A stretch of 64,000 nt of DNA from a virus: the IMG/VR virus record IMGVR_UViG_3300029049_000006. The stretch is one strand, 5' to 3'. Shown piece by piece: positions 1 to 64,000 of the stretch. Below the pieces are notes generated by a model. That model saw nothing but the letters and a program-made list of their open reading frames with translations. It did not search any database and had not been told where the DNA came from. The position numbers were made by a program, and so were the translations under genes. How positions within the stretch are numbered: the first letter of the stretch is position 1; the number at the start of each line of letters is the position of its first letter.

Positions 1-181
1 ACAGTGGTAAACCGTTTGATGCGGTTTAGCGTTCTGTCTCCGGAAACAGCCACCCGGACCGTAGTCCGCACGGCTTCCGGGGAGGAAAAAGAAGTCATTG
101 TCGCCAAGAGGCGGCGGCGTTTGGGCGGGGTACGTTCCCACTCCTGAAAAATCTCTCATTATTAACAATAAAAAATAAACC

Positions 182-667
182 ATGAGCCATACAACTAAAG
201 TCAAATCCGTAGTCATCCGGGATGTCCGGGCTATCCGTGCCGCTGTGCAGGAACTCCAACGCGCGGGGCGAAAAATCGTCTTGAAGGAAAATGCTGTTCC
301 CCGCATGTATTACAAAGACCAGTTCCAGAACAGCACCAAGCGTCAGACGGCGGAATACGTCATTGAGTGCCAGGGGATGTCCAACATTACCGGAAAACCG
401 TGTGATGTGGGCCTTGTCAAGCAGGATGATGGAACGTTTGTGCCGTATCTTGATACGTGGGGAAACTACGTCAAAGAGCATTGCGGAAACCCGAAACTTA
501 CTGCCAAAGATGGCCTTACGGAGTCGGATATTGCCATTGCGGCTTTCTCCCAGGCGTATTCCAAGCACGCGGCCATTTTCGCGGCAACTGACCAGGGCTA
601 CACCGTGCAGGACTGCTACCTTGATTCCGCGGGCAATGTGCAGTTGACCGTAGCCACCGGATTCTAA
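182..667 (+). CDS. hypothetical protein, DUF1257-like
   Basis: ATG ORF of 161 aa. N-terminus MSHTTKVKSVVIRD..AVQELQRAG resembles DUF1257 proteins (MSHFxxIKTxIxD..L..AL.DLG) as far as I recall that family. Followed by a small DUF2997-like partner. Confidence 0.45.
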   Translation: MSHTTKVKSVVIRDVRAIRAAVQELQRAGRKIVLKENAVPRMYYKDQFQNSTKRQTAEYVIECQGMSNITGKPCDVGLVKQDDGTFVPYLDTWGNYVKEHCGNPKLTAKDGLTESDIAIAAFSQAYSKHAAIFAATDQGYTVQDCYLDSAGNVQLTVATGF

Positions 668-675
668 GCCTGAAA

Positions 676-692
676 TTTGCAACGATTACAAA
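676..692. repeat. degenerate copy of intergenic palindrome (TTTGCAACGATTACAAA)
   Basis: Two mismatches to TTTGCAATSATTGCAAA. Intergenic. Confidence 0.5.
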
Positions 693-702
693 AATCAACA
701 AC

Positions 703-906
703 ATGGAAACAATTCACATTACGATTGACCCGGCAGGCCGCCCGACTCTGAAAGGGGAAGGATTCACCGGCACAAAATGCAACGACCGCATGAAAGCTAT
801 CGAGGATAAGCTTGGAGCCGGAAAAGGAGCCACGCGGACTGACCACCAGGAAATGTACGCGCCGGAAGACACGACCAGCACGGAGCAGCCCATTCATATG
901 TGGTAA
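703..906 (+). CDS. small protein, DUF2997-like
   Basis: 67 aa. METIHITIDPAGRPTLKGEGFTGTKCNDRMKAIEDKLG fits the DUF2997 pattern (MxxIxFRIxxDGRVxxEVxGxxGxxC....IExxLG) as recalled. This family usually pairs with DUF1257. Confidence 0.45.
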   Translation: METIHITIDPAGRPTLKGEGFTGTKCNDRMKAIEDKLGAGKGATRTDHQEMYAPEDTTSTEQPIHMW

Positions 907-929
907 AAAATCAGCCCCCCCTTATTATC

Positions 930-1250
930 ATGAGCCAGCAAATCACTATCTATCCGGACGGCGGTATGGAATCGCTCAGGGTATCTTCCGGAAACGGGCT
1001 TGACCTGCGGATGTTCGGAACCGTGGAAGCCCGGCGTGTATCTGACATTGTTTTTGACGATGCGGCGCAGAAGTGGAAAATTGACATACTTGGGCAAGGT
1101 CTATTGACCCTTTCCGAGTGGGCCAACGTGGCGAAGAAGCCTTTACCCTGCTTTGCACGTCTGGCGGCGGACGGCGTGATTTTACTGGCGGAATATGAAC
1201 AGGCGGTTGATGTCGAAGTGCAGTACTTTAACGCCCGGAGAGTCAAATGA
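930..1250 (+). CDS. hypothetical protein
   Basis: The track ORF starts with GTG at 900. The first in-frame ATG is 930 (MSQQITIYPDGG...). Sits in the + strand gene string. Confidence 0.4.
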   Translation: MSQQITIYPDGGMESLRVSSGNGLDLRMFGTVEARRVSDIVFDDAAQKWKIDILGQGLLTLSEWANVAKKPLPCFARLAADGVILLAEYEQAVDVEVQYFNARRVK

Positions 1251-1334
1251 CCGAAAAAATCCCCCTGCCAGCAATAATCGCCGGCAGGGGGACTGCAAGT
1301 TACTCTGAAAACACTATATCGTGCGCCGTGAATT

Positions 1335-2243
1335 GTGCCAAAATCTCATGTACAGTCAAGCGAAAATCAGGATTTTCACAAAATCTGGTGCTGGTTGTAC
1401 CGAACGGTCCGCCCCGCAGTGGAAGCCGAATCCGCCACATTGTTTCCCGTGCTGGAATTCGTGTTCGACCGGACGCTAGCCTGCGGAAAAACCTGGGAAG
1501 TCATCAGGCTTTTTCAGTTTTCGGAAAATCTGACGTTGCACCGGAACACCATTTCCCGGAATATCAAGCGGCTGGTTGCGCTGGGGATTATCCTTACACG
1601 GAACCCGAAACATGGCCGGGCAATATACGCTATCAATTTAAACTGGACTGACACCGATATGATGAAAACTCCGAAGCGGGGCCGGACGGAAGCCCCTGTC
1701 ATCCCTCTTTCCGAGATAGGCCGCATGGCGGCGGAAAAAGCGGCGGAAGCCAAAAAGAAAAAGCAACGCAAACTGTCGTTTGACGCGGTTTCCAGCCTGT
1801 GGGCTTCCACTGTCGTGGACCTGCTGGGAAGGGAGGCGTTTATTGCACCGACGAAAACAAACTACATGGCGCTGTTTTCTTACGCCAAACGGTTTACCTC
1901 CGAGGGTAAAACCTTCTCCGATTTTAAGGATTTTTTAACTTGGGCGATTGGGCGCTGGCAACTTATCATGCGAGATACTTTCCGCTGGACAAAAAACACC
2001 GCTCCGAAAGTGCCGTCCATTGGCTGGCTGGTAAAATTTTCCGCTCAATTCGAGGAAGCCTATCTGCTTTACCTCAATCCGGTCGCAGGAAAAAACCTTT
2101 CCGGCAATCCAGCCGTCAAACCGAAGAGCGCCCGACCCCGAACGGTCGAACCGAAAATGTCAAAACCTAAACCCCAGCCCCCGAAGCTTTTGAGGCCGTC
2201 AGGCGGTGGCGCTGGAATCGAAGAGCTTCCTGAATGGCGATAA
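1335..2243 (+). CDS. putative DNA-binding protein with helix-turn-helix (possible replication initiator or helicase loader partner)
   Basis: 302 aa. HTH-like segment TWEVIRLFQFSENLTLHRNTISRNIKRLVALGIIL. Basic C-terminus. Lies upstream of the DnaB-like helicase. Start is uncertain: GTG at 1335 and no early in-frame ATG. Confidence 0.35.
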   Translation: MPKSHVQSSENQDFHKIWCWLYRTVRPAVEAESATLFPVLEFVFDRTLACGKTWEVIRLFQFSENLTLHRNTISRNIKRLVALGIILTRNPKHGRAIYAINLNWTDTDMMKTPKRGRTEAPVIPLSEIGRMAAEKAAEAKKKKQRKLSFDAVSSLWASTVVDLLGREAFIAPTKTNYMALFSYAKRFTSEGKTFSDFKDFLTWAIGRWQLIMRDTFRWTKNTAPKVPSIGWLVKFSAQFEEAYLLYLNPVAGKNLSGNPAVKPKSARPRTVEPKMSKPKPQPPKLLRPSGGGAGIEELPEWR

Positions 2244-2285
2244 CCGTAACCCTAACCCTTTATCTCTCTTTTACTTTTTTCCGAC

Positions 2286-2849
2286 ATGAACAATGCGATT
2301 TCCTGTGATGAAGTGGCTGCCGCGTTGCAGCGCAATGGCATTCCGAGAATGTTCACCCGCCCCGGATATTCCGGGCTTTCCGACATTAAAGGCCGGCAGG
2401 CCGTTAATACGCGGATGCTGTTGGTTGACCGGGTGGCGGATTGTTCCCCCGCCGCCCCGCTGGTGCTGGAATTGTCCGGGGACGGAAAAACGTCAATAGA
2501 GGTGTTTTACGGGGCAATCCGGGTGTTGGTCCTCCGATATAGGTTTTCGGTATTGGTGACTAACCTGGCAGATCTGTTGCCCCGGATTGATTCCTGTTTC
2601 GATTTTTTGAAGAATACCCAGCACCATGTGCTTGCTCTGTCCTCAATGGTGGAGGATGACCGGACGGCGGGCTACCTTTCCCAGCAGGAGCTGTACCGGT
2701 GTGAGCGTTTTGTTCAGGAGTGGCTAATGGCCGGAAAGCATCTTGTTTTTACCGGGGCAAGGCCGCTGAAAGATTCGGAGATGTTCAGCCGGGGCTTTAT
2801 CAATTTTTTGACCAGCCAGGATAATTACATTTTTGTTCCGGAGGATTGA
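2286..2849 (+). CDS. hypothetical protein
   Basis: 187 aa ATG ORF between the HTH protein and the helicase. No recognisable motifs. Confidence 0.45.
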   Translation: MNNAISCDEVAAALQRNGIPRMFTRPGYSGLSDIKGRQAVNTRMLLVDRVADCSPAAPLVLELSGDGKTSIEVFYGAIRVLVLRYRFSVLVTNLADLLPRIDSCFDFLKNTQHHVLALSSMVEDDRTAGYLSQQELYRCERFVQEWLMAGKHLVFTGARPLKDSEMFSRGFINFLTSQDNYIFVPED

Positions 2850-2852
2850 CGT

Positions 2853-4124
2853 ATGGCCGTAGGCATTGATTTTTTGCGTGCTGTTTGCGCCGAACAGAAC
2901 GTGTCCCTGCTCCACCAGGTGGATGCTACCTACTTTCTTGATGACGAGCGCCCTTTTTATCAGTTTGTCCGCAACCACTACGACAACTACCACTCATTGC
3001 CGGATGCAAGGGCGCAGGCCATAGGGAGGTTTACCTTTAACACGCCGTTGGTTAATAATGGGCAATACTGGTTTGCCACCCTCGTCAACCGGACGAGGTA
3101 CAACGCTGTGCGGCGGTATTACTCTCAATTTCAGACGGCGATAAAGACTTACGATTGGGAGCAGCTTTTAGGCATCACTTCGGCCATACAATCGTCGGTG
3201 ATGGCCGTCGGAGCAAGTCAGGGATATACCAACATGCATCAGCAGGCCCAGGCGGTGTGGGAGGATTACCAGATTGCCAGACGGTCGTCCGACATGCGGG
3301 GAATACCTACCCCGTGGGCAACGCTGAACCAGGCAACCGGAGGCTGGGCAGGCGGCGATTTGGTGGTAATTGCCGGAAGGCCCGGTATGGGTAAATCCTG
3401 GTCGCTTCTCAAGTGCATGGAGGCGGCTTTCACCGCCGGGAAAAAATGCGGGTTTGTTTCAATGGAAATGTCTCCGATTCAAATTGCCCGCCGCTGGATA
3501 GGTCTTCGCGCCGGCATCAACCCTAATTTGATTCGGCAGGGGACCATGACTACATACTCCGAGCGCAGAATGCGGGATTTAATCGCCCGGATGGCGGATG
3601 AAGAAGCCCTTCATATCCTGTCCGGGGACATGTCAAAAACAACCGATAAAGTTGTGGGGATGATAGACCAGCTTCACCCGGACATCATGTTTGTTGATGC
3701 GGTGTACTTGCTTTCCCCTTCCGGAATGCGGCTTGGGTATGTAAAAAGGTGGGAGGCATTGACGGAAGTTATCCGGGAATTGAAACAGTGCGCTATTAAA
3801 AACGGGATTCCGATTGTGATTACCGTCCAGCTCAACCGCAACGTGAAAACAAACTCACGCCGGGAACTGGATTCCGGGGATATTTCCGGCTCTGATTCTA
3901 TCCCTCAAGATGCGTCCATTTTGCTTGGCCAACGACATGGGCCGGGGCCTTTCGGCTACCGCTACCGCTACTATGACTTTATGAAAAACCGTGACGGTGA
4001 AACCCCTGATTTTATGACGAATTTTGTTTTCGACCCGCCTAATTTTGACGAGGTTCCCATACCGGATGATGACGCTTCCGGGGAACCGGTAGAACCTGAT
4101 GCTTCCACCGGATATACTTATTGA
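2853..4124 (+). CDS. DnaB-like replicative DNA helicase (SF4)
   Basis: Walker A GRPGMGKSWSLL. DnaB H4-like VITVQLNRNVKTNSRRELDSGDISGSDSIPQDASILLGQRH. 423 aa. Confidence 0.8.
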   Translation: MAVGIDFLRAVCAEQNVSLLHQVDATYFLDDERPFYQFVRNHYDNYHSLPDARAQAIGRFTFNTPLVNNGQYWFATLVNRTRYNAVRRYYSQFQTAIKTYDWEQLLGITSAIQSSVMAVGASQGYTNMHQQAQAVWEDYQIARRSSDMRGIPTPWATLNQATGGWAGGDLVVIAGRPGMGKSWSLLKCMEAAFTAGKKCGFVSMEMSPIQIARRWIGLRAGINPNLIRQGTMTTYSERRMRDLIARMADEEALHILSGDMSKTTDKVVGMIDQLHPDIMFVDAVYLLSPSGMRLGYVKRWEALTEVIRELKQCAIKNGIPIVITVQLNRNVKTNSRRELDSGDISGSDSIPQDASILLGQRHGPGPFGYRYRYYDFMKNRDGETPDFMTNFVFDPPNFDEVPIPDDDASGEPVEPDASTGYTY

Positions 4125-4152
4125 TTTTAACCCTCCATTTTACGTTCCCGCG

Positions 4153-6981
4153 ATGAAAAAAACCAATACCGCTAATTTAAACCTGCTGCTTCAAAATGAC
4201 CGCAAAACGGTCAAGCCTCCAATTCTGGTGGTGTGCGAGCCTCCCGGAGAGCAGACTTTTTCGCAGGGTGGCGTCATGTCCCAATTTCACTTGAGCCGGT
4301 TTAACCGGATGTGCAATAATTGCGGCATTCCGCTTTCCATGCTGGAATTCATCACCCCATGCCCCCCAGTTCCGGAAGCCATTACCAAGCGGGAAAAAAA
4401 GGTGCTTGAATATTTGAGTCAGTACCGGAACGAATTCATCACGGCTTTAAACCGGCTGCTTCCCGGAAAGCGTCTTGTGGTGTTTTTGGGCAAAAATGCG
4501 TTGAGGCAGTTCGCCGGGAAAAACGTTTCAATTAAGGAACTGCGCGGCTCGTTTGAGCGCATCGACCCTAAGCTGATGGCCGTTCCGGCATCCCTGCGTA
4601 CCATAGCTATTTACGGCCCCGGACATTTCACCCGGTCACCGGAGGTGCTTCCGGTAGTGGAGGCGGATATGCGGCAGATTGGCAATCTCATCAAAAACAA
4701 CTGGGATTATTCATGCTTCCGCTCGTCTATTGAGAGCGGGGAGTACACCTGGTGCCGGGATTTATCGCCCCTGCTGGAAAACCCTCCGAAGTTTATCGGG
4801 CTTGACACGGAAACGCGGGGCCTGGATTACGCTATGGGGCGCAAAGCCATTTTGACCGTGCAGATAACAATTAAGGATGGAAAAAGCCTTGTCATTCCAT
4901 TGGACCCGGATTTTTACAATGACCGGGCGTTGCGCGATGAAACGGTCGATTACGGGGAGGATTTAACCGCTGATGAGGTGTCCGGAATTATTGAACAACT
5001 GAAACAGCTACTATCTAATTCGAGCATCAAGGTTTTCGGACACAATCTCAAGTTCGACTTGCACCACCTGAAAAACTACGGGATAGAGGTCGCAAACTGG
5101 TTCGCAGATACAATGCAACTTTCTTACGTTGTCGATGACAACATGCAAGAGCGAAACCTTGATGAATGCACCCGCCGCTGGGTTAAGCCGATGGCCGGAT
5201 ATGCTGACGAGTTTAACAAAAAGGTGGATAAAAGCCACATGGAGACCGTGCATCACCGGGAGTTTCTGCGTTACGCTGGCGGCGATACTGATGCCGTATT
5301 CCGGCTTTACCGGGAGCTGGTCATCTTGGCGAAGCAGGACCGGAGGAACTGGAATTGTTTTTTGCGGGTGCAAATGCCCGCCTTGCGGGCGTTTTTGAAG
5401 ATGGAGCACGTCGGTATGAATGTGGACCAGCAATCCCTGCGGTCTCTGGGTGATGAGCTGGACGTGATGGACGCTGAATTGGAGCAGGAGCTTTCCGAAA
5501 CGGTCAAGCGCGACATACCGGAGGCGGTGAAAGAATTGTTCGCGGAGGGAAAGCCGCTTGACTTTAACTCGTCCAAGTGTGTATCGCACTTGCTGTTCAG
5601 CCGCTCCGGGTATGGCCTCGTCCCAAAAGTGTTTACTCAGGGCAGTACCAAAGATGCGCCGGTTCCGTCCGTGTCCATAAAAACGCATCTTCCTTTCTTT
5701 TCCGACTCCTGTCCGTTCGTGGCCCGCTATATTGAGTACAAGCAGCTTCAAATGCTTCGGAACACTTACGTCGGTAAACCGCGCCAGAGCAAAGAAACGC
5801 CTATCCTCCGTCTGAAAAATGGAAACTATCCTGCGGTGTACAAAAAAGCCCTTGAAGAGATGGACGCTCAAATCATGGCTAAAGTCCCCGCATTTACCCG
5901 GATAAGGGACACAGGCGGGGAATGCCCTCCGAACGGTCGAACCGTACTGGCCCAGGCAACAATACCCAAAGGCGTTGTGACGCTATACCGGGGCGGGCAG
6001 GCCACAATCACCACCGAGCAGCCCCCGTCCGGATTCTGGCAAAACATCTGCGCTGACGGGTCAATCCACGCCACCTTCCGGCTGGACAAGACCGTCACCG
6101 GACGCTCGTCCTGCCAAAATCCGAATTTGCAGAACATTCCCAAGCGGGGCCGGTTGGCGAAAATGTTCCGCCGGGTATTCACCGCCAGGCCGGGGAAAGT
6201 CATCATCGAATGCGACCTTTCCCAGGCTGAGCTGCGTATCGCGGCCTGGATGGCCAATGAGCGGCATATGATTGAGCTTTATCGGAATGGCGTGGACATT
6301 CACGCGGCTACAGCCGCCAAGGCGGCACAAATGACGTTGGAGCAGTTTCAGGCCCTTCCGCATGACCAGTACAAAAAACTCCGGCAAAACGGGAAGCCCG
6401 TCAATTTTGGATTTTTGTACGGGATGGGTTGGGACAAATTCATGCGGTTCGCCCGAACGGATTACGGCGTGACGTTCACGCCGGAAGAGGCGCAGAATAT
6501 GCGGAAACACTTTTTTGAGGCGTACCCGGCGTTGCAGGTGTGGCATAAAAACATGCGGGCATTCGTCCGCAAACATGGGTATGTGCGTGCCCTCCACGGA
6601 AGCTTGCGGCGTCTTCCGGGGATTTACTCAACCGATGAGGCGGTCGTCGCTGAATGTGAGCGGCAGGCCATTAACTCCCCGGTTCAAAAATTCGCGTCGG
6701 ACATAGGGCTGATGGCCTTAGCTGAATTTTCCAAGCACGATACCCCGGATTATTACGGGATTTCTTTTATTCACGACGCAAACTACATTGAGGTCAACGC
6801 CGAGGCGGCGTATGAGGTCACTGGGTGGTTGAAGTGGCAAATGCAAAATATTCCGTTTTATGACTGGTTTGGCTTGGAACCTCCGCTTCCTATTATCGCC
6901 GATGCCGCAGTCGGTCCAAGTTTAGACAAGACGGAAGAGCAGGAAAATCAGGAAGTTATTGTGCCGCCGTGGGCAAAATAG
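4153..6981 (+). CDS. DNA polymerase, family A, with 3'-5' exonuclease domain and an extra N-terminal domain
   Basis: Exo I FIGLDTETRGLDY, Exo II VFGHNLKFDLHHL, Exo III YAGGDTDAVFRLY. Pol motif A DLSQAELRIAAW, motif B KPVNFGFLYGMG, motif C IHDANYIEV. The N-terminal ~230 aa (from ATG 4153) has weak UDG-superfamily-like features. The track ORF begins at 4099 inside the DnaB end. Confidence 0.9.
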   Translation: MKKTNTANLNLLLQNDRKTVKPPILVVCEPPGEQTFSQGGVMSQFHLSRFNRMCNNCGIPLSMLEFITPCPPVPEAITKREKKVLEYLSQYRNEFITALNRLLPGKRLVVFLGKNALRQFAGKNVSIKELRGSFERIDPKLMAVPASLRTIAIYGPGHFTRSPEVLPVVEADMRQIGNLIKNNWDYSCFRSSIESGEYTWCRDLSPLLENPPKFIGLDTETRGLDYAMGRKAILTVQITIKDGKSLVIPLDPDFYNDRALRDETVDYGEDLTADEVSGIIEQLKQLLSNSSIKVFGHNLKFDLHHLKNYGIEVANWFADTMQLSYVVDDNMQERNLDECTRRWVKPMAGYADEFNKKVDKSHMETVHHREFLRYAGGDTDAVFRLYRELVILAKQDRRNWNCFLRVQMPALRAFLKMEHVGMNVDQQSLRSLGDELDVMDAELEQELSETVKRDIPEAVKELFAEGKPLDFNSSKCVSHLLFSRSGYGLVPKVFTQGSTKDAPVPSVSIKTHLPFFSDSCPFVARYIEYKQLQMLRNTYVGKPRQSKETPILRLKNGNYPAVYKKALEEMDAQIMAKVPAFTRIRDTGGECPPNGRTVLAQATIPKGVVTLYRGGQATITTEQPPSGFWQNICADGSIHATFRLDKTVTGRSSCQNPNLQNIPKRGRLAKMFRRVFTARPGKVIIECDLSQAELRIAAWMANERHMIELYRNGVDIHAATAAKAAQMTLEQFQALPHDQYKKLRQNGKPVNFGFLYGMGWDKFMRFARTDYGVTFTPEEAQNMRKHFFEAYPALQVWHKNMRAFVRKHGYVRALHGSLRRLPGIYSTDEAVVAECERQAINSPVQKFASDIGLMALAEFSKHDTPDYYGISFIHDANYIEVNAEAAYEVTGWLKWQMQNIPFYDWFGLEPPLPIIADAAVGPSLDKTEEQENQEVIVPPWAK

Positions 6982-7002
6982 CTGGTATTCTCTTCCTGCG
7001 AA

Positions 7003-7019
7003 TTTGCAATGATTGCAAA
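7003..7019. repeat. intergenic palindrome TTTGCAATGATTGCAAA, copy 2
   Basis: Perfect 17-bp palindrome + T7. 22 nt after the polymerase stop. Confidence 0.9.
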
Positions 7020-7047
7020 TTTTTTTCGTGAATTGAATACTTTTATC

Positions 7048-7124
7048 TTGCAATTTTCATTTTTTAGTGTTATAACAAACCCATCAAAGGGCGAAAGCCC
7101 TGAATCAATAAAAACATCACCAAT
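7048..7124 (+). promoter_or_regulatory. sigma70-like promoter (-35 TTGCAA, 17-bp spacer, -10 TATAAC) + structured leader
   Basis: TTGCAA-N17-TATAAC. Leader CATCAAAGGGCGAAAGCCCTGAATC (GGGC/GCCC stem) followed by an A-rich tract to ATG 7125. Confidence 0.55.
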
Positions 7125-8393
7125 ATGAGCAAGACCGAAATTGATATTACCAAGCCGCTTAATCTGGCTGACCGCCAAGAACTCCGTTTTACCGGATACG
7201 CCACGCAGAACAATGACCCGAAGCTGTCTCCGGGAGATGTCATCTATTTTCTGAAACAGGCGCGGGACGATAAAAACATCCCTGTTTATGACGTTGCCAC
7301 TACCAAAAAGGGCAAGGTAGCCGTGGAAAGTCTTTACGCTGACGAATTTGAAGTTGTGGATGCGGATTCCACGCCGGAAGCCGCCCCGGTTGCGGCCCCT
7401 GCCAAAAAGAAAAAGACGGAATTCAAGAAGGTGGAGGAACCCGGCGAAGAGCAGCCCGCCCCCAAGGCTAAGAAGGCCAAAGCCGTCAAAGCGGAAGCCG
7501 CCCCTGCTAAGAAGACCAAGAAGGAAAAAGTGAAGGCCGAAGCCCCCGTGGAAGTGCAGGAGCCGCAGGAAGTCCAGGAACCTGCAGCTGAGGCTGAATC
7601 CGTTCCCGCCGTCCAGCCCGAAGCCGTCAAGGAAGTTGAAGACATCAAGCCCGCCTCCACTCCGGAATTGGGAATGGATGCCGTAACCCTTAACTTGATT
7701 CAGGAACACGGCGGGAATGCCTGTGCCGCCGCCCTTGCCATTGCCAAGGATTCTGAGGCTAAGCGATTCCTTCTTGGCGGCGTGCTGCTGTACATCCAAA
7801 AAACGAAAGTTTACGAGGAAGAAAAGGATTCTGCCGGAGTTCCCCGCTTCACCGGGCAAAAGGGCTTTGCCATGTTCTGCGAGCAGTATATCGGGCTTTC
7901 CTATTCTTCCGCAAAATTGTACCAGCGCATCTACGCTAATTTCACCAGCATGGGCCTCGGTGTTGAGGATTTTCGGAGAGTGGGCACGGCTAAGGCCCGT
8001 GAAATTGTGCAAATGATTGAGCTGGACTTTTCCAAGGCCGACGTTGAGGAGGCTATCCATATCGGCGAGACGAAAACGCACGAAGAACTGCACTCCCACG
8101 TAAGTTCAAAAATGCAGGATGCCGAAATTGAGGGGCATGGATTACGCGATAAGGTTAAATGCACGCTCTACAAATTTGAGGTGTTTGCTGACCAGGAAGA
8201 CATCATCAACGCCGCCATCCGGCTGGCAATGGACAATGGAGACATTAAGGACACCGACCAGAACGCCCTTGGGCGCGCGTTTGTTTCCATCTGTTCCGAC
8301 TATTTGCAGGCGTACAGCAAAGTGGCGCAGCCGGTGGTAGATGAAACCGAAGAATTTCAGGAATCTGTAGCCCAGGAATCCGTCAATGCTTGA
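7125..8393 (+). CDS. protein with lysine/alanine/proline-rich histone-H1-like linker
   Basis: 422 aa. Central low-complexity region AAPAKKKKTEFKK...PKAKKAKAVKAEAAPAKKTKKEKVKAEAP, reminiscent of H1 / AlgP KPAA repeats. Conserved N- and C-terminal domains of unknown function. Behind a promoter-leader module. Confidence 0.5.
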   Translation: MSKTEIDITKPLNLADRQELRFTGYATQNNDPKLSPGDVIYFLKQARDDKNIPVYDVATTKKGKVAVESLYADEFEVVDADSTPEAAPVAAPAKKKKTEFKKVEEPGEEQPAPKAKKAKAVKAEAAPAKKTKKEKVKAEAPVEVQEPQEVQEPAAEAESVPAVQPEAVKEVEDIKPASTPELGMDAVTLNLIQEHGGNACAAALAIAKDSEAKRFLLGGVLLYIQKTKVYEEEKDSAGVPRFTGQKGFAMFCEQYIGLSYSSAKLYQRIYANFTSMGLGVEDFRRVGTAKAREIVQMIELDFSKADVEEAIHIGETKTHEELHSHVSSKMQDAEIEGHGLRDKVKCTLYKFEVFADQEDIINAAIRLAMDNGDIKDTDQNALGRAFVSICSDYLQAYSKVAQPVVDETEEFQESVAQESVNA

Positions 8394-9102
8394 TATTTCC
8401 AAATTTCGGTCTGAACTGGCCCGTTTCTTTTCGGAGGACGGGCCAGGCTCCCAGCCTACCTTCCCTGATGCCTGCGAGGGCGACTTGTGCCTATGGACGG
8501 ACGGGTCAGCTCTTGGAGACGCAAGGCAACTGGGAACTGGCGGAGGTTCCGCTTTTGCAGTGACAATAGTAGCTGGAGGTGAGGAGCATTATGTAGCCTC
8601 CTATGCGGAGCGCTTGGAGCCGCAATCGGAATCCGACTGCGGGGTGACGGTAAACTACGCGGAAATTAAGGCTATCCACAACGGGCTTTCCTACCTCCAA
8701 AAATTGGACGGGGCCGAGGACAAGACCATCCATGTGTTTTCCGATTCCGCTTACGCCGTTTCCGTCCTGTCTAAATGGGTTCATCGCTGGGAACGGTCGG
8801 AGCGTACTTTGGAATCTGTGGCAAAATCCGGCTGGTTGTGCGCTGATGGGTGGCCCGTGGCTAATGCCCGCCTGATAAAAGATACGCACCGGCTGAGAGT
8901 GGAATTTTTCCGGGTTGTGTATCATAAGATCGCCGGGCATTCCGGGTATTTTTTCAACGAGCATGCCGACTGTTTGGCATCCATCGCCAGAAACGGTCAG
9001 CTTTCTGATGCGCTGGTTGCGGATTATAATTGGCGGGGCCAGCGGATAAAATCGGTGCGCTTCGATTACACAGCTGGAAAAGTGGTGCTGGAAGAGTATT
9101 AG
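8386..9102 (+). CDS. ribonuclease H (RNase HI-like)
   Basis: CLWTDGSALG...GGGSAFAV, TVNYAEIKAIHNGL, IHVFSDSAYAV, KIAGHSGYFFNEHADCLA. These match the RNase H DEDD arrangement. Confidence 0.7.
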   Translation: MLDISKFRSELARFFSEDGPGSQPTFPDACEGDLCLWTDGSALGDARQLGTGGGSAFAVTIVAGGEEHYVASYAERLEPQSESDCGVTVNYAEIKAIHNGLSYLQKLDGAEDKTIHVFSDSAYAVSVLSKWVHRWERSERTLESVAKSGWLCADGWPVANARLIKDTHRLRVEFFRVVYHKIAGHSGYFFNEHADCLASIARNGQLSDALVADYNWRGQRIKSVRFDYTAGKVVLEEY

Positions 9103-9111
9103 CGTTTTCAA

Positions 9112-9128
9112 TTTGCAATCATTGCAAA
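9112..9128. repeat. intergenic palindrome TTTGCAATCATTGCAAA, copy 3
   Basis: Perfect copy + T7 after the RNase H stop. Confidence 0.9.
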
Positions 9129-9157
9129 TTTTTTTCTCAAAAAAGATTCTTTTTCTC

Positions 9158-9248
9158 TTGCAATTCATCAAAAATAATGCTAAATTGTGTTCATCAAAGG
9201 GAGGAAAGCTCCTAAGAATAAAAAACCTAAATTAGAAAGACCAAAACA
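9158..9248 (+). promoter_or_regulatory. sigma70-like promoter + structured leader
   Basis: TTGCAATTCATCAAAAATAATGCTAAATT gives -35 / N17 / extended -10 TGCTAAATT. Leader hairpin AGGAGGAAAGCTCCT. Confidence 0.55.
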
Positions 9249-9578
9249 ATGATTATCTCCATGAACCCTTACGATAACTGGAAAATTGAAGTTAGCGAAT
9301 TTTCCCATCTCAATCTGGGCATCGAAGGTGATTCCACAACGCTTGAAGATGAATCCGATGTTGCCTGGCTTCAAAATAAAATAGAAGCCCGTCTGAATGT
9401 GCTGTGGGACCAGATTGACGCGAACCCCGGAGATAAAACTCTGGAAGGCGACATGGAAGAGTTGGAAGAAGCGCTGGAAGACCTTGCTGCCGCCCGCGAA
9501 GAGCAGGAAGCCTACGAAATTAGGGAAGCCGAAGAATTTTTCCAGGAACAGTGCATGGAACGCTGCTACGCTTATTGA
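9249..9578 (+). CDS. acidic hypothetical protein
   Basis: 109 aa, highly acidic (EELEEALEDLAAAREEQEAYEIREAEE). Directly downstream of a promoter-leader module. Confidence 0.5.
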   Translation: MIISMNPYDNWKIEVSEFSHLNLGIEGDSTTLEDESDVAWLQNKIEARLNVLWDQIDANPGDKTLEGDMEELEEALEDLAAAREEQEAYEIREAEEFFQEQCMERCYAY

Positions 9579-9618
9579 TTAAATCTTATTTAACCCATTA
9601 AAAAACCTACTAAAAAAA

Positions 9619-10068
9619 ATGAAAAAGAACACATACGTAAGAACACGCCGTCAGGAGCCGCTGAATTCCGAAGTGAAGCAGCCGACCCCCAAAGAATTGG
9701 AAGACATCGCTACGCTGGCCCGCCAGTTTTATCAGCAGAACAAGATTAAAAATGCTGCTTCGACCAAGGAGCGTTCCATACGGTCCCGGCTTCTCTCCTT
9801 GTGCGTGGAAGCCGGGGTGAAGTCCCAGGAAGTGGACTGCATTACCGAAGATGGAACCAAGCTCGTGCTGTCTGTCACCGTGGCCCCAGGACAGAAAAGC
9901 GTTATTGACCTGGACACGCTGAAACGGCTCATTCCCGCAGAACTGTACGAAAAATGCCTGTCCGCCACCCAGTCGAAAGTGGAGGAAGTGGCCGGAAAGA
10001 GCATTGCACTGGCCGCGAGGCGCGTAGTGTCCACGGAAATGAACGTGTCCGTGTCCACGAAAAAGTAA
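9619..10068 (+). CDS. hypothetical protein
   Basis: 149 aa ATG ORF. No motifs recognised. Confidence 0.45.
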   Translation: MKKNTYVRTRRQEPLNSEVKQPTPKELEDIATLARQFYQQNKIKNAASTKERSIRSRLLSLCVEAGVKSQEVDCITEDGTKLVLSVTVAPGQKSVIDLDTLKRLIPAELYEKCLSATQSKVEEVAGKSIALAARRVVSTEMNVSVSTKK

Positions 10069-10088
10069 CTTTGGTTGGGCGAAAGGGC

Positions 10089-11108
10089 ATGAAAGAATCA
10101 AGCATTCGGGAAATCCTGGCCGAACTGGGCATAGATGCGGCCCATCTGTCTCCCACCGGCTGGCTAATCTGTTCATGCCCTTTTGCCCAGGCCACGCATC
10201 AATACGGGACTGACCGCAGGCCGTCTTTCGGCGTCAAGGTGGATTTGGAATCCCCCTCAGCGTATAAATGTTTCACATGCCACGAGCACGGACTGTTCAC
10301 CGGGCTTCCCATCCGGCTGGGCACGCTGCTGGGCGACCCCGGCATGTATAAGCAGGTCCGCAATCGGGCCGTGTTTCTGGAATCCGCCACCCTCCCTGAC
10401 TTTGATGAGGGAGTGGCCGCCCAAACGGTCGAATCTTTGAGGGTACTTGACGTGGCAATGCTTGACATTTACCCGTCGCCAATGGATTCGGAGGCTCCAC
10501 GGAAATACCTGCTTGAGCGCGGCGTTTCAGAGCACGCCGCCCTCGTCATGGATTTACGGTTTGACCCAAAAGAAAACCGAATTCTTTTCCCGCTGTTTTC
10601 CAGAGACCGGGAACTGCTTGGATTTTCAGGCCGGTCTATCCTGTCCCCGCTTCCGGACGATACGCCAAAGATAAAGACCTACGCCGGAGTGAAAACCGAC
10701 CGCTGCCTGCTGGGCATTCATCTGATTCCGCATCAGCCGGACGGCAAACCCATATTTGTGGTTGAGGGCTTGTTTGCGTACGCACATTTAATCTCCATTG
10801 GCGCCCGCAGATTCTGCCACCCGGTGGCCACCCTCGGATGCCACCTTTCATTTCCGCAGCGGGATATGCTGGCAATGCTGGGGCGGCCTGTGTTTCTTTG
10901 CTACGACGGTGACGTTGCGGGCACAATAGGATTGTTCGGAAAATGGAACCGGCAGGCTAAAAAGTTTATGGGTGACGGGGCGGTGGACAGATTGAAAGAC
11001 CATGTGCCCACGTTTGTCTGCAAGTACCCGGTGGGGCGTTCCGACCCTGATGATTTGAGGTTGTCGGACGTAACGCAGATGCTCGACAAGTGGAACACGG
11101 GCTATTGA
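10089..11108 (+). CDS. DnaG-type DNA primase (CHC2 zinc finger + TOPRIM)
   Basis: From ATG 10089: CSCPFAQATHQYGTDRRPSFGV....YKCFTCHEHG matches the CHC2 zinc finger (CPFHxExTPSF...CFGCG). TOPRIM-like FVVEGLFAYAH and LCYDGDVAG. The track ORF starts earlier (9954) in overlap with the upstream gene. Confidence 0.7.
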   Translation: MKESSIREILAELGIDAAHLSPTGWLICSCPFAQATHQYGTDRRPSFGVKVDLESPSAYKCFTCHEHGLFTGLPIRLGTLLGDPGMYKQVRNRAVFLESATLPDFDEGVAAQTVESLRVLDVAMLDIYPSPMDSEAPRKYLLERGVSEHAALVMDLRFDPKENRILFPLFSRDRELLGFSGRSILSPLPDDTPKIKTYAGVKTDRCLLGIHLIPHQPDGKPIFVVEGLFAYAHLISIGARRFCHPVATLGCHLSFPQRDMLAMLGRPVFLCYDGDVAGTIGLFGKWNRQAKKFMGDGAVDRLKDHVPTFVCKYPVGRSDPDDLRLSDVTQMLDKWNTGY

Positions 11109-11172
11109 TAGCCACTTCTAGCCTTTTTCTTTTATAGGACGTTATAACTTTTAATTTTTTTACTCTTTTTTC

Positions 11173-11269
11173 TTGCAATAAAAAAATATCATGCTTAATA
11201 TTTCATTGTTCCCATCATGGAACATCAGTAAAAAAACAATACTCCCATTGGAGACATTAAAAAAATAAT
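11173..11269 (+). promoter_or_regulatory. sigma70-like promoter upstream of the SSB gene
   Basis: TTGCAA-N17-TGCTTAATAT. AT-rich leader. No palindrome and no leader hairpin. Confidence 0.45.
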
Positions 11270-12295
11270 ATGAATACAAACCAACCATCACAGAGCGCAA
11301 GGCGCGGTAAATCCGCATTGGAGCAGGCCGCAAAAAGTCAGCAGCAGCAATTCAGCCGGCAGCGCATGCCGTTCAGGTTTTTCCTCCCCAAAGGCGGCGA
11401 GGCTAAAATCGTCATTCTTGATTATGCTTTTGCCACCGACGACGGAACCGGAAACGGGCTTGTCATCAAGGAGCATAATTTGAAAAAGCCTGACGGGACG
11501 TTCGGGGATTTTCAGCCCTGCACTTCGGAGCGCGGGCATTGTGATATTTGCGAAACCTATAAGAAAGAATTCGCCCCGTATTACGCCGTAGTCATGTCCA
11601 TTATTGACTGGCGGCCGTACACCAACAAAAACGGGGAGACCGTCCAAGGCTCCAAAAAGTTGCTGGTCATTAAAATGTGGCAGCGCGACAAGTGGTACGA
11701 GCTTCAAGAAGTCGCGTTCGCGCAGAACGGCAAGCGCGGCATGCGGGGCATGACCCTCCGGATGAAACGGAGTATGGACGCGAAGAGCAGCAGCATTGGC
11801 GAGCCTGTGGCGTTTACTTCCCCCGCATCAATGGCCGGGCGCATGTGCGGATTCATGTCGGAGGAAGCTATGTTGATACGATTTGGCGGGCAGGATATTG
11901 TTGGACGCGACGGCAAGGTCTATCAGAAGGCCGGAGACGGCATCAAGCCGTTCAACTACGACGAGCTTTTCCCGGAACCGGAACCCATCAATGAATTTTC
12001 CAACTCCAATTCCCGGTCTTCCGGTGATGCGGATTTTGGTGACGATGAAGACTTCGGTCAGGATTTGCAGGACGGTAACAGCGCGTCCGGAGATTTCGAC
12101 CCGGAAGATTTCCGCCCCTCGGCAGACCAGGACGGCGGGGAAGATTACCTTAACGCCGACGCGGATTTTGCCGGTGATGAAGATTTTGAGCAGGAGCCTC
12201 CCGCCCGCACCAGAGGACGTCGCGTGCCTGACCCGGAAGAACCGGGGCAGCCGGGCCAAAGCCAGGATGATTTCGATGACGACATCCCCATGTAG
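11270..12295 (+). CDS. single-stranded DNA-binding protein, gp32-like, with acidic SSB-like C-terminal tail
   Basis: 341 aa. His/Cys cluster CTSERGHCDIC (Zn site as in T4 gp32). Long acidic C-terminal region ending DDFDDDIPM, nearly identical to the bacterial SSB tip DFDDDIPF. Confidence 0.55.
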   Translation: MNTNQPSQSARRGKSALEQAAKSQQQQFSRQRMPFRFFLPKGGEAKIVILDYAFATDDGTGNGLVIKEHNLKKPDGTFGDFQPCTSERGHCDICETYKKEFAPYYAVVMSIIDWRPYTNKNGETVQGSKKLLVIKMWQRDKWYELQEVAFAQNGKRGMRGMTLRMKRSMDAKSSSIGEPVAFTSPASMAGRMCGFMSEEAMLIRFGGQDIVGRDGKVYQKAGDGIKPFNYDELFPEPEPINEFSNSNSRSSGDADFGDDEDFGQDLQDGNSASGDFDPEDFRPSADQDGGEDYLNADADFAGDEDFEQEPPARTRGRRVPDPEEPGQPGQSQDDFDDDIPM

Positions 12296-12323
12296 TCGCA
12301 ACCATTAACCTTACCTGCCGGAA

Positions 12324-13748
12324 ATGGACGCTATTTTATCTCAACTTTGCTGGATTCCAAAAATGCGGTTAACGCCGACACAGGAAGCGGAATTGATTTC
12401 CGACCTGACTATTTACCCACGGCTTTCCGGGTTTTCGGATGATGCAGCTCTGAAAAAGATTCAAACGTTCATTTCCGGCAAAACTTATATCGGCGTGCCG
12501 TGCTTTTACGGGCGGCAGTGGTGCGAGAAGCACCGCATTGCCATTAAGGATGACACGTCTTCCGGGTTTAACATTTCCCGGTACATCCGCAGGTTGCCCG
12601 ACCCGCATCATCCGTCCGCTTCCCAGGGGCAGGAAGAATTCTTTTCTTCCCTTCTGGAAACGGTTAAATCCAACAATACCGTTTTGGCGGAAGCCCCCAC
12701 CGGAAGCGGAAAAACCGTGACGGCGTTGAATGCCATTGGTCGCCTGGGGCGTTCCGCGCTGATAGTCGTCCCGAACGGTCCGCTGATGGAACAATGGAAA
12801 AAAGAGGCTATCCGGCATCTTGGACTGACCGAGGATGAAGTCGGCGTAATTGGCGGGGGCAAATCCGTTTGGAAGGACAAGCCGGTGGTGGTGGCTATCA
12901 TCCACAATATCTGCATGGCCTCCATGCCGGATGCGTTTTACCGGGCGTTCGGAATTACGGTATGGGATGAAGCCCACGTTGTGGGTGCGGAATGGTTTAG
13001 CCTGTCCACGCAGCACCTGCGTTCAAAATACCGGATTGCCATTACCGCCACCCCAAACCGTTCTGATGGGTGCATGCGAATTGTTACGGACGCATTCGGC
13101 CCCGTTGCCGTAAGGCATAGTGGGAACGCGGTTCCGCTGATTTACGCCCCGTTGAGTTACAATCTCCCGGCTAAACTGCGGGCCTGGGCTGACCGTGCCC
13201 AGGGTAAAGAGCTGTCCAGGGTGCTAAAGGCGTTGACCGCTGACCTGCCGCGTAATATTAAAATCGGGAGGCTGGCGCTTGCCGGATATAAAAAAAACCG
13301 TAATATACTGCTGATTTCCGACCGCATTTCCCATTTGGAGGCCATGCAGGGCATTTTAGTTCATCTCGGCATTCCGTCCGAACACATAGGCATGTTTTCC
13401 GGGGCGGTAAAGGGCGACAAGGACGTATCCGGGAAAAAAAAGTTGACCAAAAAACAAAAACTGGATGATGTGGTCAAAAATCCTAAATACCGGGTGATTC
13501 TGGCGACTTATGCAATGATGAAACTCGGCATTGATATTCCCCGGCTTGACATGGGAATCGACATCAGCCCGAAGAGTGAGGCCGTGCAGACTGTGGGGCG
13601 TATCAGAAGGCCGTTCCCGAATAAGCCGACTCCGGTCTGGTTTACGGTTGTCGATTCCAGCCGGAAATTCCAGGCCCTGTACCGCAGCCGGGAACGGGAA
13701 CTGCTGTCGAAGGGCAGCGTAGAAATAAGACCGATTAAAACTTTATGA
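12324..13748 (+). CDS. SF2 DEAD/DEAH-box helicase (UvsW/RAD25-like)
   Basis: Walker A LAEAPTGSGKTV. DEAH box VWDEAHVV. Helicase C-terminal domain. 474 aa. Confidence 0.75.
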   Translation: MDAILSQLCWIPKMRLTPTQEAELISDLTIYPRLSGFSDDAALKKIQTFISGKTYIGVPCFYGRQWCEKHRIAIKDDTSSGFNISRYIRRLPDPHHPSASQGQEEFFSSLLETVKSNNTVLAEAPTGSGKTVTALNAIGRLGRSALIVVPNGPLMEQWKKEAIRHLGLTEDEVGVIGGGKSVWKDKPVVVAIIHNICMASMPDAFYRAFGITVWDEAHVVGAEWFSLSTQHLRSKYRIAITATPNRSDGCMRIVTDAFGPVAVRHSGNAVPLIYAPLSYNLPAKLRAWADRAQGKELSRVLKALTADLPRNIKIGRLALAGYKKNRNILLISDRISHLEAMQGILVHLGIPSEHIGMFSGAVKGDKDVSGKKKLTKKQKLDDVVKNPKYRVILATYAMMKLGIDIPRLDMGIDISPKSEAVQTVGRIRRPFPNKPTPVWFTVVDSSRKFQALYRSRERELLSKGSVEIRPIKTL

Positions 13749-14290
13749 CATTAAGTGACACTAACAAAACTGCTGTTGAGGCCGGAGCCGGGAATGATTC
13801 TGCCCGGATTCCTGGCCGCAAAAAAAAATACGAGACAAAGCGTGAAATGCAGATAGCGAAAAACCGCTACCACAAAACGCTGACCTACAAAGTCAAAAAC
13901 CGGGCGCGGTATCATGTGGATTCCGACTACCGGGAATCGGTACGATTGCAAAACCGGAAAGCAAATGAGCGGAAGAAACGCATCATGCTGGCGCAGGCAG
14001 TCGTCCGGGGAGGGAAGTACCTGCGTGCGGTGATGAATGAACCGCCCATTGTCGTTGCCGGAGAAGAGCTGATAACAAGAAAAAGATTTTTGGAGTTAAT
14101 CAGCCGGTCATATCCAACCCTGGTACGGTGGAGGGCACACAGAAAATTTACCGTGGAGGAAGTGCATATTTCCGTGGTCCGGAACGGTCGAGTTGTCCCC
14201 CGTCTGGAACAGATAGCCTACCGGAAAAAAGATTTAATCCAATTCATCGATGCCAACCGTGAATATGTCGGACTGACGAAAACGAGCTAA
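13745..14290 (+). CDS. basic hypothetical protein
   Basis: 181 aa, rich in R/K. Start overlaps the upstream stop (ATGA). Confidence 0.45.
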   Translation: MTLSDTNKTAVEAGAGNDSARIPGRKKKYETKREMQIAKNRYHKTLTYKVKNRARYHVDSDYRESVRLQNRKANERKKRIMLAQAVVRGGKYLRAVMNEPPIVVAGEELITRKRFLELISRSYPTLVRWRAHRKFTVEEVHISVVRNGRVVPRLEQIAYRKKDLIQFIDANREYVGLTKTS

Positions 14291-14301
14291 CTCTTTTCCT
14301 A

Positions 14302-14318
14302 TTTGCAATGATTGCAAA
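14302..14318. repeat. intergenic palindrome, copy 4
   Basis: Perfect copy + T7. Confidence 0.9.
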
Positions 14319-14352
14319 TTTTTTTCGCAAAAACCAGAAACAGAAATAAACC

Positions 14353-14730
14353 ATGAGTCAAGAAACATCCAATCGTTCCAGAGCGTTGCCCCCGCAGGGA
14401 GGTTCCGCTATCGTAGAAACCGCCGTCACGCAGAACCGCGTTCCGGTAACGGGCGGCGCGCATTCCATGCCGCTGAATCCGTTGTACAATGATAACCGCC
14501 CGTCAAATAACCCGGCGTATGTGGCCGTCGGCGCGTCCTTGACGCTTCCGGGGCGGCAAATGTATTCATCCGTGAAAATTATGGCCACAGTCACCCTTCC
14601 GGCTTTTCCGGACGATGAATCCATTCAGGCTGCGGCGCAGGCCGCCGGAAATATGGCGGAAACGTTTTTATACGAAGAAGCCGACCGTTTTAAAGACTTT
14701 CTTCCGGAAGAAGGGAGGGGGCGTTGCTGA
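14353..14730 (+). CDS. hypothetical protein
   Basis: 125 aa ATG ORF, 30 nt after palindrome copy 4. Confidence 0.4.
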   Translation: MSQETSNRSRALPPQGGSAIVETAVTQNRVPVTGGAHSMPLNPLYNDNRPSNNPAYVAVGASLTLPGRQMYSSVKIMATVTLPAFPDDESIQAAAQAAGNMAETFLYEEADRFKDFLPEEGRGRC

Positions 14731-15956
14731 TGGCCGGGGAATCGCCAAAACGGTCGAGGTCGCAAAAAGCATCCGCCCCGGCGGGGCTGGCCGAACTGCG
14801 TGCCGACCTCGTGAAAGGCGGGCGTGGGCGGGCTATGGACGGCAGCCGCATCGGCGTAGATGACTGGATGATTCCCACGGGAATCTTCCACTTGGATTAC
14901 GCTTTTTTGGGCGGCATCCAGGAAGGCCAGGTGACGATGTTCCTGGGGCTTCCGTCCGCGCATAAAACGACTATCGCCCTGAAAACCATTGCCGGGCTGC
15001 ACCGGAAATACCCGGATAAATGGGCGGTGCTTGTGGATGCGGAAGACAACTACGACCAGAAATATTCACAGGATTTGGGCATTGATACCGACCGCCTGGA
15101 AGTCATCAAACCCTTTGACGGGCCTACCGCCGTTGATGCGCTGGAAGCCGCATTGCGCGTCCCGGAAGTAGGGCTTGTCGTGCTGGATTCCATCCCTGCC
15201 TGTTCCGGGATGCAGGTGCTTACCAAATCGGCGGAAGATGCGAGCGTGTCGGAATTGGCGACAATCATGAGCCGGATGGCAAGTAAAATCACCTCGACGC
15301 TGGTGACGGAAAAAGAAAAAGGGCATCTGGTGTCCGTTATTCTTTTAAATCAGTTCCGTTCTAAAATCGGCGTCATGTTCGGGAATCCGCTGACCAGCCC
15401 CGGAGGTTATTTTATCAACCACCTGGCGACGAGAAAAATCGTGTTCCGGTCAAAGTCCATTCTTCAAAGCACCAGCCTGGATGAAAAAGCGGAAGGAGTG
15501 GCCCAGATTTCTTTCACGGTGGAAAAATCAAAGTTCGGCGGTCCTGTCCGGGCTGGGGAATTTTTCATGTCGCATCTTCCGCAGGGCTACCCGGTGATGA
15601 ACCCGTCGGCAACCAAGGAAAGCACCCGCATCTGCGTCAACCGCCCCTATTTACAGGGGGAGGTGATTGAAGAGCCGCAGGTAGTCCAGCTGGCCGTGAA
15701 ATACGGGCTGCTTTCCGGCGCGGGGGCCAACATGTCCTGTCCGCTTGTCTCCCAGGAAAAGATGTCCAAGACGCAATGGATGCTGTGGCTTAGGGACCAC
15801 CCGGAAGAATCGGCTGTGCTCAAGGCAAACCTTGTCGCTCTGTACCGGGCGTACTCCAACCGCCAAACGGTTCCGGTTGACGGGTATCTGCTCGGAGTCG
15901 GAAAAGATAGGATTCTGCCGGAGGAAAGCCTCCGGAAGATTATCGCCAACATGTGA
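14730..15956 (+). CDS. RecA/UvsX-family recombinase
   Basis: Walker A [9 protein letters not shown] (RecA GPESSGKTT). VVLDSIPAC (RecA IVVDSVAAL). [23 protein letters not shown] closely parallels RecA [23 protein letters not shown]. First ATG at 14730 (the track starts at TTG 14724). Confidence 0.8.
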   Translation: [408 protein letters not shown]

Positions 15957-15968
15957 GGTGGGGGGGGT

Positions 15969-16328
15969 ATGAAACAACCAAAACGTTTAGGGGTTTTGAC
16001 GCAGAGCCGGGCCTATAACCACGCCCCGGTACAGGAGCGGGAAGCCGCGAAAAGGCTTGGCGGGCGTACCACTCCGGCATCCGGCTCCCTCCGGGAAAAA
16101 GGTGATGTGCGTGTTTCCGGCATTCTTCGTTTGGAGTGTAAGGCGACTTCAAAAAAATCGTTTTCCGTCACCAGGGACATGGTGCGGAAAATCACGGAAG
16201 CCGGAGAACTTTCCGGGGAGCTGCCCGCCATTGAAATTGAGTTTCTTCCCTTGGCCGGGCAATTTCACGGGAGGGTTGCCGTTGTTCCGGCATACGTTCT
16301 GAATCAACTTGTTACCGGGGAAAAATAG
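15969..16328 (+). CDS. putative Holliday-junction resolvase, Hjc-like PD-(D/E)xK
   Basis: 119 aa. GSLREKGDV....LECKATSKKSFSVTRDMVRKITE....PAIEIEF resembles archaeal Hjc (GSSAERE..DI..LSIECKST...V....V.KL....PLIAIKF). Confidence 0.4.
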   Translation: MKQPKRLGVLTQSRAYNHAPVQEREAAKRLGGRTTPASGSLREKGDVRVSGILRLECKATSKKSFSVTRDMVRKITEAGELSGELPAIEIEFLPLAGQFHGRVAVVPAYVLNQLVTGEK

Positions 16329-16329
16329 C

Positions 16330-17286
16330 ATGGATAAGCAACAATTACTTCGCCGCCTTGGCTGGGAGCGTTCCCAGCCTCGGATAACCGTATCGGAAGC
16401 GGCGCATCCGACACAGGGGCCGTCGTCATCATTGGGGAGGGTTGACCTCCCCTCGGCGATTTCCGGAACGGTCGAACTTGAATCGCTGTCCGATATTTTG
16501 AACCGGGCCAGCAGGCAGCTTCACGAGTCTGAAAGGGTGCATGCGGATTGCCTGCACGTATCAAGTCTGATAGGCGATTATTTATGCCCCCGCCGGATTT
16601 GGCTTGCGAGGCATCACCACCTCACGGCTGTCAGCCGGGTCAGCCCCGCAATGAAAATTGTGTGGGACATGGGCCGGGCATGCGAAAAAACTGTCCGCGA
16701 TTTGCTGATTGCCGGAATGGGCCGGTCAAGAGTTCTTGGAAAGTGGTCATGTGCGTGCGGAAAAACGTCGCACGTCGGACAGGGTCAGGAAATTCATTGC
16801 AGTATCTGCGATACCGACTGCGCTATTTATGGCGAAGCTGACCTGTACTATTCGCCGCTAAAGATTTTCGGGCATTCCGATTTTATTTATCTGGACGAAA
16901 ACCGGAACGTCAATGTCGTGGAGATTAAATCCATCAATAAATCCGACTGGCTTGCATTATCGGAGCCGAAGCGTGACCACGTTGCCCAGGTCTCCATGTA
17001 TTACTTTATGCTGCGGGAGTCGATGGGGCAGGAGCGCATGTATCCGGGTGCGCAGATTATTTATGTGTGCAAGGATTACATTACGCGGCAAATGCCGTGG
17101 AAGTGCTACACCGTCCCGCAGGGAACCTGTGAAGCCGTATCCGAAGAGGTTTTACGCACGGCAACCGCAGTCCAGAGCGGATACGCTCCCGCCTGCCCGC
17201 CCCGGCTGATGTGCTGCACGTCGCCGGATTGCCTCACGTCCCGAAATTGTATTGCATGCGCCGTTTGTTTTATGCACAATGATTAA
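16330..17286 (+). CDS. PD-(D/E)xK nuclease with C-terminal Cys cluster (Cas4/RecB-like)
   Basis: ATG 16330. GHSDFIYLDE...VNVVEIKS gives a D..D/ExK core. C-terminal CPPRLMCCTSPDCLTSRNCIACAVC is a possible Fe-S or Zn site. Confidence 0.4.
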   Translation: MDKQQLLRRLGWERSQPRITVSEAAHPTQGPSSSLGRVDLPSAISGTVELESLSDILNRASRQLHESERVHADCLHVSSLIGDYLCPRRIWLARHHHLTAVSRVSPAMKIVWDMGRACEKTVRDLLIAGMGRSRVLGKWSCACGKTSHVGQGQEIHCSICDTDCAIYGEADLYYSPLKIFGHSDFIYLDENRNVNVVEIKSINKSDWLALSEPKRDHVAQVSMYYFMLRESMGQERMYPGAQIIYVCKDYITRQMPWKCYTVPQGTCEAVSEEVLRTATAVQSGYAPACPPRLMCCTSPDCLTSRNCIACAVCFMHND

Positions 17287-17310
17287 ACATTAAAGATAGA
17301 TAGACGATTT

Positions 17311-17538
17311 ATGTTTTCACAGCCAGTATCCCCCGCCGTAGTCCGTACTTGCCGGATGTACGGAGTTCCTGAGGCCCTTGCCCCGATATGCCGGAATTTG
17401 ACGAAGACGGGAATCAAAAAATTAGGAAGAGCGTATAAGGATTATACCGTCAAATGCGGAGCTGACCTGACCTGCGCTGATGCCAGCAACTGGGGCGGAA
17501 CCGTCATGCGAATCTTACGTGATTACCGGAAAAAATGA
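17311..17538 (+). CDS. small hypothetical protein
   Basis: 75 aa ATG ORF between the nuclease and RuvC. Confidence 0.35.
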   Translation: MFSQPVSPAVVRTCRMYGVPEALAPICRNLTKTGIKKLGRAYKDYTVKCGADLTCADASNWGGTVMRILRDYRKK

Positions 17539-18104
17539 ACATCCTCGGCATTGACCCGTCCCTGACTGCTACCGGGCTTTATTTGCGGGAAACCGGGCTT
17601 ATGGCCGCCCCGGAATCCACGCTGATTGCCCCAAAAAATTTGAGGGACATGGAGCGGCTGTGTTTTATCCGCGACTTCCTTCTCGGATTCATCAACAGAG
17701 ACCGGGCGTTTTCTCCTGAATTGGCAGTCATTGAAGGGTATGCAATGGGAGCGAAAACCCATACACATGACCTCGGCGAAGCCGGGGCTATGCTGAAAAC
17801 TGCGGTTTACGAGGCGGGAATTGACCTGCTGATAGTCCCGCCCGCCACGCTGAAAAAGTTCATCACGGGAAGCGGGAACAGCAAAAAACAGGTGATGATG
17901 GTGGAAGCGCTTTCCCGGTATCATGTCAAAATTACCGATGATAATATTTGTGATGCGTTCTGCCTGACACATTTTGGGGAAGCCTGGTACGCGGCTAATG
18001 CTTTTGGCCGTACAGCGGGAAAAATCGGCATCACAAAAAGCCAGTATGCCTGCCTGTCCGCCGCCCGGCTGGTTCCTGGCCGCAAACGGTCGTCTCGGAG
18101 ATAA
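17535..18104 (+). CDS. RuvC-like Holliday junction resolvase
   Basis: ILGIDPSLTATG. AVIEGYAMGAKTHTHDLGEAGAMLKTAV. KKQVMMVE. NICDAFCL. Follows the RuvC pattern (ILGIDPG..G, AxEx.F, QVQxMV, DAADAL). Confidence 0.8.
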   Translation: MNILGIDPSLTATGLYLRETGLMAAPESTLIAPKNLRDMERLCFIRDFLLGFINRDRAFSPELAVIEGYAMGAKTHTHDLGEAGAMLKTAVYEAGIDLLIVPPATLKKFITGSGNSKKQVMMVEALSRYHVKITDDNICDAFCLTHFGEAWYAANAFGRTAGKIGITKSQYACLSAARLVPGRKRSSRR

Positions 18105-18131
18105 CCGGCTGCCGGTTTTTCCTTTTTCCAA

Positions 18132-18148
18132 TTTGCAATCATTGCAAA
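18132..18148. repeat. intergenic palindrome, copy 5
   Basis: Perfect copy + T7 after the RuvC stop. Confidence 0.9.
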
Positions 18149-18176
18149 TTTTTTTCGCTGATTGTGTAATTTTATC

Positions 18177-18273
18177 TTGCAATTTCTAAAAAATAATGCT
18201 AAATTACATTCATCAAAGGGAGGGAATCCCTGAGAGAAAAAACCTAAAAACCTAAAAAACCTGTTAGACTAAA
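18177..18273 (+). promoter_or_regulatory. sigma70-like promoter + structured leader
   Basis: TTGCAATTTCTAAAAAATAATGCTAAATT. Leader CATCAAAGGGAGGGAATCCCTGAGAG, then an AACCTAAAAACCT tract. Confidence 0.6.
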
Positions 18274-18861
18274 ATGAATGCGATTGAAACCATGAGCCAG
18301 AAAGAGCTGAAAGAATATTACGCCGCTCTCACTTGCGGGGAAGGAACCAAGGCGGCTAAATGGACTATATCCGGTGCTTTTGAGATTGTAAAATTGTCTG
18401 ACGGAAAACTTTATAAAATAGAAAAGCACCAGCTGGAAACTTCCTTCTGCTTTGGCTACGACGTAACGGAAGAATCGGAACGCCGCGCGGATTCCCTGGC
18501 AGCGGACGCTAAAACTTATGAGGCGTTTTTGGCCGCCAATCTGGAAACCATAGCGCGGGACATTAACCGGCTGGAAAAGGCTATCGCCAATGGCAATACA
18601 CCGCAGTTCGACGGCACGAAAGCCTTCTACTCCTGCAACGCTTATGTCAACGGACCAGATACGGCGGTATGCGTATTTTTCATGAACTGGATGAACGATT
18701 TCCGGGGTATGGAAAACACACACCTTACTTCCGTGTCCGACCTTGAGCTGATTATTGCCGCCTTGAAGCGCAAGGCGGAAAACGTCCGGAAGCGTTGCCT
18801 TTCCTACTGGAAAAAATACGGGGCCAGCAAGCTTAATGTCTGGACGTATTACCGTGATTGA
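18274..18861 (+). CDS. hypothetical early protein
   Basis: 195 aa, behind a promoter-leader module. N-terminus MNAIETMSQ is similar to the 20062 gene. Confidence 0.5.
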   Translation: MNAIETMSQKELKEYYAALTCGEGTKAAKWTISGAFEIVKLSDGKLYKIEKHQLETSFCFGYDVTEESERRADSLAADAKTYEAFLAANLETIARDINRLEKAIANGNTPQFDGTKAFYSCNAYVNGPDTAVCVFFMNWMNDFRGMENTHLTSVSDLELIIAALKRKAENVRKRCLSYWKKYGASKLNVWTYYRD

Positions 18862-18864
18862 ACA

Positions 18865-18881
18865 TTTGCAACGATTGCAAA
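18865..18881. repeat. intergenic palindrome, copy 6 (TTTGCAACGATTGCAAA)
   Basis: One mismatch + T7. Confidence 0.85.
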
Positions 18882-18910
18882 TTTTTTTCTCAAAAAGATT
18901 CTTTTTTCTC

Positions 18911-19003
18911 TTGCAATTTCTAAAAAAGAATGATAAATTGAGTTCATCAAAGGGAGGGAAACCTCCCAAGAATAAAAAACCTAAAAACCTGAAAGACAAG
19001 ATT
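18911..19003 (+). promoter_or_regulatory. sigma70-like promoter + structured leader
   Basis: TTGCAA-N17-TGATAAATT. Hairpin GGGAGGGAAACCTCCC. Confidence 0.55.
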
Positions 19004-19216
19004 ATGAACAACAAAGAAACATTCTATCTGGTTGAAGTTTACCACCTCGGAACTGCTGTTGGCAGCCTTATTTCCCTTGACCATGTGCACCGTTGCAAGT
19101 CCCTGGAATCTGCGAAAGACTTTGGTTCCATCATGAAAGAAAAAAATGGGTGGTTTGAAGTAACGGAAATTACTTCCAAAGGCCGTTCCATTGTGTTTGA
19201 CTCCCGCAACAACTAA
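19004..19216 (+). CDS. small hypothetical protein
   Basis: First ATG at 19004 (MNNKETFYLVEV...) after a promoter-leader. The track ORF starts at 18836 inside the leader. Confidence 0.4.
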   Translation: MNNKETFYLVEVYHLGTAVGSLISLDHVHRCKSLESAKDFGSIMKEKNGWFEVTEITSKGRSIVFDSRNN

Positions 19217-19228
19217 CCCGTCAGGACG

Positions 19229-19417
19229 ATGAAAGTACAGGCTAAAGTTATTACCGAACAGGAGTGCAAATGGCACGGGGTTGCCCTTCAAGATATGGAA
19301 GTGGCGGAAATCCGGGTTGCTGCCTGGTTCCTTACTGAAAAGTCTTGTGGAATAAAAAACCGTCAATATGATTTTGAAGGGGTCAAGGCTAAAAAAAAGC
19401 GGCATCCTCGGAAGTAA
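19229..19417 (+). CDS. small hypothetical protein
   Basis: 62 aa ATG ORF. Confidence 0.3.
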   Translation: MKVQAKVITEQECKWHGVALQDMEVAEIRVAAWFLTEKSCGIKNRQYDFEGVKAKKKRHPRK

Positions 19418-19448
19418 CGCAAATGCTGGTTCTGGGAGTCGTTTTTTC

Positions 19449-19562
19449 ATGAAATCAAAAGCACAAGCCGCCATTGATATCCTTCTCAAAATGCGGAACA
19501 CGGAATGGGAAAATCGGTATAAAGAAAACGGCATTAAGTTTGAAACCTGCGTGAATATCTAA
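19449..19562 (+). CDS. small hypothetical protein
   Basis: 37 aa from ATG 19449 (MKSKAQAAIDILLK...). Ends just before a hairpin. Confidence 0.2.
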   Translation: MKSKAQAAIDILLKMRNTEWENRYKENGIKFETCVNI

Positions 19563-19656
19563 AATCCTCAAGCCCCTCTTTGGAGGGGCAAGACCCCTCC
19601 ACCGCAACCAGAAAAACTTTTCAGCAGTAAAAATTTTCGGTGGTACTAATTAGGTT

Positions 19657-19704
19657 CTGCCCCCTTTTCCGGCATTCCGTTGCTGGGAAGGGGGCAGTTT
19701 TTTT
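19657..19704 (+). terminator. rho-independent terminator
   Basis: CTGCCCCCTTT ... AAGGGGGCAG stem followed by TTTTTTT. Confidence 0.6.
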
Positions 19705-19913
19705 GCGTCAATTTGTAGTGGTATTTTTAATTTTAGCGCACAAATAACTATATATTGCGGCTATTTTCGTAAACGGTTGACTTTGAGAAAAATAAACTCT
19801 TGAACCGGTTTGGCGGCAAGTTAAGATGCCGGAGGTTAAACACTAGTTTGGCTGTCTTCTATCTTTTCGGCCCCTAATTCGGAGTGATGCCCGGATTAGG
19901 GGCCTTTTTTTTC
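19705..19913 (+). ncRNA. candidate small non-coding transcription unit (ORF-less, bounded by two intrinsic terminators)
   Basis: About 165 nt with no ORF over 30 codons between the terminators at 19657-19704 and 19869-19913. No tRNA cloverleaf seen. Confidence 0.25.
19869..19913 (+). terminator. rho-independent terminator
   Basis: GGCCCCTAAT ... ATTAGGGGCC stem followed by T9. Confidence 0.65.
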
Positions 19914-19918
19914 TTCAA

Positions 19919-19935
19919 TTTGCAACCATTGCAAA
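19919..19935. repeat. intergenic palindrome, copy 7 (TTTGCAACCATTGCAAA)
   Basis: One mismatch + T7. Immediately after a GC hairpin terminator. Confidence 0.85.
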
Positions 19936-19964
19936 TTTTTTTCTCAAAAAGATTCTTTTTTCTC

Positions 19965-20061
19965 TTGCAATTCAGAAAAAATAATGCTAAATTACATTCA
20001 TCAAAGGGAGGGAATCCCTAAGAGAAAAAACTTAAAAACCTAAAAAACCTGTTAGACTAAA
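19965..20061 (+). promoter_or_regulatory. sigma70-like promoter + structured leader
   Basis: About 110 nt virtually identical to 18177-18273. Confidence 0.6.
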
Positions 20062-20331
20062 ATGAATACCGTAACCGAAACTGAAATCAAGTTAGGCTCC
20101 AAAATTAAACCGACTTGGAAGCTTTCCAGGGTGCGTGCGATTGTCGGAAAGGAAACCGAAAAGGCAATCCGTATTGACCTCGATTATAGCAGCAGGTCTG
20201 AATATCATTGGCTTCCAAAAAGCCTTATTGCAGCTATCGAAGAAAAAGAGGACGGAACATGGGCCGGGGATTCTTACATTACTCTTCCCACCTGGTTTTG
20301 CATCGAAAATGGCTTTGTGACCGAACAATAA
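20062..20331 (+). CDS. hypothetical early protein
   Basis: 89 aa. Preceded by a promoter-leader identical to the one at 18177-18273. Confidence 0.5.
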   Translation: MNTVTETEIKLGSKIKPTWKLSRVRAIVGKETEKAIRIDLDYSSRSEYHWLPKSLIAAIEEKEDGTWAGDSYITLPTWFCIENGFVTEQ

Positions 20332-20338
20332 AACGCGT

Positions 20339-20533
20339 ATGAAATTCTTTCTGTCTTTCGTTTCCGAAGCAATGGGCGTTGCCGTGATTGGGTATATGGC
20401 CGTATGTGCTTACTGGCTTCTATTTTGCTATCTGGCAACCGACCAGGAGTTTAATTCAACCCTTTATCCTCCCCCGGCATATGTCCAGGCCGCTTTTAAC
20501 GCGGCGGATTCCCTTTACCACCTGATATTTTAA
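20339..20533 (+). CDS. small hydrophobic protein
   Basis: 64 aa with a central hydrophobic stretch AVIGYMAVCAYWLLFCYLA. Confidence 0.4.
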   Translation: MKFFLSFVSEAMGVAVIGYMAVCAYWLLFCYLATDQEFNSTLYPPPAYVQAAFNAADSLYHLIF

Positions 20534-20535
20534 TT

Positions 20536-21138
20536 ATGAAACCCGCTATGCAATCTCAAATGACTGATTTACTGCACGACGCTGACCGCCTTTCAGAAGA
20601 GGCATATCGTTCCCGGCTGCGCTATCTGGGCAGGCTGGTTGATTCGCCCCAGAATGCCCCCATAGTGCGGAAAGTGCGGAATATGGGCGCCAAACGCTGG
20701 AACAGCCTGATTCAGCTCGTGCATAACGTGTGCATTGCTTCCGACGAGCCTCTGGGGCTTCATGACCGGAACTGGCTGGAATCGGCATTAGGCTACACAG
20801 CGTTGCATGTGTTTATTTCCGCCGGAAACCGAAGGCTGATGTTTATCCAGATTATGCTGGACGAGCTGTTTTCCGGGCGGGAATTCGCGGGCTTTGACCG
20901 CATCATCGCCCTTGTGGCCAAAGAGGCCCCCATTGTATATAATGGTTCCGGGCTTTATTACCATATCCCCCCGGTAATCCGTCAGGAGCTGGAATTAAAC
21001 GCGGGAAGGGGAAGCGGCGCCAGCGTCCGGAAAAATCTGGAAGACAGCATCCGGCATTTGGACGGCATCAGCCGGAAATGCACGGGTGTTCCCGTCATCA
21101 CCCATATGCTTTACTATGGCCTCCGTTTGTTCTCCTGA
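20536..21138 (+). CDS. hypothetical protein
   Basis: 200 aa ATG ORF. Confidence 0.45.
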   Translation: MKPAMQSQMTDLLHDADRLSEEAYRSRLRYLGRLVDSPQNAPIVRKVRNMGAKRWNSLIQLVHNVCIASDEPLGLHDRNWLESALGYTALHVFISAGNRRLMFIQIMLDELFSGREFAGFDRIIALVAKEAPIVYNGSGLYYHIPPVIRQELELNAGRGSGASVRKNLEDSIRHLDGISRKCTGVPVITHMLYYGLRLFS

Positions 21139-21889
21139 TTCCCGGCCCGTTGAGGGCAGTCTGGTAAAACCGGGCTTTTACTCTGTGCTGGAAAAATTGC
21201 CGCTGGAATACATAGGCCCCTCCGAACGGTTTTTCCTGTGGTTGGAATTTGCTTTTTCCGTCATGTCCGGAACGCCCCTGAATTCTTCCGTTACCGAAAA
21301 AATGAGCGCGGGAAGGGAAGGTTATGAGGCTATCCAGCGCGGGTTTCTGGACTGCATCAGGCTTCTTGGGGACGACATGGAGCGGAAGCCCTATGAAGAC
21401 CTGCTGGGAGGTTACCATGAAATGTTGAACAGTCAGATGACCCGGACGGCAAACGGTCAATTTTATACCCCGATGCATGTCTGCCGTCTTATGGCTAAAA
21501 TCACCGTATCGGAACAGCTCGTGGAAAAACTGAAACTTGGGGAAGTGATAAAAATGAACGAGCCCGCCTGCGGCTCCGGGCGCACTATGCTTGCCGTAGC
21601 GGAAATACTTTCCGAACACCGCTCCAAGATGCGTGTGATTTGCACCGACATCGACATCCGGGCCTGCTGGATGTGTTTCATCAACTTGACTATGTGGGGC
21701 ATCCCGGCAACGGTCATCCACGGGGATACGCTGTCTGGGAAAGAGTGGGGGCGCTGGGTCAATATGTTTTGGTTGATTGGAGAGGCGGAAAGAAAACGCC
21801 AGCTCAAGGTCAAAAAAATTATAGACGCAGTGCAGAAGCTTTGCCCTGATGAACAAAATATTCCGGCATTTCCCCGGTGCAGAGACTAA
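21116..21889 (+). CDS. SAM-dependent N6-adenine DNA methyltransferase-like protein (HsdM-type motifs, catalytic NPPY not seen)
   Basis: GQFYTPMHV (motif X). MNEPACGSGRTML (motif I, cf. DPACGSG). HGDTL. No NPP[YF] motif found before the stop. First ATG 21116 (the track starts at GTG 21086). Confidence 0.4.
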   Translation: MASVCSPDSRPVEGSLVKPGFYSVLEKLPLEYIGPSERFFLWLEFAFSVMSGTPLNSSVTEKMSAGREGYEAIQRGFLDCIRLLGDDMERKPYEDLLGGYHEMLNSQMTRTANGQFYTPMHVCRLMAKITVSEQLVEKLKLGEVIKMNEPACGSGRTMLAVAEILSEHRSKMRVICTDIDIRACWMCFINLTMWGIPATVIHGDTLSGKEWGRWVNMFWLIGEAERKRQLKVKKIIDAVQKLCPDEQNIPAFPRCRD

Positions 21890-21896
21890 CAAAAAA

Positions 21897-22475
21897 ATGA
21901 AAGCTAAGAAAAGAGTATTTAACCCGGAAATGCGGGAAGAAATCCGCACGTTTATTACCGACATGATTAGCCGGGGGGCGGCCTATAATTCCATTGATTT
22001 TATCCTGGATTCCCTGGCCGACGATATTAAATCCCTCCGGGAATCCCCAGACTTGTCGCGGAAAGCGGAAACGGAAACCGCCATTGCCTGGTGTGAGGAA
22101 CTTTGCAAGCATATTGCGCGTTTGCGCGGAAAATATAACTCCGTAAAAAATCCGTATGACGAAGGTCTGGCGGCCTGCAACGTATTGGCTCAAATCAGGA
22201 TAGACTTGTTGGAACGGTCCACCTCGAAAGAATTTCACCGTAATAACAGCCCGGACGGGAAGACACCGCGGTCAAGCCCTAATATCAATTATGAGCTTTG
22301 CATCGCCATCACGTCCGCTGCGATAAATAATCTGTACCGTCAGATTGATGCGGCGGTGAATTTGCATAACATGAATATCCTCCTGGGCTTTTACGACGAC
22401 ATCCAGAATGACCGAATCACGCCCCATCTTACCGGATGGGGAGGAAGCCCCGCCGGGGAACCTGAAACCCGTTAA
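21897..22475 (+). CDS. hypothetical protein
   Basis: ATG 21897 (MKAKKRVFNPEM...). Track ORF 21849-22475. Confidence 0.4.
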   Translation: MKAKKRVFNPEMREEIRTFITDMISRGAAYNSIDFILDSLADDIKSLRESPDLSRKAETETAIAWCEELCKHIARLRGKYNSVKNPYDEGLAACNVLAQIRIDLLERSTSKEFHRNNSPDGKTPRSSPNINYELCIAITSAAINNLYRQIDAAVNLHNMNILLGFYDDIQNDRITPHLTGWGGSPAGEPETR

Positions 22476-22503
22476 GTTTACTTAAACGTCAAAAAAGAAA
22501 AAG

Positions 22504-23136
22504 ATGAATACAGCACCAAAAAAACATTCCTGGGTAAGCTGGTTTTACCCGTTTCCCGCCCATTGCGTTATTCTAAACCGGCTATTCTGCCGGCTTGCAA
22601 TAGCGAGTCTGGCGCTTCTGGTCGTCCTGCCTCTTTACTGGTTTTTCTTCCCGGACTTGTGGGAGGGCTGGGTGACGGAAGGGCAGACCATATATTGGAT
22701 GCTGATTGCCGTTATTTCTGCGGTGGAATGTTCCGACGTTTGGATTTCCCGGTTGAAAATATCCTTGTTCCGGAGGCATTGCTCCAAGAAAAAAATGCAC
22801 GATTTATACTTCCGGCAGCAGGTACGGCAGCTTATTATCCAGGAGCGGGGCGTAGTTTACTTTTCCGACTATTTAATTGACGGAGAATTTACGCGGAAGC
22901 ATTTTTTATTTTTATACTGGGAATTTAAATGGGGCCGCTTTCTGACTTTCCGGGAACCCTGGAAAGTGTATGTCGTGATGCACGAGGATAAGGATTGTGC
23001 GTCTATTTTTTCCCGCGATACCTCTTCGGATTTTCATTTGGAGCTTGCTAGACATTTGCCGAGCATTAAAATGGCCGACGCACACGTTTGTGGCCGCGCC
23101 ATTTCTATCGACTATGACCATCCCGCTGTTCCGTAA
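22504..23136 (+). CDS. putative membrane protein
   Basis: 210 aa. Two or three N-terminal hydrophobic segments (IASLALLVVLPLYWFFF, IYWMLIAVISAV). Confidence 0.45.
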   Translation: MNTAPKKHSWVSWFYPFPAHCVILNRLFCRLAIASLALLVVLPLYWFFFPDLWEGWVTEGQTIYWMLIAVISAVECSDVWISRLKISLFRRHCSKKKMHDLYFRQQVRQLIIQERGVVYFSDYLIDGEFTRKHFLFLYWEFKWGRFLTFREPWKVYVVMHEDKDCASIFSRDTSSDFHLELARHLPSIKMADAHVCGRAISIDYDHPAVP

Positions 23137-23581
23137 AAAAAAATATGTGCCGAATCCTGATTTAATTTTTCCCGATACGCAGGATGAATATCTGTTCAGA
23201 TTCCGGGAAGCCTCAATGGCTCACAAGGCTATCCATTTTGAGATAACCGGATATCCGGGGGATTCAAGGGCATTTTTGTACAAAGTCCACCACCTCGACG
23301 GTACTTGCATGGAGCACCGCTGCCCCAACAGGCGGGCAGTTAGCCGCCTGTCCGCTTATGACGATTTGTTCTCAATATACTGCAACCGGAAATTTTGGTT
23401 GTACGTCAAAGACTACGTTGACCCCAAGTGGTTCCGCTCCATGAGCACGATTTTATTTCTGGCCGCAAAAAAAGGGCATCGGATGCGCCGGGAAGATTTG
23501 ATTCATAAAGTGTTTTTGGAGGGCTACTGCTACGACCCGGATGTCGATTACGACGGGTTGACGGTGGCTTTATTTTCCTGA
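23114..23581 (+). CDS. hypothetical protein
   Basis: ATG 23114 (MTIPLFRKKKYVPNPD...) within track ORF 22997-23581. Confidence 0.4.
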   Translation: MTIPLFRKKKYVPNPDLIFPDTQDEYLFRFREASMAHKAIHFEITGYPGDSRAFLYKVHHLDGTCMEHRCPNRRAVSRLSAYDDLFSIYCNRKFWLYVKDYVDPKWFRSMSTILFLAAKKGHRMRREDLIHKVFLEGYCYDPDVDYDGLTVALFS

Positions 23582-23596
23582 TAGACTTCCCGGCAT

Positions 23597-24451
23597 ATGG
23601 CAACTGATAATGATGACGAGTTTTCCGGTTTTTTCGGGGACGATTCCGGCGGATTTTTCGATGAACCCCAGGAACCTTCCAGCGCCCCAGATACCCCGGA
23701 ATCACAGGAGGAAGCCCCGCCGGAGGAACCTGACGAAGACGAGGATGACGGGGAACTTAATGAGCTTGCCGGGACTGGCGCCGGAACGGTCGCACGCCTG
23801 AACCCGGAGATTCGACATCAGATTATGGCCCAGGCCAATTCCCGCGCCTGGACGCGCCATGAACGCCATGTTGTCATGCGCCGGGCCATGTCGGCGGGAA
23901 AGCTGGAAGAGATTATTGACTGGTACCCGCGTTCCGGACAGAGCATCCACATTTTATCTTGTGGGGAGGTAGATTTGTTTTCCTACTTGCATTTCATGCT
24001 CCGTCAACGCCCCTATGCCTACATTTTGCTTTCGACATTCAGCCTCGGCTACATGGAAATTCGCAACCTGCACGAGTATCTGGAAAAAGGAGTGATTGGC
24101 CGCCTGGATGTGTATGCCGGAAGCATTTTCCGCAACCGGACTATCCGGACGCGGGAATATGATGCGCTGGTTGCCCTGCACCAGAGATTTCCGCATTGTT
24201 TTTGCGGTCTGGCAAATGTCCACGCGAAAGTCATTGCCGGGATTGACCGGGACAATGGGGAAGGCGACTTTGTTGTAGAGGCCAGTGCTAATGCCAACCT
24301 GAATTTCCGCGTTGAGCAGGCTTGTCTGACGATGGACACCGATTTGGCGCTTTTTTACAAGGAGGCGTTTGACGGCGTGGATTGCCCGCAGGATGCCCAG
24401 TATTTTAAGGATGTGAGGCGGACTCCGTGGGTGGTTGACCGGAAAAGCTGA
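23597..24451 (+). CDS. hypothetical protein with acidic N-terminus and possible PLD-like HxK motif
   Basis: 284 aa. N-terminus is D/E-rich. HAKVIAGIDRDNGEGDFVVEASANAN loosely resembles the PLD HxK(x)4D(x)6GSxN nuclease motif. Confidence 0.4.
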   Translation: MATDNDDEFSGFFGDDSGGFFDEPQEPSSAPDTPESQEEAPPEEPDEDEDDGELNELAGTGAGTVARLNPEIRHQIMAQANSRAWTRHERHVVMRRAMSAGKLEEIIDWYPRSGQSIHILSCGEVDLFSYLHFMLRQRPYAYILLSTFSLGYMEIRNLHEYLEKGVIGRLDVYAGSIFRNRTIRTREYDALVALHQRFPHCFCGLANVHAKVIAGIDRDNGEGDFVVEASANANLNFRVEQACLTMDTDLALFYKEAFDGVDCPQDAQYFKDVRRTPWVVDRKS

Positions 24452-24468
24452 TTTGCAATCATTGCAAA
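24452..24468. repeat. intergenic palindrome, copy 8
   Basis: Perfect copy directly after a stop codon. Confidence 0.9.
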
Positions 24469-24496
24469 TTTTTCCCGGCAATCCTGATTTTTTCTC

Positions 24497-24586
24497 TTGC
24501 AATTTGTCAAAAAGAATGCTAACTTATATTCATCAAAGGGAGATAAAACCTTAAAAATAAAAAACCTAAAAACCTGTTAGAATAAG
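24497..24586 (+). promoter_or_regulatory. sigma70-like promoter + leader
   Basis: TTGCAA-N17-TGCTAACTT. Leader CATCAAAGGGAGATAAAACCTT. Confidence 0.5.
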
Positions 24587-24859
24587 ATGACCGGAATTAC
24601 ACTGCAAGACGGAGTTTCAGAAATCAATAAGTATTTTCAGAAGTATTGCCGCCCCAGTAAGGTGCGTAACGCTTCTCTTATTTCTCAGCATTCCGTAATG
24701 ATAAAGGCAGACCCCAGTGACATCAAAGACGATTCCAGCTGTGATAAGGCCCTCCGCCATTTGAAGCAGCTCGTGCAGGACATGACCTGCATGGAGGTGG
24801 AATCCGTGGATATTGACCGCTATTCCAGCGGGTACGAGTTCACTTTTACCTTGCGTTGA
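24587..24859 (+). CDS. small hypothetical early protein
   Basis: 90 aa, after a promoter-leader module. Confidence 0.45.
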   Translation: MTGITLQDGVSEINKYFQKYCRPSKVRNASLISQHSVMIKADPSDIKDDSSCDKALRHLKQLVQDMTCMEVESVDIDRYSSGYEFTFTLR

Positions 24860-24918
24860 TTTTTGCATTGCGGAGGGGGGAACAATCCCCCTCCGAGAAT
24901 AAAAATCTGACAGCAACT

Positions 24919-25140
24919 ATGGAGCCGCAGCGGGACAGGGACGGGTACTGGCGCAGTTTATCGGAATCTATCAATAAAATTGCGGAAGACTACCGGCTAT
25001 CCAGTGCCGAGCTTGCACAGAGCGCGATTGCTTTTCACCGCGCCGCGCAGCAGCTGCTGGAACTGCGGAAAAAGTCAAGCAATCCTCCCAAGTCTCCGGA
25101 AGTAATAGTACGCCGGGTTCCGCGTAAATTCCGCGGCTAA
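24919..25140 (+). CDS. small hypothetical protein
   Basis: ATG 24919. Preceded by a leader-type hairpin GGAGGGGGGAACAATCCCCCTCC. Confidence 0.35.
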   Translation: MEPQRDRDGYWRSLSESINKIAEDYRLSSAELAQSAIAFHRAAQQLLELRKKSSNPPKSPEVIVRRVPRKFRG

Positions 25141-25171
25141 ATGACAATTTTTTTTTAACAAAAATATACAT

Positions 25172-25504
25172 ATGGAAGACGAGCCGAAAATTGCATCACC
25201 AAGAAAAATTAAACCGGTGTTCCGGAAATGGGGATTTGACTACCGCCTAATCCGAAGGCAGGGGAATGTGGTCTTGTACGAGCAGAAATCCAAATACGGG
25301 AATATCATATCGTATGAGGTCATGCGCGTCCAAACGGTCAAGTCCCCCACGGAGTTTCATCAGGTCGGCGACGAGTACCTTCCCGGAACCAACTCCTGGG
25401 GAACTCTGGGCTGGACACTCGGCACGCTGAAAGATGCTGAAAAGCGTTTTGCCGAAATAGTGTACCGGTATGAGCCTTCCGAGGTAAAAATCTCAAGACG
25501 CTAG
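25172..25504 (+). CDS. hypothetical protein
   Basis: 110 aa ATG ORF. Confidence 0.45.
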   Translation: MEDEPKIASPRKIKPVFRKWGFDYRLIRRQGNVVLYEQKSKYGNIISYEVMRVQTVKSPTEFHQVGDEYLPGTNSWGTLGWTLGTLKDAEKRFAEIVYRYEPSEVKISRR

Positions 25505-25524
25505 CGCGGGCTGGCTACCGACTG

Positions 25525-25701
25525 ATGTTTCTGCAGTTTTTAGCTTCCGGGGCCGTGACAGTTCTAGGCGCTCAAATGTTGCTTTGCACCTTTTCCTGCA
25601 TCAGACACCGGATGCTGGTTGGAGCAATCCTTAACTGGCTGGCGGGCATTGCGCTGATTAAATGCGGGTATTATTTATTACTGGATATTTTCATGTAGTT
25701 A
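25525..25701 (+). CDS. small hydrophobic protein (about 58 aa)
   Basis: MFLQFLASGAVTVLGAQMLLCTF...AILNWLAGIALIKCGYYLLLDIFM gives two predicted TM segments. Below the ORF-track size cutoff. End coordinate approximate. Confidence 0.3.
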
Positions 25702-25727
25702 AAAAATTATTTTTTGTGTTTTTTATC

Positions 25728-25817
25728 TTGCAATTTCTGAAAAATAATACTAAAGTACATTCATCGGGGGGGAGAGAAAAACCCTGAGAATAAAAACCTG
25801 AAATATAATAAAACACG
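25728..25817 (+). promoter_or_regulatory. sigma70-like promoter + leader (no upstream palindrome)
   Basis: TTGCAATTTCTGAAAAATAATACTAAAGT. Leader CATCGGGGGGGAGAGAAAAACCCT. Confidence 0.5.
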
Positions 25818-26201
25818 ATGAGCAACAATTATTGTTTAAAAGCTTCCGGCAAGCAGATTGTCGAACTCGCGCGGTTAATGGATGTGCATTCCAGACGCAC
25901 CGGATTTGATGAGCCGATATTGTACCTGGGAGATGCCTGCCGCCTGGAACCCATTCCCTACTCCAAAGTGTATGCGACTTGCGACACGCCCCGGATATTT
26001 TCCGCATGTCTGGTGGATGAATCCAGCTCCCATGACCTGATGGAGCTGACTGACCTGTTTGGTGTGGTAGGCTTGTTCCCTCATCACCCCCGGCTGCTTC
26101 CGTCTTATTTCAGCACGCAAAAATTAAAGTTCTGCGGGGAATATGTCTCCGTATATTGCGCGTATATTTACGTTCCTGAACATCCTGATTTTTTGCAATG
26201 A
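25818..26201 (+). CDS. hypothetical early protein
   Basis: 127 aa after a promoter-leader. Its stop codon lies inside palindrome copy 9. Confidence 0.45.
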   Translation: MSNNYCLKASGKQIVELARLMDVHSRRTGFDEPILYLGDACRLEPIPYSKVYATCDTPRIFSACLVDESSSHDLMELTDLFGVVGLFPHHPRLLPSYFSTQKLKFCGEYVSVYCAYIYVPEHPDFLQ

Positions 26202-26208
26202 TTGCAAA
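26192..26208. repeat. intergenic palindrome, copy 9
   Basis: Perfect copy. Contains the TGA stop of the 25818-26201 gene. Confidence 0.9.
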
Positions 26209-26246
26209 TTCAAAAACTTTTTTATCAATTACAATAATTTAATTTT

Positions 26247-27314
26247 ATGAAGTTCTACACGAAAATCCCTAAGAATCCTTCCAACGTTTCCCACACCTCT
26301 TCCCTTACAGGCGAATATCAGGAATATCTTAAACACGGGTTTATTTACGATAAACTTCCAGCTTACAAACCAAAGCGAAAAACGATGTTCCAGGCGCTTT
26401 CTTCCATAGCAGGGCTGAAAGCTACCCGGAATCCGGGCTACTTTTCTCCGGTAGTGCATAACAATATCGCTTACGCTACAAACGGTTGTATTCTGGTCTG
26501 GATAGACTTGTCCCTGGTGGACGAGGCGGAAAGAATGGATGAAGGCATTCATTTTAATTCGACATTGTGGACAGGAGACCTGGACAAAACGGAAATGGTG
26601 GAAGCTTCCATTCGCCGGCTGGCGGAATCCAGCTGGGGCGAGTTTAAACAGCTGCTGGAAAAATCCGGGGAAGCCGATTACGTCACACGGCAATTCCGCA
26701 TTGAGCATATGCCGGTGCTGAAAAAAGCCGGGCAAAGTTTTTATTGTCTGGATGCGGGTACACAGGCAGTTTGGGCCGCAGTCAATATTCCGGTGTGCCC
26801 GATTGTCCACGTATCAAGTGCGTCCCTATACACGTGGATGGATGCCGTTTATTCCCTGATGCCGGAAAAACAGTTTCCCGCCATTACCGCGCACCTGTCC
26901 GTTCCGAAGGAATCCGGGCGGAAAAATAGCATCTATCTATCTGTGGAAGGGTTTGAATACAACCGGCTTGGCGCCTTCGTTTATGGTACTGACCATTTTC
27001 CGGAAAGGCTGACCTACCTATGGACTGACCCGGATGCGGACCCCAAAGCCGGAGGGCTGACTTTGCCGATACAAAAAGACCCGGAGAACGATGGCCCAAG
27101 ATGGAGTGAAGCGCGTCTTGTCCCTGTACATGACCCGACGGACCGTTCCATGATTATTTCCGTGCCGGGAAGAGTAAGTGATTGCGTCCAGGTAAAAGGA
27201 AACAATGGAGGCCCGGAACTGCATTTTTACTGTGATGAGCGTTCTATGCGCCGGTTTTATCAGTCTTTAGGGGAATACTTTAGCCGACGGGACGCGGGAA
27301 AAAGTGAATCATAA
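26247..27314 (+). CDS. hypothetical protein
   Basis: 355 aa ATG ORF. No motif recognised. Confidence 0.5.
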   Translation: MKFYTKIPKNPSNVSHTSSLTGEYQEYLKHGFIYDKLPAYKPKRKTMFQALSSIAGLKATRNPGYFSPVVHNNIAYATNGCILVWIDLSLVDEAERMDEGIHFNSTLWTGDLDKTEMVEASIRRLAESSWGEFKQLLEKSGEADYVTRQFRIEHMPVLKKAGQSFYCLDAGTQAVWAAVNIPVCPIVHVSSASLYTWMDAVYSLMPEKQFPAITAHLSVPKESGRKNSIYLSVEGFEYNRLGAFVYGTDHFPERLTYLWTDPDADPKAGGLTLPIQKDPENDGPRWSEARLVPVHDPTDRSMIISVPGRVSDCVQVKGNNGGPELHFYCDERSMRRFYQSLGEYFSRRDAGKSES

Positions 27315-27388
27315 ATAGCCGCAAGGGAACTCCGGGGAAATAATCTTCCCCGGAGCTTTTTTATTCCTCCCCCGATTTCCTTTTCCAA

Positions 27389-27405
27389 TTTGCAACGATT
27401 GCAAA
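27389..27405. repeat. intergenic palindrome, copy 10 (TTTGCAACGATTGCAAA)
   Basis: One mismatch + T7. Confidence 0.85.
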
Positions 27406-27433
27406 TTTTTTTCTCAAAAAAGATTTTTTTCTC

Positions 27434-27524
27434 TTGCAATTTCTAAAAAAGAATGATAAATTACATTCATCAAAGGGAGGGAATCCCTGAGAGAAAAAAA
27501 CAAAAAACCTAAATTACTGATACC
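27434..27524 (+). promoter_or_regulatory. sigma70-like promoter + structured leader
   Basis: Same consensus as 18177. Hairpin AGGGAGGGAATCCCT. Confidence 0.6.
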
Positions 27525-27785
27525 ATGAATGCTAAAACCAAAACCAAAACGACAATGTACAAATGGACTGCTTGCAACCCTTACAGCTACCTCAATGGAG
27601 TTGTAGAAGCCCGCACTTTGCTTGGAGCTGTCCGGGCGGGGCGTAAGTATGTGGAAGATGAACTTGGCGGCGAGGGAGAAATCCGCATCTGGGAAAGCAT
27701 TGACGGAGGCCGCACATGGAAGCTGGTGAGGACGGATGAGAAAGGCATCTTTTCCATGACTGGATGGGCAGTTCGGCACGAGTAA
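27525..27785 (+). CDS. small protein, YKWTA-family paralog 1
   Basis: 86 aa. MYKWTACNP...ESIDGGRTWKLVR parallels the 39001 gene (IYRWTAKTS...ASPDGGKTWYVSR). Both are behind promoter-leader modules. Confidence 0.5.
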   Translation: MNAKTKTKTTMYKWTACNPYSYLNGVVEARTLLGAVRAGRKYVEDELGGEGEIRIWESIDGGRTWKLVRTDEKGIFSMTGWAVRHE

Positions 27786-27864
27786 TCGTGCCTTTCCCCC
27801 CCCCTATTTTTAATTAACCAAGCAAAAAGATATACCAAACAAAAAAAACGAAAGGAACTGAAAC

Positions 27865-28014
27865 ATGTATAAAATGTGCCGTGATTGCAGTTGGAGAGAC
27901 CAGGAAGACGGCTGTTGCTGGAATTCGCGAAGCTTTCGATACCTTACCGAAGTGGACGAAGATGAGGAAATCTGCGGAGAATACGAACCGGATGAAGAAA
28001 CCCAGGACGCGTAA
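27865..28014 (+). CDS. small Cys-rich protein (49 aa)
   Basis: MYKMCRDCSWRDQEDGCCWNSRSF.... ATG 27865, stop overlaps the next start. Below the track cutoff. Confidence 0.3.
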   Translation: MYKMCRDCSWRDQEDGCCWNSRSFRYLTEVDEDEEICGEYEPDEETQDA

Positions 28015-28394
28015 TGGTAATGAAAACTCCTAAATGCTGGATGTGCGGACAAAAGCTGACCACAAACTGGGTACCTTCTGTGGTGGATTATCACACCGGA
28101 TGCTACCGCGTTGGATGCCGTCATTGCGGCTGGGCAACTTATCTTACAAGTGCAACGGAGGAACAGGCGATAGATTCCGCGAAAGAATTCATGGCGAAAA
28201 TTCCTCCCACCATGCGGGTGCGGGAAGGGGACACCGTCCTCATGCGGTTCGGGGAAGAGGCCAAAAGCGTAAAAATACGAGCCGTAACTAATACGACCTT
28301 ATTTGAAACCGATGAAGGAATCGTATCCCCGGACAGCATCGAAAAATGGCCCTGGGAACTTGAAGAAGAGGAAGGGGGAGAATGGGAAGAATAA
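28014..28394 (+). CDS. zinc-ribbon protein, WPWELE family paralog
   Basis: CWMCGQ...CRHCGW zinc ribbon. IPPTMRVREGD. WPWELEEEE C-terminus. Shared with the 40395 and 40736 genes. Confidence 0.5.
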   Translation: MVMKTPKCWMCGQKLTTNWVPSVVDYHTGCYRVGCRHCGWATYLTSATEEQAIDSAKEFMAKIPPTMRVREGDTVLMRFGEEAKSVKIRAVTNTTLFETDEGIVSPDSIEKWPWELEEEEGGEWEE

Positions 28395-28648
28395 TGAAAC
28401 GGAACCCTCACATCATCGTCCAGCAGGTTTGCCCCATGAAAAAAATTGACAATGGGAAATACGAAGTGCAGGCCGCGATTGTGCACCACAAAGGGATTAT
28501 CGCCCGATTTCGCATGGAGTACCCCACGAAACGGCATGCCCGGTGGGCGCAGCACCTTATTTGCACGACAAGGAATCATACCCGCAGGCGAGCATTTGGT
28601 GAATTAAAGGCTATCATTGACGGGAAGGTGGCACATAGTGCTGTTTGA
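28382..28648 (+). CDS. hypothetical protein
   Basis: 88 aa. Start uncertain (ATG 28382 or 28394). Confidence 0.35.
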   Translation: MGRIMKRNPHIIVQQVCPMKKIDNGKYEVQAAIVHHKGIIARFRMEYPTKRHARWAQHLICTTRNHTRRRAFGELKAIIDGKVAHSAV

Positions 28649-28689
28649 CCTTGCACAGCTTATAATTTTAAAACAGAGAAAAGAAGAAA

Positions 28690-29010
28690 ATGAAACTGAC
28701 GCCTGAACAGAAAGTATTTATCGAATACGGAAAAGCAAAGAAAGCTCTTGAGATAGCTAAAAAGCAATTAGCGAAAGAAATGCGCCGGTATTTATCCCGG
28801 CATCAGGCGCGGGATTATAATAATATTGATATTTTAATCCGGGATGTCTGGCGGAAGCGTGCCGCGTGCAGGGACTGGGTGGCAGTCCCTCTGGCGAATC
28901 GTAATTGTGAGAATTGCGCTAATAGCGTAGTTAATCCGATTCCGGAAGTTTGCAAGATTTGCATGATGACTAACTTTTCCGGCTGGGAACCTATAAAATG
29001 GAATAAATAA
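28690..29010 (+). CDS. TPEQ/Cys4 family paralog 1
   Basis: MKLTPEQKVFIEYGKA.... C-terminal RAACRDW...NRNCENC....PEVCKICM...W.P. Confidence 0.5.
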   Translation: MKLTPEQKVFIEYGKAKKALEIAKKQLAKEMRRYLSRHQARDYNNIDILIRDVWRKRAACRDWVAVPLANRNCENCANSVVNPIPEVCKICMMTNFSGWEPIKWNK

Positions 29011-29011
29011 A

Positions 29012-29362
29012 ATGACACCTGAGCAAGAAACATATAAAGAATATGGAAGGGCGCAAGAAGCCCTTCATCAGACAATCAAGGAGATAAAAAAAGAATCCTT
29101 TTTTACTTTTGGGAAGCCATATTGCAAGCTTACGAAGTTGGAAAGGGAGAGTATATCCCATGCTTTGGGTTTATGCGATAAAGTCCGCTATGTCCGCAAA
29201 ATGCGTACCGCATGCCGGACATGGGCATTCACGCCCATGAACAAACGCTATTGTGATGACTGTCGATATTACTGCACATCCGTCTCGGATGGCCCCTGCA
29301 GAGAATGTTGCCGGCGGCTGGAACCTGTAAATTGGGAACCTAGAAAGGAGAACAAAAACTAA
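29012..29362 (+). CDS. TPEQ/Cys4 family paralog 2
   Basis: MTPEQETYKEYGRAQ.... RTACRTW..NKRYCDDC...GPCRECC...NWEP. Confidence 0.5.
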   Translation: MTPEQETYKEYGRAQEALHQTIKEIKKESFFTFGKPYCKLTKLERESISHALGLCDKVRYVRKMRTACRTWAFTPMNKRYCDDCRYYCTSVSDGPCRECCRRLEPVNWEPRKENKN

Positions 29363-29733
29363 TGAAAATGACACCTGAACAAAGAGCCTTTTTTGAGTAT
29401 GGGAAAGTACAAGGAGTTGTCGAAGATACGGAAATCGAGATTAACCTTGCCTCCCCTAAAGGGGGTATGCCGCCTATAACGTTTAATAAGGAGTTTTCTT
29501 TAAAAGAGGGCAAAAAACTAGCCGAGAAAAAACAGGAGATATGTCTGGGCTGGGCAATTCCATACCGCAAAAGGCGGTGCGTAAACTGCCTGCACCGGAA
29601 AACGCGTTCATGTGACCCTCCATGTGATTTGTGCTTCCGTAATGTTAAAGGCGGCTTATTCGACTGTTCGGACAGGGAGGGTAAAGAAGAATATGGGGAT
29701 TTCTGGGAGCCGGAAACCGGGAAGGAAGAATAA
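29362..29733 (+). CDS. TPEQ/Cys4 family paralog 3
   Basis: MKMTPEQRAFFEYGKVQ.... RKRRCVNC...DPPCDLC...FWEP. Confidence 0.5.
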   Translation: MKMTPEQRAFFEYGKVQGVVEDTEIEINLASPKGGMPPITFNKEFSLKEGKKLAEKKQEICLGWAIPYRKRRCVNCLHRKTRSCDPPCDLCFRNVKGGLFDCSDREGKEEYGDFWEPETGKEE

Positions 29734-29734
29734 A

Positions 29735-29848
29735 ATGATTGATGCAATCTCCAATATGCTGGGCATGGCTCTCATATTTACCATAGCGTACTTGTCTTAT
29801 TTAATCGGCAGGCAGGACGCTGGCAAAAATGAAAAAAGAAAGAAATGA
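29735..29848 (+). CDS. small hydrophobic peptide (37 aa)
   Basis: MIDAISNMLGMALIFTIAYLSYLIGRQ.... ATG 29735 within track ORF 29612-29848. Confidence 0.25.
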   Translation: MIDAISNMLGMALIFTIAYLSYLIGRQDAGKNEKRKK

Positions 29849-30222
29849 AAAAGACTACTGAACAAACAGCCTTTTATTGGTACGGATTTTATAAAGCCTG
29901 CCTGAAATTAAAAATTAAAGAGGCCCGCAATTATGCTGAGTGTGAATACGGGAGGCAATACGGTGAGCTGGCATCAGCGGGGCGAGAAGAGTGCCTGGTA
30001 TATGCCGGGGTCAGGTCTTACATTATTCTGACCCGAAGAGCACGCCGCTCATGCCGGTTATTTGGCATACCCAGCGCTGAACGGTCATGTGTTAATTGTG
30101 CGTATGTCGATTTATTGCATTACCAGCCGCCATGTAATAATTGCCTTCGTTCCCCGTATGCCGTGCATGGAGAAACAACCGACGATGCCTGGAAGCCGAC
30201 TGGAAAATGGCAAATTCCATAA
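29845..30222 (+). CDS. TPEQ/Cys4 family paralog 4 (divergent)
   Basis: MKKTTEQTAFYWYGF.... RRSCRLF...ERSCVNC....PPCNNC...AWKP. Confidence 0.45.
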   Translation: MKKTTEQTAFYWYGFYKACLKLKIKEARNYAECEYGRQYGELASAGREECLVYAGVRSYIILTRRARRSCRLFGIPSAERSCVNCAYVDLLHYQPPCNNCLRSPYAVHGETTDDAWKPTGKWQIP

Positions 30223-30389
30223 CAAGCGGGCTTGATTTTTCAGCCTGTAAACTATAAGCTGGGGCCGTTTCCCCCGGCAGAAAAAGGGAAAGGGGAACAG
30301 GCGTTCTCTCTTTCCTTTTTTCAGGCTTGGAATCTGCGTTGGTATTGCCGCAAGCCGCAAGGGGGGATGGAAAGACAGATACCCCCGCC

Positions 30390-31082
30390 ATGCAGGAAGA
30401 AAAGCCCAATACACCCGCCAGACCCGCCCCGCACCGAGCCAGGAAAAGACACAGGCCCATTCCCGTGCCGGGTGATTTGCCGGCCCCTCCGTCCAACAGG
30501 ATTATCGGCCGTATTGTTTCTGACGACAGCGTCCGGCAAAAAGCCCTGGAAGTTCAGCGGGCGGCACAGGCGCAGAAAAAGAAGGAAGAACAGGAAGCTT
30601 TTTTAACTGCTTACAGGGATTCGTTCGCCCTGCCGCACATTGCCGCGAAAAAATGCCGGATTTCCGTTACCAAGCATAACCAGTGGTTCAGCACGGATAT
30701 GGACTACCGCCGCCGGGCGGAGGAAATCAAGGAATTCTGCGCTGAGCATTTGCAGGCGAAAATGTATAAGAGCGCCCTTGCCGGTGACGGCCAGATGCTC
30801 CGGTATCTGGACCAGCGCCGGATTGCCGCTGAGCAGAGCGCGGCATTGAAGATTGCCGTCGAACACTCCGGAACGGTCGGATGTTCATTCACGTCGGAAG
30901 AAGACATGAAGGAAAAGACCGGGTTCACTGTGCGTCGCATGGAACATACCCTGAAAATGCTTGCCGACTACGCCCCGGAAGCGCTGCGGCAGATTCTTGT
31001 CGCCCCGAACGAAATACCGGACAAGGCCCCGGACCTCAGAAAAATGGGGAGGAAGCCTTCGGAGAGGCGTAAATCCCTGTAA
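30390..31082 (+). CDS. putative terminase small subunit / DNA-binding protein
   Basis: Position immediately upstream of TerL. Basic N-terminus. HTH-like AAKKCRISVTKHNQWF. First ATG 30390 (the track starts at TTG 30327). Confidence 0.35.
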   Translation: MQEEKPNTPARPAPHRARKRHRPIPVPGDLPAPPSNRIIGRIVSDDSVRQKALEVQRAAQAQKKKEEQEAFLTAYRDSFALPHIAAKKCRISVTKHNQWFSTDMDYRRRAEEIKEFCAEHLQAKMYKSALAGDGQMLRYLDQRRIAAEQSAALKIAVEHSGTVGCSFTSEEDMKEKTGFTVRRMEHTLKMLADYAPEALRQILVAPNEIPDKAPDLRKMGRKPSERRKSL

Positions 31083-31145
31083 TGGCAGGGCGGGCGTAAG
31101 AGCCTCTTTTTTCCTGTTTTCCGTTTTTCATTTTTTCCTTTTTCC

Positions 31146-32636
31146 ATGCACCAGGACACCGACGCAGAAAATGCCGCCAGTCAGAGCCGGTTGAACGAAA
31201 CCGCCATGCTGATTCCCCGGCTGCTGTTAAAAGCCCGTACTGATTTTATTGCATTTTTGCTTGCCATTTCCGACGACGAATCCGGCTACATCCTGTCCCG
31301 AATGCACCTGTTTATTGCGGGCAAGCTCAATGATACCGTCACCCGGAAGGACGTGCCGAGGAATTACACTATTTCCGTACCACCCCAGCACGGGAAGTCC
31401 TCCCTGATTGTGCGGTATGTCGCGTGGCTGGTTGGGTCTTATCCCAGATTGTGCGTTGCCCTGACCGGCTTCTCCGCTGAATTGATGGGTCAGATGCTCC
31501 GGCAGGTCACATCCATTATGGATTTGCCCGTGTACCAGGTAATTTTTCCCGGAGTGAAAGTGAAGCCGAAGGATGACCGCTGGGACTATAAACGGTTCAC
31601 CAATGACGCTATTATTTATGCTAAGCCGGCAGGCTCCAAGCTGACCGGGAGGCGGGTGGACATCCTCATTATTGACGACCCCCATGCCGGACGTGCCGAA
31701 GCCGAATCCCCCACTATCCGCAACCGCGTTGTGCAGTGGGCAGTTGCAGACTGCTTTTCCCGCCTTTCGCCTCATTGGCGGGTGTTTGTCATTGGAACCC
31801 GGTGGCATCCGGAAGACCTCATTGGACATCTCACCGGGCGGGAATACAATAAACGGCTTGAAATGCTTGGCAATACCGCCATGAAATTTGAAGTCATCAA
31901 GATTCCCGCTATCTGCGAAGACCCGGCTACCGACCCCCTGGGGCGGAAGGCTGGGGAAGTAGCATTCCCGGAAGAGCGTGACTTGGAGTTTTTAACATCC
32001 ATCCGTGGGGCCATGACTACGACAGAATGGAAATCCCAGTATCAGCAGGAGCCGGTCACGTCCAAGGGCGGGCAGGTCAACGCGGACGATTTTAACCTCA
32101 TTTCCCCGGAGGAAGTGCCGTGGAGCGAGCTGACGGCCATAGGCTCCGGCTGGGACTTGGCCGCAACCGACAAAACGGCATCCGACTGGACCGTGGGCGC
32201 ATGCGGGGCGCGGACAAAGGATGGCCGCCTGTATATTTTCGACCAGTTCCGCAGGCAAATGCAGATTCCAAAACTGCTTCCGGCCATTGAAGCCCGCGCC
32301 CTGGCGTGGAAAGATATGTACGGGGCCAATCAGCTGGGCGTGGAAGGCGTGGGGGGCATGGTGGGGTATTATCAGCAGCTCCGGCAAATGCTCCTGGGAA
32401 AAATCAGCGTGCGGCTCAAAAATCCCCCGGTCAAAGGAGGGGGAAAACTGGTGCGGGCGCAAAACTGGCTGGCTCTGGTGGAGGCAAAAAAAGTGTATCT
32501 GGTACAGGCTCCCTGGGTGCGGTCGTTTCTGGAAGAGGTGGAAGTATTCCCGGACGGGGACCACGATGACCAGGTGGACAGCGTATCCATTCTTTACGAG
32601 CTTCTGTTTCTCTCCGCCCGCATTCTGGTCGGATAG
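31146..32636 (+). CDS. terminase large subunit
   Basis: Walker A VPPQHGKSSLIV. Walker B-like VDILIIDDPHAG. FVIGTRWHPEDL. Nuclease domain DLAATDKTASDWTV ... FPDGDHDDQVDSVS. Confidence 0.85.
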   Translation: MHQDTDAENAASQSRLNETAMLIPRLLLKARTDFIAFLLAISDDESGYILSRMHLFIAGKLNDTVTRKDVPRNYTISVPPQHGKSSLIVRYVAWLVGSYPRLCVALTGFSAELMGQMLRQVTSIMDLPVYQVIFPGVKVKPKDDRWDYKRFTNDAIIYAKPAGSKLTGRRVDILIIDDPHAGRAEAESPTIRNRVVQWAVADCFSRLSPHWRVFVIGTRWHPEDLIGHLTGREYNKRLEMLGNTAMKFEVIKIPAICEDPATDPLGRKAGEVAFPEERDLEFLTSIRGAMTTTEWKSQYQQEPVTSKGGQVNADDFNLISPEEVPWSELTAIGSGWDLAATDKTASDWTVGACGARTKDGRLYIFDQFRRQMQIPKLLPAIEARALAWKDMYGANQLGVEGVGGMVGYYQQLRQMLLGKISVRLKNPPVKGGGKLVRAQNWLALVEAKKVYLVQAPWVRSFLEEVEVFPDGDHDDQVDSVSILYELLFLSARILVG

Positions 32637-32649
32637 GCCGTCAATAAAA

Positions 32650-32666
32650 TTTGCAATGATTGCAAA
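32650..32666. repeat. intergenic palindrome, copy 11
   Basis: Perfect copy 14 nt after the TerL stop. Confidence 0.9.
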
Positions 32667-32988
32667 TTTCAGAGACCGCGCCCAAAAGCTTTTTTCCTTT
32701 ACTTTTCACTTTTCCGGCACAAACAATACCAGCCCATGAAGTTCCACAGCCTTTCCATGCTTTTTACGCTCCGTGGCCCTCCCCGCCCTGTTTTTCAGCT
32801 TGTCCCCCAGGCAATCCGCGAACGGTCGGATGCGCGAGGACGGGAACGCATCATTTCCCGCGTCTGAAATAAATGGCTTTCACCATCAGGCGCAATCTCC
32901 GCATTTCCTTTTTCTGTTGCCTTCGCCGGATTGCCCCCCCTCGTCAGGAAGGGAACGGCAAACCGTAACCATAAACAAAAAGATAGAA

Positions 32989-33864
32989 ATGACAGTTCAA
33001 ACCTTACCGGCAACCGTGCCGGACAGCGTTTCTGCGACCTTGCGCGTCGTCATGAAGCCCGTGGAATCAATTCACCCCTACGAAAATAACCCCCGCTACA
33101 ACGACAGCGCGGTTCCCTACGTCAAAAACTCAATTCAGGAGTTCGGCTTCAAGGTTCCGATTATCGTCGATGAAGCCGGAAGCATTGTCTGCGGTCACAC
33201 GAGGTACAAGGTGGCCCTGGAATTGGGCATGAGCCATGTGCCTTGCATTGTCGCTTCGGATTTGACCCCAAAGCAGATTCAGGCGTTCCGCCTTGTTGAT
33301 AACAAGGTGTCGGAGTTTTCAAGCTGGGATTTTTCCAAACTTGAAATTGAGATAGGGGAGCTGGATGCCGAATTTAATCTTGATGACTTCGGTTTTTTCT
33401 CCGATTCAGAGCGGGCGGGAAGCTCGCCGGCGGATGTGGGCAGTGCCGCAGAAATGCAGGATGATACTGCGAGGGATGACCGGAATATCTATACAGGACG
33501 CATCATTACTCCGGTTTATGAAATTACCGGGGATTGTCCAAAAACCGAAGAGCTGGTTGACCGCACCAGAGCGGAATCCCTGCTGGAAGAGATTGACCGG
33601 ACCCCAGGGCTTCCGGATGCCGTGCGTGACTTTTTGCGTATTGCCGCCATGCGGCACTATGTCCTGCATTTCGACAGGATAGCCGAGTTTTACGCCCATG
33701 CGGTCCCTCCTGTGCAGCGGCTCATGGAAAACTCCTGTCTGGTCATTATTGATTATGACCGCGCCATTGAACTTGGATATGTGCAAATGGCACGTGCCCT
33801 GGCCGATGAATATGACCGAGAATACCCGGAAGGGGAAGAACAGGAAGGAGGCAGCGAATCATGA
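32989..33864 (+). CDS. ParB N-terminal (ParB/Srx nuclease-like) domain protein, paralog A
   Basis: FGFKVPIIVDEAGSIVCGHTRYKVALELGMSHVPC is a ParB-NTD signature (GHxR). Acidic linker. Conserved C-terminal domain shared with 37018-37860 (TPVYEITGDCP...FLRIAAMRHYVLHFDRIAEFYAHA). ATG 32989, and the track ORF begins at 32773. Confidence 0.6.
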   Translation: MTVQTLPATVPDSVSATLRVVMKPVESIHPYENNPRYNDSAVPYVKNSIQEFGFKVPIIVDEAGSIVCGHTRYKVALELGMSHVPCIVASDLTPKQIQAFRLVDNKVSEFSSWDFSKLEIEIGELDAEFNLDDFGFFSDSERAGSSPADVGSAAEMQDDTARDDRNIYTGRIITPVYEITGDCPKTEELVDRTRAESLLEEIDRTPGLPDAVRDFLRIAAMRHYVLHFDRIAEFYAHAVPPVQRLMENSCLVIIDYDRAIELGYVQMARALADEYDREYPEGEEQEGGSES

Positions 33865-34796
33865 TGCGGCACTCTGATTTCTGCGTCCTGATTATTTCCC
33901 ATGGACGGGCCGGGAGGGTGAAAACCCTGAACGCGCTTGAGCGTTTTGGCTATAGCGGCCCCTGGTACATTATTATCGACAATGAGGATTCACAGGCCGG
34001 GGACTACCTTAATTGCTATGGGAGTGACCACGTTGTTGTTTTTGATAAACCCCTTGAGGCATCCAGGCTGGACATAGCGGATAATTTTACAGGCCGTCTT
34101 GGGCGCAAAAGTACCGTGTACGTACGCAATGCGAGCTTTGACATTGCCCGCCGCCTGGGATTCCGGTATTTCATGGTGCTGGACGACGATTACGACTATT
34201 TCCGTTTCGTATTGGACAGCAACCGCCGCTATACTTGCCGGCGCTGTACCTGTCTGGACACAATCCTTGACATCTGCCTCGATTACTTCACCCGTACACC
34301 GGCCCTTGCCACCATAGCGTGGCTTCAAGGCGGCGACCTGCTGGGAGGGGCCAACTCCAACAGCCTTTTCAGCCTCCGGCGAAAAGCCATGAACAGTTTT
34401 ATCTGTGACACGGAACGCCCCTTTTCCTTCATGGGCCGGTTTAATGAAGACGTGAACACCTACATCACTCACGGAAACCGGGGAGTGATCATGTTCTCAA
34501 TTACGGAATTGGCGCTTAACCAGGCCAGCACCCAGCAGACGACGGGAGGGATGACGGAAGCCTACCAGGAAAACGGAACCTACGTGAAATCGTTTTACAG
34601 TGTCATGCATATGCCGTCTGCGGTGAAAATCCGGACAATGGGCGAACATTACCGAAGAATCCACCATGCTATTACATGGAATAATTGTGTGCCGAAAATC
34701 ATCCGTCCGGAGTACCAGAAACCGGATATTGTGCGGGGTGACAGAAGAAAACGCGGCAGGAGCCGAAAAAAACTGCTTGCAATTCCGGCCCCTTAA
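33861..34796 (+). CDS. GT-A-fold glycosyltransferase-like protein (DxD), paralog A
   Basis: FCVLIISHGRAGRV (cf. GT2 N-terminal vsIIIPTYNR). DxD YFMVLDDDYDYF. Paralog of 37906-38769. Confidence 0.5.
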   Translation: MMRHSDFCVLIISHGRAGRVKTLNALERFGYSGPWYIIIDNEDSQAGDYLNCYGSDHVVVFDKPLEASRLDIADNFTGRLGRKSTVYVRNASFDIARRLGFRYFMVLDDDYDYFRFVLDSNRRYTCRRCTCLDTILDICLDYFTRTPALATIAWLQGGDLLGGANSNSLFSLRRKAMNSFICDTERPFSFMGRFNEDVNTYITHGNRGVIMFSITELALNQASTQQTTGGMTEAYQENGTYVKSFYSVMHMPSAVKIRTMGEHYRRIHHAITWNNCVPKIIRPEYQKPDIVRGDRRKRGRSRKKLLAIPAP

Positions 34797-34909
34797 TAGG
34801 ATATTGCGATTGTTACCCGCCCAACGGGAACCCGACAACAACCAATAATAGCTGCTATCCAGAAAAGACAAGCCCCCGGCCCCTTCCTGCATCCCACCCG
34901 CGTATCGGA

Positions 34910-35308
34910 TTGCCTGTCATGTGTACTGCAGGAAACCGGGGGCTTGTTTTCTTTCCCCCCTCAGGGTATAACGGCGGCGTTATGATTGCCTTGAATACTC
35001 CTATTGCCACCATACCGGGGCGCCGGTACTGCATCACCACAGTATCTTCCGTCCAGGTGATTGCCGTCATTGACGACGAAGAGTTTGATTTGCTGGGGGG
35101 CCTTCCCATTACTGGCCAGGCGCAATTTGTCGCCCCCACGGACCACATTGAGGTGCGTGACGCGTCAGCCCCGGAAGAAGGGGCGGCGGCCAGCGCATCG
35201 GAATCATCCCCAGAAACGTCAAGCGTCATGTTTGACGGCTCTGCAACGCCCCTTGCCGGAGACGCGGCTTCCGTGTCCGGGAGCATCGTCGAAATTGTAC
35301 GCAGTTGA
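34910..35308 (+). CDS. hypothetical protein
   Basis: Track ORF of 132 aa. Probable start is a later ATG (MIALNTPIATI...). Ser/Ala-rich. Confidence 0.3.
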   Translation: MPVMCTAGNRGLVFFPPSGYNGGVMIALNTPIATIPGRRYCITTVSSVQVIAVIDDEEFDLLGGLPITGQAQFVAPTDHIEVRDASAPEEGAAASASESSPETSSVMFDGSATPLAGDAASVSGSIVEIVRS

Positions 35309-35567
35309 CAAGCTATCCCGGATTTGGCAGGATGCTCCCTGCATGCGCGACGCGCTTCAAAGGCGTGGATTGAGGCGATAAGGGCATGCTTTCGCAGGGT
35401 GTATGTGTGGGAGACGTAATGAGCTCTCCCCTTCCCCTGCGGCAAACGGGAACAACAAAAAAGGGGATGCCCTTCCTTTTTTCCAGGATGGCCGCAGTTT
35501 TCCGCTGTGGGGAAAGAAGGAAGGGTATTTTTCCGCCTCCAATTTTTCTTTTTATTCTTTGTGCCTG

Positions 35568-36359
35568 ATGCAGATTCCTCCCCCCCCTGATAAATTCCGA
35601 ATGCACTGTATCATTCCCCTGAAAGCACGCTCTATGCGTTGCCCAGGAAAAAATTTCAGAACCTGCAACCCGTATCTTTCCGGGGGCCTGATTCCGCTGT
35701 GGGAAGTGTCGGCCAGGTACGTCAGGGGCGAGGGATGGGAACCAGTTATTTCCTGTGACAGTCCGGAATTGTTGCATGATATTTCCCGGCGCGGATATGA
35801 ACGCACTGTTTTATGGCATCCTGACCCGGAATCCCCATATATGCAGGGCCACATCAGTCAGGTTGCCGCGCAGATTAACGCCGGGGATTCCGACCTGCTT
35901 TGCGTAGTCCAGGCAACTTCCCCGGTAAGACGGCCCGGACTGCTTCGGGACATGCACACCTTGATGTCATCCGATACCAATATTCAGGTGGCTTTTACAG
36001 GGGAACGCCTGAAAATTTGCGGCATCCTGAATGGCTCTCTTTTTGGGCAGGATGAAAGCCAGTCCGCCCGGCACTGGTACGACCACTATGACGGGGCGCT
36101 TTTACTACTGCGCTATGATACTCTGAAACGCTGCCCCCCCCGAACAGTCGTGCATCCAGGGCTGCTGTCCGGCCCCAGTGATAAAGTGGCCGTGTTTTAC
36201 CAGACCCTGCCTTGGTCATTCCAAATCGACACGGAAGACGATTATTCCTTTTATCTGCAACTGCGGCGGCCTGATGCGGAAAAACAGTCAGCCTTCCGCA
36301 AACGGTCGAACCCGTACCGGGTATATACAAAAAGCGCAGCCCCTGATGAATTGGCATGA
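35568..36359 (+). CDS. CMP-sugar synthetase-like cytidylyltransferase (NeuA/KdsB/PseF CTP_transf_3 family)
   Basis: CIIPLKARSMRCPGKN (cf. IIPARGGSKGIPxKN). VQATSPVRRPG (cf. LQPTSPLR). A C9 homopolymer lies between ATG 35568 and the conserved core, so the start and frame there are uncertain. The track ORF starts at 35403. Confidence 0.55.
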   Translation: MQIPPPPDKFRMHCIIPLKARSMRCPGKNFRTCNPYLSGGLIPLWEVSARYVRGEGWEPVISCDSPELLHDISRRGYERTVLWHPDPESPYMQGHISQVAAQINAGDSDLLCVVQATSPVRRPGLLRDMHTLMSSDTNIQVAFTGERLKICGILNGSLFGQDESQSARHWYDHYDGALLLLRYDTLKRCPPRTVVHPGLLSGPSDKVAVFYQTLPWSFQIDTEDDYSFYLQLRRPDAEKQSAFRKRSNPYRVYTKSAAPDELA

Positions 36360-36955
36360 TTGTATTGGTAGGAAATGCCCAGGAATCCGAACACCGGCTT
36401 AAAGACTGCTCCGCTTTTATTGATTCCGGCAAGCCCCGGCTGGTGGTGAGGGTGTCGAAAATGTGCAACTATGATTCCGGAAAAACCGGAACGCGCTGTG
36501 ACTGGGTGTTCCTCAACCCTAATCCCATGTACTGGACCTTTCCGCCAGAGCGCCGCCATTGGAATGTGCTTGCCGGGGCCAGTAAAATCATCATCACCTA
36601 TCCCCCTCCCGGAAGCCTGAAAGAAGGGCCTTGCATTCCTCCGTACTGGCAAAAGGAAGAATACCGGTTTCTGCACCAGCACCCTTTTCTGGAATATTTG
36701 CCGGAGGCGGTGTTCCGGGAAGGGATGGACCGGCGGCTGACGACGTTCGGATTTGCCCTGTGGGTGCTTTCGCGGCGTTTCCCGCATGAGCAGATAGCCC
36801 TGCATGGGTGCATTACCTCGCAGAATGCGTGGCGCCGTGTCCGCTGGTGCCCCTGGCACAATGGCGTTGGCGAGTTTGCCCTGTATGCCAATCTGTCCCG
36901 GAACGGTCGGATTTTCAGGCTGGACGGCGGCGAATTATGCTTTAATGAGGATTGA
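36356..36955 (+). CDS. hypothetical protein
   Basis: 199 aa. Start overlaps the upstream stop (ATGA). N-terminus MIVLVGNAQ is Rossmann-like. Confidence 0.4.
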   Translation: MIVLVGNAQESEHRLKDCSAFIDSGKPRLVVRVSKMCNYDSGKTGTRCDWVFLNPNPMYWTFPPERRHWNVLAGASKIIITYPPPGSLKEGPCIPPYWQKEEYRFLHQHPFLEYLPEAVFREGMDRRLTTFGFALWVLSRRFPHEQIALHGCITSQNAWRRVRWCPWHNGVGEFALYANLSRNGRIFRLDGGELCFNED

Positions 36956-36979
36956 AACCATGCTAAGAATCCATGAGAA

Positions 36980-36996
36980 TTTGCAATCATTGCAAA
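36980..36996. repeat. intergenic palindrome, copy 12
   Basis: Perfect copy between the 36356 gene and ParB-like paralog B. Confidence 0.9.
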
Positions 36997-37017
36997 TTTC
37001 AAAAATCATTTTTACAC

Positions 37018-37860
37018 ATGGAAATTGTAGATATTGCCGTAAAAGACCTGGTTCCTTACGATAAAAATCCGCGCCGTAATGATGAAGCGGCCGTCAAGGT
37101 GGCGGAATCCATTAAACAGTTCGGCTTTAAGATTCCTCTTGTGGTTGACCGCAATAATGTTGTTGTCTGCGGACACACCCGTTTAAAGGCCGCAAAAAAG
37201 TTAAAGCTTAAAACTGTTCCTTGCATCCGGGCTGACGATTTGTCGGAAGACCAAATCAAGGCGTTCCGTCTGGTGGACAATCGGACGGCGGAAATCGCCG
37301 AATGGGATTTTGCCCTTTTAGAAGAGGAACTGGCGGACGTGCAGCTTGACATGACCGCCTTTGACTTCGGTGGGCTTTTGCCGGAAGAAGAGGGTGGGGG
37401 CGAAAACGGTCAGACCTCGGCGGGGGCCGGAAATGGAAGGGAGGAAGAAAGTGCATTACCGGATTCGCAAACTGCGGAAAATATGTACACGCAGCGCATC
37501 GTCACTCCGGTTTATGAAGTTACCGGGGATTGCCCGGAAGTGTCTTCTCTGGTGGACAAGGGCAAAGCGGAAGCGCTGCTGGAATCCATTGACCAAGCCC
37601 AGGAACTCCCGGATGATGTGCGGGAGTTTTTACGCATCGCCGCTGCCAGGCATTATGTTTTGCATTTTGACCGCATTGCCGAATACTACGCCCATGCCCC
37701 GGCCCATATTCAGCGGCTCATGGAAGATTCCTGTCTGGTCATCATTGATTTTAATAAAGCCATTGAGCAGGGATATATCCGCATGTCCGAACGGTTGGCC
37801 GCGCTGGCCAGCATAGACGAACAGGGCGCAACGGAAGAAGAAGACGAAGCGGGCGAATAA
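37018..37860 (+). CDS. ParB N-terminal (ParB/Srx nuclease-like) domain protein, paralog B
   Basis: FGFKIPLVVDRNNVVVCGHTRLKAAKKLKLKTVPC. Same C-terminal domain as paralog A. ATG 37018. The track ORF starts at 36973 and reads through palindrome copy 12. Confidence 0.6.
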   Translation: MEIVDIAVKDLVPYDKNPRRNDEAAVKVAESIKQFGFKIPLVVDRNNVVVCGHTRLKAAKKLKLKTVPCIRADDLSEDQIKAFRLVDNRTAEIAEWDFALLEEELADVQLDMTAFDFGGLLPEEEGGGENGQTSAGAGNGREEESALPDSQTAENMYTQRIVTPVYEVTGDCPEVSSLVDKGKAEALLESIDQAQELPDDVREFLRIAAARHYVLHFDRIAEYYAHAPAHIQRLMEDSCLVIIDFNKAIEQGYIRMSERLAALASIDEQGATEEEDEAGE

Positions 37861-37905
37861 CACAGGCCGCTTTGATTTTTTTACCGCAATAACTTTTCTT
37901 TTTTT

Positions 37906-38769
37906 ATGCTGACGCATTCCGATTTTTGTACGTTTATTTTGTCTCATGGGCGGCCAAATAACATCAGAACTCTGCACCCATTGTTAAACACCGGAAACTA
38001 CAGCGGCCCCTGGTACATCGTCATCGACAATGAGGACCCCACGGCGGAAACCTATTATCAGCTTTACGGCTCCAACCGGGTAATCATGTTTGACAAGGAG
38101 GCCGAAGCCCGCCGTCTGGATATTGCAGATAATTTCATCCACATGAGCCGCAAGACTATTACCTATGCTCGTAATGCCTGTTATGACATTGCCAGAAACT
38201 TAGGCTACACGTATTTTTGGCAACTGGATGACGATTATTGCCGGTTCCGGTACGTAACCGACCAGGCCGGAAAATACGTGTACCACAGCATCCGCCACAT
38301 GGACGAGGCGTTGAACGCGACGCTTGATTATTATAAAAGCGTTCCTTCCCTGACCCTGCTGTCCTGGATGCAGGGCGGGGATTTACTGGGCGGCGCCAAC
38401 AGCCAGTCTTTAACCGTGGTGAAGCGAAAAGCCATGAACAGCTTTATTTGCTCTACCGAGCGCCCCATAAAGTTCCGGGGCCGGATGAATGAGGACGTAA
38501 ACACCTATGTTTCCGAGGGCAACCGGGGAAAACTCATTATGATGGCGAATTGTGCCGGCATTTTACAGACCCCCACCCAGATTAACGACGGAGGAATCAC
38601 GGAACTTTACAGGTCTTGCGGCACTTACACCAAAGCAATGTACACTGTGATGCATATGCCCTCAGTAACTACAGTGGGCATGATGCACAGCACTTTTCCC
38701 CGGATTCACCACACGATAAATTGGAACAACTGCGTTCCGAAAATTATCCGGCAGGAGCTTAAAAAATAG
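37906..38769 (+). CDS. GT-A-fold glycosyltransferase-like protein (DxD), paralog B
   Basis: FCTFILSHGRPNNI. YFWQLDDDYCRF. Collinear with paralog A throughout. Confidence 0.5.
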   Translation: MLTHSDFCTFILSHGRPNNIRTLHPLLNTGNYSGPWYIVIDNEDPTAETYYQLYGSNRVIMFDKEAEARRLDIADNFIHMSRKTITYARNACYDIARNLGYTYFWQLDDDYCRFRYVTDQAGKYVYHSIRHMDEALNATLDYYKSVPSLTLLSWMQGGDLLGGANSQSLTVVKRKAMNSFICSTERPIKFRGRMNEDVNTYVSEGNRGKLIMMANCAGILQTPTQINDGGITELYRSCGTYTKAMYTVMHMPSVTTVGMMHSTFPRIHHTINWNNCVPKIIRQELKK

Positions 38770-38867
38770 AGCTTTTCCGGGAAGAAATACCCTTCACCTA
38801 TCGGCCCTGCTGGTCTAATATCCAGACAGGGCCGCAGTATATCTTTCTCTTTTCTCTCTTTTCTCAA

Positions 38868-38884
38868 TTTGCAACCATTGCAAA
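38868..38884. repeat. intergenic palindrome, copy 13 (TTTGCAACCATTGCAAA)
   Basis: One mismatch + T7. Confidence 0.85.
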
Positions 38885-38912
38885 TTTTTTTCTCAAAAAG
38901 ATTCTTTTTCTC

Positions 38913-39000
38913 TTGCAATTCAGTAAAAATAATGCTAACTTATATTCATCAAAGGGAGGGAATAACCCTCCTGCAACAAAAAACTGAAAGTTAAAACATA
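38913..39000 (+). promoter_or_regulatory. sigma70-like promoter + structured leader
   Basis: TTGCAATTCAGTAAAAATAATGCTAACTT. Hairpin GGGAGGGAATAACCCTCC. Confidence 0.55.
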
Positions 39001-39255
39001 ATGAAGACTGCAACCACCATTTACCGTTGGACCGCCAAAACCTCTTCCAGATGCCTTGGCCGCTATTATACCGCTAGCACCCTGCCTGAAGCCATTAAGG
39101 CGGGAAAAGAATTTGTGACCCGTGAGTTTCATGGCATAGGTTCCGTACTTATTGAAGCTTCCCCGGACGGAGGAAAAACCTGGTACGTTAGCCGCGAATG
39201 CAGACGCGACCGTGACACCCAGATGCTTTGGACAGCGGAAGTTTTTTATGTATAA
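39001..39255 (+). CDS. small protein, YKWTA-family paralog 2
   Basis: See the 27525 gene. Behind a promoter-leader module. Confidence 0.5.
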   Translation: MKTATTIYRWTAKTSSRCLGRYYTASTLPEAIKAGKEFVTREFHGIGSVLIEASPDGGKTWYVSRECRRDRDTQMLWTAEVFYV

Positions 39256-39340
39256 GCCATCCCCCCCGGCTGGAAATCATATCTGGCCGGGGAATAAGCC
39301 TGACTTCATTATTATTTACTTAAATCATAAAGAAAAAACC

Positions 39341-39631
39341 ATGAACAGAAACGTAACTAAAACCGTAACCCACCATATTCTTCCCTGTCTGGGCCTTCTG
39401 ATTGTTGAAGCCGTCTCCTGCGTGCTCGCCGTCTATGGCATTGTTACCCTGCTTGGATATGACGTGCCTTCCCTTTACTGGATATTGTCCGGGATTCTAA
39501 AAGCTGTTGCGCTGGTAATATTGCTTCTCATCAGCGTGGGAAGCCTGGTGGGTATTGTGGGTGTGGCAGTGCATCTCTTTTCCTCAAATTGCCGTTGCCA
39601 GGAAGAAGACAGTGGTGAAATTAACCGATAA
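39341..39631 (+). CDS. small membrane protein
   Basis: ATG 39341. Two hydrophobic helices (ILPCLGLLIVEAVSCVLAVYGIV, ILKAVALVILLLISVGSLVGIVGVAV). Confidence 0.4.
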   Translation: MNRNVTKTVTHHILPCLGLLIVEAVSCVLAVYGIVTLLGYDVPSLYWILSGILKAVALVILLLISVGSLVGIVGVAVHLFSSNCRCQEEDSGEINR

Positions 39632-39646
39632 TCCTCCAGACAAAAA

Positions 39647-40207
39647 ATGAAACTGACACTTGAGCAGAAAGCTTTTTATGAATATGGCCGGGCTGTGGAA
39701 TCCCTCAAGAGGACAATTTACGAAACCCGCGAAACTGCTATTCAGGAATTCAAAGACCCATACCGCCTGCTTTCGACATATGACCGGAAACAGCTGATTG
39801 ACGCAATGGGCCTTGCCTCGGAGATTTCTGCTGTCCGGCAGAAGCGTGCCGCGTGCAGGATGTGGAAGTTGCCAGCACAAAGACATTGCCAGAATTGTTG
39901 TTATTACGAAAAATCCGGCAATGATGCGCCCTGTGTCGATTGTACCTTGGGAGACATTAGTGATAATACTCGTCTTATCTGTAATTGGGCGCCAAGGCGC
40001 AAGTTCAAAAAAGGTGATATTGTACGTCGGATTGATACCGGAAAAATGCGGGTGCATGATGACCACATTCCATTCGGAAAACTTGTAACCGTACTGAAAG
40101 ATGAGACCGATGATAACTGTGGAAATATCTTAGTCGGAAATAGAGAAACTATACAGGCCGTAAAATTCTATGAAGTGAAACTTTTTTTAAAAAAAGCTAA
40201 CGATTGA
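39647..40207 (+). CDS. TPEQ/Cys4 family paralog 5 (with C-terminal extension)
   Basis: MKLTLEQKAFYEYGRA.... RAACRMW...QRHCQNC....APCVDC...NWAP. Confidence 0.5.
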   Translation: MKLTLEQKAFYEYGRAVESLKRTIYETRETAIQEFKDPYRLLSTYDRKQLIDAMGLASEISAVRQKRAACRMWKLPAQRHCQNCCYYEKSGNDAPCVDCTLGDISDNTRLICNWAPRRKFKKGDIVRRIDTGKMRVHDDHIPFGKLVTVLKDETDDNCGNILVGNRETIQAVKFYEVKLFLKKAND

Positions 40208-40213
40208 TTGACC

Positions 40214-40408
40214 ATGAAAAAAGAAGAACTTAAATGCTTTATATGTGGACAAGCATTAGAATTAGTTGATGACTCTGCGCAAATAGAGCATATGGGTTAC
40301 GACAGGCACAATGACCGCCCGTTTTTTAATGTCTGCCGTGAATGTCAACAACTTATCGACAAATGCCTTATAGAATTTGAGCAGAAATTTCCAGATGAAG
40401 ACGCTTAA
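40214..40408 (+). CDS. small zinc-ribbon protein
   Basis: MKKEELKCFICGQ....NVCRECQ. First ATG 40214 (the track starts at TTG 40208). Confidence 0.4.
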   Translation: MKKEELKCFICGQALELVDDSAQIEHMGYDRHNDRPFFNVCRECQQLIDKCLIEFEQKFPDEDA

Positions 40409-40739
40409 ATGTCCGTTGTGCGGGAGTTTGTTGAAACTGGATTTCAGTTGCAAATATATTTGCCCCAATTGCGAACTAGCTGCAAAAAGCGGAATCTCAA
40501 AAGAAGAGGCACTAAAACGTGCAGAAAAACTTATTTCTCAATTCCCACCTATCATGCGGGTATTTCCAGGAGATAAGTTAAAGTTTTTTAACCACCAAAT
40601 GCGCCAGAAAATCGCATCCATAGAAAAAGTTAATTTGAAGTCTGGCTGGATAAAAACAAACAAAGGATTTGCCCGCCCGGATGATGTGATTCTGTGGCCC
40701 TGGGAACTTGAACAAACAGAAGAAGGAAATAAACAATGA
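40395..40739 (+). CDS. zinc-ribbon protein, WPWELE family paralog
   Basis: MKTLKCPLCG...CPNC. FPPIMRVFPGDKL. WPWELEQTEE. Confidence 0.5.
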   Translation: MKTLKCPLCGSLLKLDFSCKYICPNCELAAKSGISKEEALKRAEKLISQFPPIMRVFPGDKLKFFNHQMRQKIASIEKVNLKSGWIKTNKGFARPDDVILWPWELEQTEEGNKQ

Positions 40740-41077
40740 AAACACCTAGATGTCCATTATGCGGAGAAGAATTAGCGCCGTCTGTACAAAGCTACGGATT
40801 TGAATACGTTTGCTGGAAGTGCAAATGGCAAACCGCTTCACTCTGCTCCACCGAGCAAGGAGCGAAAAAAGCAGCTCAAAAACTAATCTCCAAGTTCCCT
40901 CCCATCATGAGGGTTCATCCTGGCGATAAGCTTCATGACAAGTGGTGCGGACTGGTCACGGTTGAATCCGTTGATAAGGAAGACTGTGTAATCACAGTAC
41001 GAACTGTCAAGGGGAATGTATCCCGTACTTATTGCGAGGATGTTAATGAATGGCCTTGGGAAATCGAACAAGAATAA
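40736..41077 (+). CDS. zinc-ribbon protein, WPWELE family paralog
   Basis: MKTPRCPLCG...CWKCKW. FPPIMRVHPGDKL. WPWEIEQE. Confidence 0.5.
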   Translation: MKTPRCPLCGEELAPSVQSYGFEYVCWKCKWQTASLCSTEQGAKKAAQKLISKFPPIMRVHPGDKLHDKWCGLVTVESVDKEDCVITVRTVKGNVSRTYCEDVNEWPWEIEQE

Positions 41078-41080
41078 ATT

Positions 41081-41374
41081 ATGAACATAAATGAATTGTT
41101 AGAAGATAAGGATAACGGGCTTGTTCCGCTAGACGGACGCAGCTACGATATAGCTGCATATGCCGGACAATTACGGCAGGCCCGGAATCTTTTACTGGGT
41201 TCCCTGCCCGCTGAAACAGTGGCTTGCATGTCGGATAATGACGTACTTCAAACTTTGATTGACTGCAAGAATCTCGTTCCAGTTGCCGCCTCCTATAAAG
41301 ACGGCATAGACGATGAAGTCATCTTTCTGATTCCGGCGGAAATATTGAAGAGGTGCAGGGTTCTGCAACGCTGA
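41081..41374 (+). CDS. hypothetical protein
   Basis: 97 aa ATG ORF. Confidence 0.4.
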   Translation: MNINELLEDKDNGLVPLDGRSYDIAAYAGQLRQARNLLLGSLPAETVACMSDNDVLQTLIDCKNLVPVAASYKDGIDDEVIFLIPAEILKRCRVLQR

Positions 41375-41433
41375 ATGATTTTCCGGCAAACCACGCTATG
41401 AACGGAAAAACATAAGAAAAAAGGAATCATGCA

Positions 41434-41841
41434 ATGACCGATATTCTTCTATCTGTCAAAAAGCCGTTCTCCAACCTCATTTTATCGGAGGAAAAGAAAT
41501 GGGAGCTGCGGAAAACCGAACCCCGCGCCATGAAAAACGGCCCCATAACGCTCTGGCTTTATGAATCCGGGAAGGATGGGGCGCATGCCATTATTGGAAA
41601 ATGCCAGACAAAGTATGCGCTGCCCATGCTCCAACAACTGGACAACTGGCAACGCCTGTGGATGATGCGGGAAGCCTGCATCACGGAAGAATACCTGTCT
41701 TCCTACATCCCCTGCCGCGCCTGGAACCTCACCAGCCCCGTGCGGCTTCCCTACGCCGTACCGCTCTCTGAAATCGGCCTGGTCCGCCCTCCGCAGTCCT
41801 GGCAATACCTCACCGAAGAACAAGCCGCGCTTTTACGATGA
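41434..41841 (+). CDS. ASCH/PUA-like domain protein
   Basis: MTDILLSVKKPFSNLILSEEKKWELRK...ITLWLYES...AIIGKCQT fits the ASCH pattern (LLSIKPxYA..IL.G.K..E.RR....G..I..Y.S). Confidence 0.45.
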   Translation: MTDILLSVKKPFSNLILSEEKKWELRKTEPRAMKNGPITLWLYESGKDGAHAIIGKCQTKYALPMLQQLDNWQRLWMMREACITEEYLSSYIPCRAWNLTSPVRLPYAVPLSEIGLVRPPQSWQYLTEEQAALLR

Positions 41842-42209
41842 AAAACCCTATAAAATATCTACAGCACATGATTACCGGCATACAGACTGCCGCCCCCCCC
41901 TCCGCTACCTCTACTACCGCCGCCGAAGAAACCCCGGAAAGGCAGACGTACAGGAATCTCCGGCAGGCATGGAGATATTACTACCGCACTCACAAGGTGG
42001 ATTTGGCCATCCTTTACCAGTTAACCGGCCTGCGCGACCGGCTGGACCCGGACAAAGACCCGGAACAGTACGCCCATGCGGTAAAGGCGGTGGAAACCAT
42101 CAATGGTGTCCTGGCTCAAAACCGAATTATCCAGACACGCATTTCCGCCCTGATGACCGATTGCCGGAAAAAGTATGAGAAAAACAGAACGCCCCATCAT
42201 GAGCAGTAA
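41838..42209 (+). CDS. hypothetical protein
   Basis: 123 aa ATG ORF. Confidence 0.4.
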   Translation: MKNPIKYLQHMITGIQTAAPPSATSTTAAEETPERQTYRNLRQAWRYYYRTHKVDLAILYQLTGLRDRLDPDKDPEQYAHAVKAVETINGVLAQNRIIQTRISALMTDCRKKYEKNRTPHHEQ

Positions 42210-42999
42210 TCTTGAAATGCCGCCCCAGGAACTTTATGTTGACTGGCCGGAACAGCCCTGGCCCCGCCTGTCAGGGCAGCTTGACCGGAAGCAGCTCCGC
42301 CGCGAGCTGCTGGACGCGCTGAAACATCTTTCAAACAAGGCGAAACTCCGTATTGGTCCGTCCGGGACCACCAGCAAGAAAGTACATTATGCCTGCGAAC
42401 CCAGATATACCCGCCTGATAGCTTCTGACTGTGTGGCGCTGGCCGTCATTACCCGGAAACGGTTGGAAGCTGACAAGCCGGCAGGTTATTGCGGGCATAT
42501 TGCACCCAAATCGGGAAGAATCTACCCCGACAAGCCGAACTACTTCACGCAGTTCTGGAAACGGTCGATGCCCGGCAGCCCGGAATGCACCATTGCCATC
42601 AACTACGATACGTGCATTGCCAGCCTCGAACGGTTTGCCTTTTTCGCCAATATGGCTGATTCCGACCAAAACTGCTGCGCGGAAAATTGCTATTTTGGCG
42701 TAACAAACCACCGTGGAAACTTTATTGCCGTCCATCCGTACTATATCGGCAATTTTCTCCGGCTGGTGGAAATCCTGCACCGCCATCTTGGCGGCCGATT
42801 GAAAATGACCCTGCGCGTTCCCGCCGCACAGAGCGGCCCTCTGCGGTTTTCCTTCCTGGCGGGCAAGAATGCGGGCGATTGCTATATTCTGGACTACGCC
42901 GTAATGCCATTCTGGCATAAGCATCCCCTCAAAGGCTTCCGCCGCGTGGCGCTGAACTGCTTTCAGATAGGCAATTGGGCGGGGAAGAATAAGCCCTGA
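42199..42999 (+). CDS. hypothetical protein
   Basis: ATG 42199 (MSSNLEMPPQELYV...) within track ORF 42175-42999. Confidence 0.45.
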   Translation: MSSNLEMPPQELYVDWPEQPWPRLSGQLDRKQLRRELLDALKHLSNKAKLRIGPSGTTSKKVHYACEPRYTRLIASDCVALAVITRKRLEADKPAGYCGHIAPKSGRIYPDKPNYFTQFWKRSMPGSPECTIAINYDTCIASLERFAFFANMADSDQNCCAENCYFGVTNHRGNFIAVHPYYIGNFLRLVEILHRHLGGRLKMTLRVPAAQSGPLRFSFLAGKNAGDCYILDYAVMPFWHKHPLKGFRRVALNCFQIGNWAGKNKP

Positions 43000-43003
43000 A
43001 AAA

Positions 43004-43020
43004 TTTGCAATGATTGCAAA
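43004..43020. repeat. intergenic palindrome, copy 14
   Basis: Perfect copy upstream of the tail fibre gene. Confidence 0.9.
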
Positions 43021-43111
43021 TTTTGAAAAAGCGCGCGGGATGCCATATGTGCGGGGTTCCGTGCGCTTTGCGGTTTGACAGCCTGCGCCCTTTGAAACAA
43101 AGTGTGCCTAT

Positions 43112-45517
43112 ATGATTCAAGCCGCCCATTTTGACATCAAGAGCGTTACCGGACTCCGGCAGGCGCTGGTACTGTCCGCAGAGTACGAAAATGAGCCTTT
43201 CCCTCTTGAGGGCTATACCCTCCACGGCAGTATCGGGACGTACCCAAGAATGGATTTGAAATGTTCCGTGGACGAAAACGGTCGCGCCCGGATTGAATGG
43301 GATTCCGTGCCTCCGGGGAACTGGAAATATGATGTGTTTCTTATTAGCGCTAGCAACGATGAAAACCCCCTCATGGAAGGGACTTTCACCGCCCTTCCAA
43401 GAATCACCCCCGTTCTGGACGATGAATCCGTCAATGATGAGGTTGGCGGGGTTCTGCACCTGCCTTCCGGGAACGAGGGAACTATCACCTTGGAGGTTGA
43501 CGGCGGATTCGTCTCAAAAGAATATGCGGCCATTGCCAAGGATGCGGCGGAGAAGGCCCAACAGGCTCTGGAAGACATCAAGCAGGCATTGCAGGGCGTA
43601 GTCACGTCGATTGGCGGGGCATCCGGAGACATCCTTCTGGATTCCGGTCTGAAAATCACCGGCGACCGGGAAAAAGGCAATGTTTCCCTGTCCCTGGACG
43701 ACAAAACGGTCGTATTGACCGCGGGCAGCCAGACGATTGACGGCGTGAAAACCTTTTCATCCCCTCCCGTCATTGCGTCCGCCCCCGCTTCCAACAATGA
43801 GGCGGCAAACAAGAAGTATGTCGATGACATGGCGAGCAAGGCCACCGGCACTACCATTAACGGCGTTTCCGGGAACATCACGCTGGACCTTCCCATGCAG
43901 CTGGACCCTGGTACCAAGTCCATGTCTGTAGATTTGAGCGGCTACGCCTCTTTGCAGACGGATAACGTTTTTGAGGGCGGCAATACGTTTATGGCCGGAA
44001 TCAAGGGCCATGTCGACAGTGTAACCGGCACTGATATCCTGTACGCAACCAACGTCCCCGGCGACAGCAGCAGCGGGCATCCGGTATTGACCATTGAGCA
44101 TATCGGTTCCAGCAACGTGAGGATTTCCTCCGGAACGCACTTGATGTTGAAAGCCAGGGGCGGCAATATTTATGCGGAATCCAGCTTCACCGCGAACAAC
44201 AGCGTCAATGTTTACGGCTCCGCCCTGTTCAATTCCGGCGTAACTGCCAGCCAGTCGCTCACCGTGGGCGGCCATGCCCAGTTCAATGATACCGTGCGCG
44301 TGGAAACCGGGAAAATCGACCCCGGCAATTTCGGCCATACCTGGACATTCGGCTCACTGATTGATTCCCCCACGACTGACGACAACAACAATCACCGGCT
44401 ATGCTGCAAATCCACTTCCGACAACGGGGCCTACATCATCTACCATGAGCGGGTGATCAACGGCGCATGGATGAAAGATAAGATTATTCCCGCCTGCCAG
44501 TTCGATTTTTCCTGGCACAACGACGCCTCCCTTGTCGTCAAGGACCCCACTAAGGCGGAACAGGCCGCCAACAAAAATTATGTGGATTCGCAGTTTAATT
44601 GCCTGTCCCTGTCCTACATGACTCTGGACACCCCGCAAACGGTCAAAGCCGAAAAAACCTTTACCGGCAACGTCAATATCAACACCAACGGAAACAACGG
44701 CACGCTGACCCTGAAAACCAGCGGGGGCGTGGGGTATCTGGTAATGGACACCGGAGAATTCTCCATTTCTGTCGATTATCTCACTCTGGGGGGCCAAACT
44801 TTCGTTCAAACGCTGAATGTGGCGGAATCCTCCCTGTTCACCGGGTCCGTAACCGTGAGCCAATACCTGAAAACAAGCTCGCTGGACGCTGAAAACGTGG
44901 AAGCGAGTACGATAAATCTGGTGGATAGTGATGACCTGTCCTGCATTGACCTGATGCCGTTTTACGGCTCTCCAGATGAAGCAAGCCTAATCTTCCATCC
45001 CGCCCAGACCGGCCCCGGCACAACGGATTACGATATACAGCTTTATTTCACCTACGGTTCCAGCGGCGGCTTCGCGGACTGGCTGGCCGGACCATCTATA
45101 CAGATGATGCGGTTCCATCCGGCAATCGGGTTTTACAATGCGGTATCTTACAGCAATCCGGTAGTGTTTCTCGGTTCAGCTACATTCAGCGCCCTGTTGA
45201 AAGCGCAGCAGGCTGAAATAGACCAGCTGAAAATCAACAGCCCGTTGTATAAGGAGGGGTTTTTAGCCTGGCAGGATGCCGGGGGCCTCTCCATGACCCG
45301 CCCCAGCATTACGGAATCCCTATACGATGCCGACAACCCCAAAGCCATGTTGAACCGGGAAGACAACGACCAGCGCTATTTGCAGGTAAAATCCCTTACG
45401 GCGGCGGAATACGCAGCCCTCGGTTCCTACAGTCTGACAACCCTGTACCGGATTACGGATGCAGACCCCGCCGCGGTATATCTGGGGGACCTGAAATTAT
45501 CCGTGGCCGCCGACTGA
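43112..45517 (+). CDS. tail fiber protein
   Basis: 801 aa. Recurring phage tail-fibre motif xxAANKKYVDD (EAANKKYVDDMASKATG, AEQAANKNYVDSQF). Gly/Ser/Thr-rich, beta-rich composition. Confidence 0.7.
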   Translation: MIQAAHFDIKSVTGLRQALVLSAEYENEPFPLEGYTLHGSIGTYPRMDLKCSVDENGRARIEWDSVPPGNWKYDVFLISASNDENPLMEGTFTALPRITPVLDDESVNDEVGGVLHLPSGNEGTITLEVDGGFVSKEYAAIAKDAAEKAQQALEDIKQALQGVVTSIGGASGDILLDSGLKITGDREKGNVSLSLDDKTVVLTAGSQTIDGVKTFSSPPVIASAPASNNEAANKKYVDDMASKATGTTINGVSGNITLDLPMQLDPGTKSMSVDLSGYASLQTDNVFEGGNTFMAGIKGHVDSVTGTDILYATNVPGDSSSGHPVLTIEHIGSSNVRISSGTHLMLKARGGNIYAESSFTANNSVNVYGSALFNSGVTASQSLTVGGHAQFNDTVRVETGKIDPGNFGHTWTFGSLIDSPTTDDNNNHRLCCKSTSDNGAYIIYHERVINGAWMKDKIIPACQFDFSWHNDASLVVKDPTKAEQAANKNYVDSQFNCLSLSYMTLDTPQTVKAEKTFTGNVNINTNGNNGTLTLKTSGGVGYLVMDTGEFSISVDYLTLGGQTFVQTLNVAESSLFTGSVTVSQYLKTSSLDAENVEASTINLVDSDDLSCIDLMPFYGSPDEASLIFHPAQTGPGTTDYDIQLYFTYGSSGGFADWLAGPSIQMMRFHPAIGFYNAVSYSNPVVFLGSATFSALLKAQQAEIDQLKINSPLYKEGFLAWQDAGGLSMTRPSITESLYDADNPKAMLNREDNDQRYLQVKSLTAAEYAALGSYSLTTLYRITDADPAAVYLGDLKLSVAAD

Positions 45518-45553
45518 TTTACTTTACAGCAATCCCCCTCCGCCTATAATTGC

Positions 45554-46123
45554 ATGCCTATGAAAGACAACATCCTAGTGTTATGCCACAGCAACATGCA
45601 CCGCAGCCCGTTCGTTGCGGAATTCATCCGGAACTCCCCCTATGGAGACAGCTATGAAGTCCGCGACGCGGGACTGCACGTTGACAAGGAGCAGCGCGTG
45701 CCCAAATCCCTTCAGCGGGCCTTCCAGACCGTCTCCCAGGGGAGCCTGAAAAGCCACAAGTCGCGCCCGGTGGGAATCAGCGATATTCTGTGGGCGGATA
45801 AAATAATCATCATGGAGCCGGAGAACAAAAACGACCTCCTGCAAATGCTCGGAAGCCTGCACCTCTCCGACAAGCCCCGGTACGACCAGATTGTCTCCAA
45901 AATAATCTCCCTGGCCCAAATCGGCGGGAAGACAGCCGTGGACGACCCTCACCACTACTCCCCCGGAACGATCGAATACGGAAAAGTAGTATTAAACCTC
46001 GCCTGCCTGACAGCCGTCCTTCTGGAAACGTGGGAAGCCCAGCGTTCATTGAGCGGAGGGGAAAAATCCAAAGACCGGAAACCGGACGACGCGGAATCCG
46101 CAGCAGGCCCATTCGGAGCTTGA
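45554..46123 (+). CDS. low-molecular-weight protein tyrosine phosphatase (LMW-PTP/ArsC-like)
   Basis: P-loop ILVLCHSNMHRSPFVAEF gives CX5R(S) (cf. LCLGNICRSPMAE). DPYY-like loop AVDDPHHYSPG. Confidence 0.6.
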   Translation: MPMKDNILVLCHSNMHRSPFVAEFIRNSPYGDSYEVRDAGLHVDKEQRVPKSLQRAFQTVSQGSLKSHKSRPVGISDILWADKIIIMEPENKNDLLQMLGSLHLSDKPRYDQIVSKIISLAQIGGKTAVDDPHHYSPGTIEYGKVVLNLACLTAVLLETWEAQRSLSGGEKSKDRKPDDAESAAGPFGA

Positions 46124-46561
46124 CCCCTGCCCCCCCCGCATACAATACCGCACAGCATGCACTTCATCATGATATATGCTTTCGGCGCAGGACAATGAAA
46201 GCCTCCGGTGGAGGCTGATTCAGATGAATGTAATCGTCGTCTGGTTCTATCTCCTGCGGCTCCGGGATTCCGGAAGCTGGAACAAACACCTGCAGCAGAA
46301 GCTGGACGACACGGAACTCGTCTTTTTAATCATCAAATGGTACATGTGGTACACGCCTGTCCTGTTCCCCGCCTGATTGCGGGCGGTGAGATGAGATAAA
46401 ATGATGAGACGCGCGGAAAAAACGTGTAAAACGTGTAAAACATGTATATGTGCAGTGTATGTATGCAGGGGGGGGACATATCGCGCGCAGGCGCGGATGC
46501 GTAAAGGCATGCGGCCCTACCCCCCCCTATGGAAGTAAATAAATAAAGAAAAAAATCGGAA

Positions 46562-47317
46562 ATGCACGCCTATTTGCTCTACACACCGGGGGAAATGCTG
46601 GAAGGCGAAGACGAACTTACCGCACTGGGCTACCATGTCCATCCTTTTCTGGGCAATAATGATACGTCCGGCCTCCGGAACAAAGTCAAACACATTCCCA
46701 GCCTGGGGCATTCCGCGTCTTATTTATCAGACGGACTGGGCTACAACTGGTGCGGCCACGTCCATGCGCTCCGCGCCAACTTTGCAACCATGCTGGAAAC
46801 TTATATGGATGCGGACGACCTCACTATATATGGGGAGTCGGACTGCGTGCCCGCATCTTATCCCCCTGTGTCCGCCGACGATATTTCCTGCGTTTGCCGG
46901 GAAGCGGTTTCCCGGCATCCTGAAATCGGCATTATCCGCCTGTACCGCCGCGCCACAACATTTAACGAGCCTACCTGGCGGAACCATGCGCCCCTTGAGA
47001 TTGTCCCGTTGAAAAAGGCGGCCAGAATCTCCAACATCCCTTTTACGAAATATTACTGTCAAACCCACGCCCTGATTATCCGCAGCCACGTCCGCCAAAC
47101 GGTCATCGACGCCATGCGGGATTACTATTTGCCCATTGACGTGCTCATATCTTATTTGTCCCAGATTGGGACCGTCCCCATGTGGCACACCAGCATCAAT
47201 CTAATGCTTCAACGCCCCCACAGTACGGGAAAGAGGCTGGCGGACTGGCAGCGCAAACATTTTGTTCCGGCAGCGGACTATTGGCGTGACAGGCCCGGAC
47301 TGACTGGAAAAAGGTAG
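46562..47317 (+). CDS. hypothetical protein
   Basis: 251 aa ATG ORF. Follows a repeat-rich non-coding region. Confidence 0.45.
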   Translation: MHAYLLYTPGEMLEGEDELTALGYHVHPFLGNNDTSGLRNKVKHIPSLGHSASYLSDGLGYNWCGHVHALRANFATMLETYMDADDLTIYGESDCVPASYPPVSADDISCVCREAVSRHPEIGIIRLYRRATTFNEPTWRNHAPLEIVPLKKAARISNIPFTKYYCQTHALIIRSHVRQTVIDAMRDYYLPIDVLISYLSQIGTVPMWHTSINLMLQRPHSTGKRLADWQRKHFVPAADYWRDRPGLTGKR

Positions 47318-47326
47318 GTGCACAAA

Positions 47327-47343
47327 TTTGCAATGATTGCAAA
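47327..47343. repeat. intergenic palindrome, copy 15
   Basis: Perfect copy. Confidence 0.9.
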
Positions 47344-47363
47344 TTTTCCTTTTCCTCTCTTTT

Positions 47364-47633
47364 TTACTCTTCCCGCCTGTCCCGGTTGCCGGAATCCCCC
47401 AGTAGCGCGTTCCTCATCTGCTGGGTTTTCAAAAACTCTTTCCAGTAGTGCTCATACGGCCTGTTCGGCTGCGATCGGATAATTTCTCTGCAAATCCGCG
47501 CATTTTTCAGCAGGCTTTCCATGCCGGAAATCATTGTGGTGTCTGGATGCTCTTCTGTCATATCTGCGGGAGATTTTAATAAAAAAAGTTCCTTTAAGAG
47601 AGATTTTTTCTCACTTTTTTCTTGCAATTCCAA
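47364..47633 (-). CDS. hypothetical small protein (minus strand)
   Basis: 89 aa ORF in a gap between + genes. Overlaps the promoter-leader of the 47723 gene. Could be spurious. Confidence 0.2.
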   Translation of the reverse strand: MELQEKSEKKSLLKELFLLKSPADMTEEHPDTTMISGMESLLKNARICREIIRSQPNRPYEHYWKEFLKTQQMRNALLGDSGNRDRREE

Positions 47634-47722
47634 TCATTGAATGATAAATTGACTTTGTTGACGGGAGGTAAGGGACCAACCGAAAGCACAAAACAAAAAA
47701 CCGAATTAGAAAGACCAAAACA
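47622..47722 (+). promoter_or_regulatory. sigma70-like promoter + leader
   Basis: TTGCAATTCCAATCATTGAATGATAAATT. Leader GACGGGAGGTAAGGGACC, then ...AGAAAGACCAAAACAATG, the same ending as the 9249 leader. Confidence 0.5.
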
Positions 47723-47980
47723 ATGAACGCCGATAAGACCTACAACGTAAGAGAAATCTTCACCCTGAATTACTACGAAATCGTCGTCGCCGGAGAAGCG
47801 GTGAAAAATTATGATGAAGAGGGAAGGACCTACAACTTTTATTGCCCGGTGCGGGAAGCCCACGGCACGAGACATGGATTTGTCAGCGGCAATGTCTCCG
47901 AAGAGGATAAAGATTTTGATGATGTGAGAACCATCCTCGAAAAAGCGGAAGAATACAACTTGGTTGTAGGTTGGGACTAA
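47723..47980 (+). CDS. small acidic early protein
   Basis: 85 aa after a promoter-leader. Confidence 0.45.
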   Translation: MNADKTYNVREIFTLNYYEIVVAGEAVKNYDEEGRTYNFYCPVREAHGTRHGFVSGNVSEEDKDFDDVRTILEKAEEYNLVVGWD

Positions 47981-48034
47981 AACAGCAAACGCCATTACGC
48001 TGAATAAATCAAAAACTGGAAAGGACAAAAGACA

Positions 48035-48358
48035 ATGAGCGCAGACAAAATCATCATCACGGAAGACGGCGAAGAAATCAACCTGAAGCATCTTGAACGC
48101 GAGTTCGGCAGCTATCAATTTGAGGGCAAGACCTACTATGCCACGCGTCAAATGGAGTTTACCAACCGCGAGTTCCTGGGATGTTTCGAGGAAGCGGAAG
48201 AAGGAGAAGAATATGTCTCCGAATACTCTGCTCCCGGATATGACGAAAACGGAAACCCCGTGGAAATCTTCATGATGTTCACGGAAATAAAAGGCGAAGA
48301 GGTGGACCCGGAAAACCTTAACTGGAGCCAGGACGCCGACCGCGTTGAAGTCCGCTAA
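48035..48358 (+). CDS. acidic hypothetical protein
   Basis: 107 aa, rich in E/D. Confidence 0.45.
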   Translation: MSADKIIITEDGEEINLKHLEREFGSYQFEGKTYYATRQMEFTNREFLGCFEEAEEGEEYVSEYSAPGYDENGNPVEIFMMFTEIKGEEVDPENLNWSQDADRVEVR

Positions 48359-48387
48359 TTATTTTACATCACAAAAACTACTCCGAT

Positions 48388-48963
48388 ATGAACATTCTCA
48401 TTTCCGTCGAAACCTTTGAATCCATCGCCGCTTCCGTTCTGGAAGCCATACGCCCCATTACGGAATGGAGCTACCAGGGAACGCCCCAGTATTACGCTGA
48501 TGACATTTCCTTTTTCGCCTATGATTCCAGATTGGACGATGCCGAGCTTTCCACCGAGGCGGATTCCCTCGCCATCTACTTTGATACGGCAGGCGTGAAG
48601 GAATCTGTTGTTGACCGGATTTACAGCGCTATTGTTGACGAGTTTTCCCGCCGTGGAATCCGTCTAACCCGTTCCGGGGATATTGACGGCGGCAGTCAGG
48701 GACTGTTGTACGATGTCAGCCTCATGGCCGCCCGGAAAGTGCCGAAAACGGTCGGGGAGTTTGTCAGCTGGGTGCAGGCGGATTATCGCCTTCCCGATAA
48801 GCCCGCCGCCGTGAAAAAGGCGGCTGAACTGATGAAAGTAAAAGAAATAACCGTATGGGAATGGATGAAAGGAGCGCGGCAGGTATCTCCCTCCATGCTC
48901 CTGCTTATGGAGTTTATCGCTTCGGTCTATGCCCCGGTGAAGCGTCCCGGTATTTCCGACTGA
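48388..48963 (+). CDS. hypothetical protein
   Basis: 191 aa. Followed by a GC hairpin terminator. Confidence 0.45.
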   Translation: MNILISVETFESIAASVLEAIRPITEWSYQGTPQYYADDISFFAYDSRLDDAELSTEADSLAIYFDTAGVKESVVDRIYSAIVDEFSRRGIRLTRSGDIDGGSQGLLYDVSLMAARKVPKTVGEFVSWVQADYRLPDKPAAVKKAAELMKVKEITVWEWMKGARQVSPSMLLLMEFIASVYAPVKRPGISD

Positions 48964-48976
48964 AACGGAAATAATT

Positions 48977-49020
48977 CAGCCGCCCTCATATCGGGGGCGG
49001 CTGATTAAAGCCTTTTTTTT
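48977..49020. terminator. GC-rich hairpin, possible bidirectional terminator
   Basis: CAGCCGCCC ... GGGCGGCTG stem. T8 on the + strand 9 nt downstream. A/T-rich on the minus side. Sits between convergent genes (48388-48963 on + and 49023-49325 on -). Confidence 0.4.
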
Positions 49021-49022
49021 GC

Positions 49023-49325
49023 TTATCTGGATGCTGCCGCCGCGCCGATGCCCATCAGGACAACGGCAATAAAGTAGATAAGGGCAATGCCGATGTTGAT
49101 GATAAATATTGCCATTATCATGTTGGATATTTTACTGCACACCCGTATCAGCTGGTCAAGTCTGCTGACAAGAAGATAGGTGTCCTGCGGTTGTAGTCTG
49201 ATGTTAGGTTCCATGTCGTTTATGAGTGGGGGGGGTTGAACTGTGGGTTGTCTGTCCGGCAAACGGTTCGCCGGGGTAGCTCTATGTGCTGGCCGGCGGC
49301 GTTGTTTGTCAACCATATTCCACAT
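49023..49325 (-). CDS. putative membrane protein (minus strand)
   Basis: 100 aa. C-terminal TM IMAIFIINIGIALIYFIAVVLMGIGAAAA. Its 3' end abuts the hairpin at 48977-49003. Sits in a gap between + genes. Confidence 0.35.
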   Translation of the reverse strand: MWNMVDKQRRRPAHRATPANRLPDRQPTVQPPPLINDMEPNIRLQPQDTYLLVSRLDQLIRVCSKISNMIMAIFIINIGIALIYFIAVVLMGIGAAAASR

Positions 49326-49387
49326 TTCTTCCCCCGTATCGGCATGTTTTTTCTTTCTTTTCCGCCCGGAAGCCCTATGTTGGCGGC

Positions 49388-49795
49388 ATGATTAGTCTTC
49401 TCGGCATTTTTGATGCTCCGCCGGATTGGAGCAAGGGCACTATTTATTGTATCGGGCAAAAATCCGATAGTTGGAGCAAGCCCGATTCCTACCGCCTTTC
49501 CGACATCCCGGAACAGCACCGGGAAACGCTCGCGTCTATTGTCAAAGGATTCACTATGTTGAGCGACGAGTGGTACTGCACGCAGTTCTGGGCTGCGTTT
49601 TCCTACCGCATGGAAACAGTGGAATCGGAATCCGGGGAACAGGAATCAACGCGCGTTCCCGGCATTGCCATCCGCATGGAGTGCCGGCATAAGGACACAG
49701 GGGCCTTGAGATTGCTGACCCCTAAAGACAATCCGGCCCTGTGGCTCACCGACAGCGCGTCAATGGCATTGTACTCTGCCCTGTGCGACGATTGA
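49388..49795 (+). CDS. hypothetical protein
   Basis: ATG 49388 (MISLLGIFDAPPDW...). Track ORF from 49286. Confidence 0.4.
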   Translation: MISLLGIFDAPPDWSKGTIYCIGQKSDSWSKPDSYRLSDIPEQHRETLASIVKGFTMLSDEWYCTQFWAAFSYRMETVESESGEQESTRVPGIAIRMECRHKDTGALRLLTPKDNPALWLTDSASMALYSALCDD

Positions 49796-49812
49796 TTACG
49801 TCTTTCTGCGAA

Positions 49813-49829
49813 TTTGCAATCATTGCAAA
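49813..49829. repeat. intergenic palindrome, copy 16
   Basis: Perfect copy + T7. Upstream of the sulfation cassette. Confidence 0.9.
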
Positions 49830-49879
49830 TTTTTTTCGCACTCTCATGAGTGCGTGGATTGAAACTGCAACACCAGCCT

Positions 49880-50545
49880 ATGAGCGTTTTTACCTATCCG
49901 GTCGAGGGCCTTCGCCGCGTGCTGATTCCGCAGAAATGCGGCTGGACGCTAGCCTGGGATTCCCTCCCCCGCTGGAACGGTCGGGTGGTGATTGACTCCA
50001 ATGACTACCCCGCGAAAAATCTGGACTGCATGTTTGTCAGGGAGCCGGTGGCCCGGTTCATGTCCGCTTTCCGGAACAAGATAGAGTTCGGGCCGCAGTC
50101 CTACCCCAAAAACGCCAACGGTCAGTTCAACGTCTGGTCCGGCATCCAATGGGTTGCCTGTGTGTGCGGCATCCCCCCGGACCTGGTGCAGAAGCAGGTT
50201 ACTGTGTCCCTGATGCTGGACGTGTTGGAGGACATCATCAAAAAAAAACCGAGGGCGGCGCAATACAACCACGCCGTACTTGACCCGCACTGGTCCCCGC
50301 AGGTCTATCATGTGGCCCCCGGCCATATTCCGGAACTGCTCATTGACCCCCGGAACGATTTTTCCGTCCTGGACAGATTAAAAATTGACTACTCTACGCA
50401 CAATCACAATAATACCAGCCGTTATGGAGGCTACCAGCCTACACCGGAAGAGGTCGCACGCATCAAGGCCCTGTATGCCGAGGATGTAGCACTTTACGCC
50501 AGATACCAGCATGATTACGCCCTTCGCCAGTTACCCGCCCAGTGA
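49880..50545 (+). CDS. sulfotransferase-family protein
   Basis: 5'-PSB-like CMFVREPVARFMSAFRNKI (cf. FVFVRNPWDRLVSAY). C-terminal YGGYQPTPEEVARIKALYAEDVALY resembles the Stf0 / Sulfotransfer_3 tail. ATG 49880 (the track starts at GTG 49850). Confidence 0.55.
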   Translation: MSVFTYPVEGLRRVLIPQKCGWTLAWDSLPRWNGRVVIDSNDYPAKNLDCMFVREPVARFMSAFRNKIEFGPQSYPKNANGQFNVWSGIQWVACVCGIPPDLVQKQVTVSLMLDVLEDIIKKKPRAAQYNHAVLDPHWSPQVYHVAPGHIPELLIDPRNDFSVLDRLKIDYSTHNHNNTSRYGGYQPTPEEVARIKALYAEDVALYARYQHDYALRQLPAQ

Positions 50546-51362
50546 CGCCCCGGAGTTCATCAAATACTCCCACCACCTGATTGACCTCGCCTTGAGAAAA
50601 GCCCGGCGTCCGGCCATCCTCTGTTCCTACGGCAAGGATTCCGGCGTTGTCCTGCATTTGCTCTCCCAGCACGTCGATTTATCCCGCATCGACGTTATTT
50701 ACATTGATTCCACTTTTGAATTCCCGGCGTTTTACAAGCACATTGCCAGGATGAAGGCTTTTTTCGGCATCCGGCACGGCGGCCCTCATGACGTGCGCTG
50801 CCAGAATAACCAGGCCATCCGTTCCGGCATGTCCTACGACAACACCCCGGTGCTCAAGTTGACGCAGACCCTGAAAACCGACGTATTGGTGCAGGTGCTG
50901 AAAGAGCGGAATATTGACTTTCTGTTCACCGGCATCCGGCGCGACGAAGAGGGTTCTCGCGCCAAGGAACGTTATTTTTCCTACCGGGAAGCCGACGGCA
51001 CGTTTGACCCGGTAAGCAACCGCCCCGGATTCTACCCGTTGGATGGGCTGGATGTGCAGTCCCCCGGTTCCGGGCACTATCGCGTCAATATCCTTCTGAG
51101 CTGGTCGGAGCGGGACGTATGGGAGTACACGGAAAAGCACCTGCTTCCTGTCTGCCCGCTGTACCTTGCCAAAAACGGGAAACGCTACCGCTCCCTTGGA
51201 GACGAGCCGGTGACTACTCCGGTGGATTCCGACGCTGACAGTATCGACAAAATCATTAAGGAGCTGTACCATACCAGCGTGCCGGAACGGGCATGCCGGA
51301 AATCACAGGATAATTCCGCGCCGTATGCAATGGAGATGCTGCGGCGCAAGGGATTCTGCTAA
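50511..51362 (+). CDS. cysD: sulfate adenylyltransferase subunit 2-like (CysD/NodP, PAPS-reductase superfamily PP-loop)
   Basis: PP-loop ILCSYGKDSGVVLHLL. LFTGIRRDEEGSRAKERYFSYRE matches the CysD signature GxRRDEEKSRAKERIFSFRD. LSWSERDVWEYTEKHLLPVCPLYL (cf. NWTELDIWQYI..E.IP.VPLYF). Confidence 0.75.
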   Translation: MITPFASYPPSDAPEFIKYSHHLIDLALRKARRPAILCSYGKDSGVVLHLLSQHVDLSRIDVIYIDSTFEFPAFYKHIARMKAFFGIRHGGPHDVRCQNNQAIRSGMSYDNTPVLKLTQTLKTDVLVQVLKERNIDFLFTGIRRDEEGSRAKERYFSYREADGTFDPVSNRPGFYPLDGLDVQSPGSGHYRVNILLSWSERDVWEYTEKHLLPVCPLYLAKNGKRYRSLGDEPVTTPVDSDADSIDKIIKELYHTSVPERACRKSQDNSAPYAMEMLRRKGFC

Positions 51363-51392
51363 CAGTTCCATTTTTTCCTTTCCGCTCTTGCC

Positions 51393-52115
51393 ATGATACC
51401 GGATGACCCGTTCACCCAGCCGGAAAAAAAACCTGAAAAGCCGGGAGGCATCACGCAAATCTGGATAGGCGGAGAAGATAATATACCGCAGGAAATGCGG
51501 GAATGGATGTCCGGGGTGCGGGCCTACTGTAACCGGTTCGACCTTCCGTACCGCTGCTTGAACGGGAGGCAATGCAAGGCCCTGCTGGATGAGTTCGGCA
51601 TCCCGTTCAACCCTACCGGGGGCATCATGAGCCTGACCGACATGGCGCGGGTGTGCGCCCTGAAAAAATGGGGCGGCTGGTATCTGGACACAGACGTAAA
51701 AATCCAGCGTCCGGCAGCCTTCCATGATTACTCGGTTTCCGTCTGCGAACAGGAGCCTTCTACTGTTTTTTACAATGCCATCACCTACGGCTGGATGTAC
51801 AATCACGGAGTGCTTTACGCTTCCGGGGACGATTCCTGTTTGTTTCTGGATGTCATGCTGGATGCGTGCCGGGAGACGTACAGGACAGTCCATGCTTCCG
51901 ATTCCGGGTGGGGGCTGGAAAGCACCGTTCAAAATATAGTGCATCATGACCGCCAATGGGTAGGCTGGCATCGAGGACTGCCAAAGGGCGTTTGCGATTG
52001 CGGCAATCCGTCCAGCATGATTAACCATGTGCTTTATGGGACCTGGTACAATAGCGCACACATGACTCCCGGCATCAAGGACGCGGAAACTTATTCAAGG
52101 GTTTCCGATTTGTAG
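51393..52115 (+). CDS. glycosyltransferase, GT32-like (Gly_transf_sug, DxD)
   Basis: ITQIWIGGEDNIPQE. KKWGGWYLDTDVK. Matches the conserved QIWIG / GGxYxDxD blocks. Confidence 0.55.
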   Translation: MIPDDPFTQPEKKPEKPGGITQIWIGGEDNIPQEMREWMSGVRAYCNRFDLPYRCLNGRQCKALLDEFGIPFNPTGGIMSLTDMARVCALKKWGGWYLDTDVKIQRPAAFHDYSVSVCEQEPSTVFYNAITYGWMYNHGVLYASGDDSCLFLDVMLDACRETYRTVHASDSGWGLESTVQNIVHHDRQWVGWHRGLPKGVCDCGNPSSMINHVLYGTWYNSAHMTPGIKDAETYSRVSDL

Positions 52116-52164
52116 CCCGGAATAATTTTTGCAAAAAAGAAAAAACAATGGTAATACGTAGCGC

Positions 52165-53016
52165 ATGCCACGTGAAAAAATCATCATTGCCGTGTGCGGA
52201 ATCCCTGACACGGGAAAAAGCACCTTTATCGCCAACGCCGCAAAACACCTGAACGGAATGGAGGTCCAACCGGATGCCCTGTGCGTAGAACAGCAGACCG
52301 GGAAAACCATTGCAACCTCATTCATCACCACCTGGGGCGAAGAGTGGCAGCGGGACGGAAAAACCTGCGATTTGGTCTTTGTGGACTGCCCCGGCCATGT
52401 GCAGTTCCTTCCGGAGATTGTCGCGGGCTTGTCTGCGGCCCATGCCTACATTGTCATCCATGACGCTTCCCGCATTGAGGCGAGCCAGGCATATGCCCGG
52501 ATGCTGGAAGATGTCGCAGGCGTGCTTAGCGTGCCTCGGCTCGCCACCCTCTACAGCCATTGCGACAGCACCGGGGAATACTGCTACAACGTAGGTGTTG
52601 ACAACCGGCTTCCGGGAACTGCCGAAAGGGTTATCCGGCGTGCCCTGGCGGGCGGCAAAGATAAGCTGGTCCATCCCACGGCATCCTGGCTTGGCTACAT
52701 CCGGCAGGAGCCGTTCGATACGCCTGATGCCCGGCACAGGGTGTCCGTCATCTGGCTTCCCTGCGCTTCCCGGCTCACTCCGGTTTCCCTTCTCCGGGCG
52801 GAGCTTCCCGACCGAACGGTCGAACTCGGAGAGGCTGGCTCCGTTCTAGACCCCATCCCCAGGGAAAGCGACTTCCAGACCGCCCCATTGATACGGCACA
52901 TTTACCTGCAATTCCCTGTCCGGTATCTGGACCCCGTGCGCTTCCTGATTTGCGACTCGGAGCTGGGAACGGTCGGAGTCGGAACAGTAACCCCGTGGGA
53001 AACCCAAATGTTATGA
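52165..53016 (+). CDS. EF-Tu-like GTPase, CysN/NodQ-like (GTPase domain only)
   Basis: G1 AVCGIPDTGKSTFI (cf. GHVDHGKST). G3 DCPGHVQF. No clear NKxD. 283 aa, shorter than CysN. Confidence 0.45.
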   Translation: MPREKIIIAVCGIPDTGKSTFIANAAKHLNGMEVQPDALCVEQQTGKTIATSFITTWGEEWQRDGKTCDLVFVDCPGHVQFLPEIVAGLSAAHAYIVIHDASRIEASQAYARMLEDVAGVLSVPRLATLYSHCDSTGEYCYNVGVDNRLPGTAERVIRRALAGGKDKLVHPTASWLGYIRQEPFDTPDARHRVSVIWLPCASRLTPVSLLRAELPDRTVELGEAGSVLDPIPRESDFQTAPLIRHIYLQFPVRYLDPVRFLICDSELGTVGVGTVTPWETQML

Positions 53017-53234
53017 GCAACGTAGCCATCCCCTACCGGCCCCACGACTGCCCCGTCTGCGGAAAGAACCTTTGCTACAGCGCCGGAAAGGACGGCTGCT
53101 ATTATTCCTGCCCGGAATGCAGGTATTCCGTCCAGTCCGGTGCGACCCTGCAAGAAGCACAAAGGCATCTTTTCATTTTTACGGCGGCAGTCCTCAAAAA
53201 TCAGAACACGCAACACGACACCATCATCCAATGA
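53013..53234 (+). CDS. small zinc-ribbon protein
   Basis: CPVCGKNLCYSAGKDGCYYSCPEC. ATG 53013 overlapping the upstream stop. Confidence 0.35.
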   Translation: MSNVAIPYRPHDCPVCGKNLCYSAGKDGCYYSCPECRYSVQSGATLQEAQRHLFIFTAAVLKNQNTQHDTIIQ

Positions 53235-53734
53235 TTATTCTTCTCACCGGCGAAAGCGGCGTAGGAAAAACGTCTGTGGCAAAAACCCTGATGAACCGGC
53301 ATCCAGGCATCCTTCTCGACGGCGATGACATGCGGGACGGATTGAACAGCGACCTCGGATTTTCCGACCGGGACATCATGGAGAACATGCGCCGGGCGGC
53401 GCACATAGCCGTACTGCTGCATGACCAGCTTCCGGAAGACCGGCGCACGGTTTACATCACCTGCATTGCCCCGCTGCTGGCCGGAAGGAATCTGGTGCAT
53501 GAGCTGTGCGGTTCCCGGTTGTGGGAGATCCGCATCCAGTATGATTACCGGGCCTCCGACGACGTAAAAGGATTGTACAAGGCGGGAACCCCCATGCGGG
53601 CCTACGAAGAGTACCCCAGCGAAACGTTGCTGCTCCCCCGCCGGATAAACCGCGTATATCGGTACTACAACGATACCGTGTGCGCTCTGGCCGCCAAAAT
53701 AGAAAAGCTGTGGCCCACAGACAAAACCGCTTGA
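53231..53734 (+). CDS. cysC: adenylylsulfate (APS) kinase
   Basis: P-loop LTGESGVGKTSVA. LDGDDMRDGLNSDLGFSDRDIMENMRRAAHIAVLL matches CysC [34 protein letters not shown] (cf. FISP). Confidence 0.8.
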   Translation: MIILLTGESGVGKTSVAKTLMNRHPGILLDGDDMRDGLNSDLGFSDRDIMENMRRAAHIAVLLHDQLPEDRRTVYITCIAPLLAGRNLVHELCGSRLWEIRIQYDYRASDDVKGLYKAGTPMRAYEEYPSETLLLPRRINRVYRYYNDTVCALAAKIEKLWPTDKTA

Positions 53735-53869
53735 CAAAGGCGTATCCGTCCCTGTACATTACCCCTGTTTTGGAGCATTCCTGACAGGATGTTTCTAGGT
53801 TTCTCCCTCCCCTTGGCGCTCTAAGGGGAGGGAGTTTTTTTGCGCTGATGTCCGTATCTTCCGCCCCAA

Positions 53870-53886
53870 TTTGCAATGATTGCAAA
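53870..53886. repeat. intergenic palindrome, copy 17
   Basis: Perfect copy + T7. Downstream of the sulfation cassette and preceded by the GC hairpin GGGGAGGGAG... Confidence 0.9.
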
Positions 53887-53914
53887 TTTTTTTCGGCAAT
53901 CCTGATTTTTTATC

Positions 53915-54011
53915 TTGCAATTTTTAAAAAGAAAGGTATGATGAAGGCATCAAAGGGAGGAAAAAGCGAATCTCCCTTTTAAAGAAAAAACTGAAACATA
54001 CCTGCACTACA
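53915..54011 (+). promoter_or_regulatory. sigma70-like promoter + structured leader
   Basis: TTGCAA-N17-GGTATGATG (weaker -10). Hairpin AAGGGAG...CTCCCTT. Confidence 0.45.
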
Positions 54012-54182
54012 ATGGAAAAAAGCAATAAAAAGTATCAAGTAAAAAACGTTGCGGATTCTTACGCCATTATGGACGCGTCCCAAAAGGTACTGGTCGTATT
54101 TTCCTCTGCCGCTCTGGGCAAGGATAAAGCCAAGGTTCTGGCGAAATCATACTGCGACATGCTGAACACTCTCCTGGATTAG
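54012..54182 (+). CDS. small hypothetical early protein (56 aa)
   Basis: MEKSNKKYQVKNVAD.... Directly after a promoter-leader. Below the track cutoff. Confidence 0.3.
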   Translation: MEKSNKKYQVKNVADSYAIMDASQKVLVVFSSAALGKDKAKVLAKSYCDMLNTLLD

Positions 54183-54249
54183 TAACGTGATTGCCTGCGG
54201 AGGCGCAGTAATAGGCGCCTCCGCTCTTCTCCACTCCCCCCCCTAAAAA

Positions 54250-54891
54250 ATGAAACGTAAGCTTGGTCCGGTAGCGTTCATACTGGAAACGACACGCGCC
54301 TATCAACGGGTGAGAAACACCATTTCCAGCCTATGTCTTGAGGGTACGCCCGTTTACCATAAGCGCAGTAAAAAAGGCTATTGCGTCCTTGCGGGTATTC
54401 CGCGGATAGGAGGAACATTCGACTTGCACCTGTACCGGTATGACACCGAGAAAAAAGGGGAAGAAGTTAAAAGTCTCTACAATATAACCCCGGAGCAATT
54501 TGACCTCTACGGCTACCAGTACGTGGAATTGACCTCTGCAAAATCTCCAACAATAAGTTTTTCCAAGCTGCCTGTCCCCGGAAGGGAAGTGGACCCAGAA
54601 GGAAGGAGTAGATTTGCCTGCACCCGGCTTAAAGAATGGTCCAACCCGTGGTCAGAGTTCAAATGCTACCCCCAGGAAATCTGCTGGATGTATCTGGACG
54701 AGAGCAAAGACCCGGACGATGATACGGAGGTAAGTGTAGGCTATCCGTGGAACGCTACTTCCAGGCATCCTCGTTACCCGTTCCAGAGGATGAAATGGTC
54801 CACTTTTGTCATACAGTACCGTATATTTTATGAATTTCACGGCCTCATAGACGGCCCGCATCCAACCTGTGAATACCCTGTAAACGAATGA
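54250..54891 (+). CDS. hypothetical protein
   Basis: 213 aa ATG ORF. Confidence 0.45.
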   Translation: MKRKLGPVAFILETTRAYQRVRNTISSLCLEGTPVYHKRSKKGYCVLAGIPRIGGTFDLHLYRYDTEKKGEEVKSLYNITPEQFDLYGYQYVELTSAKSPTISFSKLPVPGREVDPEGRSRFACTRLKEWSNPWSEFKCYPQEICWMYLDESKDPDDDTEVSVGYPWNATSRHPRYPFQRMKWSTFVIQYRIFYEFHGLIDGPHPTCEYPVNE

Positions 54892-56033
54892 AGACAACCA
54901 CTGCAACGAAAGACTGCCTGACAATGGCAGCCAATAAACTGACGCAATCCACCACTCCGACACTATCAGCTAAAGAGGCGAAAGCGCTGGCTAAGGCGGG
55001 AGTCGTCCCGGAATTAAAATGGGGCGGCGATTCGTTCATGTATTTCCCCGGCATCGATATTGACCCGGTAAACCTCCTGATGCCGCTGACCGCCGTGAAC
55101 CCGGTGACGGCTCCCGGAGTGGAACCCAGGTACTGGCTGATGGGTGTGACAGTACACGGAGGCTACGCTATGGCCACCGACGCTTCCTCTGCCGCCGCCA
55201 TTTTCACCGGGACCGACATTGCGGAGGGGATATACTACAATTCCGAACGGTCGCGCTACCTTGACGCCTGCCCTCTGAGCGTTCATTCCACTGGCGAAAG
55301 CGGCGTTCAAATCCATGCCATGCTGAAAACACACCTGGATAACTCCGCAAGAGCTAAAAAAATCGTACACCGGCTTTCCATGCGTCATCTGGCCCAAATG
55401 AAACAGCTGGCAACCTACAGCTACCGGGAGGAATCGGAACCGGAAAAAGTGAAGTTCCCCCTTGTGGGCATCCTCGACAGATATTACGATTCCCGGAGGC
55501 TGGCCGCCATAGCCGACATTATTGCGTACAGCATTCCCGCTTACTGCCTTAATTCCGGAAAATACCGCATTTTCATGACCGCCGCCGATTCCACGGCCAA
55601 CATTCCGCTGACATTCAAAGTGTGGGACGACACCCCGGAAGAAAAGCCCAAGCTCCTGTGTGTGGCGGCCGTCATGCCGCTGCTGGAATCCGGCAGGAAA
55701 AAAGGGGCGGCAGACCACATCGCATGGACGTTCCGAGAAAACCCGGAAGAAGCGGCAAATGCCGTGGACCTGCCGGAACGGGGCATGGGAACGCCTGTTG
55801 CGTACCCGGTCCCGAACGGAAACGGCGCAATCTGCGTACAGATTCCGGAAGAGGCCTTCCTGCATGCGGCTCCGGGCCAGTCGTGCACAATGGTGTATAT
55901 GACCAGACCGCAGGCGCAGCTTGCCCTGGCTGCCCTGTCTGCCGCCTTGCAGGATAAGCCCGCCATTGTCAACGGGAAGGAAAACGGGGACAATCCGGCC
56001 CCGCCAGCCCGTACACGAGTATCTCGCCGATAA
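54888..56033 (+). CDS. hypothetical protein
   Basis: 381 aa ATG ORF. Confidence 0.45.
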   Translation: MKTTTATKDCLTMAANKLTQSTTPTLSAKEAKALAKAGVVPELKWGGDSFMYFPGIDIDPVNLLMPLTAVNPVTAPGVEPRYWLMGVTVHGGYAMATDASSAAAIFTGTDIAEGIYYNSERSRYLDACPLSVHSTGESGVQIHAMLKTHLDNSARAKKIVHRLSMRHLAQMKQLATYSYREESEPEKVKFPLVGILDRYYDSRRLAAIADIIAYSIPAYCLNSGKYRIFMTAADSTANIPLTFKVWDDTPEEKPKLLCVAAVMPLLESGRKKGAADHIAWTFRENPEEAANAVDLPERGMGTPVAYPVPNGNGAICVQIPEEAFLHAAPGQSCTMVYMTRPQAQLALAALSAALQDKPAIVNGKENGDNPAPPARTRVSRR

Positions 56034-56066
56034 TTAACCGTACCCGAATAAAAAACCTTTTTGAAA

Positions 56067-56083
56067 TTTGCAATCATTGCAAA
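56067..56083. repeat. intergenic palindrome, copy 18
   Basis: Perfect copy. Confidence 0.9.
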
Positions 56084-56124
56084 TTTCGGAACCAACAACA
56101 CCAACCATAACAATCCATACTAAC

Positions 56125-56520
56125 ATGATTACAAAAGACACCTGCCGGACGCTGGAAAGCCTGCTGGAAGCATTGCCTTCCTCCAAGGACCGCCGCCGGG
56201 CCAATGTGTGGTACCAATCCGCCCTGTCCGCCGCAGCCACCATCCACCGGGAATGCCCTTATCTGGCCGTACAGATATCCATCGAGGATAAAAGGCCCGT
56301 GTGCCACATCAACGTGCTTAGCCTGAAACCCATGAACGAGGGATTGACCAGAGACACCAAAACCGTAACGGAAACGGTCGGCTATCTGCAGATTGACCTG
56401 ACTTGCCGCTTCCAGGTGACGGACCGGGGGTTGGACGATGACGAAGACCCGGAAGACCAGTACAACCAGGCCGAAGAACTGCTTGATTTTACCACCGACA
56501 TCATTAACACGTATGCCTAA
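56125..56520 (+). CDS. hypothetical protein
   Basis: ATG 56125 (MITKDTCRTLESLLE...). The track ORF starts at TTG 56068 inside palindrome copy 18. Confidence 0.4.
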   Translation: MITKDTCRTLESLLEALPSSKDRRRANVWYQSALSAAATIHRECPYLAVQISIEDKRPVCHINVLSLKPMNEGLTRDTKTVTETVGYLQIDLTCRFQVTDRGLDDDEDPEDQYNQAEELLDFTTDIINTYA

Positions 56521-57079
56521 AAATCACTACAAACCGGGTACAGCGGTACTAGTCCGGGGAATTGTCGTAGGAGAATATAACCCCGATGATGGTAATGCTT
56601 CCGTTTCCGTAAGGCTTAATACCCATATGGATTATGGGCGTAATATACTGTTTTCCCCGGATAAGCTGGAAAAGGTTAAACCTGCTTCCAACAGGAGATT
56701 CCGGAAAGGGGACAAGGTACGCCTTATTTACAGAGGCCGAGAGGCCCCGGAAGGGTTGCGGTATGATAAAATCTACACTGTGACGGAGAATGAAACCGCA
56801 TATGGCCTGTGCCGCCTTACTGATGGCGTTGCAAATTATTCCTGCCTGGAATTAGTTGAAGCAGCCGAAGAATCCTACGACATTCCTTTCCACGAGGCGG
56901 TGCGCCTGATGGGTGAAGGAAAAATACTGGAACGGATACGCAATGGTAATACTCTTCAATACCGGCTGGTTGACGGGAATATCCAATATTCAAATGCCGA
57001 CATAGAGGGAACCCCAGAATGGAGGTCCATAATATTTTGGGGGGAGGACATCAACGCAAAATGGAGAATTGTCAAATAA
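56513..57079 (+). CDS. hypothetical protein
   Basis: ATG 56513 (MPKNHYKPGTAVLV...) overlapping the upstream stop. Track ORF from 56438. Confidence 0.4.
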   Translation: MPKNHYKPGTAVLVRGIVVGEYNPDDGNASVSVRLNTHMDYGRNILFSPDKLEKVKPASNRRFRKGDKVRLIYRGREAPEGLRYDKIYTVTENETAYGLCRLTDGVANYSCLELVEAAEESYDIPFHEAVRLMGEGKILERIRNGNTLQYRLVDGNIQYSNADIEGTPEWRSIIFWGEDINAKWRIVK

Positions 57080-57123
57080 CCCTGAATACAATGGACAAAG
57101 AAAATTGCAAACTGGAAACAAAG

Positions 57124-57441
57124 ATGCCTGCCACTGATTCAACCCCGGAACGCCCCACACGGTATTTGCGCCCTGTCGGGGACAAAGTGCTTGTCAGGCT
57201 GAAAGAGCGCGAATCCCGCATAGGCTCTATCATTATTCCCGATTCCGCCCAAAAGGAAAACTGCTGGGGGGAAATCGTGGCTCTGGGTACTGCCGTTGAC
57301 GCGGATATCTGCCATCTGGACCTGCACGACGTTGTTTATATCAGCCCCGCGCAGGGCACTTATCTTGTTTCCGGACAAAAGGACTTGATTCTTATCGAGG
57401 CCGGGCGCATTATGGCCAAGCTGCTTCCTGACGAGGATTAA
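57124..57441 (+). CDS. GroES-like co-chaperonin (Cpn10)
   Basis: LRPVGDKVLVRLKERESRIGSIIIPDSAQKENCWGEIVALG....DLHDVVYISPAQGTYL...DLILIEAGRIMA parallels GroES (LKPLGDRVLV...GGIVLPDSAKEKP..GEVVAVG). ATG 57124. Confidence 0.65.
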   Translation: MPATDSTPERPTRYLRPVGDKVLVRLKERESRIGSIIIPDSAQKENCWGEIVALGTAVDADICHLDLHDVVYISPAQGTYLVSGQKDLILIEAGRIMAKLLPDED

Positions 57442-57545
57442 AAAGCGGGTCTCAAGAAGAACAACAATAGGCCGCCCGTGGTTAAGTCTGTTTGACTAGT
57501 CACGGGCGGTCTTTTATATTGGAGGCCGCATATAACCTCCGCAAC

Positions 57546-58562
57546 ATGACCAATACCGCCAGCGCCCCCAAGATTGCCGCCCTGATGTCGTCCTACAAGC
57601 GCCCGAACGACCTTGTGAAACAGATTCTGGCCCTGCTCCACCAGACCTACGACTGCCATATTTTCGTTGCCGTGAAGGGCCTGTCCGAACGGGACATAGA
57701 CACCTGCATCCGCCCGCTTTTCGCCAAAGAGATTGAGGCCGGAAAGCTCCATCTGGCGTACTATTCTAACAAGAGCCAGTTCAACAACATTCTTGACTGC
57801 TACCGGGGCTTTGACATCGAGCAGTTTGACTTGTATTGCAAAATTGACGACGACGACATCTATTTTCCGACTTACCTTGAGGACGTAGCCAAGGCCGCCG
57901 CCAGCACCAGAAAGACGAACGGGGACTACTGCGGTTCCTGGTTTTCCGGGGGCCAGTGCCTGATTGCCCAAAAGTCGAACCAGAACGGAGTATTCTTTGA
58001 CCGGGTTCCGGCAAACAATTTCAACATGTTTGGAAATACCCTCTGCATGTCGCGGGAGGATATGCGGCAACTTTACGCTATTGAGGCTGACCCGTCCCTG
58101 CTCACCCCGGAACGCTACCCGTTCATGAATTCGTGGCATGTGGTGCTGGCCGGATTTGTCGAAGACGCGCTGATTCACCGCATCATCCAGGCTAACGGGG
58201 GCGTCAACCGCTATGACGTGCTGGCGGCAGGCAATCCGGATTCCTCCGTGCGTCCGCAACTCATCACTACCGGCTACGGTTCGAGCGTCACCAGAGGCGG
58301 CTTGTACCAAAACGAGTTCTATCAGAAAAACGCCCGCCTCGGACAGTTGGAACAGGAATGGACCGTGTGCCTGTATCATCCGGACTGGGGCGGCAGGAAC
58401 TACAGGACATTCCGCCTGTTCAACGGCAGGGCCACCGATTTGCACAACATTGACCATGCCGGCTACAAGGAATTTGACGGCAATACGCTGGTGCTTAAAT
58501 GGGACAAATGGGGCACGGAAACTTTCGTCAAAAACTCCGAAGGCGTTTACTGCTTGAAATAG
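57546..58562 (+). CDS. GT-A-fold glycosyltransferase-like protein (GT2-like)
   Basis: IAALMSSYKRPNDLVKQILALLHQT (cf. GT2 vsviiPtyNrpe.L...L.Sl..Qt). DxD CKIDDDDIYF. ATG 57546 in track ORF 57492-58562. Confidence 0.5.
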   Translation: MTNTASAPKIAALMSSYKRPNDLVKQILALLHQTYDCHIFVAVKGLSERDIDTCIRPLFAKEIEAGKLHLAYYSNKSQFNNILDCYRGFDIEQFDLYCKIDDDDIYFPTYLEDVAKAAASTRKTNGDYCGSWFSGGQCLIAQKSNQNGVFFDRVPANNFNMFGNTLCMSREDMRQLYAIEADPSLLTPERYPFMNSWHVVLAGFVEDALIHRIIQANGGVNRYDVLAAGNPDSSVRPQLITTGYGSSVTRGGLYQNEFYQKNARLGQLEQEWTVCLYHPDWGGRNYRTFRLFNGRATDLHNIDHAGYKEFDGNTLVLKWDKWGTETFVKNSEGVYCLK

Positions 58563-58643
58563 AATGGAGATGCAAACCATTGTTTTTCTTGTCCGGCCTG
58601 TCTCCGGCGGTATAGTCAAGCGTAAGAACAGCTTTATTTTTTC

Positions 58644-60032
58644 ATGAGATTTCTTCCCTCTCTTTTCAGGCGGAAAGGCCACGAACAGCGGTTGTCCGTA
58701 GCATGGAACAGTCTGGATTCCCGCCAACGGTCGGTCCTCATGGAACTCGCGTCCTATCTCGGCAACGGCATTGACGGGGACCGGACAAACCTCCGGTATA
58801 TCGACCTGGTGAACCATGTCCGGGTGGACCCCCTGGACAGCTATGAAAAGTACATCAAAACAGGGACCGGCCAGGTATGGGCTACGTTTGTAGCCTGCAA
58901 TCTGGTGGCTAATGTTTTGGTGTCAACTACGTTCCAGGTTGTCAAATCCGGCTCCGATACGCCCCTTGACAGCACGCGCCACCCGCTGGCAAAGCTAATC
59001 GCGCAGCCGAATGAGTGGGACTCGTGGGAGGATTTAATCTATCAGTGGGTATTCCACATCAAACTGACCGGCAACGCGTACTGGCTGAAAAACCAAGTCA
59101 ACGGGTACGGGCAGCCCCTGGAACTGATTCCCCTGCTTCCGCAGTACGTCAAAATCATCCCTGACCAGACTTCCAGAATCAAGGAATACCAATACCAGGT
59201 CAATGGCCTGTGCATTACATACGCTCCGGAAGAAATTATCCATTTCCGGAGGCCCCACCCCAATTCCTTCATCCTTGGTCTGGGAGATATTGAGCCGTCA
59301 AAGTCATTGTATGAATCCTTTATTACCGGGGACGAGCTTCAAAAGCGGGTGTACTCCAATGGGGCCGTCATCAGCGGCGTATTGAGCAATGATTCCGATT
59401 TGCTCTCACAGGAGGAATTTGACCATGCCGTGGAGAGCTTCCGCTCCAAATACGAGGGGAAGAAAAACGCGGGAAAAACGGCGTTCCTTTCCGGCAAATG
59501 GAGCTATACCCGGCTCGGAATGACCAACAGCGAGCTTCAAAGCCTTGAGCGGGATAAGACCAGCGTTGAGCAGATATTCATCAATCACGGGGTTCCCCTT
59601 TCCGTTGCGGGCATTAAGGACGCCGCCAACTACGCCACATCCAAACAGGACGCTATCGCGTTCCGGAAACAGGCATGCCTTCCGCTGGCCGATATTCTTG
59701 TAGGCAAATTGAACTCGGAAAAAGGGCTGACACCCGCCTACCGGGATAAAACCCTGAAAATCGACTATAACATGTCTGGCCTCGTGGACATTGAGCAGAT
59801 GGTGAAGGAAAACCAGCCGTTGCTGGAATCCGGGGCGCTTACCCCGAACGAACTCCGGGAAAAGTGCGGCCTGTCCAGAGTTGACGACCCTTATCTTGAC
59901 CAGTATTTCATCAAATCGAATCTGGTTCCTATGGAACTGTCCGGGATGGGTATGGGAGAGTCGCTGGAAGAAAGCGCCCGAACGGTCGTGACCGGATTCA
60001 CCAAATCTCGTTGCGGCGGCCACCCGCATTGA
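58644..60032 (+). CDS. portal protein
   Basis: 462 aa. Position between the chaperonin and head-morphogenesis genes. Composition and size typical of HK97/SPP1-type portals. Motif-level support is weak. Confidence 0.55.
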   Translation: MRFLPSLFRRKGHEQRLSVAWNSLDSRQRSVLMELASYLGNGIDGDRTNLRYIDLVNHVRVDPLDSYEKYIKTGTGQVWATFVACNLVANVLVSTTFQVVKSGSDTPLDSTRHPLAKLIAQPNEWDSWEDLIYQWVFHIKLTGNAYWLKNQVNGYGQPLELIPLLPQYVKIIPDQTSRIKEYQYQVNGLCITYAPEEIIHFRRPHPNSFILGLGDIEPSKSLYESFITGDELQKRVYSNGAVISGVLSNDSDLLSQEEFDHAVESFRSKYEGKKNAGKTAFLSGKWSYTRLGMTNSELQSLERDKTSVEQIFINHGVPLSVAGIKDAANYATSKQDAIAFRKQACLPLADILVGKLNSEKGLTPAYRDKTLKIDYNMSGLVDIEQMVKENQPLLESGALTPNELREKCGLSRVDDPYLDQYFIKSNLVPMELSGMGMGESLEESARTVVTGFTKSRCGGHPH

Positions 60033-60049
60033 ACGCGCGTCGTGAACTT

Positions 60050-60694
60050 ATGGATTGGGAAACGACAATAAAAACCCTGCGGATGGCCGTGGACTGCATT
60101 GGCCCCACCATCACCGCCCTTGGGGCCATTGCCCTTTTTTTCAAGCGGGTGCGGAAGTACCTTTATCTGGTATTCATTCACAAGCCGGAAATGGACAGGA
60201 GGCTTTACGATAAAGTAGCCGAAATCCTGAATCGGATAGGAAAGATTGAATCCGAACTCCGTCTCAATGACGACTCCACCGTCAAGGATGCCGTTGCCCG
60301 GCTGGAAGCCTACAGGCGTTATTCCGCGACCAACTCCATGTCCCTGATTTTCGAGCTGGATAAAACCGGGAACATTGTGCTGGTCACGGACGCTTTATGC
60401 CAGCTGGTGGAAACGGTCAGGGCCGAAGACCTGAAAGGGCAGAACTGGCGGCAATTCGTCTATATCGAAGACGAACCCAGAGTGACGGCCAACCTGTGCA
60501 CCGCTGTGAAAACAGGCTCGTCCACCCGGACGAAAGTCCGCGTCATCAACAGCAACAACATATCCAGAGGCGACTGGTATGTCCGGCTTAATGCCGTTAC
60601 CCGGCCTGACAACTCCGTCATCATGTATATCGGGCTTTTGTACCCGGCTGACGAACTGGCCACCAGCATCTACACGGAAAACAACTGGAAATAG
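60050..60694 (+). CDS. hypothetical protein with N-terminal TM segment
   Basis: ATG 60050. TITALGAIALFF hydrophobic helix. Confidence 0.4.
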   Translation: MDWETTIKTLRMAVDCIGPTITALGAIALFFKRVRKYLYLVFIHKPEMDRRLYDKVAEILNRIGKIESELRLNDDSTVKDAVARLEAYRRYSATNSMSLIFELDKTGNIVLVTDALCQLVETVRAEDLKGQNWRQFVYIEDEPRVTANLCTAVKTGSSTRTKVRVINSNNISRGDWYVRLNAVTRPDNSVIMYIGLLYPADELATSIYTENNWK

Positions 60695-60717
60695 CGTTTT
60701 TTCCGTGGTATTGAAAA

Positions 60718-60734
60718 TTTGCAATCATTGCAAA
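60718..60734. repeat. intergenic palindrome, copy 19
   Basis: Perfect copy upstream of the Mu-F-like gene. Confidence 0.9.
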
Positions 60735-60744
60735 AATACCCGCC

Positions 60745-62985
60745 ATGCCGCCCATACGCACCGCAACGTTCAGAAAAGCTTCCCCGGCCCTGCTTTTTAA
60801 ATCCTACCGGCAATCCAAGGTTCCGGAAGGCGGCTGGACGCAGGAAAGCTTTTACACGGAAAACGGCGTTCGGCTGGTGCAGGACTGGGTGAAAATGAAC
60901 CGCTCTGCGACGACAAAAAACGCGAGAATGCTTGCCCGGACGCTGAAAGCCCTGATTGAAAAAATACTCTACGAGATTGCCGACCGCATGGAAGGCATTG
61001 CGGAGTTGTCCGAAAAGAAGCACCCGCACACGTACCAGCGAAAAACTACCGTGTTATCCGGAGTATGGGGCAACATCATCAATGAAGTCCTGCACGATTT
61101 TTCCGGGGACGTGCAAGAGGCCGTCCAGCCCTACATGCAAAGCACGGCTGATGACGTTGTGGACAAGGGGCGGCAACTGCTTGGGTCAACTGTGAACAGG
61201 ACGGACACCACAACAATTAACAATTCCGTGCGTCAGGCCGCCAGGGAGATAACCAGCGTGCCGAACACCATCCGGGACCGGATTAACCGCATCATCCAGC
61301 GTGAGCATGACAAGGGGTCCTCGGTGTTCGACACGATTGCCGCCGTGCGCCGACAAACCCCCTCATTGGCCGCTGGCCGCATTGCCACAATCGTCCGCAC
61401 CGAACTTGGACGGGCTGCGGACATTGCCAATATTCAGGCGGCTATGGAAGGGACCTGCACGCACATGTCGGTTATCGGGTGTGAAACCATTGAACGCACC
61501 TACACCTACCGGGGCCTGCCGACGTGCAATATCCAAAACGTTCCCATCAACGAATGCATGAACGTCCGGTTCCATCCGAACCATACCGGGTGCTGGGTTC
61601 CTTCGGCATTCAGACAGTCGGACGGTTCAACCCCGGAACTGGACCCCCGCAGCAATTCCGGCCACGGGACTTTTGAGGAACAGCGGGAAAACCCGGAAGG
61701 GAACAGCGCCCCGTTCCTGAATCCAAGACCGGCCCCCGGCCCGGAAATGGAAAACCCGGTAACATTGGCTCCCACGCCGGAACCGCCCCCGGCCCCTATA
61801 GACATTCTTCCCCAGGGGTCATTGTCGCCAGTGCTGCCGACCACTCCGGAAAACTGCGGTGCGCCGGTTATCGGAAGGCCGCTTCCGTCTGGGAAGCCGC
61901 CTAAAAATGTGCTTGATTTTGACACGCTTCCGGCGACCTACCAGGACACAGAAGAAGTGCGCAATGCCGTCAGGGTGATTCGCAATCACGCCAGTTCCGC
62001 GACAAGGTTTAACGCGAATGATGAGGACATTTACAACTTTTTCCGAACGGTCGGAGTTCTCCCGGATGCTATGGAATCCCTCTTGTTGCAGGACATCCCC
62101 ATCAATCTGGCGGACACCACCGAACTGGTCATCCGCGCAGGACGCACCTTTGACTGCATTGGAAGCGTAGGCGGAAAGCAGTCATTTTTGTACCGGCGCA
62201 CCATATGCGTGGATGAACAGGGCAAATTGTACATCCACCACAACAGCTTTGAATTGTGGGCGCAATATCAGGGGAACGGGTACGCGAGAAAACTGCTGCA
62301 AAACCAGATTAACTTTTACGACGCTATCGGGGCCGAATATATCACACTGGCGGCCAACATTGACGTTGGAGCCTACGCGTGGGCCAGATACGGATTTTAC
62401 CTGACTGGCAGCGGCGCGGAAATGCTGACAAGGCAGCTGAAACGGAACTGGAACAGGATAATCACCAAAGACCTTGCCCCGGCCAACCCGTCAGACCGGG
62501 AAGCGTTCGATGCGTCGGTAGTCCGGCTGGAACGGATTGTAAACAAAGACCCGATGGATTCCAAAGACCTTTGGGCCATTGCGTCCGAACAGGTCAAAGT
62601 GCGTACCCCCGGAGGCCAGGAACGGAAACTGGGCTATCATGTGCTGACCGGAACCTTCTACGATGCCCAGCTGGATTTGAACAATCCGGAACAGTACGCG
62701 CGGCTGGTGTCGTACATCAGCCACAATCCTACGATTACCAAGGGGCGGGAGCTGTACTCCCTTGTTGACGGGCATCAGCAGGATGCCATGCTTCATGCGG
62801 AGTTCCTTTCCAGCGTATGGGGGAATTTCCGTGCCGACTTTGCCGGGGTGGAACAGGCCATACGTTCCGGATGCCCGGAAGACGAGGCGTTGTGGCTTTA
62901 TGCGTCCCCGGAATCCGTGGCGCTCATGGCCCCGCAACTGCCGCAGGAATTGTACACCCGCTATCTGGCCCTTCTAAACCGATGA
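60745..62985 (+). CDS. Mu-F/SPP1-gp7-like head morphogenesis protein with C-terminal GNAT-like domain
   Basis: AAGRIATIVRTELGRAADIANIQA matches the Mu-F motif (RAxxIARTExxRA). C-terminal QGNGYARKLL (GNAT motif A Q/RxxGxG/A) and NIDVGAYAWARYGF (motif B). Confidence 0.55.
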   Translation: MPPIRTATFRKASPALLFKSYRQSKVPEGGWTQESFYTENGVRLVQDWVKMNRSATTKNARMLARTLKALIEKILYEIADRMEGIAELSEKKHPHTYQRKTTVLSGVWGNIINEVLHDFSGDVQEAVQPYMQSTADDVVDKGRQLLGSTVNRTDTTTINNSVRQAAREITSVPNTIRDRINRIIQREHDKGSSVFDTIAAVRRQTPSLAAGRIATIVRTELGRAADIANIQAAMEGTCTHMSVIGCETIERTYTYRGLPTCNIQNVPINECMNVRFHPNHTGCWVPSAFRQSDGSTPELDPRSNSGHGTFEEQRENPEGNSAPFLNPRPAPGPEMENPVTLAPTPEPPPAPIDILPQGSLSPVLPTTPENCGAPVIGRPLPSGKPPKNVLDFDTLPATYQDTEEVRNAVRVIRNHASSATRFNANDEDIYNFFRTVGVLPDAMESLLLQDIPINLADTTELVIRAGRTFDCIGSVGGKQSFLYRRTICVDEQGKLYIHHNSFELWAQYQGNGYARKLLQNQINFYDAIGAEYITLAANIDVGAYAWARYGFYLTGSGAEMLTRQLKRNWNRIITKDLAPANPSDREAFDASVVRLERIVNKDPMDSKDLWAIASEQVKVRTPGGQERKLGYHVLTGTFYDAQLDLNNPEQYARLVSYISHNPTITKGRELYSLVDGHQQDAMLHAEFLSSVWGNFRADFAGVEQAIRSGCPEDEALWLYASPESVALMAPQLPQELYTRYLALLNR

Positions 62986-63698
62986 ACTTTGTCTGGCTCA
63001 ACAACCAATTCGGCAACCAGATATGGCAGATTGCCGTGGCGACGTTTTTTTTTGGAAGGGGGAACTTTGCCGCGATAACCTCCTATGCCGTGCCGCTGAA
63101 AGGAATTGGCTTCCACGCATTTCTGCACGTGCCCTGTTTTCCGTTCAACCGGGAGACAAGCGCCCTCGCCCCGCAAACGGTTTACGTCAAAAGAGGGGTT
63201 CCCATTCCTCGCGGCACAAACTCCATCAGTGACGGGCAGTTGCAGGACGTAGCCTATTTGCGTAATCTGGATGCCCGCCAGTTATTGACGTTTGACGGCA
63301 TTGACAACGATTTCCGCATTGTCCATGTCCGGGGCGGCGATTTTTTTACCAGCAAGCCGCACAGGCCCTACGTCAAAAACCGGGACTGGTATCTTAAAGC
63401 CATTGACGCTGTGCCCGATATGCGGAAGCACCGGGACAAAACAGTATTGCTTACAAACGACAAAAAATACGCGGGGAAAATCCTTCCCGAATTTCCCATA
63501 CTGGACGTGCCGCCCTTGACTGCGTTCCGGCTGATGATGGGCTGTCGCTCTCTGGTTATATCCGCGTCATCCTTTGGCTGGTGGGCCGGGTATCTGAATC
63601 CGTCAGCGCAGATTGCCGCTCCTTCCCGGTGGTGCGGCGCCGGAGAGGATTCGGCGAAATATTACGGGCATAGCCGCTTGATGTTCATACCTGATTAA
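62982..63698 (+). CDS. glycosyltransferase, GT11 (alpha-1,2-fucosyltransferase)-like
   Basis: N-terminal LNNQFGNQIWQIAVA (cf. GGLGNQMFQYA). C-terminal SSFGWWAGYLNP (cf. STFSWWAAYL). ATG 62982 overlaps the upstream stop. Confidence 0.5.
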   Translation: MNFVWLNNQFGNQIWQIAVATFFFGRGNFAAITSYAVPLKGIGFHAFLHVPCFPFNRETSALAPQTVYVKRGVPIPRGTNSISDGQLQDVAYLRNLDARQLLTFDGIDNDFRIVHVRGGDFFTSKPHRPYVKNRDWYLKAIDAVPDMRKHRDKTVLLTNDKKYAGKILPEFPILDVPPLTAFRLMMGCRSLVISASSFGWWAGYLNPSAQIAAPSRWCGAGEDSAKYYGHSRLMFIPD

Positions 63699-63715
63699 CC
63701 CGGCAGACCGGCAAA

Positions 63716-63732
63716 TTTGCAATGATTGCAAA
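63716..63732. repeat. intergenic palindrome, copy 20
   Basis: Perfect copy after the GT11-like gene. Confidence 0.9.
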
Positions 63733-63910
63733 TTCATTTGTATGGACCGAAAATGATTATATAAACTTTTTCCTTATTTTCGTTTTTCGTCATTTGCCCT
63801 ATGGTCAAATAGTTCCTTCCCGCGAGGGTCGGGAACCCTGAAAACTTCCTGTGGTTTTCAGGAGCATCACAATTAAGCAGGACAAAAACCAAATAGAAAG
63901 ACAGCACAAA

Positions 63911-64000
63911 AATGTACGGCACCAGCCCTATGTTTACCATGCCCGTGTCCTCCGTGGATTCCGGGCGCAGCAATGATAACTACGGAAATTGGAACAATCC
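63911..64000 (+). CDS. hypothetical protein (5' fragment, runs off window)
   Basis: ATG near 63911 (MYGTSPMFTMPVSS...). Preceded by leader hairpins. Confidence 0.25.

Follow-up and report, generated by a model that had tools for sequence, protein, structure and literature searches.

The window, a 64,000-nucleotide stretch of DNA from an uncultured gut phage, carries 20 copies of a 17-bp palindrome, and these suggest binding sites for a regulatory protein and not mere signals that stop transcription. Selection on the site is strong and sequence-specific; the site is symmetric right to its centre, changes in concert in its two arms between lineages, and stands at a fixed spacing from promoters. 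Protein binding, the phage origin of the binder and the direction of its effect are what we infer from these properties. The chances that the palindrome is a multi-copy double-stranded DNA operator for a putative phage-encoded dimeric regulator are about even.

The motif TTTGCAATSATTGCAAA is present in the window as 15 perfect copies, four copies with T8>C (18865, 19919, 27389 and 38868) and one copy with two mismatches (TTTGCAACGATTACAAA at 676). All 20 positions named in the original prediction are real, but its count of 13 perfect copies was too low, and the remainder do not differ at one central base: the T8>C change adjoins the centre, and 676 has two mismatches. Nine copies form the upstream end of a promoter cassette. 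The copies, with no strand assigned, are as follows.
676..692, palindrome with two mismatches, without cassette; the ATG of a DUF2997 gene is 10 nt later; identical in four other strains
7003..7019, perfect palindrome with G centre; upstream end of promoter cassette
9112..9128, perfect palindrome with C centre; upstream end of promoter cassette
14302..14318, perfect palindrome, then T7; without cassette; 11 nt past a stop and 34 nt before an ATG, in a replication/recombination gene block
18132..18148, perfect palindrome with cassette; small terminator-like hairpin (18103-18117) just upstream
18865..18881, T8>C palindrome with cassette; 3 nt past a stop codon
19919..19935, T8>C palindrome with cassette; 14 nt past the strong terminator 19869-19904
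24452..24468, perfect palindrome with cassette; begins directly at the end of the stop codon of 23597-24451
26192..26208, perfect palindrome without cassette; holds the TGA of 25818-26201; ATG 38 nt later
27389..27405, T8>C palindrome with cassette; 33 nt past the strong terminator 27330-27355
32650..32666, perfect palindrome without cassette; 13 nt past the terL stop, a position kept in several relatives
36980..36996, perfect palindrome without cassette; ATG of the second ParB-like gene 21 nt later
38868..38884, T8>C palindrome with cassette
43004..43020, perfect palindrome without cassette; 4 nt past a stop, upstream of a tail-fibre-like gene
47327..47343, perfect palindrome without cassette; 9 nt past a stop
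49813..49829, perfect palindrome, then T7; without cassette; first in-frame start of the next ORF (GTG at 49850) 20 nt later
53870..53886, perfect palindrome with cassette; 35 nt past the strong terminator 53803-53834
56067..56083, perfect palindrome without cassette; flanking GAAA/TTTC lengthen the symmetry
60718..60734, perfect palindrome without T-run; ATG of a head-morphogenesis gene 10 nt later
63716..63732, perfect palindrome; promoter-like TTGTAT-N18-TAAACT (63738-63767) begins 5 nt downstream, a short spacing as in relatives

The layout is 8+1+8, as in a lambda operator. Eleven copies have G at the centre and nine have C, and both occur among the cassette copies. Dinucleotide-preserving shuffles gave 0.00 expected exact matches, and 0.39 expected matches (maximum 3) at up to three mismatches; this is the background that the original prediction had proposed, and it bears out a density far above chance. 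The copies are spaced fairly evenly, about one per 3 kb, and an 83.6-kb strain holds at least 24. The inverted arms of this 17-bp repeat are invariant and its centre varies, with tens of copies per genome. Multiple copies of the exact motif were found only in this phage species and in none of the bacterial genomes sampled, where the matches listed are scattered single ones.

Plus-strand ORFs cover about 87% of the window, and 19 of the 20 copies lie outside them. The ORF around the twentieth (18865) overlaps a promoter cassette and is for that reason probably spurious, in keeping with the exclusively intergenic placement first described. All 20 intergenic copies occupy promoters (nine or ten) or short gaps between a stop and a start codon (the rest). 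A distance of a few to about 30 nt from an upstream stop had been ascribed to every copy; it applies to 15 (at most 33 nt) and fails for 19919, 27389, 38868, 53870 and 63716, where the nearest called stop is about 74 to 356 nt away. The copy at 26192 does contain a stop codon, as described. At least five T directly follow 12 of the 20 copies, which agrees with the T5-7 reported after most; the other eight have no usable T-run. Three of the five distant copies (19919, 27389 and 53870) are separated from the stop by a strong classical terminator.
19869..19904, + strand, strong classical terminator of 14 pairs (9 G-C) and T8, upstream of palindrome 19919
27330..27355, + strand, strong classical terminator of 10 pairs (7 G-C), upstream of palindrome 27389
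53803..53834, + strand, strong classical terminator of 14 pairs (9 G-C) and T7, upstream of palindrome 53870

The cassettes are about 110 bp long and have a constant order of palindrome, T7, phased A/T tracts, a predicted promoter (TTGCAA-17-TAAATT) and a 5' leader hairpin. The predicted promoters and leaders are listed below.
7048..7101, + strand, -35 TTGCAA 7048-7053, -10 TATAAC 7071-7076, leader CATCAAAGGG from 7082, hairpin 7088-7101 with GAAA loop
9158..9213, + strand, -35 9158-9163, TG-extended -10 TAAATT 9181-9186, leader from 9192, hairpin 9199-9213
18177..18235, + strand, -35 18177-18182, -10 18200-18205, leader with hairpin from 18211
18911..18967, + strand, -35 18911-18916, -10 18934-18939, leader from 18945, hairpin 18952-18967 with GAAA loop
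19965..20023, + strand, -35 19965-19970, -10 19988-19993, leader with hairpin from 19999
24497..24552, + strand, -35 24497-24502, -10 TAACTT 24520-24525, leader from 24531, weak hairpin
27434..27492, + strand, -35 27434-27439, -10 27457-27462, leader with hairpin from 27468
38913..38972, + strand, -35 38913-38918, -10 TAACTT 38936-38941, leader from 38947, hairpin 38954-38972
53915..53979, + strand, -35 53915-53920, -10 TATGAT 53937-53942, leader from 53948, hairpin 53952-53979

Every cassette promoter has a palindrome upstream, and the distance from the palindrome centre to the -35 box is 37-38 bp in all nine. With their good -35 and -10 boxes, these predicted promoters show no sign of depending on an activator. 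The proposal that the TTGCAA hexamer is also the -35 box of the downstream promoters holds at nine copies, where the box lies 28-29 nt downstream. Within the palindrome itself TTGCAA does not qualify as a sigma-70 -35 box: no TAnnnT was found at the required distance (-10 16-18 bp downstream) from either arm of any copy. The four T8>C copies share one cassette subtype, and three cassette copies lie beside small ORFs within an island of low GC at 18-20 kb. No recognisable promoter was found in the genes after the promoter-less copies (14353-18104 and 43112-53734; stretch 38868-53870). Promoter-less copies must let RNA polymerase through, because the gene stretches downstream of them are long and lack recognisable promoters.

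Comparison of 47 orthologous copies in other strains gave 11 substitutions, every one of them at position 8 or 9. The arm positions (15 per copy) had 0 changes in 705, compared to 3.4% in the flanks. The centre switches between C and G at one and the same site between strains, and all 20 sites keep their positions. The one large strain difference is a 4.6-kb indel (37810-42435) with a 9-bp microhomology at its junction that is unrelated to the palindrome.

Related phages (TerL identity 39-46%, GC 44-64%) were compared, as originally suggested, and each lineage has its own palindrome of like format at a density of 2.3-5.5 copies per 10 kb, for instance TTTGAAAASTTTTCAAA (41 copies), TTGCAACWGTTGCAA and TTGACCGTCGGTCAA. 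Written by arms, the palindromes of the relatives include TTTGAAAA-S-TTTTCAAA (genome G284, 41 copies in 74.8 kb, C and G centres at 24:15), TTGCAAC-W-GTTGCAA, TTGACCG-T-CGGTCAA, TAGAAAA-C-TTTTCTA, TTGCAACCGGTTGCAA and TTTGCACG-NN-CGTGCAAA. The motif varies in concert with lineage: a change in one arm is matched in the other, and most lineages retain the TTG...CAA ends. These ends show NTG on both strands. The innermost pair beside the centre is complementary in most lineages (T/A, A/T, C/G or G/C; L277 and part of the L273 copies deviate), and in one lineage the palindrome is even, without any central base. These innermost bases cannot pair in a hairpin because a loop needs at least 3 nt, and they fit two-fold symmetric DNA.

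In at least eight other lineages the palindrome ends 6-8 nt upstream of a -35 box, and the spacing differs from that in this phage by about 21-22 bp, which is two helical turns. Relatives often have the palindrome squeezed between a stop codon and the next ATG, and many copies either precede a start codon by 0-15 nt or are closely followed by a Shine-Dalgarno sequence. One copy in L259 directly follows an apparent tRNA 3' end, judged by eye only. Some G284 copies lie directly past the -10 box and thus over the start site, the classic repressor position. Crude gene calls suggest that about 10 of the 41 G284 copies are within ORFs, so the element is not entirely barred from coding sequence. T-runs follow 0 of 41 copies in G284 and zero or one per lineage in the other relatives.

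Among the three roles originally offered, an operator for a dimeric regulator is the best supported, by variation confined to the centre, compensating arm changes, symmetry to the centre and fixed spacing; the binder itself is a putative protein. A two-fold symmetric (homodimeric) phage protein would recognise the 17-bp site and control transcription at every transcription-unit boundary. Bound at the nine cassette copies, and possibly at 63716, the dimer would occupy one helix face upstream of a host-type promoter, centred at about -72/-73 in this phage and about -51 in relatives, and may there influence initiation, for instance by repressing or stimulating the cassette promoters. At copies that lie between stop and start codons and lack a promoter, the dimer could act as a roadblock or insulator for elongating RNA polymerase, or alternatively recruit polymerase to late genes. 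Several observations run counter to this scheme, among them the lack of apparent activator dependence in the cassette promoters. Across the clade the distance to the promoter differs (-73, -51, over +1, or no promoter at all), so one mode of action cannot account for all copies. Some lineages have a strand bias at the central base (T in 10 of 10 copies in L279/L277 and in 7 of 8 in L256), which a purely symmetric site does not predict.

Candidate binders were sought among about 80 proteins. Pfam and PHROGs scans gave no convincing regulator-type helix-turn-helix, and Pfam, PHROGs and PDB sequence searches found no candidate cognate repressor. For the third role first offered, a recognition element for a phage-modified RNA polymerase, the data speak neither way: no phage RNA polymerase or sigma factor was detected in the window. 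No integrase or lysogeny module was seen. The protein at 1335-2243, previously named as a helix-turn-helix candidate, has a weak match, below the Pfam cut-off, to replication protein O and not to a transcription regulator. The phage also encodes RecA, RuvC, nucleases and an N6 methylase. Two ParB_N proteins are encoded in the window, each with a palindrome copy before its gene. The two are paralogous, with ParB_N followed by an acidic linker and then an unrelated C-terminal domain; alignment to ParB/Spo0J/Noc structures is limited to the N-terminal domain, GHTR stands in place of the ParB GERR motif, and there is no helix-turn-helix. ParB-like genes lie near terL in 17 of 25 lineages, and no homolog was found in 85% of genome G284, which nonetheless has 41 palindromes. 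Each ParB-like activator in the window is paired with a TET-associated glycosyltransferase (TAGT), and such pairs are a hallmark of post-replicative thymine oxidation and glycosylation. Phage ParB-like proteins of this architecture are reported to lack a DNA-binding domain, to activate 5mYOX thymine dioxygenases and to co-occur with glycosyltransferases and terminases, and NTG is the motif preferred by one ParB-dependent T-dioxygenase (PMC13229309). The reported architecture matches the pairs in the window, and the ParB-like genes are most likely part of a thymine-hypermodification module rather than the source of the palindrome binder.

The palindrome could instead serve, as a site on double-stranded DNA, some non-transcriptional process such as genome compaction, replication or recombination marking, self-recognition or targeting of thymine hypermodification, and be intergenic only since it is hard to encode in genes. 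We regard this as unlikely. The even spread of the copies fits, as do the encoded recombination, methylation and ParB-like/glycosyltransferase functions, and the TTG...CAA ends of most lineages contain the NTG favoured by one T-dioxygenase (PMC13229309). The authors of the Cluster O study concluded likewise for their own 17-bp repeats (PMC4351075). However, the fixed, helically phased promoter spacing in at least nine lineages and the presence of a copy at all nine cassette promoters are hard to explain in this way, and the possible ORF copies in G284 weaken the coding argument.

An intrinsic terminator or attenuator, in which an RNA hairpin (UUUGCAA-USA-UUGCAAA) plus U-run stops host RNA polymerase at operon ends, is unlikely to a slightly greater degree. 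All copies lie downstream of a stop codon on the transcribed strand, 12 of 20 have T5-7, flanking A/T bases extend the stem to at least 9 pairs in several copies (-13.8 kcal/mol at 56067), and a terminator right before a promoter is a common compact phage layout. However, the stem has 7-9 pairs with only 2 G-C, is AU-rich beside the U-run, and reaches -4.7 to -9 kcal/mol for most copies, so it is not a G+C-rich stable stem. A consensus terminator scan listed no palindrome copy. Terminators keep structure and not exact sequence, whereas the palindrome arms are invariant across sites and strains and the symmetry extends to bases necessarily in the loop. Of the four strongest classical terminators on the + strand, three precede a copy by 14-35 nt, and the copies at 19919, 27389 and 53870 would be redundant as terminators because of them. 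The weak AU-rich terminator or insulator of the original prediction is thus not supported as a primary role, given stems of about -5 to -9 kcal/mol, a T-run confined to one lineage and missing at eight copies here, the nearby strong terminators and the read-through needed by the genes past the promoter-less copies. A side-role as a weak attenuator for the 12 copies with a T-run is compatible with these data.

Sequence-specific recognition of the palindrome as an RNA hairpin, by a phage or host RNA-binding protein or endoribonuclease acting in processing, stability or translation, is improbable. All copies are transcribed in the gene sense, the variable positions coincide with the would-be loop, and relatives contribute the copies close to start codons and Shine-Dalgarno sequences, the L259 copy by the apparent tRNA end and the strand-biased centres of L279, L277 and L256. 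The hairpin would nevertheless have a single G-C pair in AT-rich lineages (UUUGAAA/UUUCAAA), complementarity reaches positions unable to pair, and C and G replace each other at the centre, even between strains at one site. Cassette copies lie upstream of the promoter and so outside the downstream transcript, and there was no Rfam match.

A selfish or mobile repeat or recombination cassette (PeSL, REP or MITE style) that spreads promoter modules and shuffles genes is very unlikely. The ninefold repetition of the cassette, the copies flanking small ORFs in the low-GC island and the shared subtype of the T8>C copies, which suggests duplication, are what such an element would leave. Against it, the sites are fixed in position between strains, the 4.6-kb indel joins elsewhere than at a palindrome, no transposase or RAYT gene was found, and the motif is not multi-copy in the bacterial genomes sampled, among the matches listed. 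The clade-wide format and the kept position after terL imply a function. REP/RAYT or MITE-type traits (a transposase, presence in host chromosomes, presence/absence polymorphism) appear to be lacking.

Kinetoplastids use base J at transcription termination sites. It is a long shot, prompted by the two ParB-like/TAGT pairs and the NTG in the kept ends, that the palindromes are marking sites for a base-J-like epigenetic signal. If so, glycosylated 5-hydroxymethyluracil concentrated or read at the palindromes would delimit polycistronic units, and a symmetric reader would be a modified-base-dependent insulator. Least probable of all is a parS/OB-like loading site at which the ParB-like proteins act as a KorB-type CTP-dependent sliding-clamp repressor: the KorB OB site TTTAGCGGCTAAA is a G/C-centred multi-copy palindrome on plasmid RK2 with repression at a distance (PMC11790492), and this phage has a multi-copy palindrome near promoters, one before each ParB_N gene, and ParB-like genes near terL in its clade, but these proteins lack the helix-turn-helix and GERR, are of the kind reported as 5mYOX activators (PMC13229309), and have no homolog in 85% of genome G284.

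One 17-bp word marks essentially every predicted transcription-unit boundary, and each related lineage re-spells the word and keeps its format. If the palindrome is an operator, its copies would be a ready regulatory-site map for a whole uncultured clade of 75-95 kb phages, and the clade a natural experiment in which one protein and 25-40 target sites change together. Identification of the binder would supply compact orthogonal operator/regulator pairs. Several metagenome samples yielded the species, its TerL cluster has 248 member sequences, and no cultured relative exceeds 33% TerL identity.

Several known systems resemble this arrangement in part. A 17-bp length and an 8+1+8 two-fold layout are typical of helix-turn-helix dimers. 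Lambda operators are 17 bp with a pseudo-dyad through the central base pair, and the six of them cluster at two promoters, whereas the single sites of this phage are dispersed genome-wide. The temperate phage phiC31 has a known repressor and a 17-bp inverted repeat operator, with many copies in intergenic early regions by conserved promoters. The 'promoter-early stem-loop' (PeSL) elements of T4-type phages are near-identical promoter and stem-loop cassettes before small early ORFs and have been described as substrates for recombination; this phage showed no such rearrangement. KorB-OB of the IncP plasmid RK2 shares the short multi-copy palindrome with a G/C centre, and OB represses from a distance, but KorB is a plasmid ParB-family CTPase with a DNA-binding domain, and the ParB-like proteins of this phage lack that domain and GERR (PMC11790492).

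Cluster A stoperators (L5 gp71-type repressor) are 13-bp, asymmetric, monomer-bound and strictly oriented with transcription, and they silence the prophage in temperate phages (PMC9283540, PMC6550527). They share with this phage one short motif at promoters and in short intergenic operon gaps, in more than 20 copies, and the model of a bound protein as a block to initiation and elongation suits the copies between stop and start codons here too (PMC9283540, PMC6550527). The site of this phage is instead symmetric and orientation-free, a perfect palindrome with C and G centres at 9:11, and no repressor or lysogeny genes were found. The analogy to prophage silencing may not apply because no integrase or lysogeny module was seen.

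The repeats of Cluster O mycobacteriophages (TGTTCGGNNNCCGAACA) are also 17-bp dyads, with 34 copies in Corndog (PMC4351075). Both systems have invariant inverted arms, a variable centre and about 25-40 copies per 70-85 kb genome, and in both there is no clear link between orientation and transcription and the motif is not in the host genome (PMC4351075). No integrase is reported for Cluster O, as none was seen here, and its authors likewise infer a dimeric DNA-binding protein (PMC4351075). The layouts differ (7+3+7 in Cluster O, 8+1+8 here), and in Corndog about one-third of the copies are in genes and only four are near promoters (PMC4351075), whereas this phage has only intergenic copies, 9-10 of 20 at a rigid spacing from a promoter. 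The mostly promoter-unrelated placement with many genic copies that typifies Cluster O is not seen here and, unlike in Cluster O, the format persists with altered arms across a deep clade. The palindrome offers a tractable second example for the 17-bp repeats of Cluster O.

An exact search of the window for the palindrome TTTGCAATSATTGCAAA gave 15 matches, where none are expected from shuffled sequences. Allowing up to three mismatches gave 20 matches against 0.39 expected, all at the coordinates of the original prediction, which had also put the density above chance. Its count of 13 perfect copies was slightly low because 15 exact matches were found, and the variable base is position 8, not the centre. 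Four imperfect copies carry a T-to-C change at position 8, and copy 676 carries two changes. Nearly all genes of the window, part of a phage genome, lie on the + strand, with products that include DnaB, PolA, primase, helicase, RecA/UvsX, RuvC, TerL, a portal protein, a head-morphogenesis protein, and a tail-fibre-like protein. Open reading frames take up about 87% of the window, yet 19–20 of the 20 copies lie between genes, as predicted; this placement and the stop and start distances rest on simple ORF calls. Nine copies belong to a promoter cassette. The other 11 have no cassette promoter; most lie 0–33 nt past a stop codon and one contains the stop. The next start codon is 10–106 nt downstream in seven of these 11 and farther away or not callable in the remaining four. 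A weaker promoter-like element begins 5 nt downstream of copy 63716. Copy 676, the degenerate one, is located within a cluster common to the window and G284, a distant relative (window 182–1250 and upstream), that encodes an AAA+ ATPase, a 161-aa protein, a DUF2997 protein, and a 106-aa protein.

The nine cassette copies form the 5′ end of a conserved module of ~110 bp with the following elements in order.

Palindrome, then T7 (T5 at 24452)
Spacer of ~21 nt, with alternating A- and T-tracts in most copies
-35 box, CTTGCAATT
Spacer of 17 nt (16 nt at 53870), then a TG-extended TAAATT-like -10 box
Invariant leader CATCAAAGGG, then a variable-sequence hairpin, often with a GAAA loop
A-rich tail up to the ATG

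The + strand carries the leader CATCAAAGGG at exactly nine places, in each case 78–80 nt after a palindrome start, and therefore every promoter of the cassette class has a palindrome. The palindrome centre is 37–38 bp before the -35 box and 71–73 bp before the inferred start site, the promoters and start sites being predictions. Use of a palindrome arm as the -35 box was rejected, there being no -10 hexamer at the correct distance. The cassette leaders are located as follows.

7082–7101, + strand, cassette leader
9192–9213, + strand, cassette leader
18211–18235, + strand, cassette leader
18945–18967, + strand, cassette leader
19999–20023, + strand, cassette leader
24531–24552, + strand, cassette leader
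27468–27492, + strand, cassette leader
38947–38972, + strand, cassette leader
53948–53979, + strand, cassette leader

Every cassette transcript is predicted to start with the invariant CAUCAAAGGG followed by the hairpin, whose stem varies in sequence among copies and keeps its pairing. A sequence-only alignment of these hairpins gave an uninformative consensus fold; they were also folded individually. A-rich AAAAACCU repeats come after the hairpins. The leader and hairpin could stabilise the 5′ end or bind a protein, somewhat as a boxB element does. Three cassettes within 2 kb flank small ORFs in a low-GC island at 18000–20100 (43% versus ~52% elsewhere) that also contains strong terminators at 19661–19694 and 19869–19904; the island has the look of a hyperplastic early-gene region. 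The window's best match to the sigma-70 consensus (45523–45550, TTTACA-16-TATAAT, 11/12) is in the gap between the tail-fibre gene and the one after it, away from any palindrome.

Many copies of the exact motif were found only in viral contigs 93–97% identical to the window. These same-species contigs include one of 83.6 kb with at least 24 copies and several with ids resembling Human Microbiome Project samples. The 47 orthologous copies in these strains carry 11 substitutions, all at positions 8 (T/C) and 9 (C/G). None of the 705 arm positions is substituted, and the flanks differ at 3.4%. At a given site the centre may be C in one strain and G in another, and it is never A or T. The C-terminal part of the tail-fibre-like gene (44865–45461) is probably a variable receptor-binding region because it has no match in the 83.6-kb strain (IMGVR_UViG_3300014804_000005). 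Outside the window, position 47424 of that strain (L116 3356) has a palindrome with a variant promoter cassette that points against the remainder of the genome, an arrangement suggestive of a divergent transcription unit.

No known phage among 50,697 phage records gave a nucleotide match to the window, and the best TerL identity to cultured phages is 33%. In the phage database, the N-terminus of the tail-fibre protein matches Akkermansia phages alone (37% over 128 aa). Most window genes have A-rich leaders without a Shine-Dalgarno sequence (for example, upstream of 14353, 26247, 37018, and 56125), which suggests that the host depends little on Shine-Dalgarno pairing. The metagenomic relatives gathered have TerL identities of 39–46% and GC contents of 44–64%, and are fragments of ~4–21 kb except for G284. 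Comparison with related phages, proposed at the outset, revealed that the palindrome format is kept and its sequence re-spelled: nearly every relative lineage has its own short palindrome at 2.3–5.5 copies per 10 kb.

Palindromes of the relative lineages
TTTGAAAA-S-TTTTCAAA, G284 (IMGVR_UViG_3300010399_000004, 87.7-kb contig), 41 copies in 74.8 kb
TTGCAAC-W-GTTGCAA
TTGACCG-T-CGGTCAA
TAGAAAA-C-TTTTCTA
TTGCAACCGGTTGCAA, even
TTTGCACG-NN-CGTGCAAA
TTGCAA-N3-TTGCAA

The outer TTG...CAA is retained in most lineages, and the inner positions vary in both arms in concert. The relatives' sites are upstream of genes; the left arm (TTGA...) often includes a TGA stop, and the following ATG or Shine-Dalgarno sequence is 0–15 nt past the palindrome. 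The position directly behind terL is kept in several lineages. Some copies in eight or more lineages stop 6–8 nt short of the -35 hexamer of a promoter-like element; the window spacing of 28–29 nt equals this distance plus ~21–22 bp, or two helical turns. A few G284 copies directly follow a -10 box, which makes them overlap the start site. At position 14394 of relative L259, the palindrome begins directly after a sequence resembling a tRNA 3′ end (GGTTCGAGTCC...CCA), with a TG-extended -10-like box 3 nt downstream. In relative L289, the end of the locus (18900–19045) has tandemly arrayed units similar to CCAGCAAAGC(C/T)G.

Four features of the sequences favour two-fold symmetric double-stranded DNA over a hairpin as the recognised form. 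The symmetry extends to the base pair beside the centre in most lineages, or there is no centre, and such bases cannot pair in a hairpin. AT-rich versions would have a stem with a single G-C pair. In the window phage and G284 the centre is C or G, which are complementary and about equally common; cassette copies include both forms, and strains may differ in the form that they carry at one site. Within each genome the exact sequence is conserved, not pairing alone. An RNA-level or orientation-dependent component may nevertheless exist because the centre is strand-biased in some relatives, being T in 10 of 10 copies at loci L279/L277 and in seven of eight at L256. No known RNA families or tRNAs were found.

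A weak AU-rich terminator had been one of the predicted roles. As RNA, the palindrome forms a 3-nt loop on a stem of 7–9 bp that contains only two G-C pairs; most copies fold at -4.7 to -9 kcal/mol. T5–7 follows 12 of the 20 copies and is absent from eight; T-runs are absent after the relatives' palindromes (0/41 in G284). Three of the window's four strongest classical + strand terminators are 14–35 nt upstream of a palindrome-plus-promoter cassette.

19869–19904, + strand, classical terminator
27330–27355, + strand, classical terminator
53803–53834, + strand, classical terminator

Where real termination is needed, the phage has a G+C-rich hairpin yet still adds the palindrome. The gene stretch from 38868 to 53870 has only promoter-less copies; long stretches such as this have no recognisable promoter, and RNA polymerase must therefore pass those copies. 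The weak stem, the strong terminators just upstream, the need for read-through, and the lack of T-runs in relatives count against termination as the primary role. The palindrome is probably not primarily a terminator and departs from the defining properties of an intrinsic one.

Two ParB_N proteins near terL (~33030–33864 and ~37018–37860) were attractive as binders of the palindrome: each is preceded by a copy, the family is widespread in the clade, and the operator of KorB is a similar palindrome (PMC11790492). However, the two are paralogs whose N-terminal ParB domain has GHTR in place of GERR, followed by an acidic linker and no helix-turn-helix. A homolog is absent from most of G284, and a palindrome beside a ParB-like gene occurs in only two relative lineages. 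Phage ParB-likes of similar build, also without a DNA-binding domain, activate thymine dioxygenases, and glycosyltransferases and terminases are their frequent neighbours (2026 study, PMC13229309). A ParB/KorB-type binder was dropped on the missing DNA-binding domain, the different nucleotide-binding motif, the dioxygenase-activator role in the literature, and the absence from most of G284. A ParB_N protein plus a TET-associated glycosyltransferase is present as a tandemly duplicated pair, the two ParB_N copies being 51% identical.

32773–34796, ParB_N protein and TET-associated glycosyltransferase
37018–38769, ParB_N protein and TET-associated glycosyltransferase

This combination is a signature of post-replicative thymine oxidation and glycosylation (PMC13229309). 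On these grounds the ParB_N proteins, each followed by a glycosyltransferase, most likely belong to a thymine-hypermodification module. A thymine dioxygenase was not identified; 35403–36359 gave only faint cytidylyltransferase-like matches. In some relatives (L238 7353–9308 and L240 6248–8687), the QueD, QueE, and GTP cyclohydrolase I genes of 7-deazaguanine DNA modification lie beside terL where the window phage has thymine-modification genes; DNA modification modules thus differ by lineage at the same locus.

When ~80 proteins of the window and of the remaining genome were scanned against Pfam and PHROGs, the matches were to replication, recombination, and structural functions; none was to a regulator-type DNA-binding domain. 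Protein 1335–2243, originally suggested as the binder, had only weak, below-cut-off matches to replication initiator O. Among conserved uncharacterised proteins, candidate regulators 7125–8393, 11270–12295, 13745–14290, 26247–27314, and 35403–36359 were rejected with no meaningful PDB sequence matches; 13745–14290 has an excisionase-like C-terminus, by eye only. The proteins common to the window phage and G284 are mostly replication and structural, plus a few small uncharacterised ones. A literature search with the motif string returned irrelevant matches only. No ORF in the window has the size or family of a phage RNA polymerase. A host repeat or host-factor site was rejected on a scan of 185,579 species genomes that gave only scattered single exact-motif matches among the matches listed. 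The only large between-strain indel, window 37810–42435 (4.6 kb; second glycosyltransferase, cassette 38868, and ~9 small genes), is missing from the 83.6-kb strain and joins at an unrelated 9-bp microhomology, GCGCTGGCC, which rejects a recombination hotspot at palindromes; the element lacks the defining properties of mobile palindromes.

What the sequences show is the constraint on the palindrome, its symmetry, its concerted change among lineages, and its spacing; we infer that a protein binds it, that this protein is of phage origin, and in which direction it would regulate. In the proposed mechanism, the palindrome as double-stranded DNA is the site of a phage-encoded homodimer. In the cassettes, this protein would occupy one face of the helix upstream of the strong host-type promoter and adjust initiation there; since the cassette promoters look self-sufficient, timed repression is slightly favoured over activation. 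At the relatives' copies that overlap a start site, the homodimer would repress directly. Between a stop and a start codon it would hinder the elongating polymerase in a stoperator-like manner (PMC9283540) or mark unit boundaries, and the T7 tract found in the window lineage may contribute some weak intrinsic attenuation.

Among described cases, the nearest is the 17-bp dyad repeat of Cluster O mycobacteriophages, which has 34 copies, invariant arms, and a variable centre (PMC4351075). The closest functional models, by analogy, are the cluster A operators/stoperators and KorB-OB. The present element differs from stoperators in being symmetric and from parS/OB in that the window phage has no suitable ParB, which places it outside both classes. 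What is new is that the element is placed strictly between genes, that it is rigidly coupled to a promoter cassette present in several copies, and that a deep, uncultured phage clade keeps one palindrome format in different spellings.

Follow-up and report, generated by a model that had tools for sequence, protein, structure and literature searches.

Repeated intergenic cassettes that combine a strong σ70-type early promoter, an AT-rich region upstream of it and a stem-loop built from a G-run and a C-run have been described in T4-like phages under the name PeSLs (PMC2839356; PMC4122927). PeSLs precede ORFans and recombine with each other (PMC2839356, Arbiol et al., 2010; PMC4122927, Comeau et al., 2014). 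The phage DNA analysed here (64,000 nt of the IMG/VR record IMGVR_UViG_3300029049_000006, in the following "the window") contains a cassette with many of the same traits: intergenic and about 100 bp long, it is present in many copies that recombine with one another, has small ORFans directly downstream, and joins a predicted σ70-type promoter and its AT-rich upstream region to an adjoining G-run/C-run stem-loop. It differs from PeSLs in having an extra invariant 21-bp palindrome at −72, and the host phylum is an unrelated one. Because, moreover, the phage lineage is unrelated (identity to cultured phages is at most 43% in PolA and 33% in TerL), a Shine-Dalgarno (SD) sequence, with which a PeSL ends, is missing, the stem-loop lies within the predicted transcribed leader and lacks a U-tract, and the indels seen between strains do not have their breakpoints at the cassettes, we regard the cassette as PeSL-like in most respects, yet probably not as a member of the PeSLs. 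Its position inside the leader and the missing U-tract also make the stem-loop unlikely to be a terminator.

A second group of described elements, the 5′-terminal stem-loops that stabilise mRNAs, is represented by hp1 of Escherichia coli ompA and by the aprE and ermC leaders of Bacillus subtilis. As in these, a short hairpin near the predicted 5′ end of the cassette RNA is followed by a putative initiation region that is predicted to be single-stranded, and the sequence of stem and loop is free to vary; in contrast to them, most cassette stems are preceded by a predicted 5–6 unpaired nucleotides.

The phage is uncultivated, stems from the gut and is of the virulent type with one-stranded genes: all plausible genes of the window are on the + strand, including those for replication and recombination (DnaB-type helicase, family-A DNA polymerase, SNF2/DEAD helicase, RecA-like protein), for RNase H and RuvC, and for the virion (TerL, portal, one tail protein). 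An 83.6-kb IMG/VR contig (IMGVR_UViG_3300014804_000005) and several human-gut contigs are 95–98% identical to the window and therefore represent the same species. Beyond them, the identity of PolA homologues drops from 99% straight to at most 48%, and the closest cultured relatives are Aeromonas phage HJ05 for PolA (43%) and a phage with 33% identity for TerL. Of the whole window, only 239 bp match a cultured phage at the nucleotide level (Akkermansia phage Chambord, 91% identity), and the remainder has no such match; on the basis of this single match the host is probably Akkermansia. A literature search for virulent Akkermansia phages or a promoter consensus turned up only a Cappable-seq study of A. 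muciniphila (PMC4782308).

Copies of the cassette and exchange between them

That a module of promoter and structured leader is reused in this genome had been noticed in a sequence-only reading, whose layout for the focal module (18177–18273) we find as described and whose estimate of about 12 copies holds. An nhmmer profile of the aligned modules retrieved 11 + strand copies and no others, with E values of 2e-13 to 2e-21, and as the next match (E 0.03) a fragment at 24871–24912 with hairpin and GAGAAUAAAAA, without a promoter. The −35 element TTTTnTCTTGCAATT is common to 11/11 copies and is followed by a spacer, usually TGn, a TAnnnT −10 and then CATCAAAGGGAGG at the predicted start. TTGCAA-N14-TGNTAAATT has six exact matches; CATCAAAGGG has nine on the + strand, and in nine copies it follows the −10 at a distance of 5 nt.

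The focal module has the core (18133–18147) of the 21-bp palindrome AATTTGCAAYNATTGCAAATT centred 72 bp upstream of the predicted +1, after which the alignment places an AT-rich, UP-element-like spacer with T-run and A-run (18148–18176). The predicted host-type promoter (18177–18205) consists of the −35 TTGCAA (18177–18182), a 17-nt spacer, the extended −10 TGC (18197–18199) and the −10 TAAATT (18200–18205). The start region CATCAAAGGGAGG occupies 18211–18223, the +1 being predicted from −10 geometry only as the A of CATC (18212). Next come the hairpin AGGGA-GGGAA-UCCCU (18217–18231), to which U2-A and C3-G may be added as closing pairs, and an A-rich, G-poor, structure-free leader without SD (18232–18273) that has three AAAAACCU-like repeats and leads to the ATG at 18274.

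The other copies lie at 7004–7124 (palindrome at 7004, −35 at 7048, −10 TATAAC at 7071, ATG at 7125), 9113–9248 (ATG at 9249), 18866–19003 (ATG at 19004), 19920–20061, 24453–24586, 25728–25817, 27390–27524, 38869–39000, 47622–47722 and 53871–54011. They are scattered (7.0, 9.1, 18–27, 38.9, 47.6 and 53.9 kb) and not restricted to one early block; seven modules fall within low-GC blocks at 18–29 and 38–42 kb. The copy at 25728 has neither an adjoining palindrome nor TG, a TAAAGT −10 and the 5′ arm CAUCGGGGGGG, for which strain variants have CAUCGAGGGG and CAUCGAAGGG. At 47622 an exact promoter match is combined with a degenerate 5′ arm, UUGACGGGAGG, and a weak two-part hairpin, and the closest palindrome is 294 bp upstream; the copy at 53871 has a 16-nt spacer and a TATGAT −10. 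The genes served, which had been described as mostly small and of unknown function, are indeed so: the first gene downstream encodes 56–195 aa in ten modules and 422 aa in one, none of the 11 has a Pfam match, and their PHROG matches are all of "unknown function". That they are early or host-takeover genes, as had been presumed, is no more than a guess.

Two of the copies, the focal one and that at 19920–20061, had been taken for identical over about 110 nt and for the result of one recent duplication. From the −35 through ATGAAT they are about 95% identical, with 5 differences in ~103 nt between 18177–18279 and 19965–20067, and of their genes they share only the codons ATG AAT. In strains 95–98% identical to the window, the gene at 9249 is preceded by either a GGAG/CUCC or an AGGGA/UCCCU leader, with differing tails, the gene at 18274 by either the focal leader or one of an AGGG-(8 nt)-CCCU type, and the promoter spacers are mosaic. 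Because orthologous genes thus carry the leader, spacer and tail types of other modules in different strains, exchange looks ongoing, and recombination between cassettes looks like a better fit than one recent duplication. Indels bounded by cassettes, as in PeSLs, are not supported by the strain deletions found: 19295–19484, 28137–29843, 37810–42435 and 41400–41788 are absent in some contigs, and the breakpoints of the four larger strain deletions are not at modules. Two pattern scans of viral contigs and a protein-anchored scan, run for more divergent copies of the cassette, returned only the 95–98% identical strains.

Predicted promoter and upstream palindrome

In ten copies the spacer between −35 and −10 measures 17 nt, in the remaining one 16 nt; the −10 is preceded by TGn in 9/11 and conforms to TAnnnT in 10/11 (TAAATT in six copies; TAACTT, TATAAC, TATGAT or TAAAGT in the remainder). 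The seventh nucleotide after the −10 is an A in 10/11 copies, and this A of CATC, in a Y-R context, is the predicted +1, lying at 18212, 18946 and 20000 in three of the copies. With a −35, a spacer of 17 ± 1 bp, TGn, TAnnnT and a purine start 6–8 nt downstream, the cassette has the elements that define an extended −10 promoter of the σ70 type. The term "near-consensus", however, was too strong, as the match to the E. coli consensus is 4/6 for each hexamer and 8/12 overall, and a generic σ70 scanner run on the window did not call the cassette promoters. Six distant relatives (PolA 43–48% identical) have TTGCAA-N17-TAnnnT in intergenic regions, and TTGCAA is over-represented 2–6 times in five of the six loci; the group therefore seems to work with promoters of this type. 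The window itself has two further putative promoters that are not homologous to the cassette, one with a T-run, TTGCAA, N17 and TAATAT (11173–11269, + strand) and a candidate with TTGCAA-N17-GATATT (34777–34918, + strand). In A. muciniphila, Cappable-seq yielded −35/−10 promoters with Y-R at −1/+1 and 10% leaderless starts (PMC4782308), and the CATC start position agrees with the Y-R rule reported there. The promoter reading has good support from the sequence, and the predicted start is where the geometry of the −10 would put it.

Strong phage early promoters, T7 A1 (+1 AUCGAGAGGGA) and T5 N25 among them, typically have a purine-rich start. These and the early promoters of T4 share with the cassette the −35, the 17-nt spacer, TGn, the −10, phased T/A tracts and the purine-rich start (AUCAAAGGGAGG); they differ from it in that its −35 is TTGCAA and not TTGACA, its −10 is TAAATT and a palindrome with the same hexamer accompanies it. 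By analogy, the conservation of AAAGGGAGG beyond what structure demands may reflect a role as initial transcribed sequence. Upstream of the −35, T7, A5 and T6 tracts make up the spacer to the palindrome, which keeps its length of 29–30 bp and varies in sequence by module subtype. Canonical terminators are found just 5′ of at least four modules (18103, 19869, 27330 and 53803).

All copies of the palindrome are intergenic. TTGCAA-N3-TTGCAA occurs 19 times exactly (0.3 expected) and 22 times with at most one mismatch (0.31 expected). Modules had been located downstream of palindromes, which applies to nine of them, the palindrome centre lying 71–73 bp upstream of the predicted +1, and fails for the copies at 25728 and 47622. 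Ten other palindromes are found 1–35 nt past the stop codon of the gene before, which one of them overlaps, and 11–380 nt before the next ATG, with no σ70-like −10 downstream of them; the idea that the right half serves as a −35 at these palindrome-only sites was rejected for lack of a consistent −10. Termination as the main role was rejected too: as RNA the palindrome folds weakly (−5.5 to −8.4 kcal/mol), a U-tract is missing from several copies, and some have a canonical terminator ahead of them. Instead, we read it as a putative protein-binding site, probably for a dimeric regulator. The Pfam scan of the 101 ORFs of the window, which could miss small divergent proteins, produced no HTH regulator as a candidate binder, and likewise no phage sigma factor, RNA polymerase, antiterminator or RegB. 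Searching a collection of bacterial genomes gave at least 120 single matches to the palindrome in unrelated taxa, none of the matches listed being in Akkermansia; these matches give no evidence for a host regulon.

Leader hairpin and translation start

The minimum free energy (MFE) structure of every copy has one hairpin, of 4–8 bp and 2–7 nt from the predicted +1. Besides the focal type, which recurs in the copy at 27390, these include GGGAG-GAAAG-CUCCU (9199–9213), GGGAGG-GAAA-CCUCCC (18952–18967, −12.8 kcal/mol), GGGAGGG-AAUAA-CCCUCCU (38954–38972, −11.9 kcal/mol), AAAGGGAG-(12 nt)-CUCCCUUU in the copy at 53871 and, in the most divergent copy, AGGGC-GAAA-GCCCU (7088–7101). Two hairpins are weak, namely the split stem at 47622 and AAGG-(9 nt)-CCUU at 24453, the weakest of all (−2.9 kcal/mol). 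The leaders of the two non-homologous promoters start with a hairpin as well, GUUCC-CAUCAU-GGAAC in the unit at 11173 and ACCCG...CGGG in that at 34777. Taken together (11 modules and these two), the first 32 nt are structured in 13/13 leaders, with a mean of −8.2 kcal/mol, in contrast to a mean of −0.7 kcal/mol for the last 32 nt before the ATG (exactly 0.0 in eight leaders, −0.6 in the focal module; Wilcoxon p 2e-4).

Given the predicted +1, 5–6 nt are unpaired before the stem in most copies. Bouvet and Belasco reportedly found in 1992 that protection in E. coli tolerates only few unpaired 5′ nucleotides, and the number in most copies exceeds the few said to be still protective there.

When the first 13 nt, which contain the 5′ arm, were kept fixed and the following 27 nt were shuffled, each of the 10 distinct 3′ arms paired better than chance (p 0.0005–0.04); the combined permutation p of ~1e-12 is inflated because the copies share ancestry and are not independent, and the z-scores of whole leaders are modest (−0.2 to −3.3). 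Since the sliding 3′ arms do not come into register in a MAFFT alignment of the leaders, we tabulated the pairs from the individual MFE structures. The 5′ arm is near-invariant; throughout the canonical copies, its G7–G9 are paired with C or, occasionally, with U. At position 10, seven variants have A-U and one, that at 7004, has C-G, which is the only double compensatory change; otherwise there are a few replacements of G-C by G-U, and the 3′ arm shifts in register and length. The helix extends variably toward base or loop, and the loops are purine-rich, of 4–12 nt and without consensus. The stem had been said to covary between copies; what stands of this is that pairing is kept with different 3′ arms, and what does not is two-sided change, the copy at 7004 excepted. 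In the hairpin, the 5′ arm is fixed and the 3′ arm adjusts to it, which is not a case of classical covariation, and a test of the R-scape type, suggested in the sequence-only reading, would be nearly powerless because the variation is mostly one-sided against an invariant arm. Polymorphisms within the species (loop changes, G-C to G-U, or block swaps) keep the pairing in all cases, including a C-to-U change in one strain that turns a G-C pair of the hairpin at 53871 into G-U.

The hairpin could in principle be without function at the RNA level, a product of descent, gene conversion or templated quasi-palindrome repair, or else a recombination motif of the DNA. The copies are indeed paralogues that exchange segments, classical covariation is nearly absent, and the combined p relies on an independence that fails; the authors who described PeSLs speculated that GGGG...CCCC is a recombination target (PMC2839356). 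We nevertheless consider this unlikely, as about ten 3′ arms with varied registers and loop lengths all still pair, as the same layout is seen in two unrelated leaders and in a promoter-less copy with both arms changed, and as the contrast between structured 5′ and structure-free 3′ parts in 13/13 leaders is hard to reach by drift. The promoter-less copy (24871–24918, + strand) is intercistronic and consists of a hairpin with the arms CGGAGGGGGG and UCCCCCUCCG (−20 kcal/mol), both altered relative to the modules, GAGAAUAAAAA and a leader, the hairpin ending 23 nt ahead of the ATG at 24919. Similar hairpins stand 23–25 nt before ATGs within operons at 24871, 54197, 35353 and 49837, so that a primary 5′ end may not be needed for the role of the structure. 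In distant relatives most leaders are short and free of hairpins, and the six relatives do not share the leader of the cassette. In read-through RNA, the A-rich leader might in principle pair over a long range with the U-rich region upstream; such pairing was considered and was inconsistent between copies.

CATCAAAGGG is conserved more than the stem needs and may therefore have a sequence-specific role, and RAGARWAAAAA follows the hairpin in 7 units (15 occurrences on both strands, 0.8 expected). Both features would suit a site at which the hairpin and its flanks (CAUCAAAGGGAGG ... RAGARWAAAAA) are recognised by a trans-acting factor that times early expression, be it through nut/boxB-like antitermination or through RegB-like cleavage at GGAG. 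GGAG, the target motif of T4 RegB, is present, the loops include GNRA-like ones and purine pentaloops (GAAA, GAAAG, GGGAA), terminators separate the cassettes and the genes are all co-oriented. The boxB of the λ nut site has a 5-bp stem, a fixed GNRA-like pentaloop, a boxA and an N-type protein. The cassette shares with it a small promoter-proximal hairpin with a purine-rich loop and a genome punctuated by terminators, and departs from it in loops of 4–12 nt without conserved sequence and in stems of 4–8 bp in differing registers, a variation that a loop-reading protein such as λ N would not tolerate; no boxA-like element came to notice, nor did the Pfam scan of the 101 ORFs detect an N-, Q- or RegB-like protein or an HTH regulator. 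Rfam 15 had nothing at gathering score in the whole window, and 18100–20100 gave sub-threshold chance matches only. We consider a trans-factor site unlikely.

As regards translation, neither the phage nor, evidently, the host for these genes depends on SD pairing: of 89 phage genes, 17% have an SD-like 4-mer between −20 and −4, compared with 15% of random in-gene positions. As had been observed, AGGGAGG has no start codon at SD distance, but the absence of SD enrichment means that AAAGGGAGG is not to be read as a sequestered ribosome-binding site, which it had been called. A is enriched upstream of the start codons of the phage, most strongly at −3, and the module leaders, with 57% A and 8% G, bear out the suggestion that the ATG is served by an A-rich tract. 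Similar SD-independent, A-rich "Kozak-like" initiation regions are said to have been found in Bacteroidota by Baez et al. in 2019; an unstructured A-rich upstream region, A at −3 and no SD are the points of likeness, the probable host being here, by contrast, a verrucomicrobium. A literature search yielded no description of such A-rich initiation regions for this probable host.

Polypurine or STAB-SD stabilisers near the 5′ end are known from early RNA of phage SP82 and from Bacillus thuringiensis cryIIIA. In the same way, AAAGGGAGG might bind 16S rRNA at its 3′ end and so stabilise the RNA with no start of translation, and the 3′ arm would tune access to it. In the cassette, a near-invariant, SD-like polypurine stretch does lie 4–13 nt from the predicted 5′ end and out of reach of any start codon, which recalls both examples; in every copy, however, this stretch is base-paired in the MFE structure, a phage without SD usage suggests a host anti-SD that is little used or unavailable, and the two non-homologous 5′-hairpin leaders have no SD-like sequence. 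We judge such a stabiliser highly improbable, and regard the SP82/STAB-SD elements, λ boxB and the RegB targets as weaker analogies than the 5′ stem-loop design.

A related proposal would make the cassette a timing device with two keys, of which the first would be the palindrome at −72, as operator of a phage regulator under which the whole co-oriented genome would pass from one expression class to another, and the second the SD-like 5′ arm caged by the variable 3′ arm, as a switch addressed by ribosome or nuclease in a host that otherwise ignores SD pairing. The palindrome also stands alone past the stop codon of 10 other gene blocks. This would be quite improbable in our view; if true, Verrucomicrobiota would show either the 16S anti-SD in a new use or a RegB-like shut-off of a new kind, and PeSL-like mobile regulatory cassettes would have arisen independently.

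The G-run/C-run stem-loops of PeSLs do terminate, some of them just past the −10 (PMC2839356), and the hairpin of the cassette could accordingly be a terminator or attenuator for incoming transcription, or a 3′-end barrier of the upstream mRNA. In one relative (L094, 7094–7130) the same stem, CAAAGGGAGGG-UAACG-CCUCCC, is followed by U8 and forms a true terminator, and strong promoter-less hairpins also occur between cistrons of the window. In the cassette, on the other hand, the hairpins are followed by A-rich and not by U-rich sequence and so lack what marks a Rho-independent terminator, whereas the evident terminators of the phage all have U-tracts; a terminator scan of the window called other sites and not the leader hairpins, and separate canonical terminators already lie upstream of several modules. 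Since the predicted +1 is upstream of the hairpin, the RNA of the cassette itself would be terminated, too. A terminator of this type is thus very unlikely.

Proposed mode of action and significance

The explanation we favour, with moderate confidence, is that the cassettes are promoters for the host RNA polymerase, homogenised by recombination, whose transcripts would begin with a hairpin that stabilises or insulates them and continue with an A-rich, SD-independent initiation region. Each would be a reiterated transcription unit made up of palindrome, UP-like spacer, promoter and two-part leader. A dimeric regulator would probably bind the palindrome at 72 ± 1 bp upstream of the start, an AT-rich, UP-like spacer would connect it to the promoter, and TTGCAA, the 17-nt spacer, usually TGn, and TAnnnT would be used by host RNA polymerase with its primary sigma factor. 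The purine-rich AUCAAAGGGAGG would then double as the start region of a strong promoter and as the 5′ arm of the hairpin, which, at 2–7 nt from the 5′ end, would protect the mRNA from 5′-end-dependent decay and would also stop the G-rich start from pairing with the downstream region. The remaining 25–40 nt, A-rich, G-poor and structure-free, would be left as an SD-independent translation initiation region. Such a combination of stabilising or insulating hairpin and SD-free initiation is plausible, and recombination between cassettes would both keep the copies alike and reshuffle their parts.

Of the parts of the cassette, the palindrome, fixed at −72 and reused 19 times, is the more promising lead to new regulatory biology. 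For the phage of a genetically difficult and medically interesting gut bacterium, probably Akkermansia, the copies amount to internally replicated candidate promoters and leaders, and parts of the cassette could serve as expression parts. For this lineage the cassette documents a predicted 5′ hairpin combined with SD-free, A-rich initiation, and composite promoter/stem-loop cassettes that recombine would not be peculiar to T4-like phages.

Palindromes, predicted promoters and terminators in the window and in distant phages

The 21-bp palindrome AATTTGCAAYNATTGCAAATT occurs at 19 exact sites in the window (677-63731), every one of them intergenic, and contains the hexamer TTGCAA, which is also the -35 hexamer of the predicted promoters. 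Ten of the 19 copies have no promoter (exact matches at 14303, 26193, 32651, 36981, 43005, 47328, 49814, 56068, 60719 and 63717); these are solitary, lie shortly 3' of a stop codon and are followed by no sigma70-like -10 element. The hexamer recurs in the distant relatives L095, L096, L217 and L219 (PolA 43-47% identical), where a tandem TTGCAA-N4-TTGCAA stands upstream of predicted TTGCAA-N17-TAnnnT promoters. The leaders of these four loci are A/C-rich, often with AGACC at the end directly before the ATG, and one promoter region of ~150 nt is present three times in L096.

In the closest PolA relative, L094 (48% identity), positions 7094-7130 hold CAAAGGGAGGG-UAACG-CCUCCC followed by U8, a canonical terminator. 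Its position is intergenic and roughly syntenic, and its stem matches the leader hairpin of m18866, one of the repeated promoter-leader modules, over 11 nt.

Hairpins outside the modules and a candidate leaderless transcript

GC-rich hairpins lacking both a promoter and a U-tract were found at 24871-24895, 35353-35377, 49837-49854 and 54197-54224, the last with a predicted fold of -25 kcal/mol (z = -5.5). The next ATG always lies 23-25 nt downstream of the hairpin end, and this constant distance suggests a general rule in which a hairpin is followed by a free initiation region.

A stretch of 357 nt without an ORF (19563-19919) holds three further hairpins, two of which are strong U-tract terminators (19661-19694 and 19869-19904). 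The stretch may encode a small RNA or be the remnant of a gene that has decayed.

The region 52129-52167 contains the motif TTGCAA-N14-TGG-TAATAC, whose end lies 7 nt upstream of the ATG at 52165. Judged by sequence, this would make a candidate leaderless transcript. Leaderless transcripts account for 10% of the transcription start sites of A. muciniphila (PMC4782308).

Strain differences and homopolymer runs

Some of the strain contigs that are 95-98% identical to the window (L066, L093, L056 and L025) lack segments corresponding to 37810-42435, 28137-29843, 41400-41788 and 19295-19484. The 4.6-kb absence takes out an entire low-GC block together with module m38869, and none of the breakpoints of the four segments is located at a module.

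G or C runs of at least 7 nt number 14 in the window (among them those at 915, 15960, 27796, 35580, 36134, 41893, 46130, 46468, 46520, 49228 and 54236), and ten reach at least 8 nt, against ~3 expected by our own estimate. Several lie just upstream of start codons and some apparently within ORFs. Such runs may be prone to slippage, or they may mark hotspots of assembly error.

Host clue and possible DNA modification genes

A 239-bp segment (28394-28632) shares 91% identity with a hypothetical gene adjoining the RusA-like resolvase in the temperate Akkermansia phage Chambord, and this match is the only clue to the probable host.

Two paralogous gene pairs (32830/33861 and 37018/37906) each encode a ParB_N-domain protein and a TET-associated glycosyltransferase, and a sulfotransferase match lies at 49880. 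Further matches, mostly unassigned to single ORFs, comprise a PAPS reductase, an APS kinase, an EF-Tu-type GTPase (possibly CysN-like) and other glycosyltransferases. Together, the regions 32830-38769 and 49880-56033 look like a gene set for DNA hypermodification or for sulfation/glycosylation.

Follow-up and report, generated by a model that had tools for sequence, protein, structure and literature searches.

In T-even phages, whose alpha- and beta-glucosyltransferases glucosylate hydroxymethylcytosine in DNA, 5hmC arises before replication, already at the nucleotide level. The T4 beta-glucosyltransferase has a GT-B fold (10.1101/2023.12.21.572611). Post-replicative DNA glycosylation in phages is encoded by clusters that combine a C5-methyltransferase and/or a 5mYOX/TET enzyme with a JGT-like GT-A glycosyltransferase, "TAGT" (Burke 2021, PMC8256090; Pyle 2023, 10.1101/2023.12.21.572611). 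That ParB accompanies TET and glycosyltransferase clusters is already on record, as is the suggestion that it guides modification while DNA is packaged (PMC8256090). In structure, the phage JGT-like GT-A enzymes are closest to JGT, which glucosylates 5hmU in DNA to give base J in kinetoplastids (10.1101/2023.12.21.572611), and for phage enzymes of this kind glycosylation of 5hmC in DNA has been demonstrated (bioRxiv 10.1101/2023.12.21.572611). Furthermore, a ParB-like protein is required for the action of a phage 5mYOX (thymine dioxygenase) on dsDNA, with cognate-pair specificity (O'Toole 2026, PMC13229309). No CMP-sugar enzyme was found in the cluster accounts of PMC8256090 and 10.1101/2023.12.21.572611, and the words "CMP" and "sialic" are absent from the Pyle preprint.

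Here we compare these systems with a locus in a phage DNA stretch of 64,000 nt, the whole of which is referred to as the window. The TAGT-family proteins of the locus appear to belong to the phage JGT-like GT-A enzymes. Like the glycosylation clusters, in which ParB-like and terminase genes are often neighbours and more than one glycosyltransferase may yield di- or trisaccharides, the locus encodes TAGT enzymes with the common R...DDD...ED motifs; unlike them, it has a glycosyltransferase duplicated together with its helper, and neither it nor the ParB C-domain subfamily in general yielded a methyltransferase, 5mYOX/TET or ThyS partner. As in the ParB-dependent thymine dioxygenases, the helper has a nucleotide-binding N-domain and a C-domain, lacks a DNA-binding domain, and is encoded beside the modifying enzyme, which here is a glycosyltransferase that, by analogy, may be activated by the helper. 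Fusions of a ParB N-domain to a DNA methyltransferase (phrog_498; PMC12704722) share with the present family an N-domain of up to 64% identity, a position just before terminase genes and a presumed role in modifying progeny DNA; in contrast, the enzyme here is a separate polypeptide, probably engaged via a dedicated C-domain, and would glycosylate rather than methylate. The base J pathway (JBP1/2 and JGT) differs in being eukaryotic, in needing the JBP hydroxylase and in having no ParB partner. Two further genes of the locus, ORF C with NeuA/KdsB motifs and ORF D with a sialyltransferase/Maf fold, recall the bacterial pairs or fusions of NeuA with Cst-II/GT42 or GT29-like enzymes, whose synthetase and transferase genes are adjacent or fused, and, for ORF D, bacterial sialyltransferases and the Maf flagellin nonulosonic-acid transferases. 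Unlike these, ORF C and ORF D are phage-encoded and fall below Pfam thresholds, no NeuB/NeuC-type genes were seen, and ORF D amounts to a minimal domain (~170-200 aa) in which an acceptor-binding lid could not be recognised.

Results

Organization of the Locus

As listed in Table 1, all six ORFs named in the sequence-only reading were present on the + strand at the coordinates it gave. The start of ORF C lies most likely at 35601 (MHCIIPLK) and not at 35403, because relatives do not share the upstream extension in frame. The palindrome TTTGCAATGATTGCAAA, which occurs 20 times in the window where 0.08 copies would be expected, brackets ParB1, TAGT1, orf108, ORF C and ORF D as a single unit. All related metagenomic contigs examined shared the seven-gene arrangement, and the same order is kept in a lineage with an ORF C 77-79% identical. 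The start of TAGT1 overlaps the stop of ParB1 by 4 nt, and the two genes are fused in a relative (L005; 530 aa). The orf108 product, whose C-terminal half is rich in Ser, Ala, Pro and Glu, had no match in Pfam, PHROG or NCBIfam. A ParA-type partitioning gene, the neighbour that the sequence-only reading had regarded as contrary to its proposal, was looked for by Pfam scan and none was found in the window.

Table 1. Features of the duplicated ParB-like/TAGT locus (window coordinates).
Feature	Position	Strand	Evidence or remark
Terminase large subunit	31146..32636	+	Pfam Terminase_6C E=6e-12, Terminase_6N E=1e-4; module directly downstream
17-bp palindrome TTTGCAATGATTGCAAA	32650..32666	.	copy of genome-wide punctuation motif; left edge of unit 1
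ParB-like protein 1 (ParB1, A1)	32989..33864	+	Pfam ParB_N E=2e-6; phrog_620 full-length match E=8e-55
TAGT-family GT-A glycosyltransferase 1 (TAGT1, B1)	33861..34796	+	Pfam TAGT PF20691 E=1e-27; phrog_842 E=9e-63
orf108, conserved 108-aa ORF	34982..35308	+	gene call in all related contigs
ORF C, CMP-sugar synthetase (NeuA/KdsB/PseF-type cytidylyltransferase), highly divergent	35601..36359	+	BLASTP to CTP_transf_3 proteins; inferred start
ORF D, minimal sialyltransferase-fold protein, presumed CMP-sugar transferase	36356..36955	+	
Palindrome copy	36980..36996	.	between ORF D and ParB2; divides unit 1 from unit 2
ParB-like protein 2 (ParB2, A2)	37018..37860	+	Pfam ParB_N E=4e-7; phrog_620 E=1.5e-55
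TAGT-family GT-A glycosyltransferase 2 (TAGT2, B2)	37906..38769	+	Pfam TAGT E=5e-31; phrog_842 E=6e-58
Palindrome copy, 1 mismatch	38868..38884	.	downstream of TAGT2; right edge of unit 2

The two gene pairs had been described as collinear paralogs, and alignment supported this: ParB1 and ParB2 are identical at 136 of 281 positions (48%, E=1e-89) and collinear through N-domain, linker and C-domain, and TAGT1 and TAGT2 at 155 of 288 (54%, E=7e-115). In neighbour-joining trees, which were small and included six outgroup phages, the ParB-like proteins formed one sister pair and the TAGTs another, which fits duplication of a two-gene unit. Every invariant family residue was retained in both copies despite ~50% divergence, suggesting long purifying selection on both. 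No second TAGT was present in any of the 80 other IMG/VR TAGT loci. The motifs quoted earlier for the locus, GHTR(Y/L)K, the LI(I/L)SHGR type, LDDDY, IIPLKARSMRCPGKN and QATSPVRR, were all found; only the residue preceding LDDDY in TAGT1 had been misread, being V and not M.

ParB-like Proteins and Their Linkage to TAGT

Both ParB-like proteins consist of a ParB/Srx N-domain, an acidic linker, which contains S/T, and a TAGT-partner C-domain. The N-domain, claimed from motifs in the sequence-only reading, is genuine: Pfam PF02195 scored 28-30 bits, just over the cutoff, and a family profile matched Noc and Spo0J in the PDB (E=7e-10), a similarity by which the N-domain is judged homologous to their CTPase domains. 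It also shares 52-64% identity with the N-domain of prophage fusions annotated "DNA modification methylase" (phrog_498, E=5e-38), ParB2 reaching 63.6% with the N-terminus of Streptococcus prophage DNA methylases, a likeness that ties the N-domain to enzymes acting on DNA. Pfam and PDB profile searches revealed no recognisable DNA-binding domain (HTH included) in the ParB-like proteins, which counts against a role on DNA.

In a co-occurrence check across phages, of the kind that the earlier reading had proposed, the C-domain occurred only beside TAGT. It was immediately upstream of TAGT in 28/28 phage records and, in IMG/VR, at most 300 nt upstream in 68 of 72 loci and within ~1 kb in the other 4; the linkage is obligate. 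The two-gene module is widespread in phages, usually beside terminase genes. Terminase and portal families were the commonest neighbours in 28 dereplicated loci, and the pair directly adjoins TerS or TerL in phages of Lactobacillus, E. coli and Nocardia as well as here, filling the slot directly before TerL in Nocardia NTR1; in the haloarchaeal HHTV-2, TerL lies ~3 kb downstream. Among cultured phages, the pair is carried by L. gasseri phi jlb1, L. delbrueckii c5, Nocardia NTR1, HHTV-2 and Rac-like E. coli phages. TerS is annotated as a gene separate from the ParB-like one in phi jlb1 and the E. coli phages. In Vibrio phage pv27, TAGT lies within the replication module and is preceded by a C-domain-only protein.

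TAGT Glycosyltransferases

The partners, taken earlier for DxD GT-A enzymes, are indeed of this type and belong to the JGT-like TAGT family, with Pfam TAGT ("TET-Associated Glycosyltransferase") matches that span the whole model (Table 1). The residues R, DDD, QGGD, RKAMN, NEDVN and RIHH are invariant in the TAGTs of five phages, and so is the R...DDD...ED pattern that Pyle et al. (10.1101/2023.12.21.572611) describe in JGT-like phage GT-As that glycosylate DNA. TAGT1 ends in a basic C-terminus (RRKRGRSRKK). The PHROG label of the family, "beta-glucosyl-HMC-alpha-glucosyltransferase", is a database annotation of putative function and resembles the names of the T-even enzymes. A TAGT-family homolog, GREB1, is a protein O-GlcNAc transferase (PMC7968844).

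CMP-Sugar Cassette

The best direct matches of ORF C, all weak, were NeuA, KdsB and PseF. BLASTP related it to the N-terminal parts of three proteins (P0038, P0043 and P0039; E=2e-20, 5e-18 and 9e-13, respectively) that match Pfam CTP_transf_3, some of them fusions, in agreement with the cytidylyltransferase assignment made earlier. ORF D, previously called Rossmann-like, could be specified further: it has a sialyltransferase fold, and a CMP-sugar transferase role is presumed. C-like and D-like genes were adjacent in 10/10 GTDB loci and 4 other phage contigs and fused in at least six proteins, showing that the two are coupled as a conserved adjacent or fused pair. This pair also occurs without ParB or TAGT, downstream of a tail-protein-like gene in other gut-phage contigs and as a fusion in Akkermansia/Verrucomicrobiales MAG contigs, where it neighbours homologs of two window genes, 46562-47317 and 57492-58562, of which the second carries GT-A-like motifs. 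None of the 80 other IMG/VR TAGT loci contained a homolog of ORF C or ORF D, some relatives (P0013, P0014) have a frameshifted ORF C, and no NeuB/NeuC-type sugar-synthesis genes were seen.

Hydroxymethylase Search and Other Glycan Genes

Neither TET/JBP (PF12851) nor a thymidylate-synthase-type hydroxymethylase was found by Pfam in essentially all window ORFs of at least 180 aa or, through precomputed Pfam matches, in ~20 kb of genome on the flanks, altogether about 82 kb of the phage sequence. Homologs of both were likewise not found in small carrier phages (e.g., c5, 31.8 kb) or in the IMG/VR TAGT neighbourhoods. 5hmC and 5hmU, the sole chemically established acceptors of this glycosyltransferase class, have no evident source. 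The phage further encodes a sulfotransferase, a PAPS-reductase-family protein (read as CysD-like), a GTP_EFTU GTPase (read as CysN-like) and an APS kinase at 49850-53734, a DXD glycosyltransferase at 51390-52061, a low-molecular-weight (LMW) phosphotyrosine phosphatase and, just outside the window, one GT11 and two GT25 enzymes.

Discussion

A nucleotide-sugar-dependent modification system, as proposed in the sequence-only reading, is still the best interpretation of the locus. We put at about even chances that it is a composite of two diverged ParB-like/TAGT modules acting on DNA with a CMP-sugar cassette between them. The helper C-domain would bind its cognate TAGT, and the N-domain, by analogy with the ParB-methylase fusions and the ParB-dependent thymine dioxygenases, would engage DNA, so that TAGT might be brought to double-stranded phage DNA, or activated there, late in infection at about the time of packaging, and move a sugar from an NDP-sugar onto it. 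Two copies, each with its own helper, could provide two specificities (bases or sequence contexts) or add two successive sugars. ORF C would activate a 2-keto-3-deoxy acid sugar (sialic, legionaminic or pseudaminic acid, or Kdo) as its CMP derivative, which ORF D would then transfer. The cassette may extend a glycan begun by TAGT, both lying within the motif-delimited ParB1-TAGT1 unit; it is at least as likely that it belongs to a separate, dispersed glycan-building gene set of the phage.

A target other than DNA seems less likely: TAGTs and cassette alike would belong to the large glycan-building set and act on virion proteins, a phage-encoded carrier (e.g., the S/A/P-rich orf108 product) or host surface polysaccharide, and the product could be a sialylated, fucosylated, sulfated mucin-like glycan suiting a mucus-associated host. 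The sulfotransferase cluster, the DXD, GT11 and GT25 enzymes and the phosphatase, counted among the glycan-enzyme genes, agree with this, as do the surroundings of the Akkermansia/Verrucomicrobiales fusions, the protein-directed activity of GREB1 (PMC7968844) and the missing hydroxymethylase. However, the pair stands alone by terminase genes in small phages with no other glycosyltransferase, whose Gram-positive, Gram-negative and archaeal hosts have no common surface chemistry; the N-domains that come closest to that of the helper are those of DNA methylase fusions, and experiments have shown JGT-like phage GT-As to glycosylate DNA (10.1101/2023.12.21.572611). A glycan target is better argued for the cassette alone than for the TAGT pairs.

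It is improbable that the ParB-like protein is a packaging or partition accessory, for example in genome/pac recognition with terminase, and that TAGT regulates it or another packaging protein by glycosylation. The conserved place beside TerS, TerL or cos, exemplified by Nocardia NTR1, the S/T in the linkers and the exclusive C-domain/TAGT linkage, as expected of an enzyme-substrate or enzyme-regulator pair, would suit such a role, but TerS is a separate gene in phi jlb1 and the E. coli phages, Vibrio phages hold the C-domain-only protein and TAGT apart from the packaging genes, searches detected neither an HTH nor any other DNA-recognition domain, and glycosylation-regulated packaging has no known precedent. 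We consider it just as doubtful that the copies are functionally redundant leftovers of one duplication or of two acquisition events, with the cassette a chance-inserted moron and no joint function. The independent mobility of the C-D pair, the frameshifts in P0013 and P0014 and the absence of duplication and cassette from 80/80 other TAGT loci are compatible with this; against it stand the intact invariant residues and the seven-gene order kept in all relatives seen, including the lineage with the diverged ORF C.

The earlier reading had also said that the system matches no described one. This was wrong, because the glycosyltransferases are TAGTs and the ParB linkage of such clusters is on record (PMC8256090). 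DNA as the TAGT substrate, ParB-mediated activation and cooperation of the cassette with TAGT we infer; what is new is that the module is duplicated, that a CMP-sugar cassette accompanies it and that no hydroxymethylase was found. The locus presents an uncultured gut phage with a duplicated ParB-like/TAGT module right beside a packaging gene and a sialic-acid-like sugar gene pair between the copies.

Duplication of the ParB-TAGT Unit and Conservation of the Locus

The six ORFs named in the sequence-only reading, which had described duplicated genes for a ParB-like protein and a DxD glycosyltransferase around a CMP-sugar-synthetase-like gene, were all present on the + strand of the window, and the motifs quoted for them were found in the ORFs. 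End-to-end alignments bore out the proposed paralogy, both for the ParB-like proteins (ParB1 and ParB2; 48% identity, E=1e-89) and for their glycosyltransferase partners (TAGT1 and TAGT2; 54% identity, E=7e-115). Small trees that included homologs from six other phages placed ParB1/ParB2 and TAGT1/TAGT2 each as a sister pair, suggesting that the two-gene unit was duplicated as a block, long ago. The ParB1 stop and the TAGT1 start overlap by 4 nt in the window. In L005, a contig of a related phage, ParB1 and TAGT1 were called as one 530-aa fusion (5298-6890), which may be genuine or may stem from an indel in the assembly.

The gene order, TerL followed by the seven genes ParB1-TAGT1-orf108-C-D and ParB2-TAGT2, was the same in every related contig examined, these contigs having been assembled, at 80-96 kb, from human-gut metagenomes. 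With TAGT2 by itself indexed in 389 data blocks, the phage is common. It is only distantly related to isolates, with a TerL at most 33% identical to that of any isolate, and nucleotide searches with the locus gave no relative in the phage collection. The orf108 product gave nothing significant in Pfam, PHROG, and NCBIfam scans and had no homolog in any family library. Paralogs with a cysteine motif (29845-30222 and 39647-40207; 33% identity, E=6e-17) flank the whole terminase-modification block, and tandem zinc-ribbon-like paralogs (40377-40739 and 40736-41077; 40% identity, E=5e-23) lie near the locus.

Features of the locus and of other genes of the phage; positions refer to the window unless a contig is named
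Feature	Position	Remarks
ParB1	32989-33864	ParB-like protein
TAGT1	33861-34796	glycosyltransferase partner of ParB1
orf108	34982-35308	between TAGT1 and ORF C; conserved 108-aa ORF; Ser/Ala/Pro/Glu-rich C-terminal half, resembling O-glycosylation acceptor regions
ORF C	35601-36359	cytidylyltransferase-type
ORF D	36356-36955	
ParB2	37018-37860	ParB-like protein
TAGT2	37906-38769	glycosyltransferase partner of ParB2
Low-molecular-weight phosphotyrosine phosphatase	45554-46123	LMWPc E=1.4e-6
Sulfotransferase	49850-50545	sulfation cluster 49850-53734
PAPS-reductase-family protein	50511-51362	read as CysD-like; sulfation cluster
DXD glycosyltransferase	~51390-52061	Gly_transf_sug E=1.3e-4; sulfation cluster
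GTP_EFTU GTPase	52165-53016	read as CysN-like; sulfation cluster
APS kinase	53072-53734	sulfation cluster
Cpn10/GroES homolog	57019-57441	upstream of portal gene; E=3e-12
Protein with weak PAS-domain match	60011-60694	immediately downstream of portal gene
GT11 (fucosyltransferase family)	contig L009 12238-12954	follows a 746-aa head-morphogenesis-like gene; immediately right of the window
Two tandem GT25 genes	contig L011 1618-3733	outside the window, upstream of its left end; ahead of the replication module
Palindrome sites (examples)	7003, 9112, 14302, 24452, 26192, 32650, 36980, 38868, 43004, 47327, 49813, 53870, 56067, 60718, 63716	

TAGT Glycosyltransferases

TAGT1 and TAGT2 matched PF20691, the “TET-Associated Glycosyltransferase” family of Pfam, with 97.9 and 108.8 bits (cutoff 27.5) over model positions 3-205 of 205 (E=1e-27 and 5e-31), and phrog_842 with E=9e-63 and 6e-58. 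R16, DDD108-110, QGGD, RKAMN, NEDVN, and RIHH were invariant in both copies and in the homologs of Lactobacillus, Haloarcula, and E. coli phages. Pyle et al. (bioRxiv 10.1101/2023.12.21.572611) described the active-site pattern R...DDD...ED for JGT-like GT-A phage enzymes, which they showed experimentally to decorate 5hmC in DNA with hexose, HexNAc, or heptose glycans; this pattern was found as R16, D108-D110, and E196-D197, the residue after ED being V, not Y/F. The family matches and the fit with these enzymes therefore identify a known family, whose best-documented substrate is DNA. The earlier statement that the module matches no described system was incorrect, because phage JGT-like glycosyltransferases with ParB-like accessories have been described and partly validated. 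TAGT1 ends in a strongly basic tail, GDRRKRGRSRKKLLAIPAP (34728-34796), which is absent from TAGT2 and could be a nucleic-acid-binding extension.

ParB-like Proteins

The N-domain of the ParB-like proteins (~115 aa) scored 28.1 and 30.5 bits against PF02195 (cutoff 26.3), and a profile of five family members matched the structures of Noc, Spo0J, and ParB (E=7e-10 to 1e-7). The Box II arginine is kept within a conserved GH(T/G)R. Judged by its sequence, the N-domain is a true ParB/Srx domain, with putative NTP binding. In phage genomes it was closest not to partition proteins but, with up to 63.6% identity, to the N-termini of fusions annotated as “DNA modification methylase” in prophages (phrog_498, E=5e-38), and it is a building block that phages join to enzymes modifying DNA. 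No HTH and no ParB dimerization or C-terminal domain was matched in Pfam, and Pfam scans of the window found no gene for a ParA-type ATPase, a neighbor that the sequence-only reading had named as an argument against its proposal. The ParB/TAGT locus is not a partition system.

The C-domain (~110 aa) had no Pfam match and no sequence relative in the PDB. A co-occurrence analysis of the kind suggested earlier placed it beside TAGT throughout: it was found in 28 of 50,697 phage records, directly upstream of a TAGT gene in 28/28, and in all 72 of the 80 best IMG/VR TAGT loci that had enough upstream sequence to judge, lying on the same strand and at most 300 nt upstream of TAGT in 68/72 and within ~1 kb in the other four. 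The C-domain is most probably a dedicated TAGT-partner domain, since it is confined to TAGT loci, forms a stand-alone 139-aa protein ahead of TAGT in 191-kb Vibrio phages, and belongs to the ParB1-TAGT1 fusion of L005.

A phage ParB-like protein that lacks a DNA-binding domain is required, in a pair-specific manner, by its cognate thymine dioxygenase for action on dsDNA (PMC13229309). By their layout, an N-domain and a C-domain without a DNA-binding domain, encoded strictly beside one enzyme family, the ParB-like proteins of the present phage are candidate activators of this kind.

The ParB-TAGT Pair in Other Phages

The pair of ParB C-domain and TAGT was found in at least 551 IMG/VR loci; its cultured carriers were phages of E. 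coli and Salmonella, Lactobacillus, Vibrio, and Nocardia, and one haloarchaeal virus. The gene order was ParB-TAGT-TerS-TerL in L. gasseri phi jlb1, trkG-ParB-TAGT-TerS-TerL in E. coli lambdoid phages, ParB-TAGT-TerL at the beginning of the Nocardia NTR1 genome, and cos-ParB-TAGT-...-TerL in L. delbrueckii c5, and TerL lies ~3 kb downstream of the pair in the haloarchaeal HHTV-2. When 143 neighboring ORFs from 28 dereplicated IMG/VR loci were compared with Pfam, the commonest families were those of the terminase large subunit (Terminase_3, 14 ORFs; Terminase_6N, 13) and portal proteins; two N6/N4 methylases and one C5 methylase were also among the neighbors.

Pfam and PHROG scans of essentially all window ORFs of at least 180 aa gave no match to PF12851 (TET/JBP) or thymidylate synthase. 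Precomputed Pfam matches for ~20 kb beyond the window ends likewise contained neither, window and flanks together spanning all but ~4-14 kb of the genome. Of the 102 families matched by the neighbors at the 28 related loci, the 25 listed included neither, and the 31.8-kb c5 genome contained no candidate hydroxymethylase. An unannotated ORF as a divergent TET/JBP enzyme or hydroxymethylase was also considered, and none was detected by Pfam and PHROG among all larger ORFs, a non-detection rather than a proof. An acceptor-making enzyme was evident in none of the ParB-TAGT carriers examined, the check for ThyS-type enzymes covering carriers other than the 191-kb Vibrio phages. The ParB-C-domain/TAGT subfamily is “TET-associated” in name only.

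The C-D Cassette

Direct Pfam, PHROG, and NCBIfam scans gave nothing significant for ORF C and ORF D, and the close homologs recovered by word-indexed searches were confined to the same phage lineage. The start of ORF C is most likely 35601 (MHCIIPLK), as the in-frame upstream extension is not conserved among relatives. Its only direct matches were weak, to NeuA (E=0.2), KdsB, and PseF (E=0.11). Distant homologs of ORF D (30-45% identity), reached by exhaustive representative search alone, included at least six proteins in which the D-like domain is fused to a C-like cytidylyltransferase domain. In five of these (P0038, P0039, P0040, P0041, and P0043), with the domains in either order, the C-like part matched CTP_transf_3 (PF02348) above the cutoff; the sixth, P0048, had no Pfam match and matched ORF C directly (E=4e-13). 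ORF C aligned over ~215 residues, its whole core, with the PF02348 parts of P0038, P0043, and P0039 (E=2e-20, 5e-18, and 9e-13), and shared with the fusions the NeuA/KdsB motifs IPxKxxSxRxPxKN, Q(A/P)TSP, and QIDT. The assignment was based on this transitive homology because the AlphaFold2 model of ORF C, built from 8 near-identical sequences, had a pLDDT of 33 and was not used. ORF C is a predicted CMP-sugar synthetase, and the cytidylyltransferase of NeuA/KdsB/PseF type proposed for the middle gene was thus upheld. In a sister lineage (P0013 and P0014; contig L101 7001-7960) with 77-79% identity, the last third of ORF C lies in another frame, which may mean that this copy is frameshifted or decaying, or may be an artefact of sequencing.

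The AlphaFold2 model of ORF D (pLDDT 78.8, pTM 0.83) had sialyltransferases as its closest solved structures in Foldseek, with Cst-II first (E=4e-5) and a Pasteurella sialyltransferase, ST3Gal-I, and ST6GALNAC2 next. The D-like part of P0040 scored 22.9 bits against Glyco_transf_29 (GT29; cutoff 23). ORF D is therefore modeled as a minimal sialyltransferase-fold protein with putative CMP-sugar transferase activity. In every case examined, the D-like part was fused to or adjoined a cytidylyltransferase, and ORF C and ORF D form a Rosetta-stone pair.

Other Glycan Genes, Palindrome, and Host

The sulfation cluster seems to provide a complete PAPS-synthesis set, and the phage apparently has the means to produce PAPS and to sulfate some substrate. 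Low-molecular-weight phosphotyrosine phosphatases, one of which is encoded in the window, regulate bacterial capsule and exopolysaccharide synthesis. A 17-bp palindrome, TTTGCAAT[G/C]ATTGCAAA, occurred in 20 copies in the window (676-63732) versus 0.08 expected, and most copies checked lay within ~100 nt (often 10-35 nt) past the stop codon of a + strand gene. The palindrome that flanks the modules, 22-24 nt in length there, was considered as a module-specific parS-like site, which was ruled out by the window-wide occurrence of the 20 copies, mostly just past + strand stop codons. The palindrome looks like a punctuation motif, whether operator, promoter, or terminator, that splits the whole genome into units. 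The host may be Verrucomicrobial, such as Akkermansia.

Target of the Glycosyltransferases and Role of C-D

We propose that each ParB-like protein would bind its cognate TAGT via the C-domain, that late in infection the N-domain would recruit TAGT to, or activate it on, the double-stranded DNA of the phage, that TAGT would transfer a sugar to DNA, and that the two diverged pairs would represent two specificities or two successive sugars. This proposal was based on the family membership of TAGT, the kinship of the N-domain with methylase fusions, the packaging context, and the thymine dioxygenase precedent, and we give DNA as the TAGT target about an even chance. The steering of modification enzymes by ParB during packaging was already proposed, as stated in the passage of PMC8256090 that cites Iyer et al. 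2013. Its weak point is that no enzyme making 5hmC or 5hmU is evident and that GREB1, an animal protein of the TAGT family, glycosylates a protein (PMC7968844). The GREB1 case favors a protein or glycan as the target, which we regard as rather doubtful for a family whose documented phage enzymes act on DNA. For a pair that neighbors terminase and portal genes, a role centered on the ParB-like protein in packaging was also weighed and appears very improbable.

Whether C-D acts together with TAGT was judged separately. The C-D and ParB-TAGT genes are interleaved in an arrangement conserved across the lineage, and copies of the palindrome set off ParB1-TAGT1-orf108-C-D as a unit, ahead of a second unit made up of ParB2-TAGT2, both in favor of cooperation. 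Against it, adjacent C-like and D-like genes also follow a tail-protein-like gene in gut-phage contigs that are unrelated and carry neither ParB nor TAGT within 8 kb, and a genome scan with an alignment of four closer sequences found the C-like gene directly upstream of the D-like gene in 10/10 GTDB loci, seven of them in Akkermansia or Verrucomicrobiales MAGs. Moreover, the fused C-D of Akkermansia/Verrucomicrobiales MAG contigs adjoins an ORF homologous to two unannotated, dispersed window genes, 46562-47317 and 57492-58562, whose homologs are fused as one ORF directly upstream of C-D (L103 3946-9506; L107 5716-8816; E=1e-44 to 1e-49). The product of 57492-58562 carries the GT-A-like motifs SSYKRPN and DDDD, and its C-terminal domain is also found as the last part of several C-D fusion proteins. 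The GC content of the C-D MAG contigs was 0.52-0.56 versus ~0.52 for the window, and these homologs point to a possible Akkermansia host and a possible common glycan pathway. C, D, or a second TAGT was found in 0/80 IMG/VR TAGT loci. Since C-D occurs elsewhere without ParB or TAGT and at none of these 80 loci, and the phage is rich in glycan genes, C-D may be part of a separate glycan-building program acting on virion or cell-surface glycoconjugates, and its cooperation with TAGT on the same substrate is unlikely. Decidedly improbable is a fuller scheme in which the TAGT pairs would glycosylate DNA without a phage-made hydroxymethylpyrimidine, by a new acceptor chemistry such as N-glycosylation of a canonical base, the glycan would be capped by C-D with a CMP-activated nonulosonic acid or Kdo, and, during packaging, a separate ParB-derived clamp or adaptor would load each glycosyltransferase onto DNA. 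No CMP-sugar-dependent DNA modification was found in the literature examined, and this scheme, if true, would bring CMP-sugars, of the sialic-acid type or other, into DNA hypermodification for the first time.

New relative to the literature examined are the exclusive coupling of the C-domain to TAGT, which marks a terminase-linked subfamily without a detected hydroxymethylase, the duplication of the ParB-TAGT pair, and the cassette of a predicted CMP-sugar synthetase and a sialyltransferase-fold protein embedded between the copies. A 2025 survey of the ParB-CTPase fold listed phage methylase fusions and no link to glycosyltransferases (PMC12704722). The genes of sialylation, fucosylation, galactosylation type, and sulfation in an abundant gut phage suggest phage-directed synthesis of mucin-like glycans. 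The cultured carriers allow a direct test of the acceptor question. Should DNA be what the pair acts on, a common type of phage DNA modification has so far gone unnoticed, with a bearing on restriction evasion, sequencing bias, and enzyme tools, and the pair would be a second tractable case of the ParB fold repurposed as the partner of a DNA-modifying enzyme.
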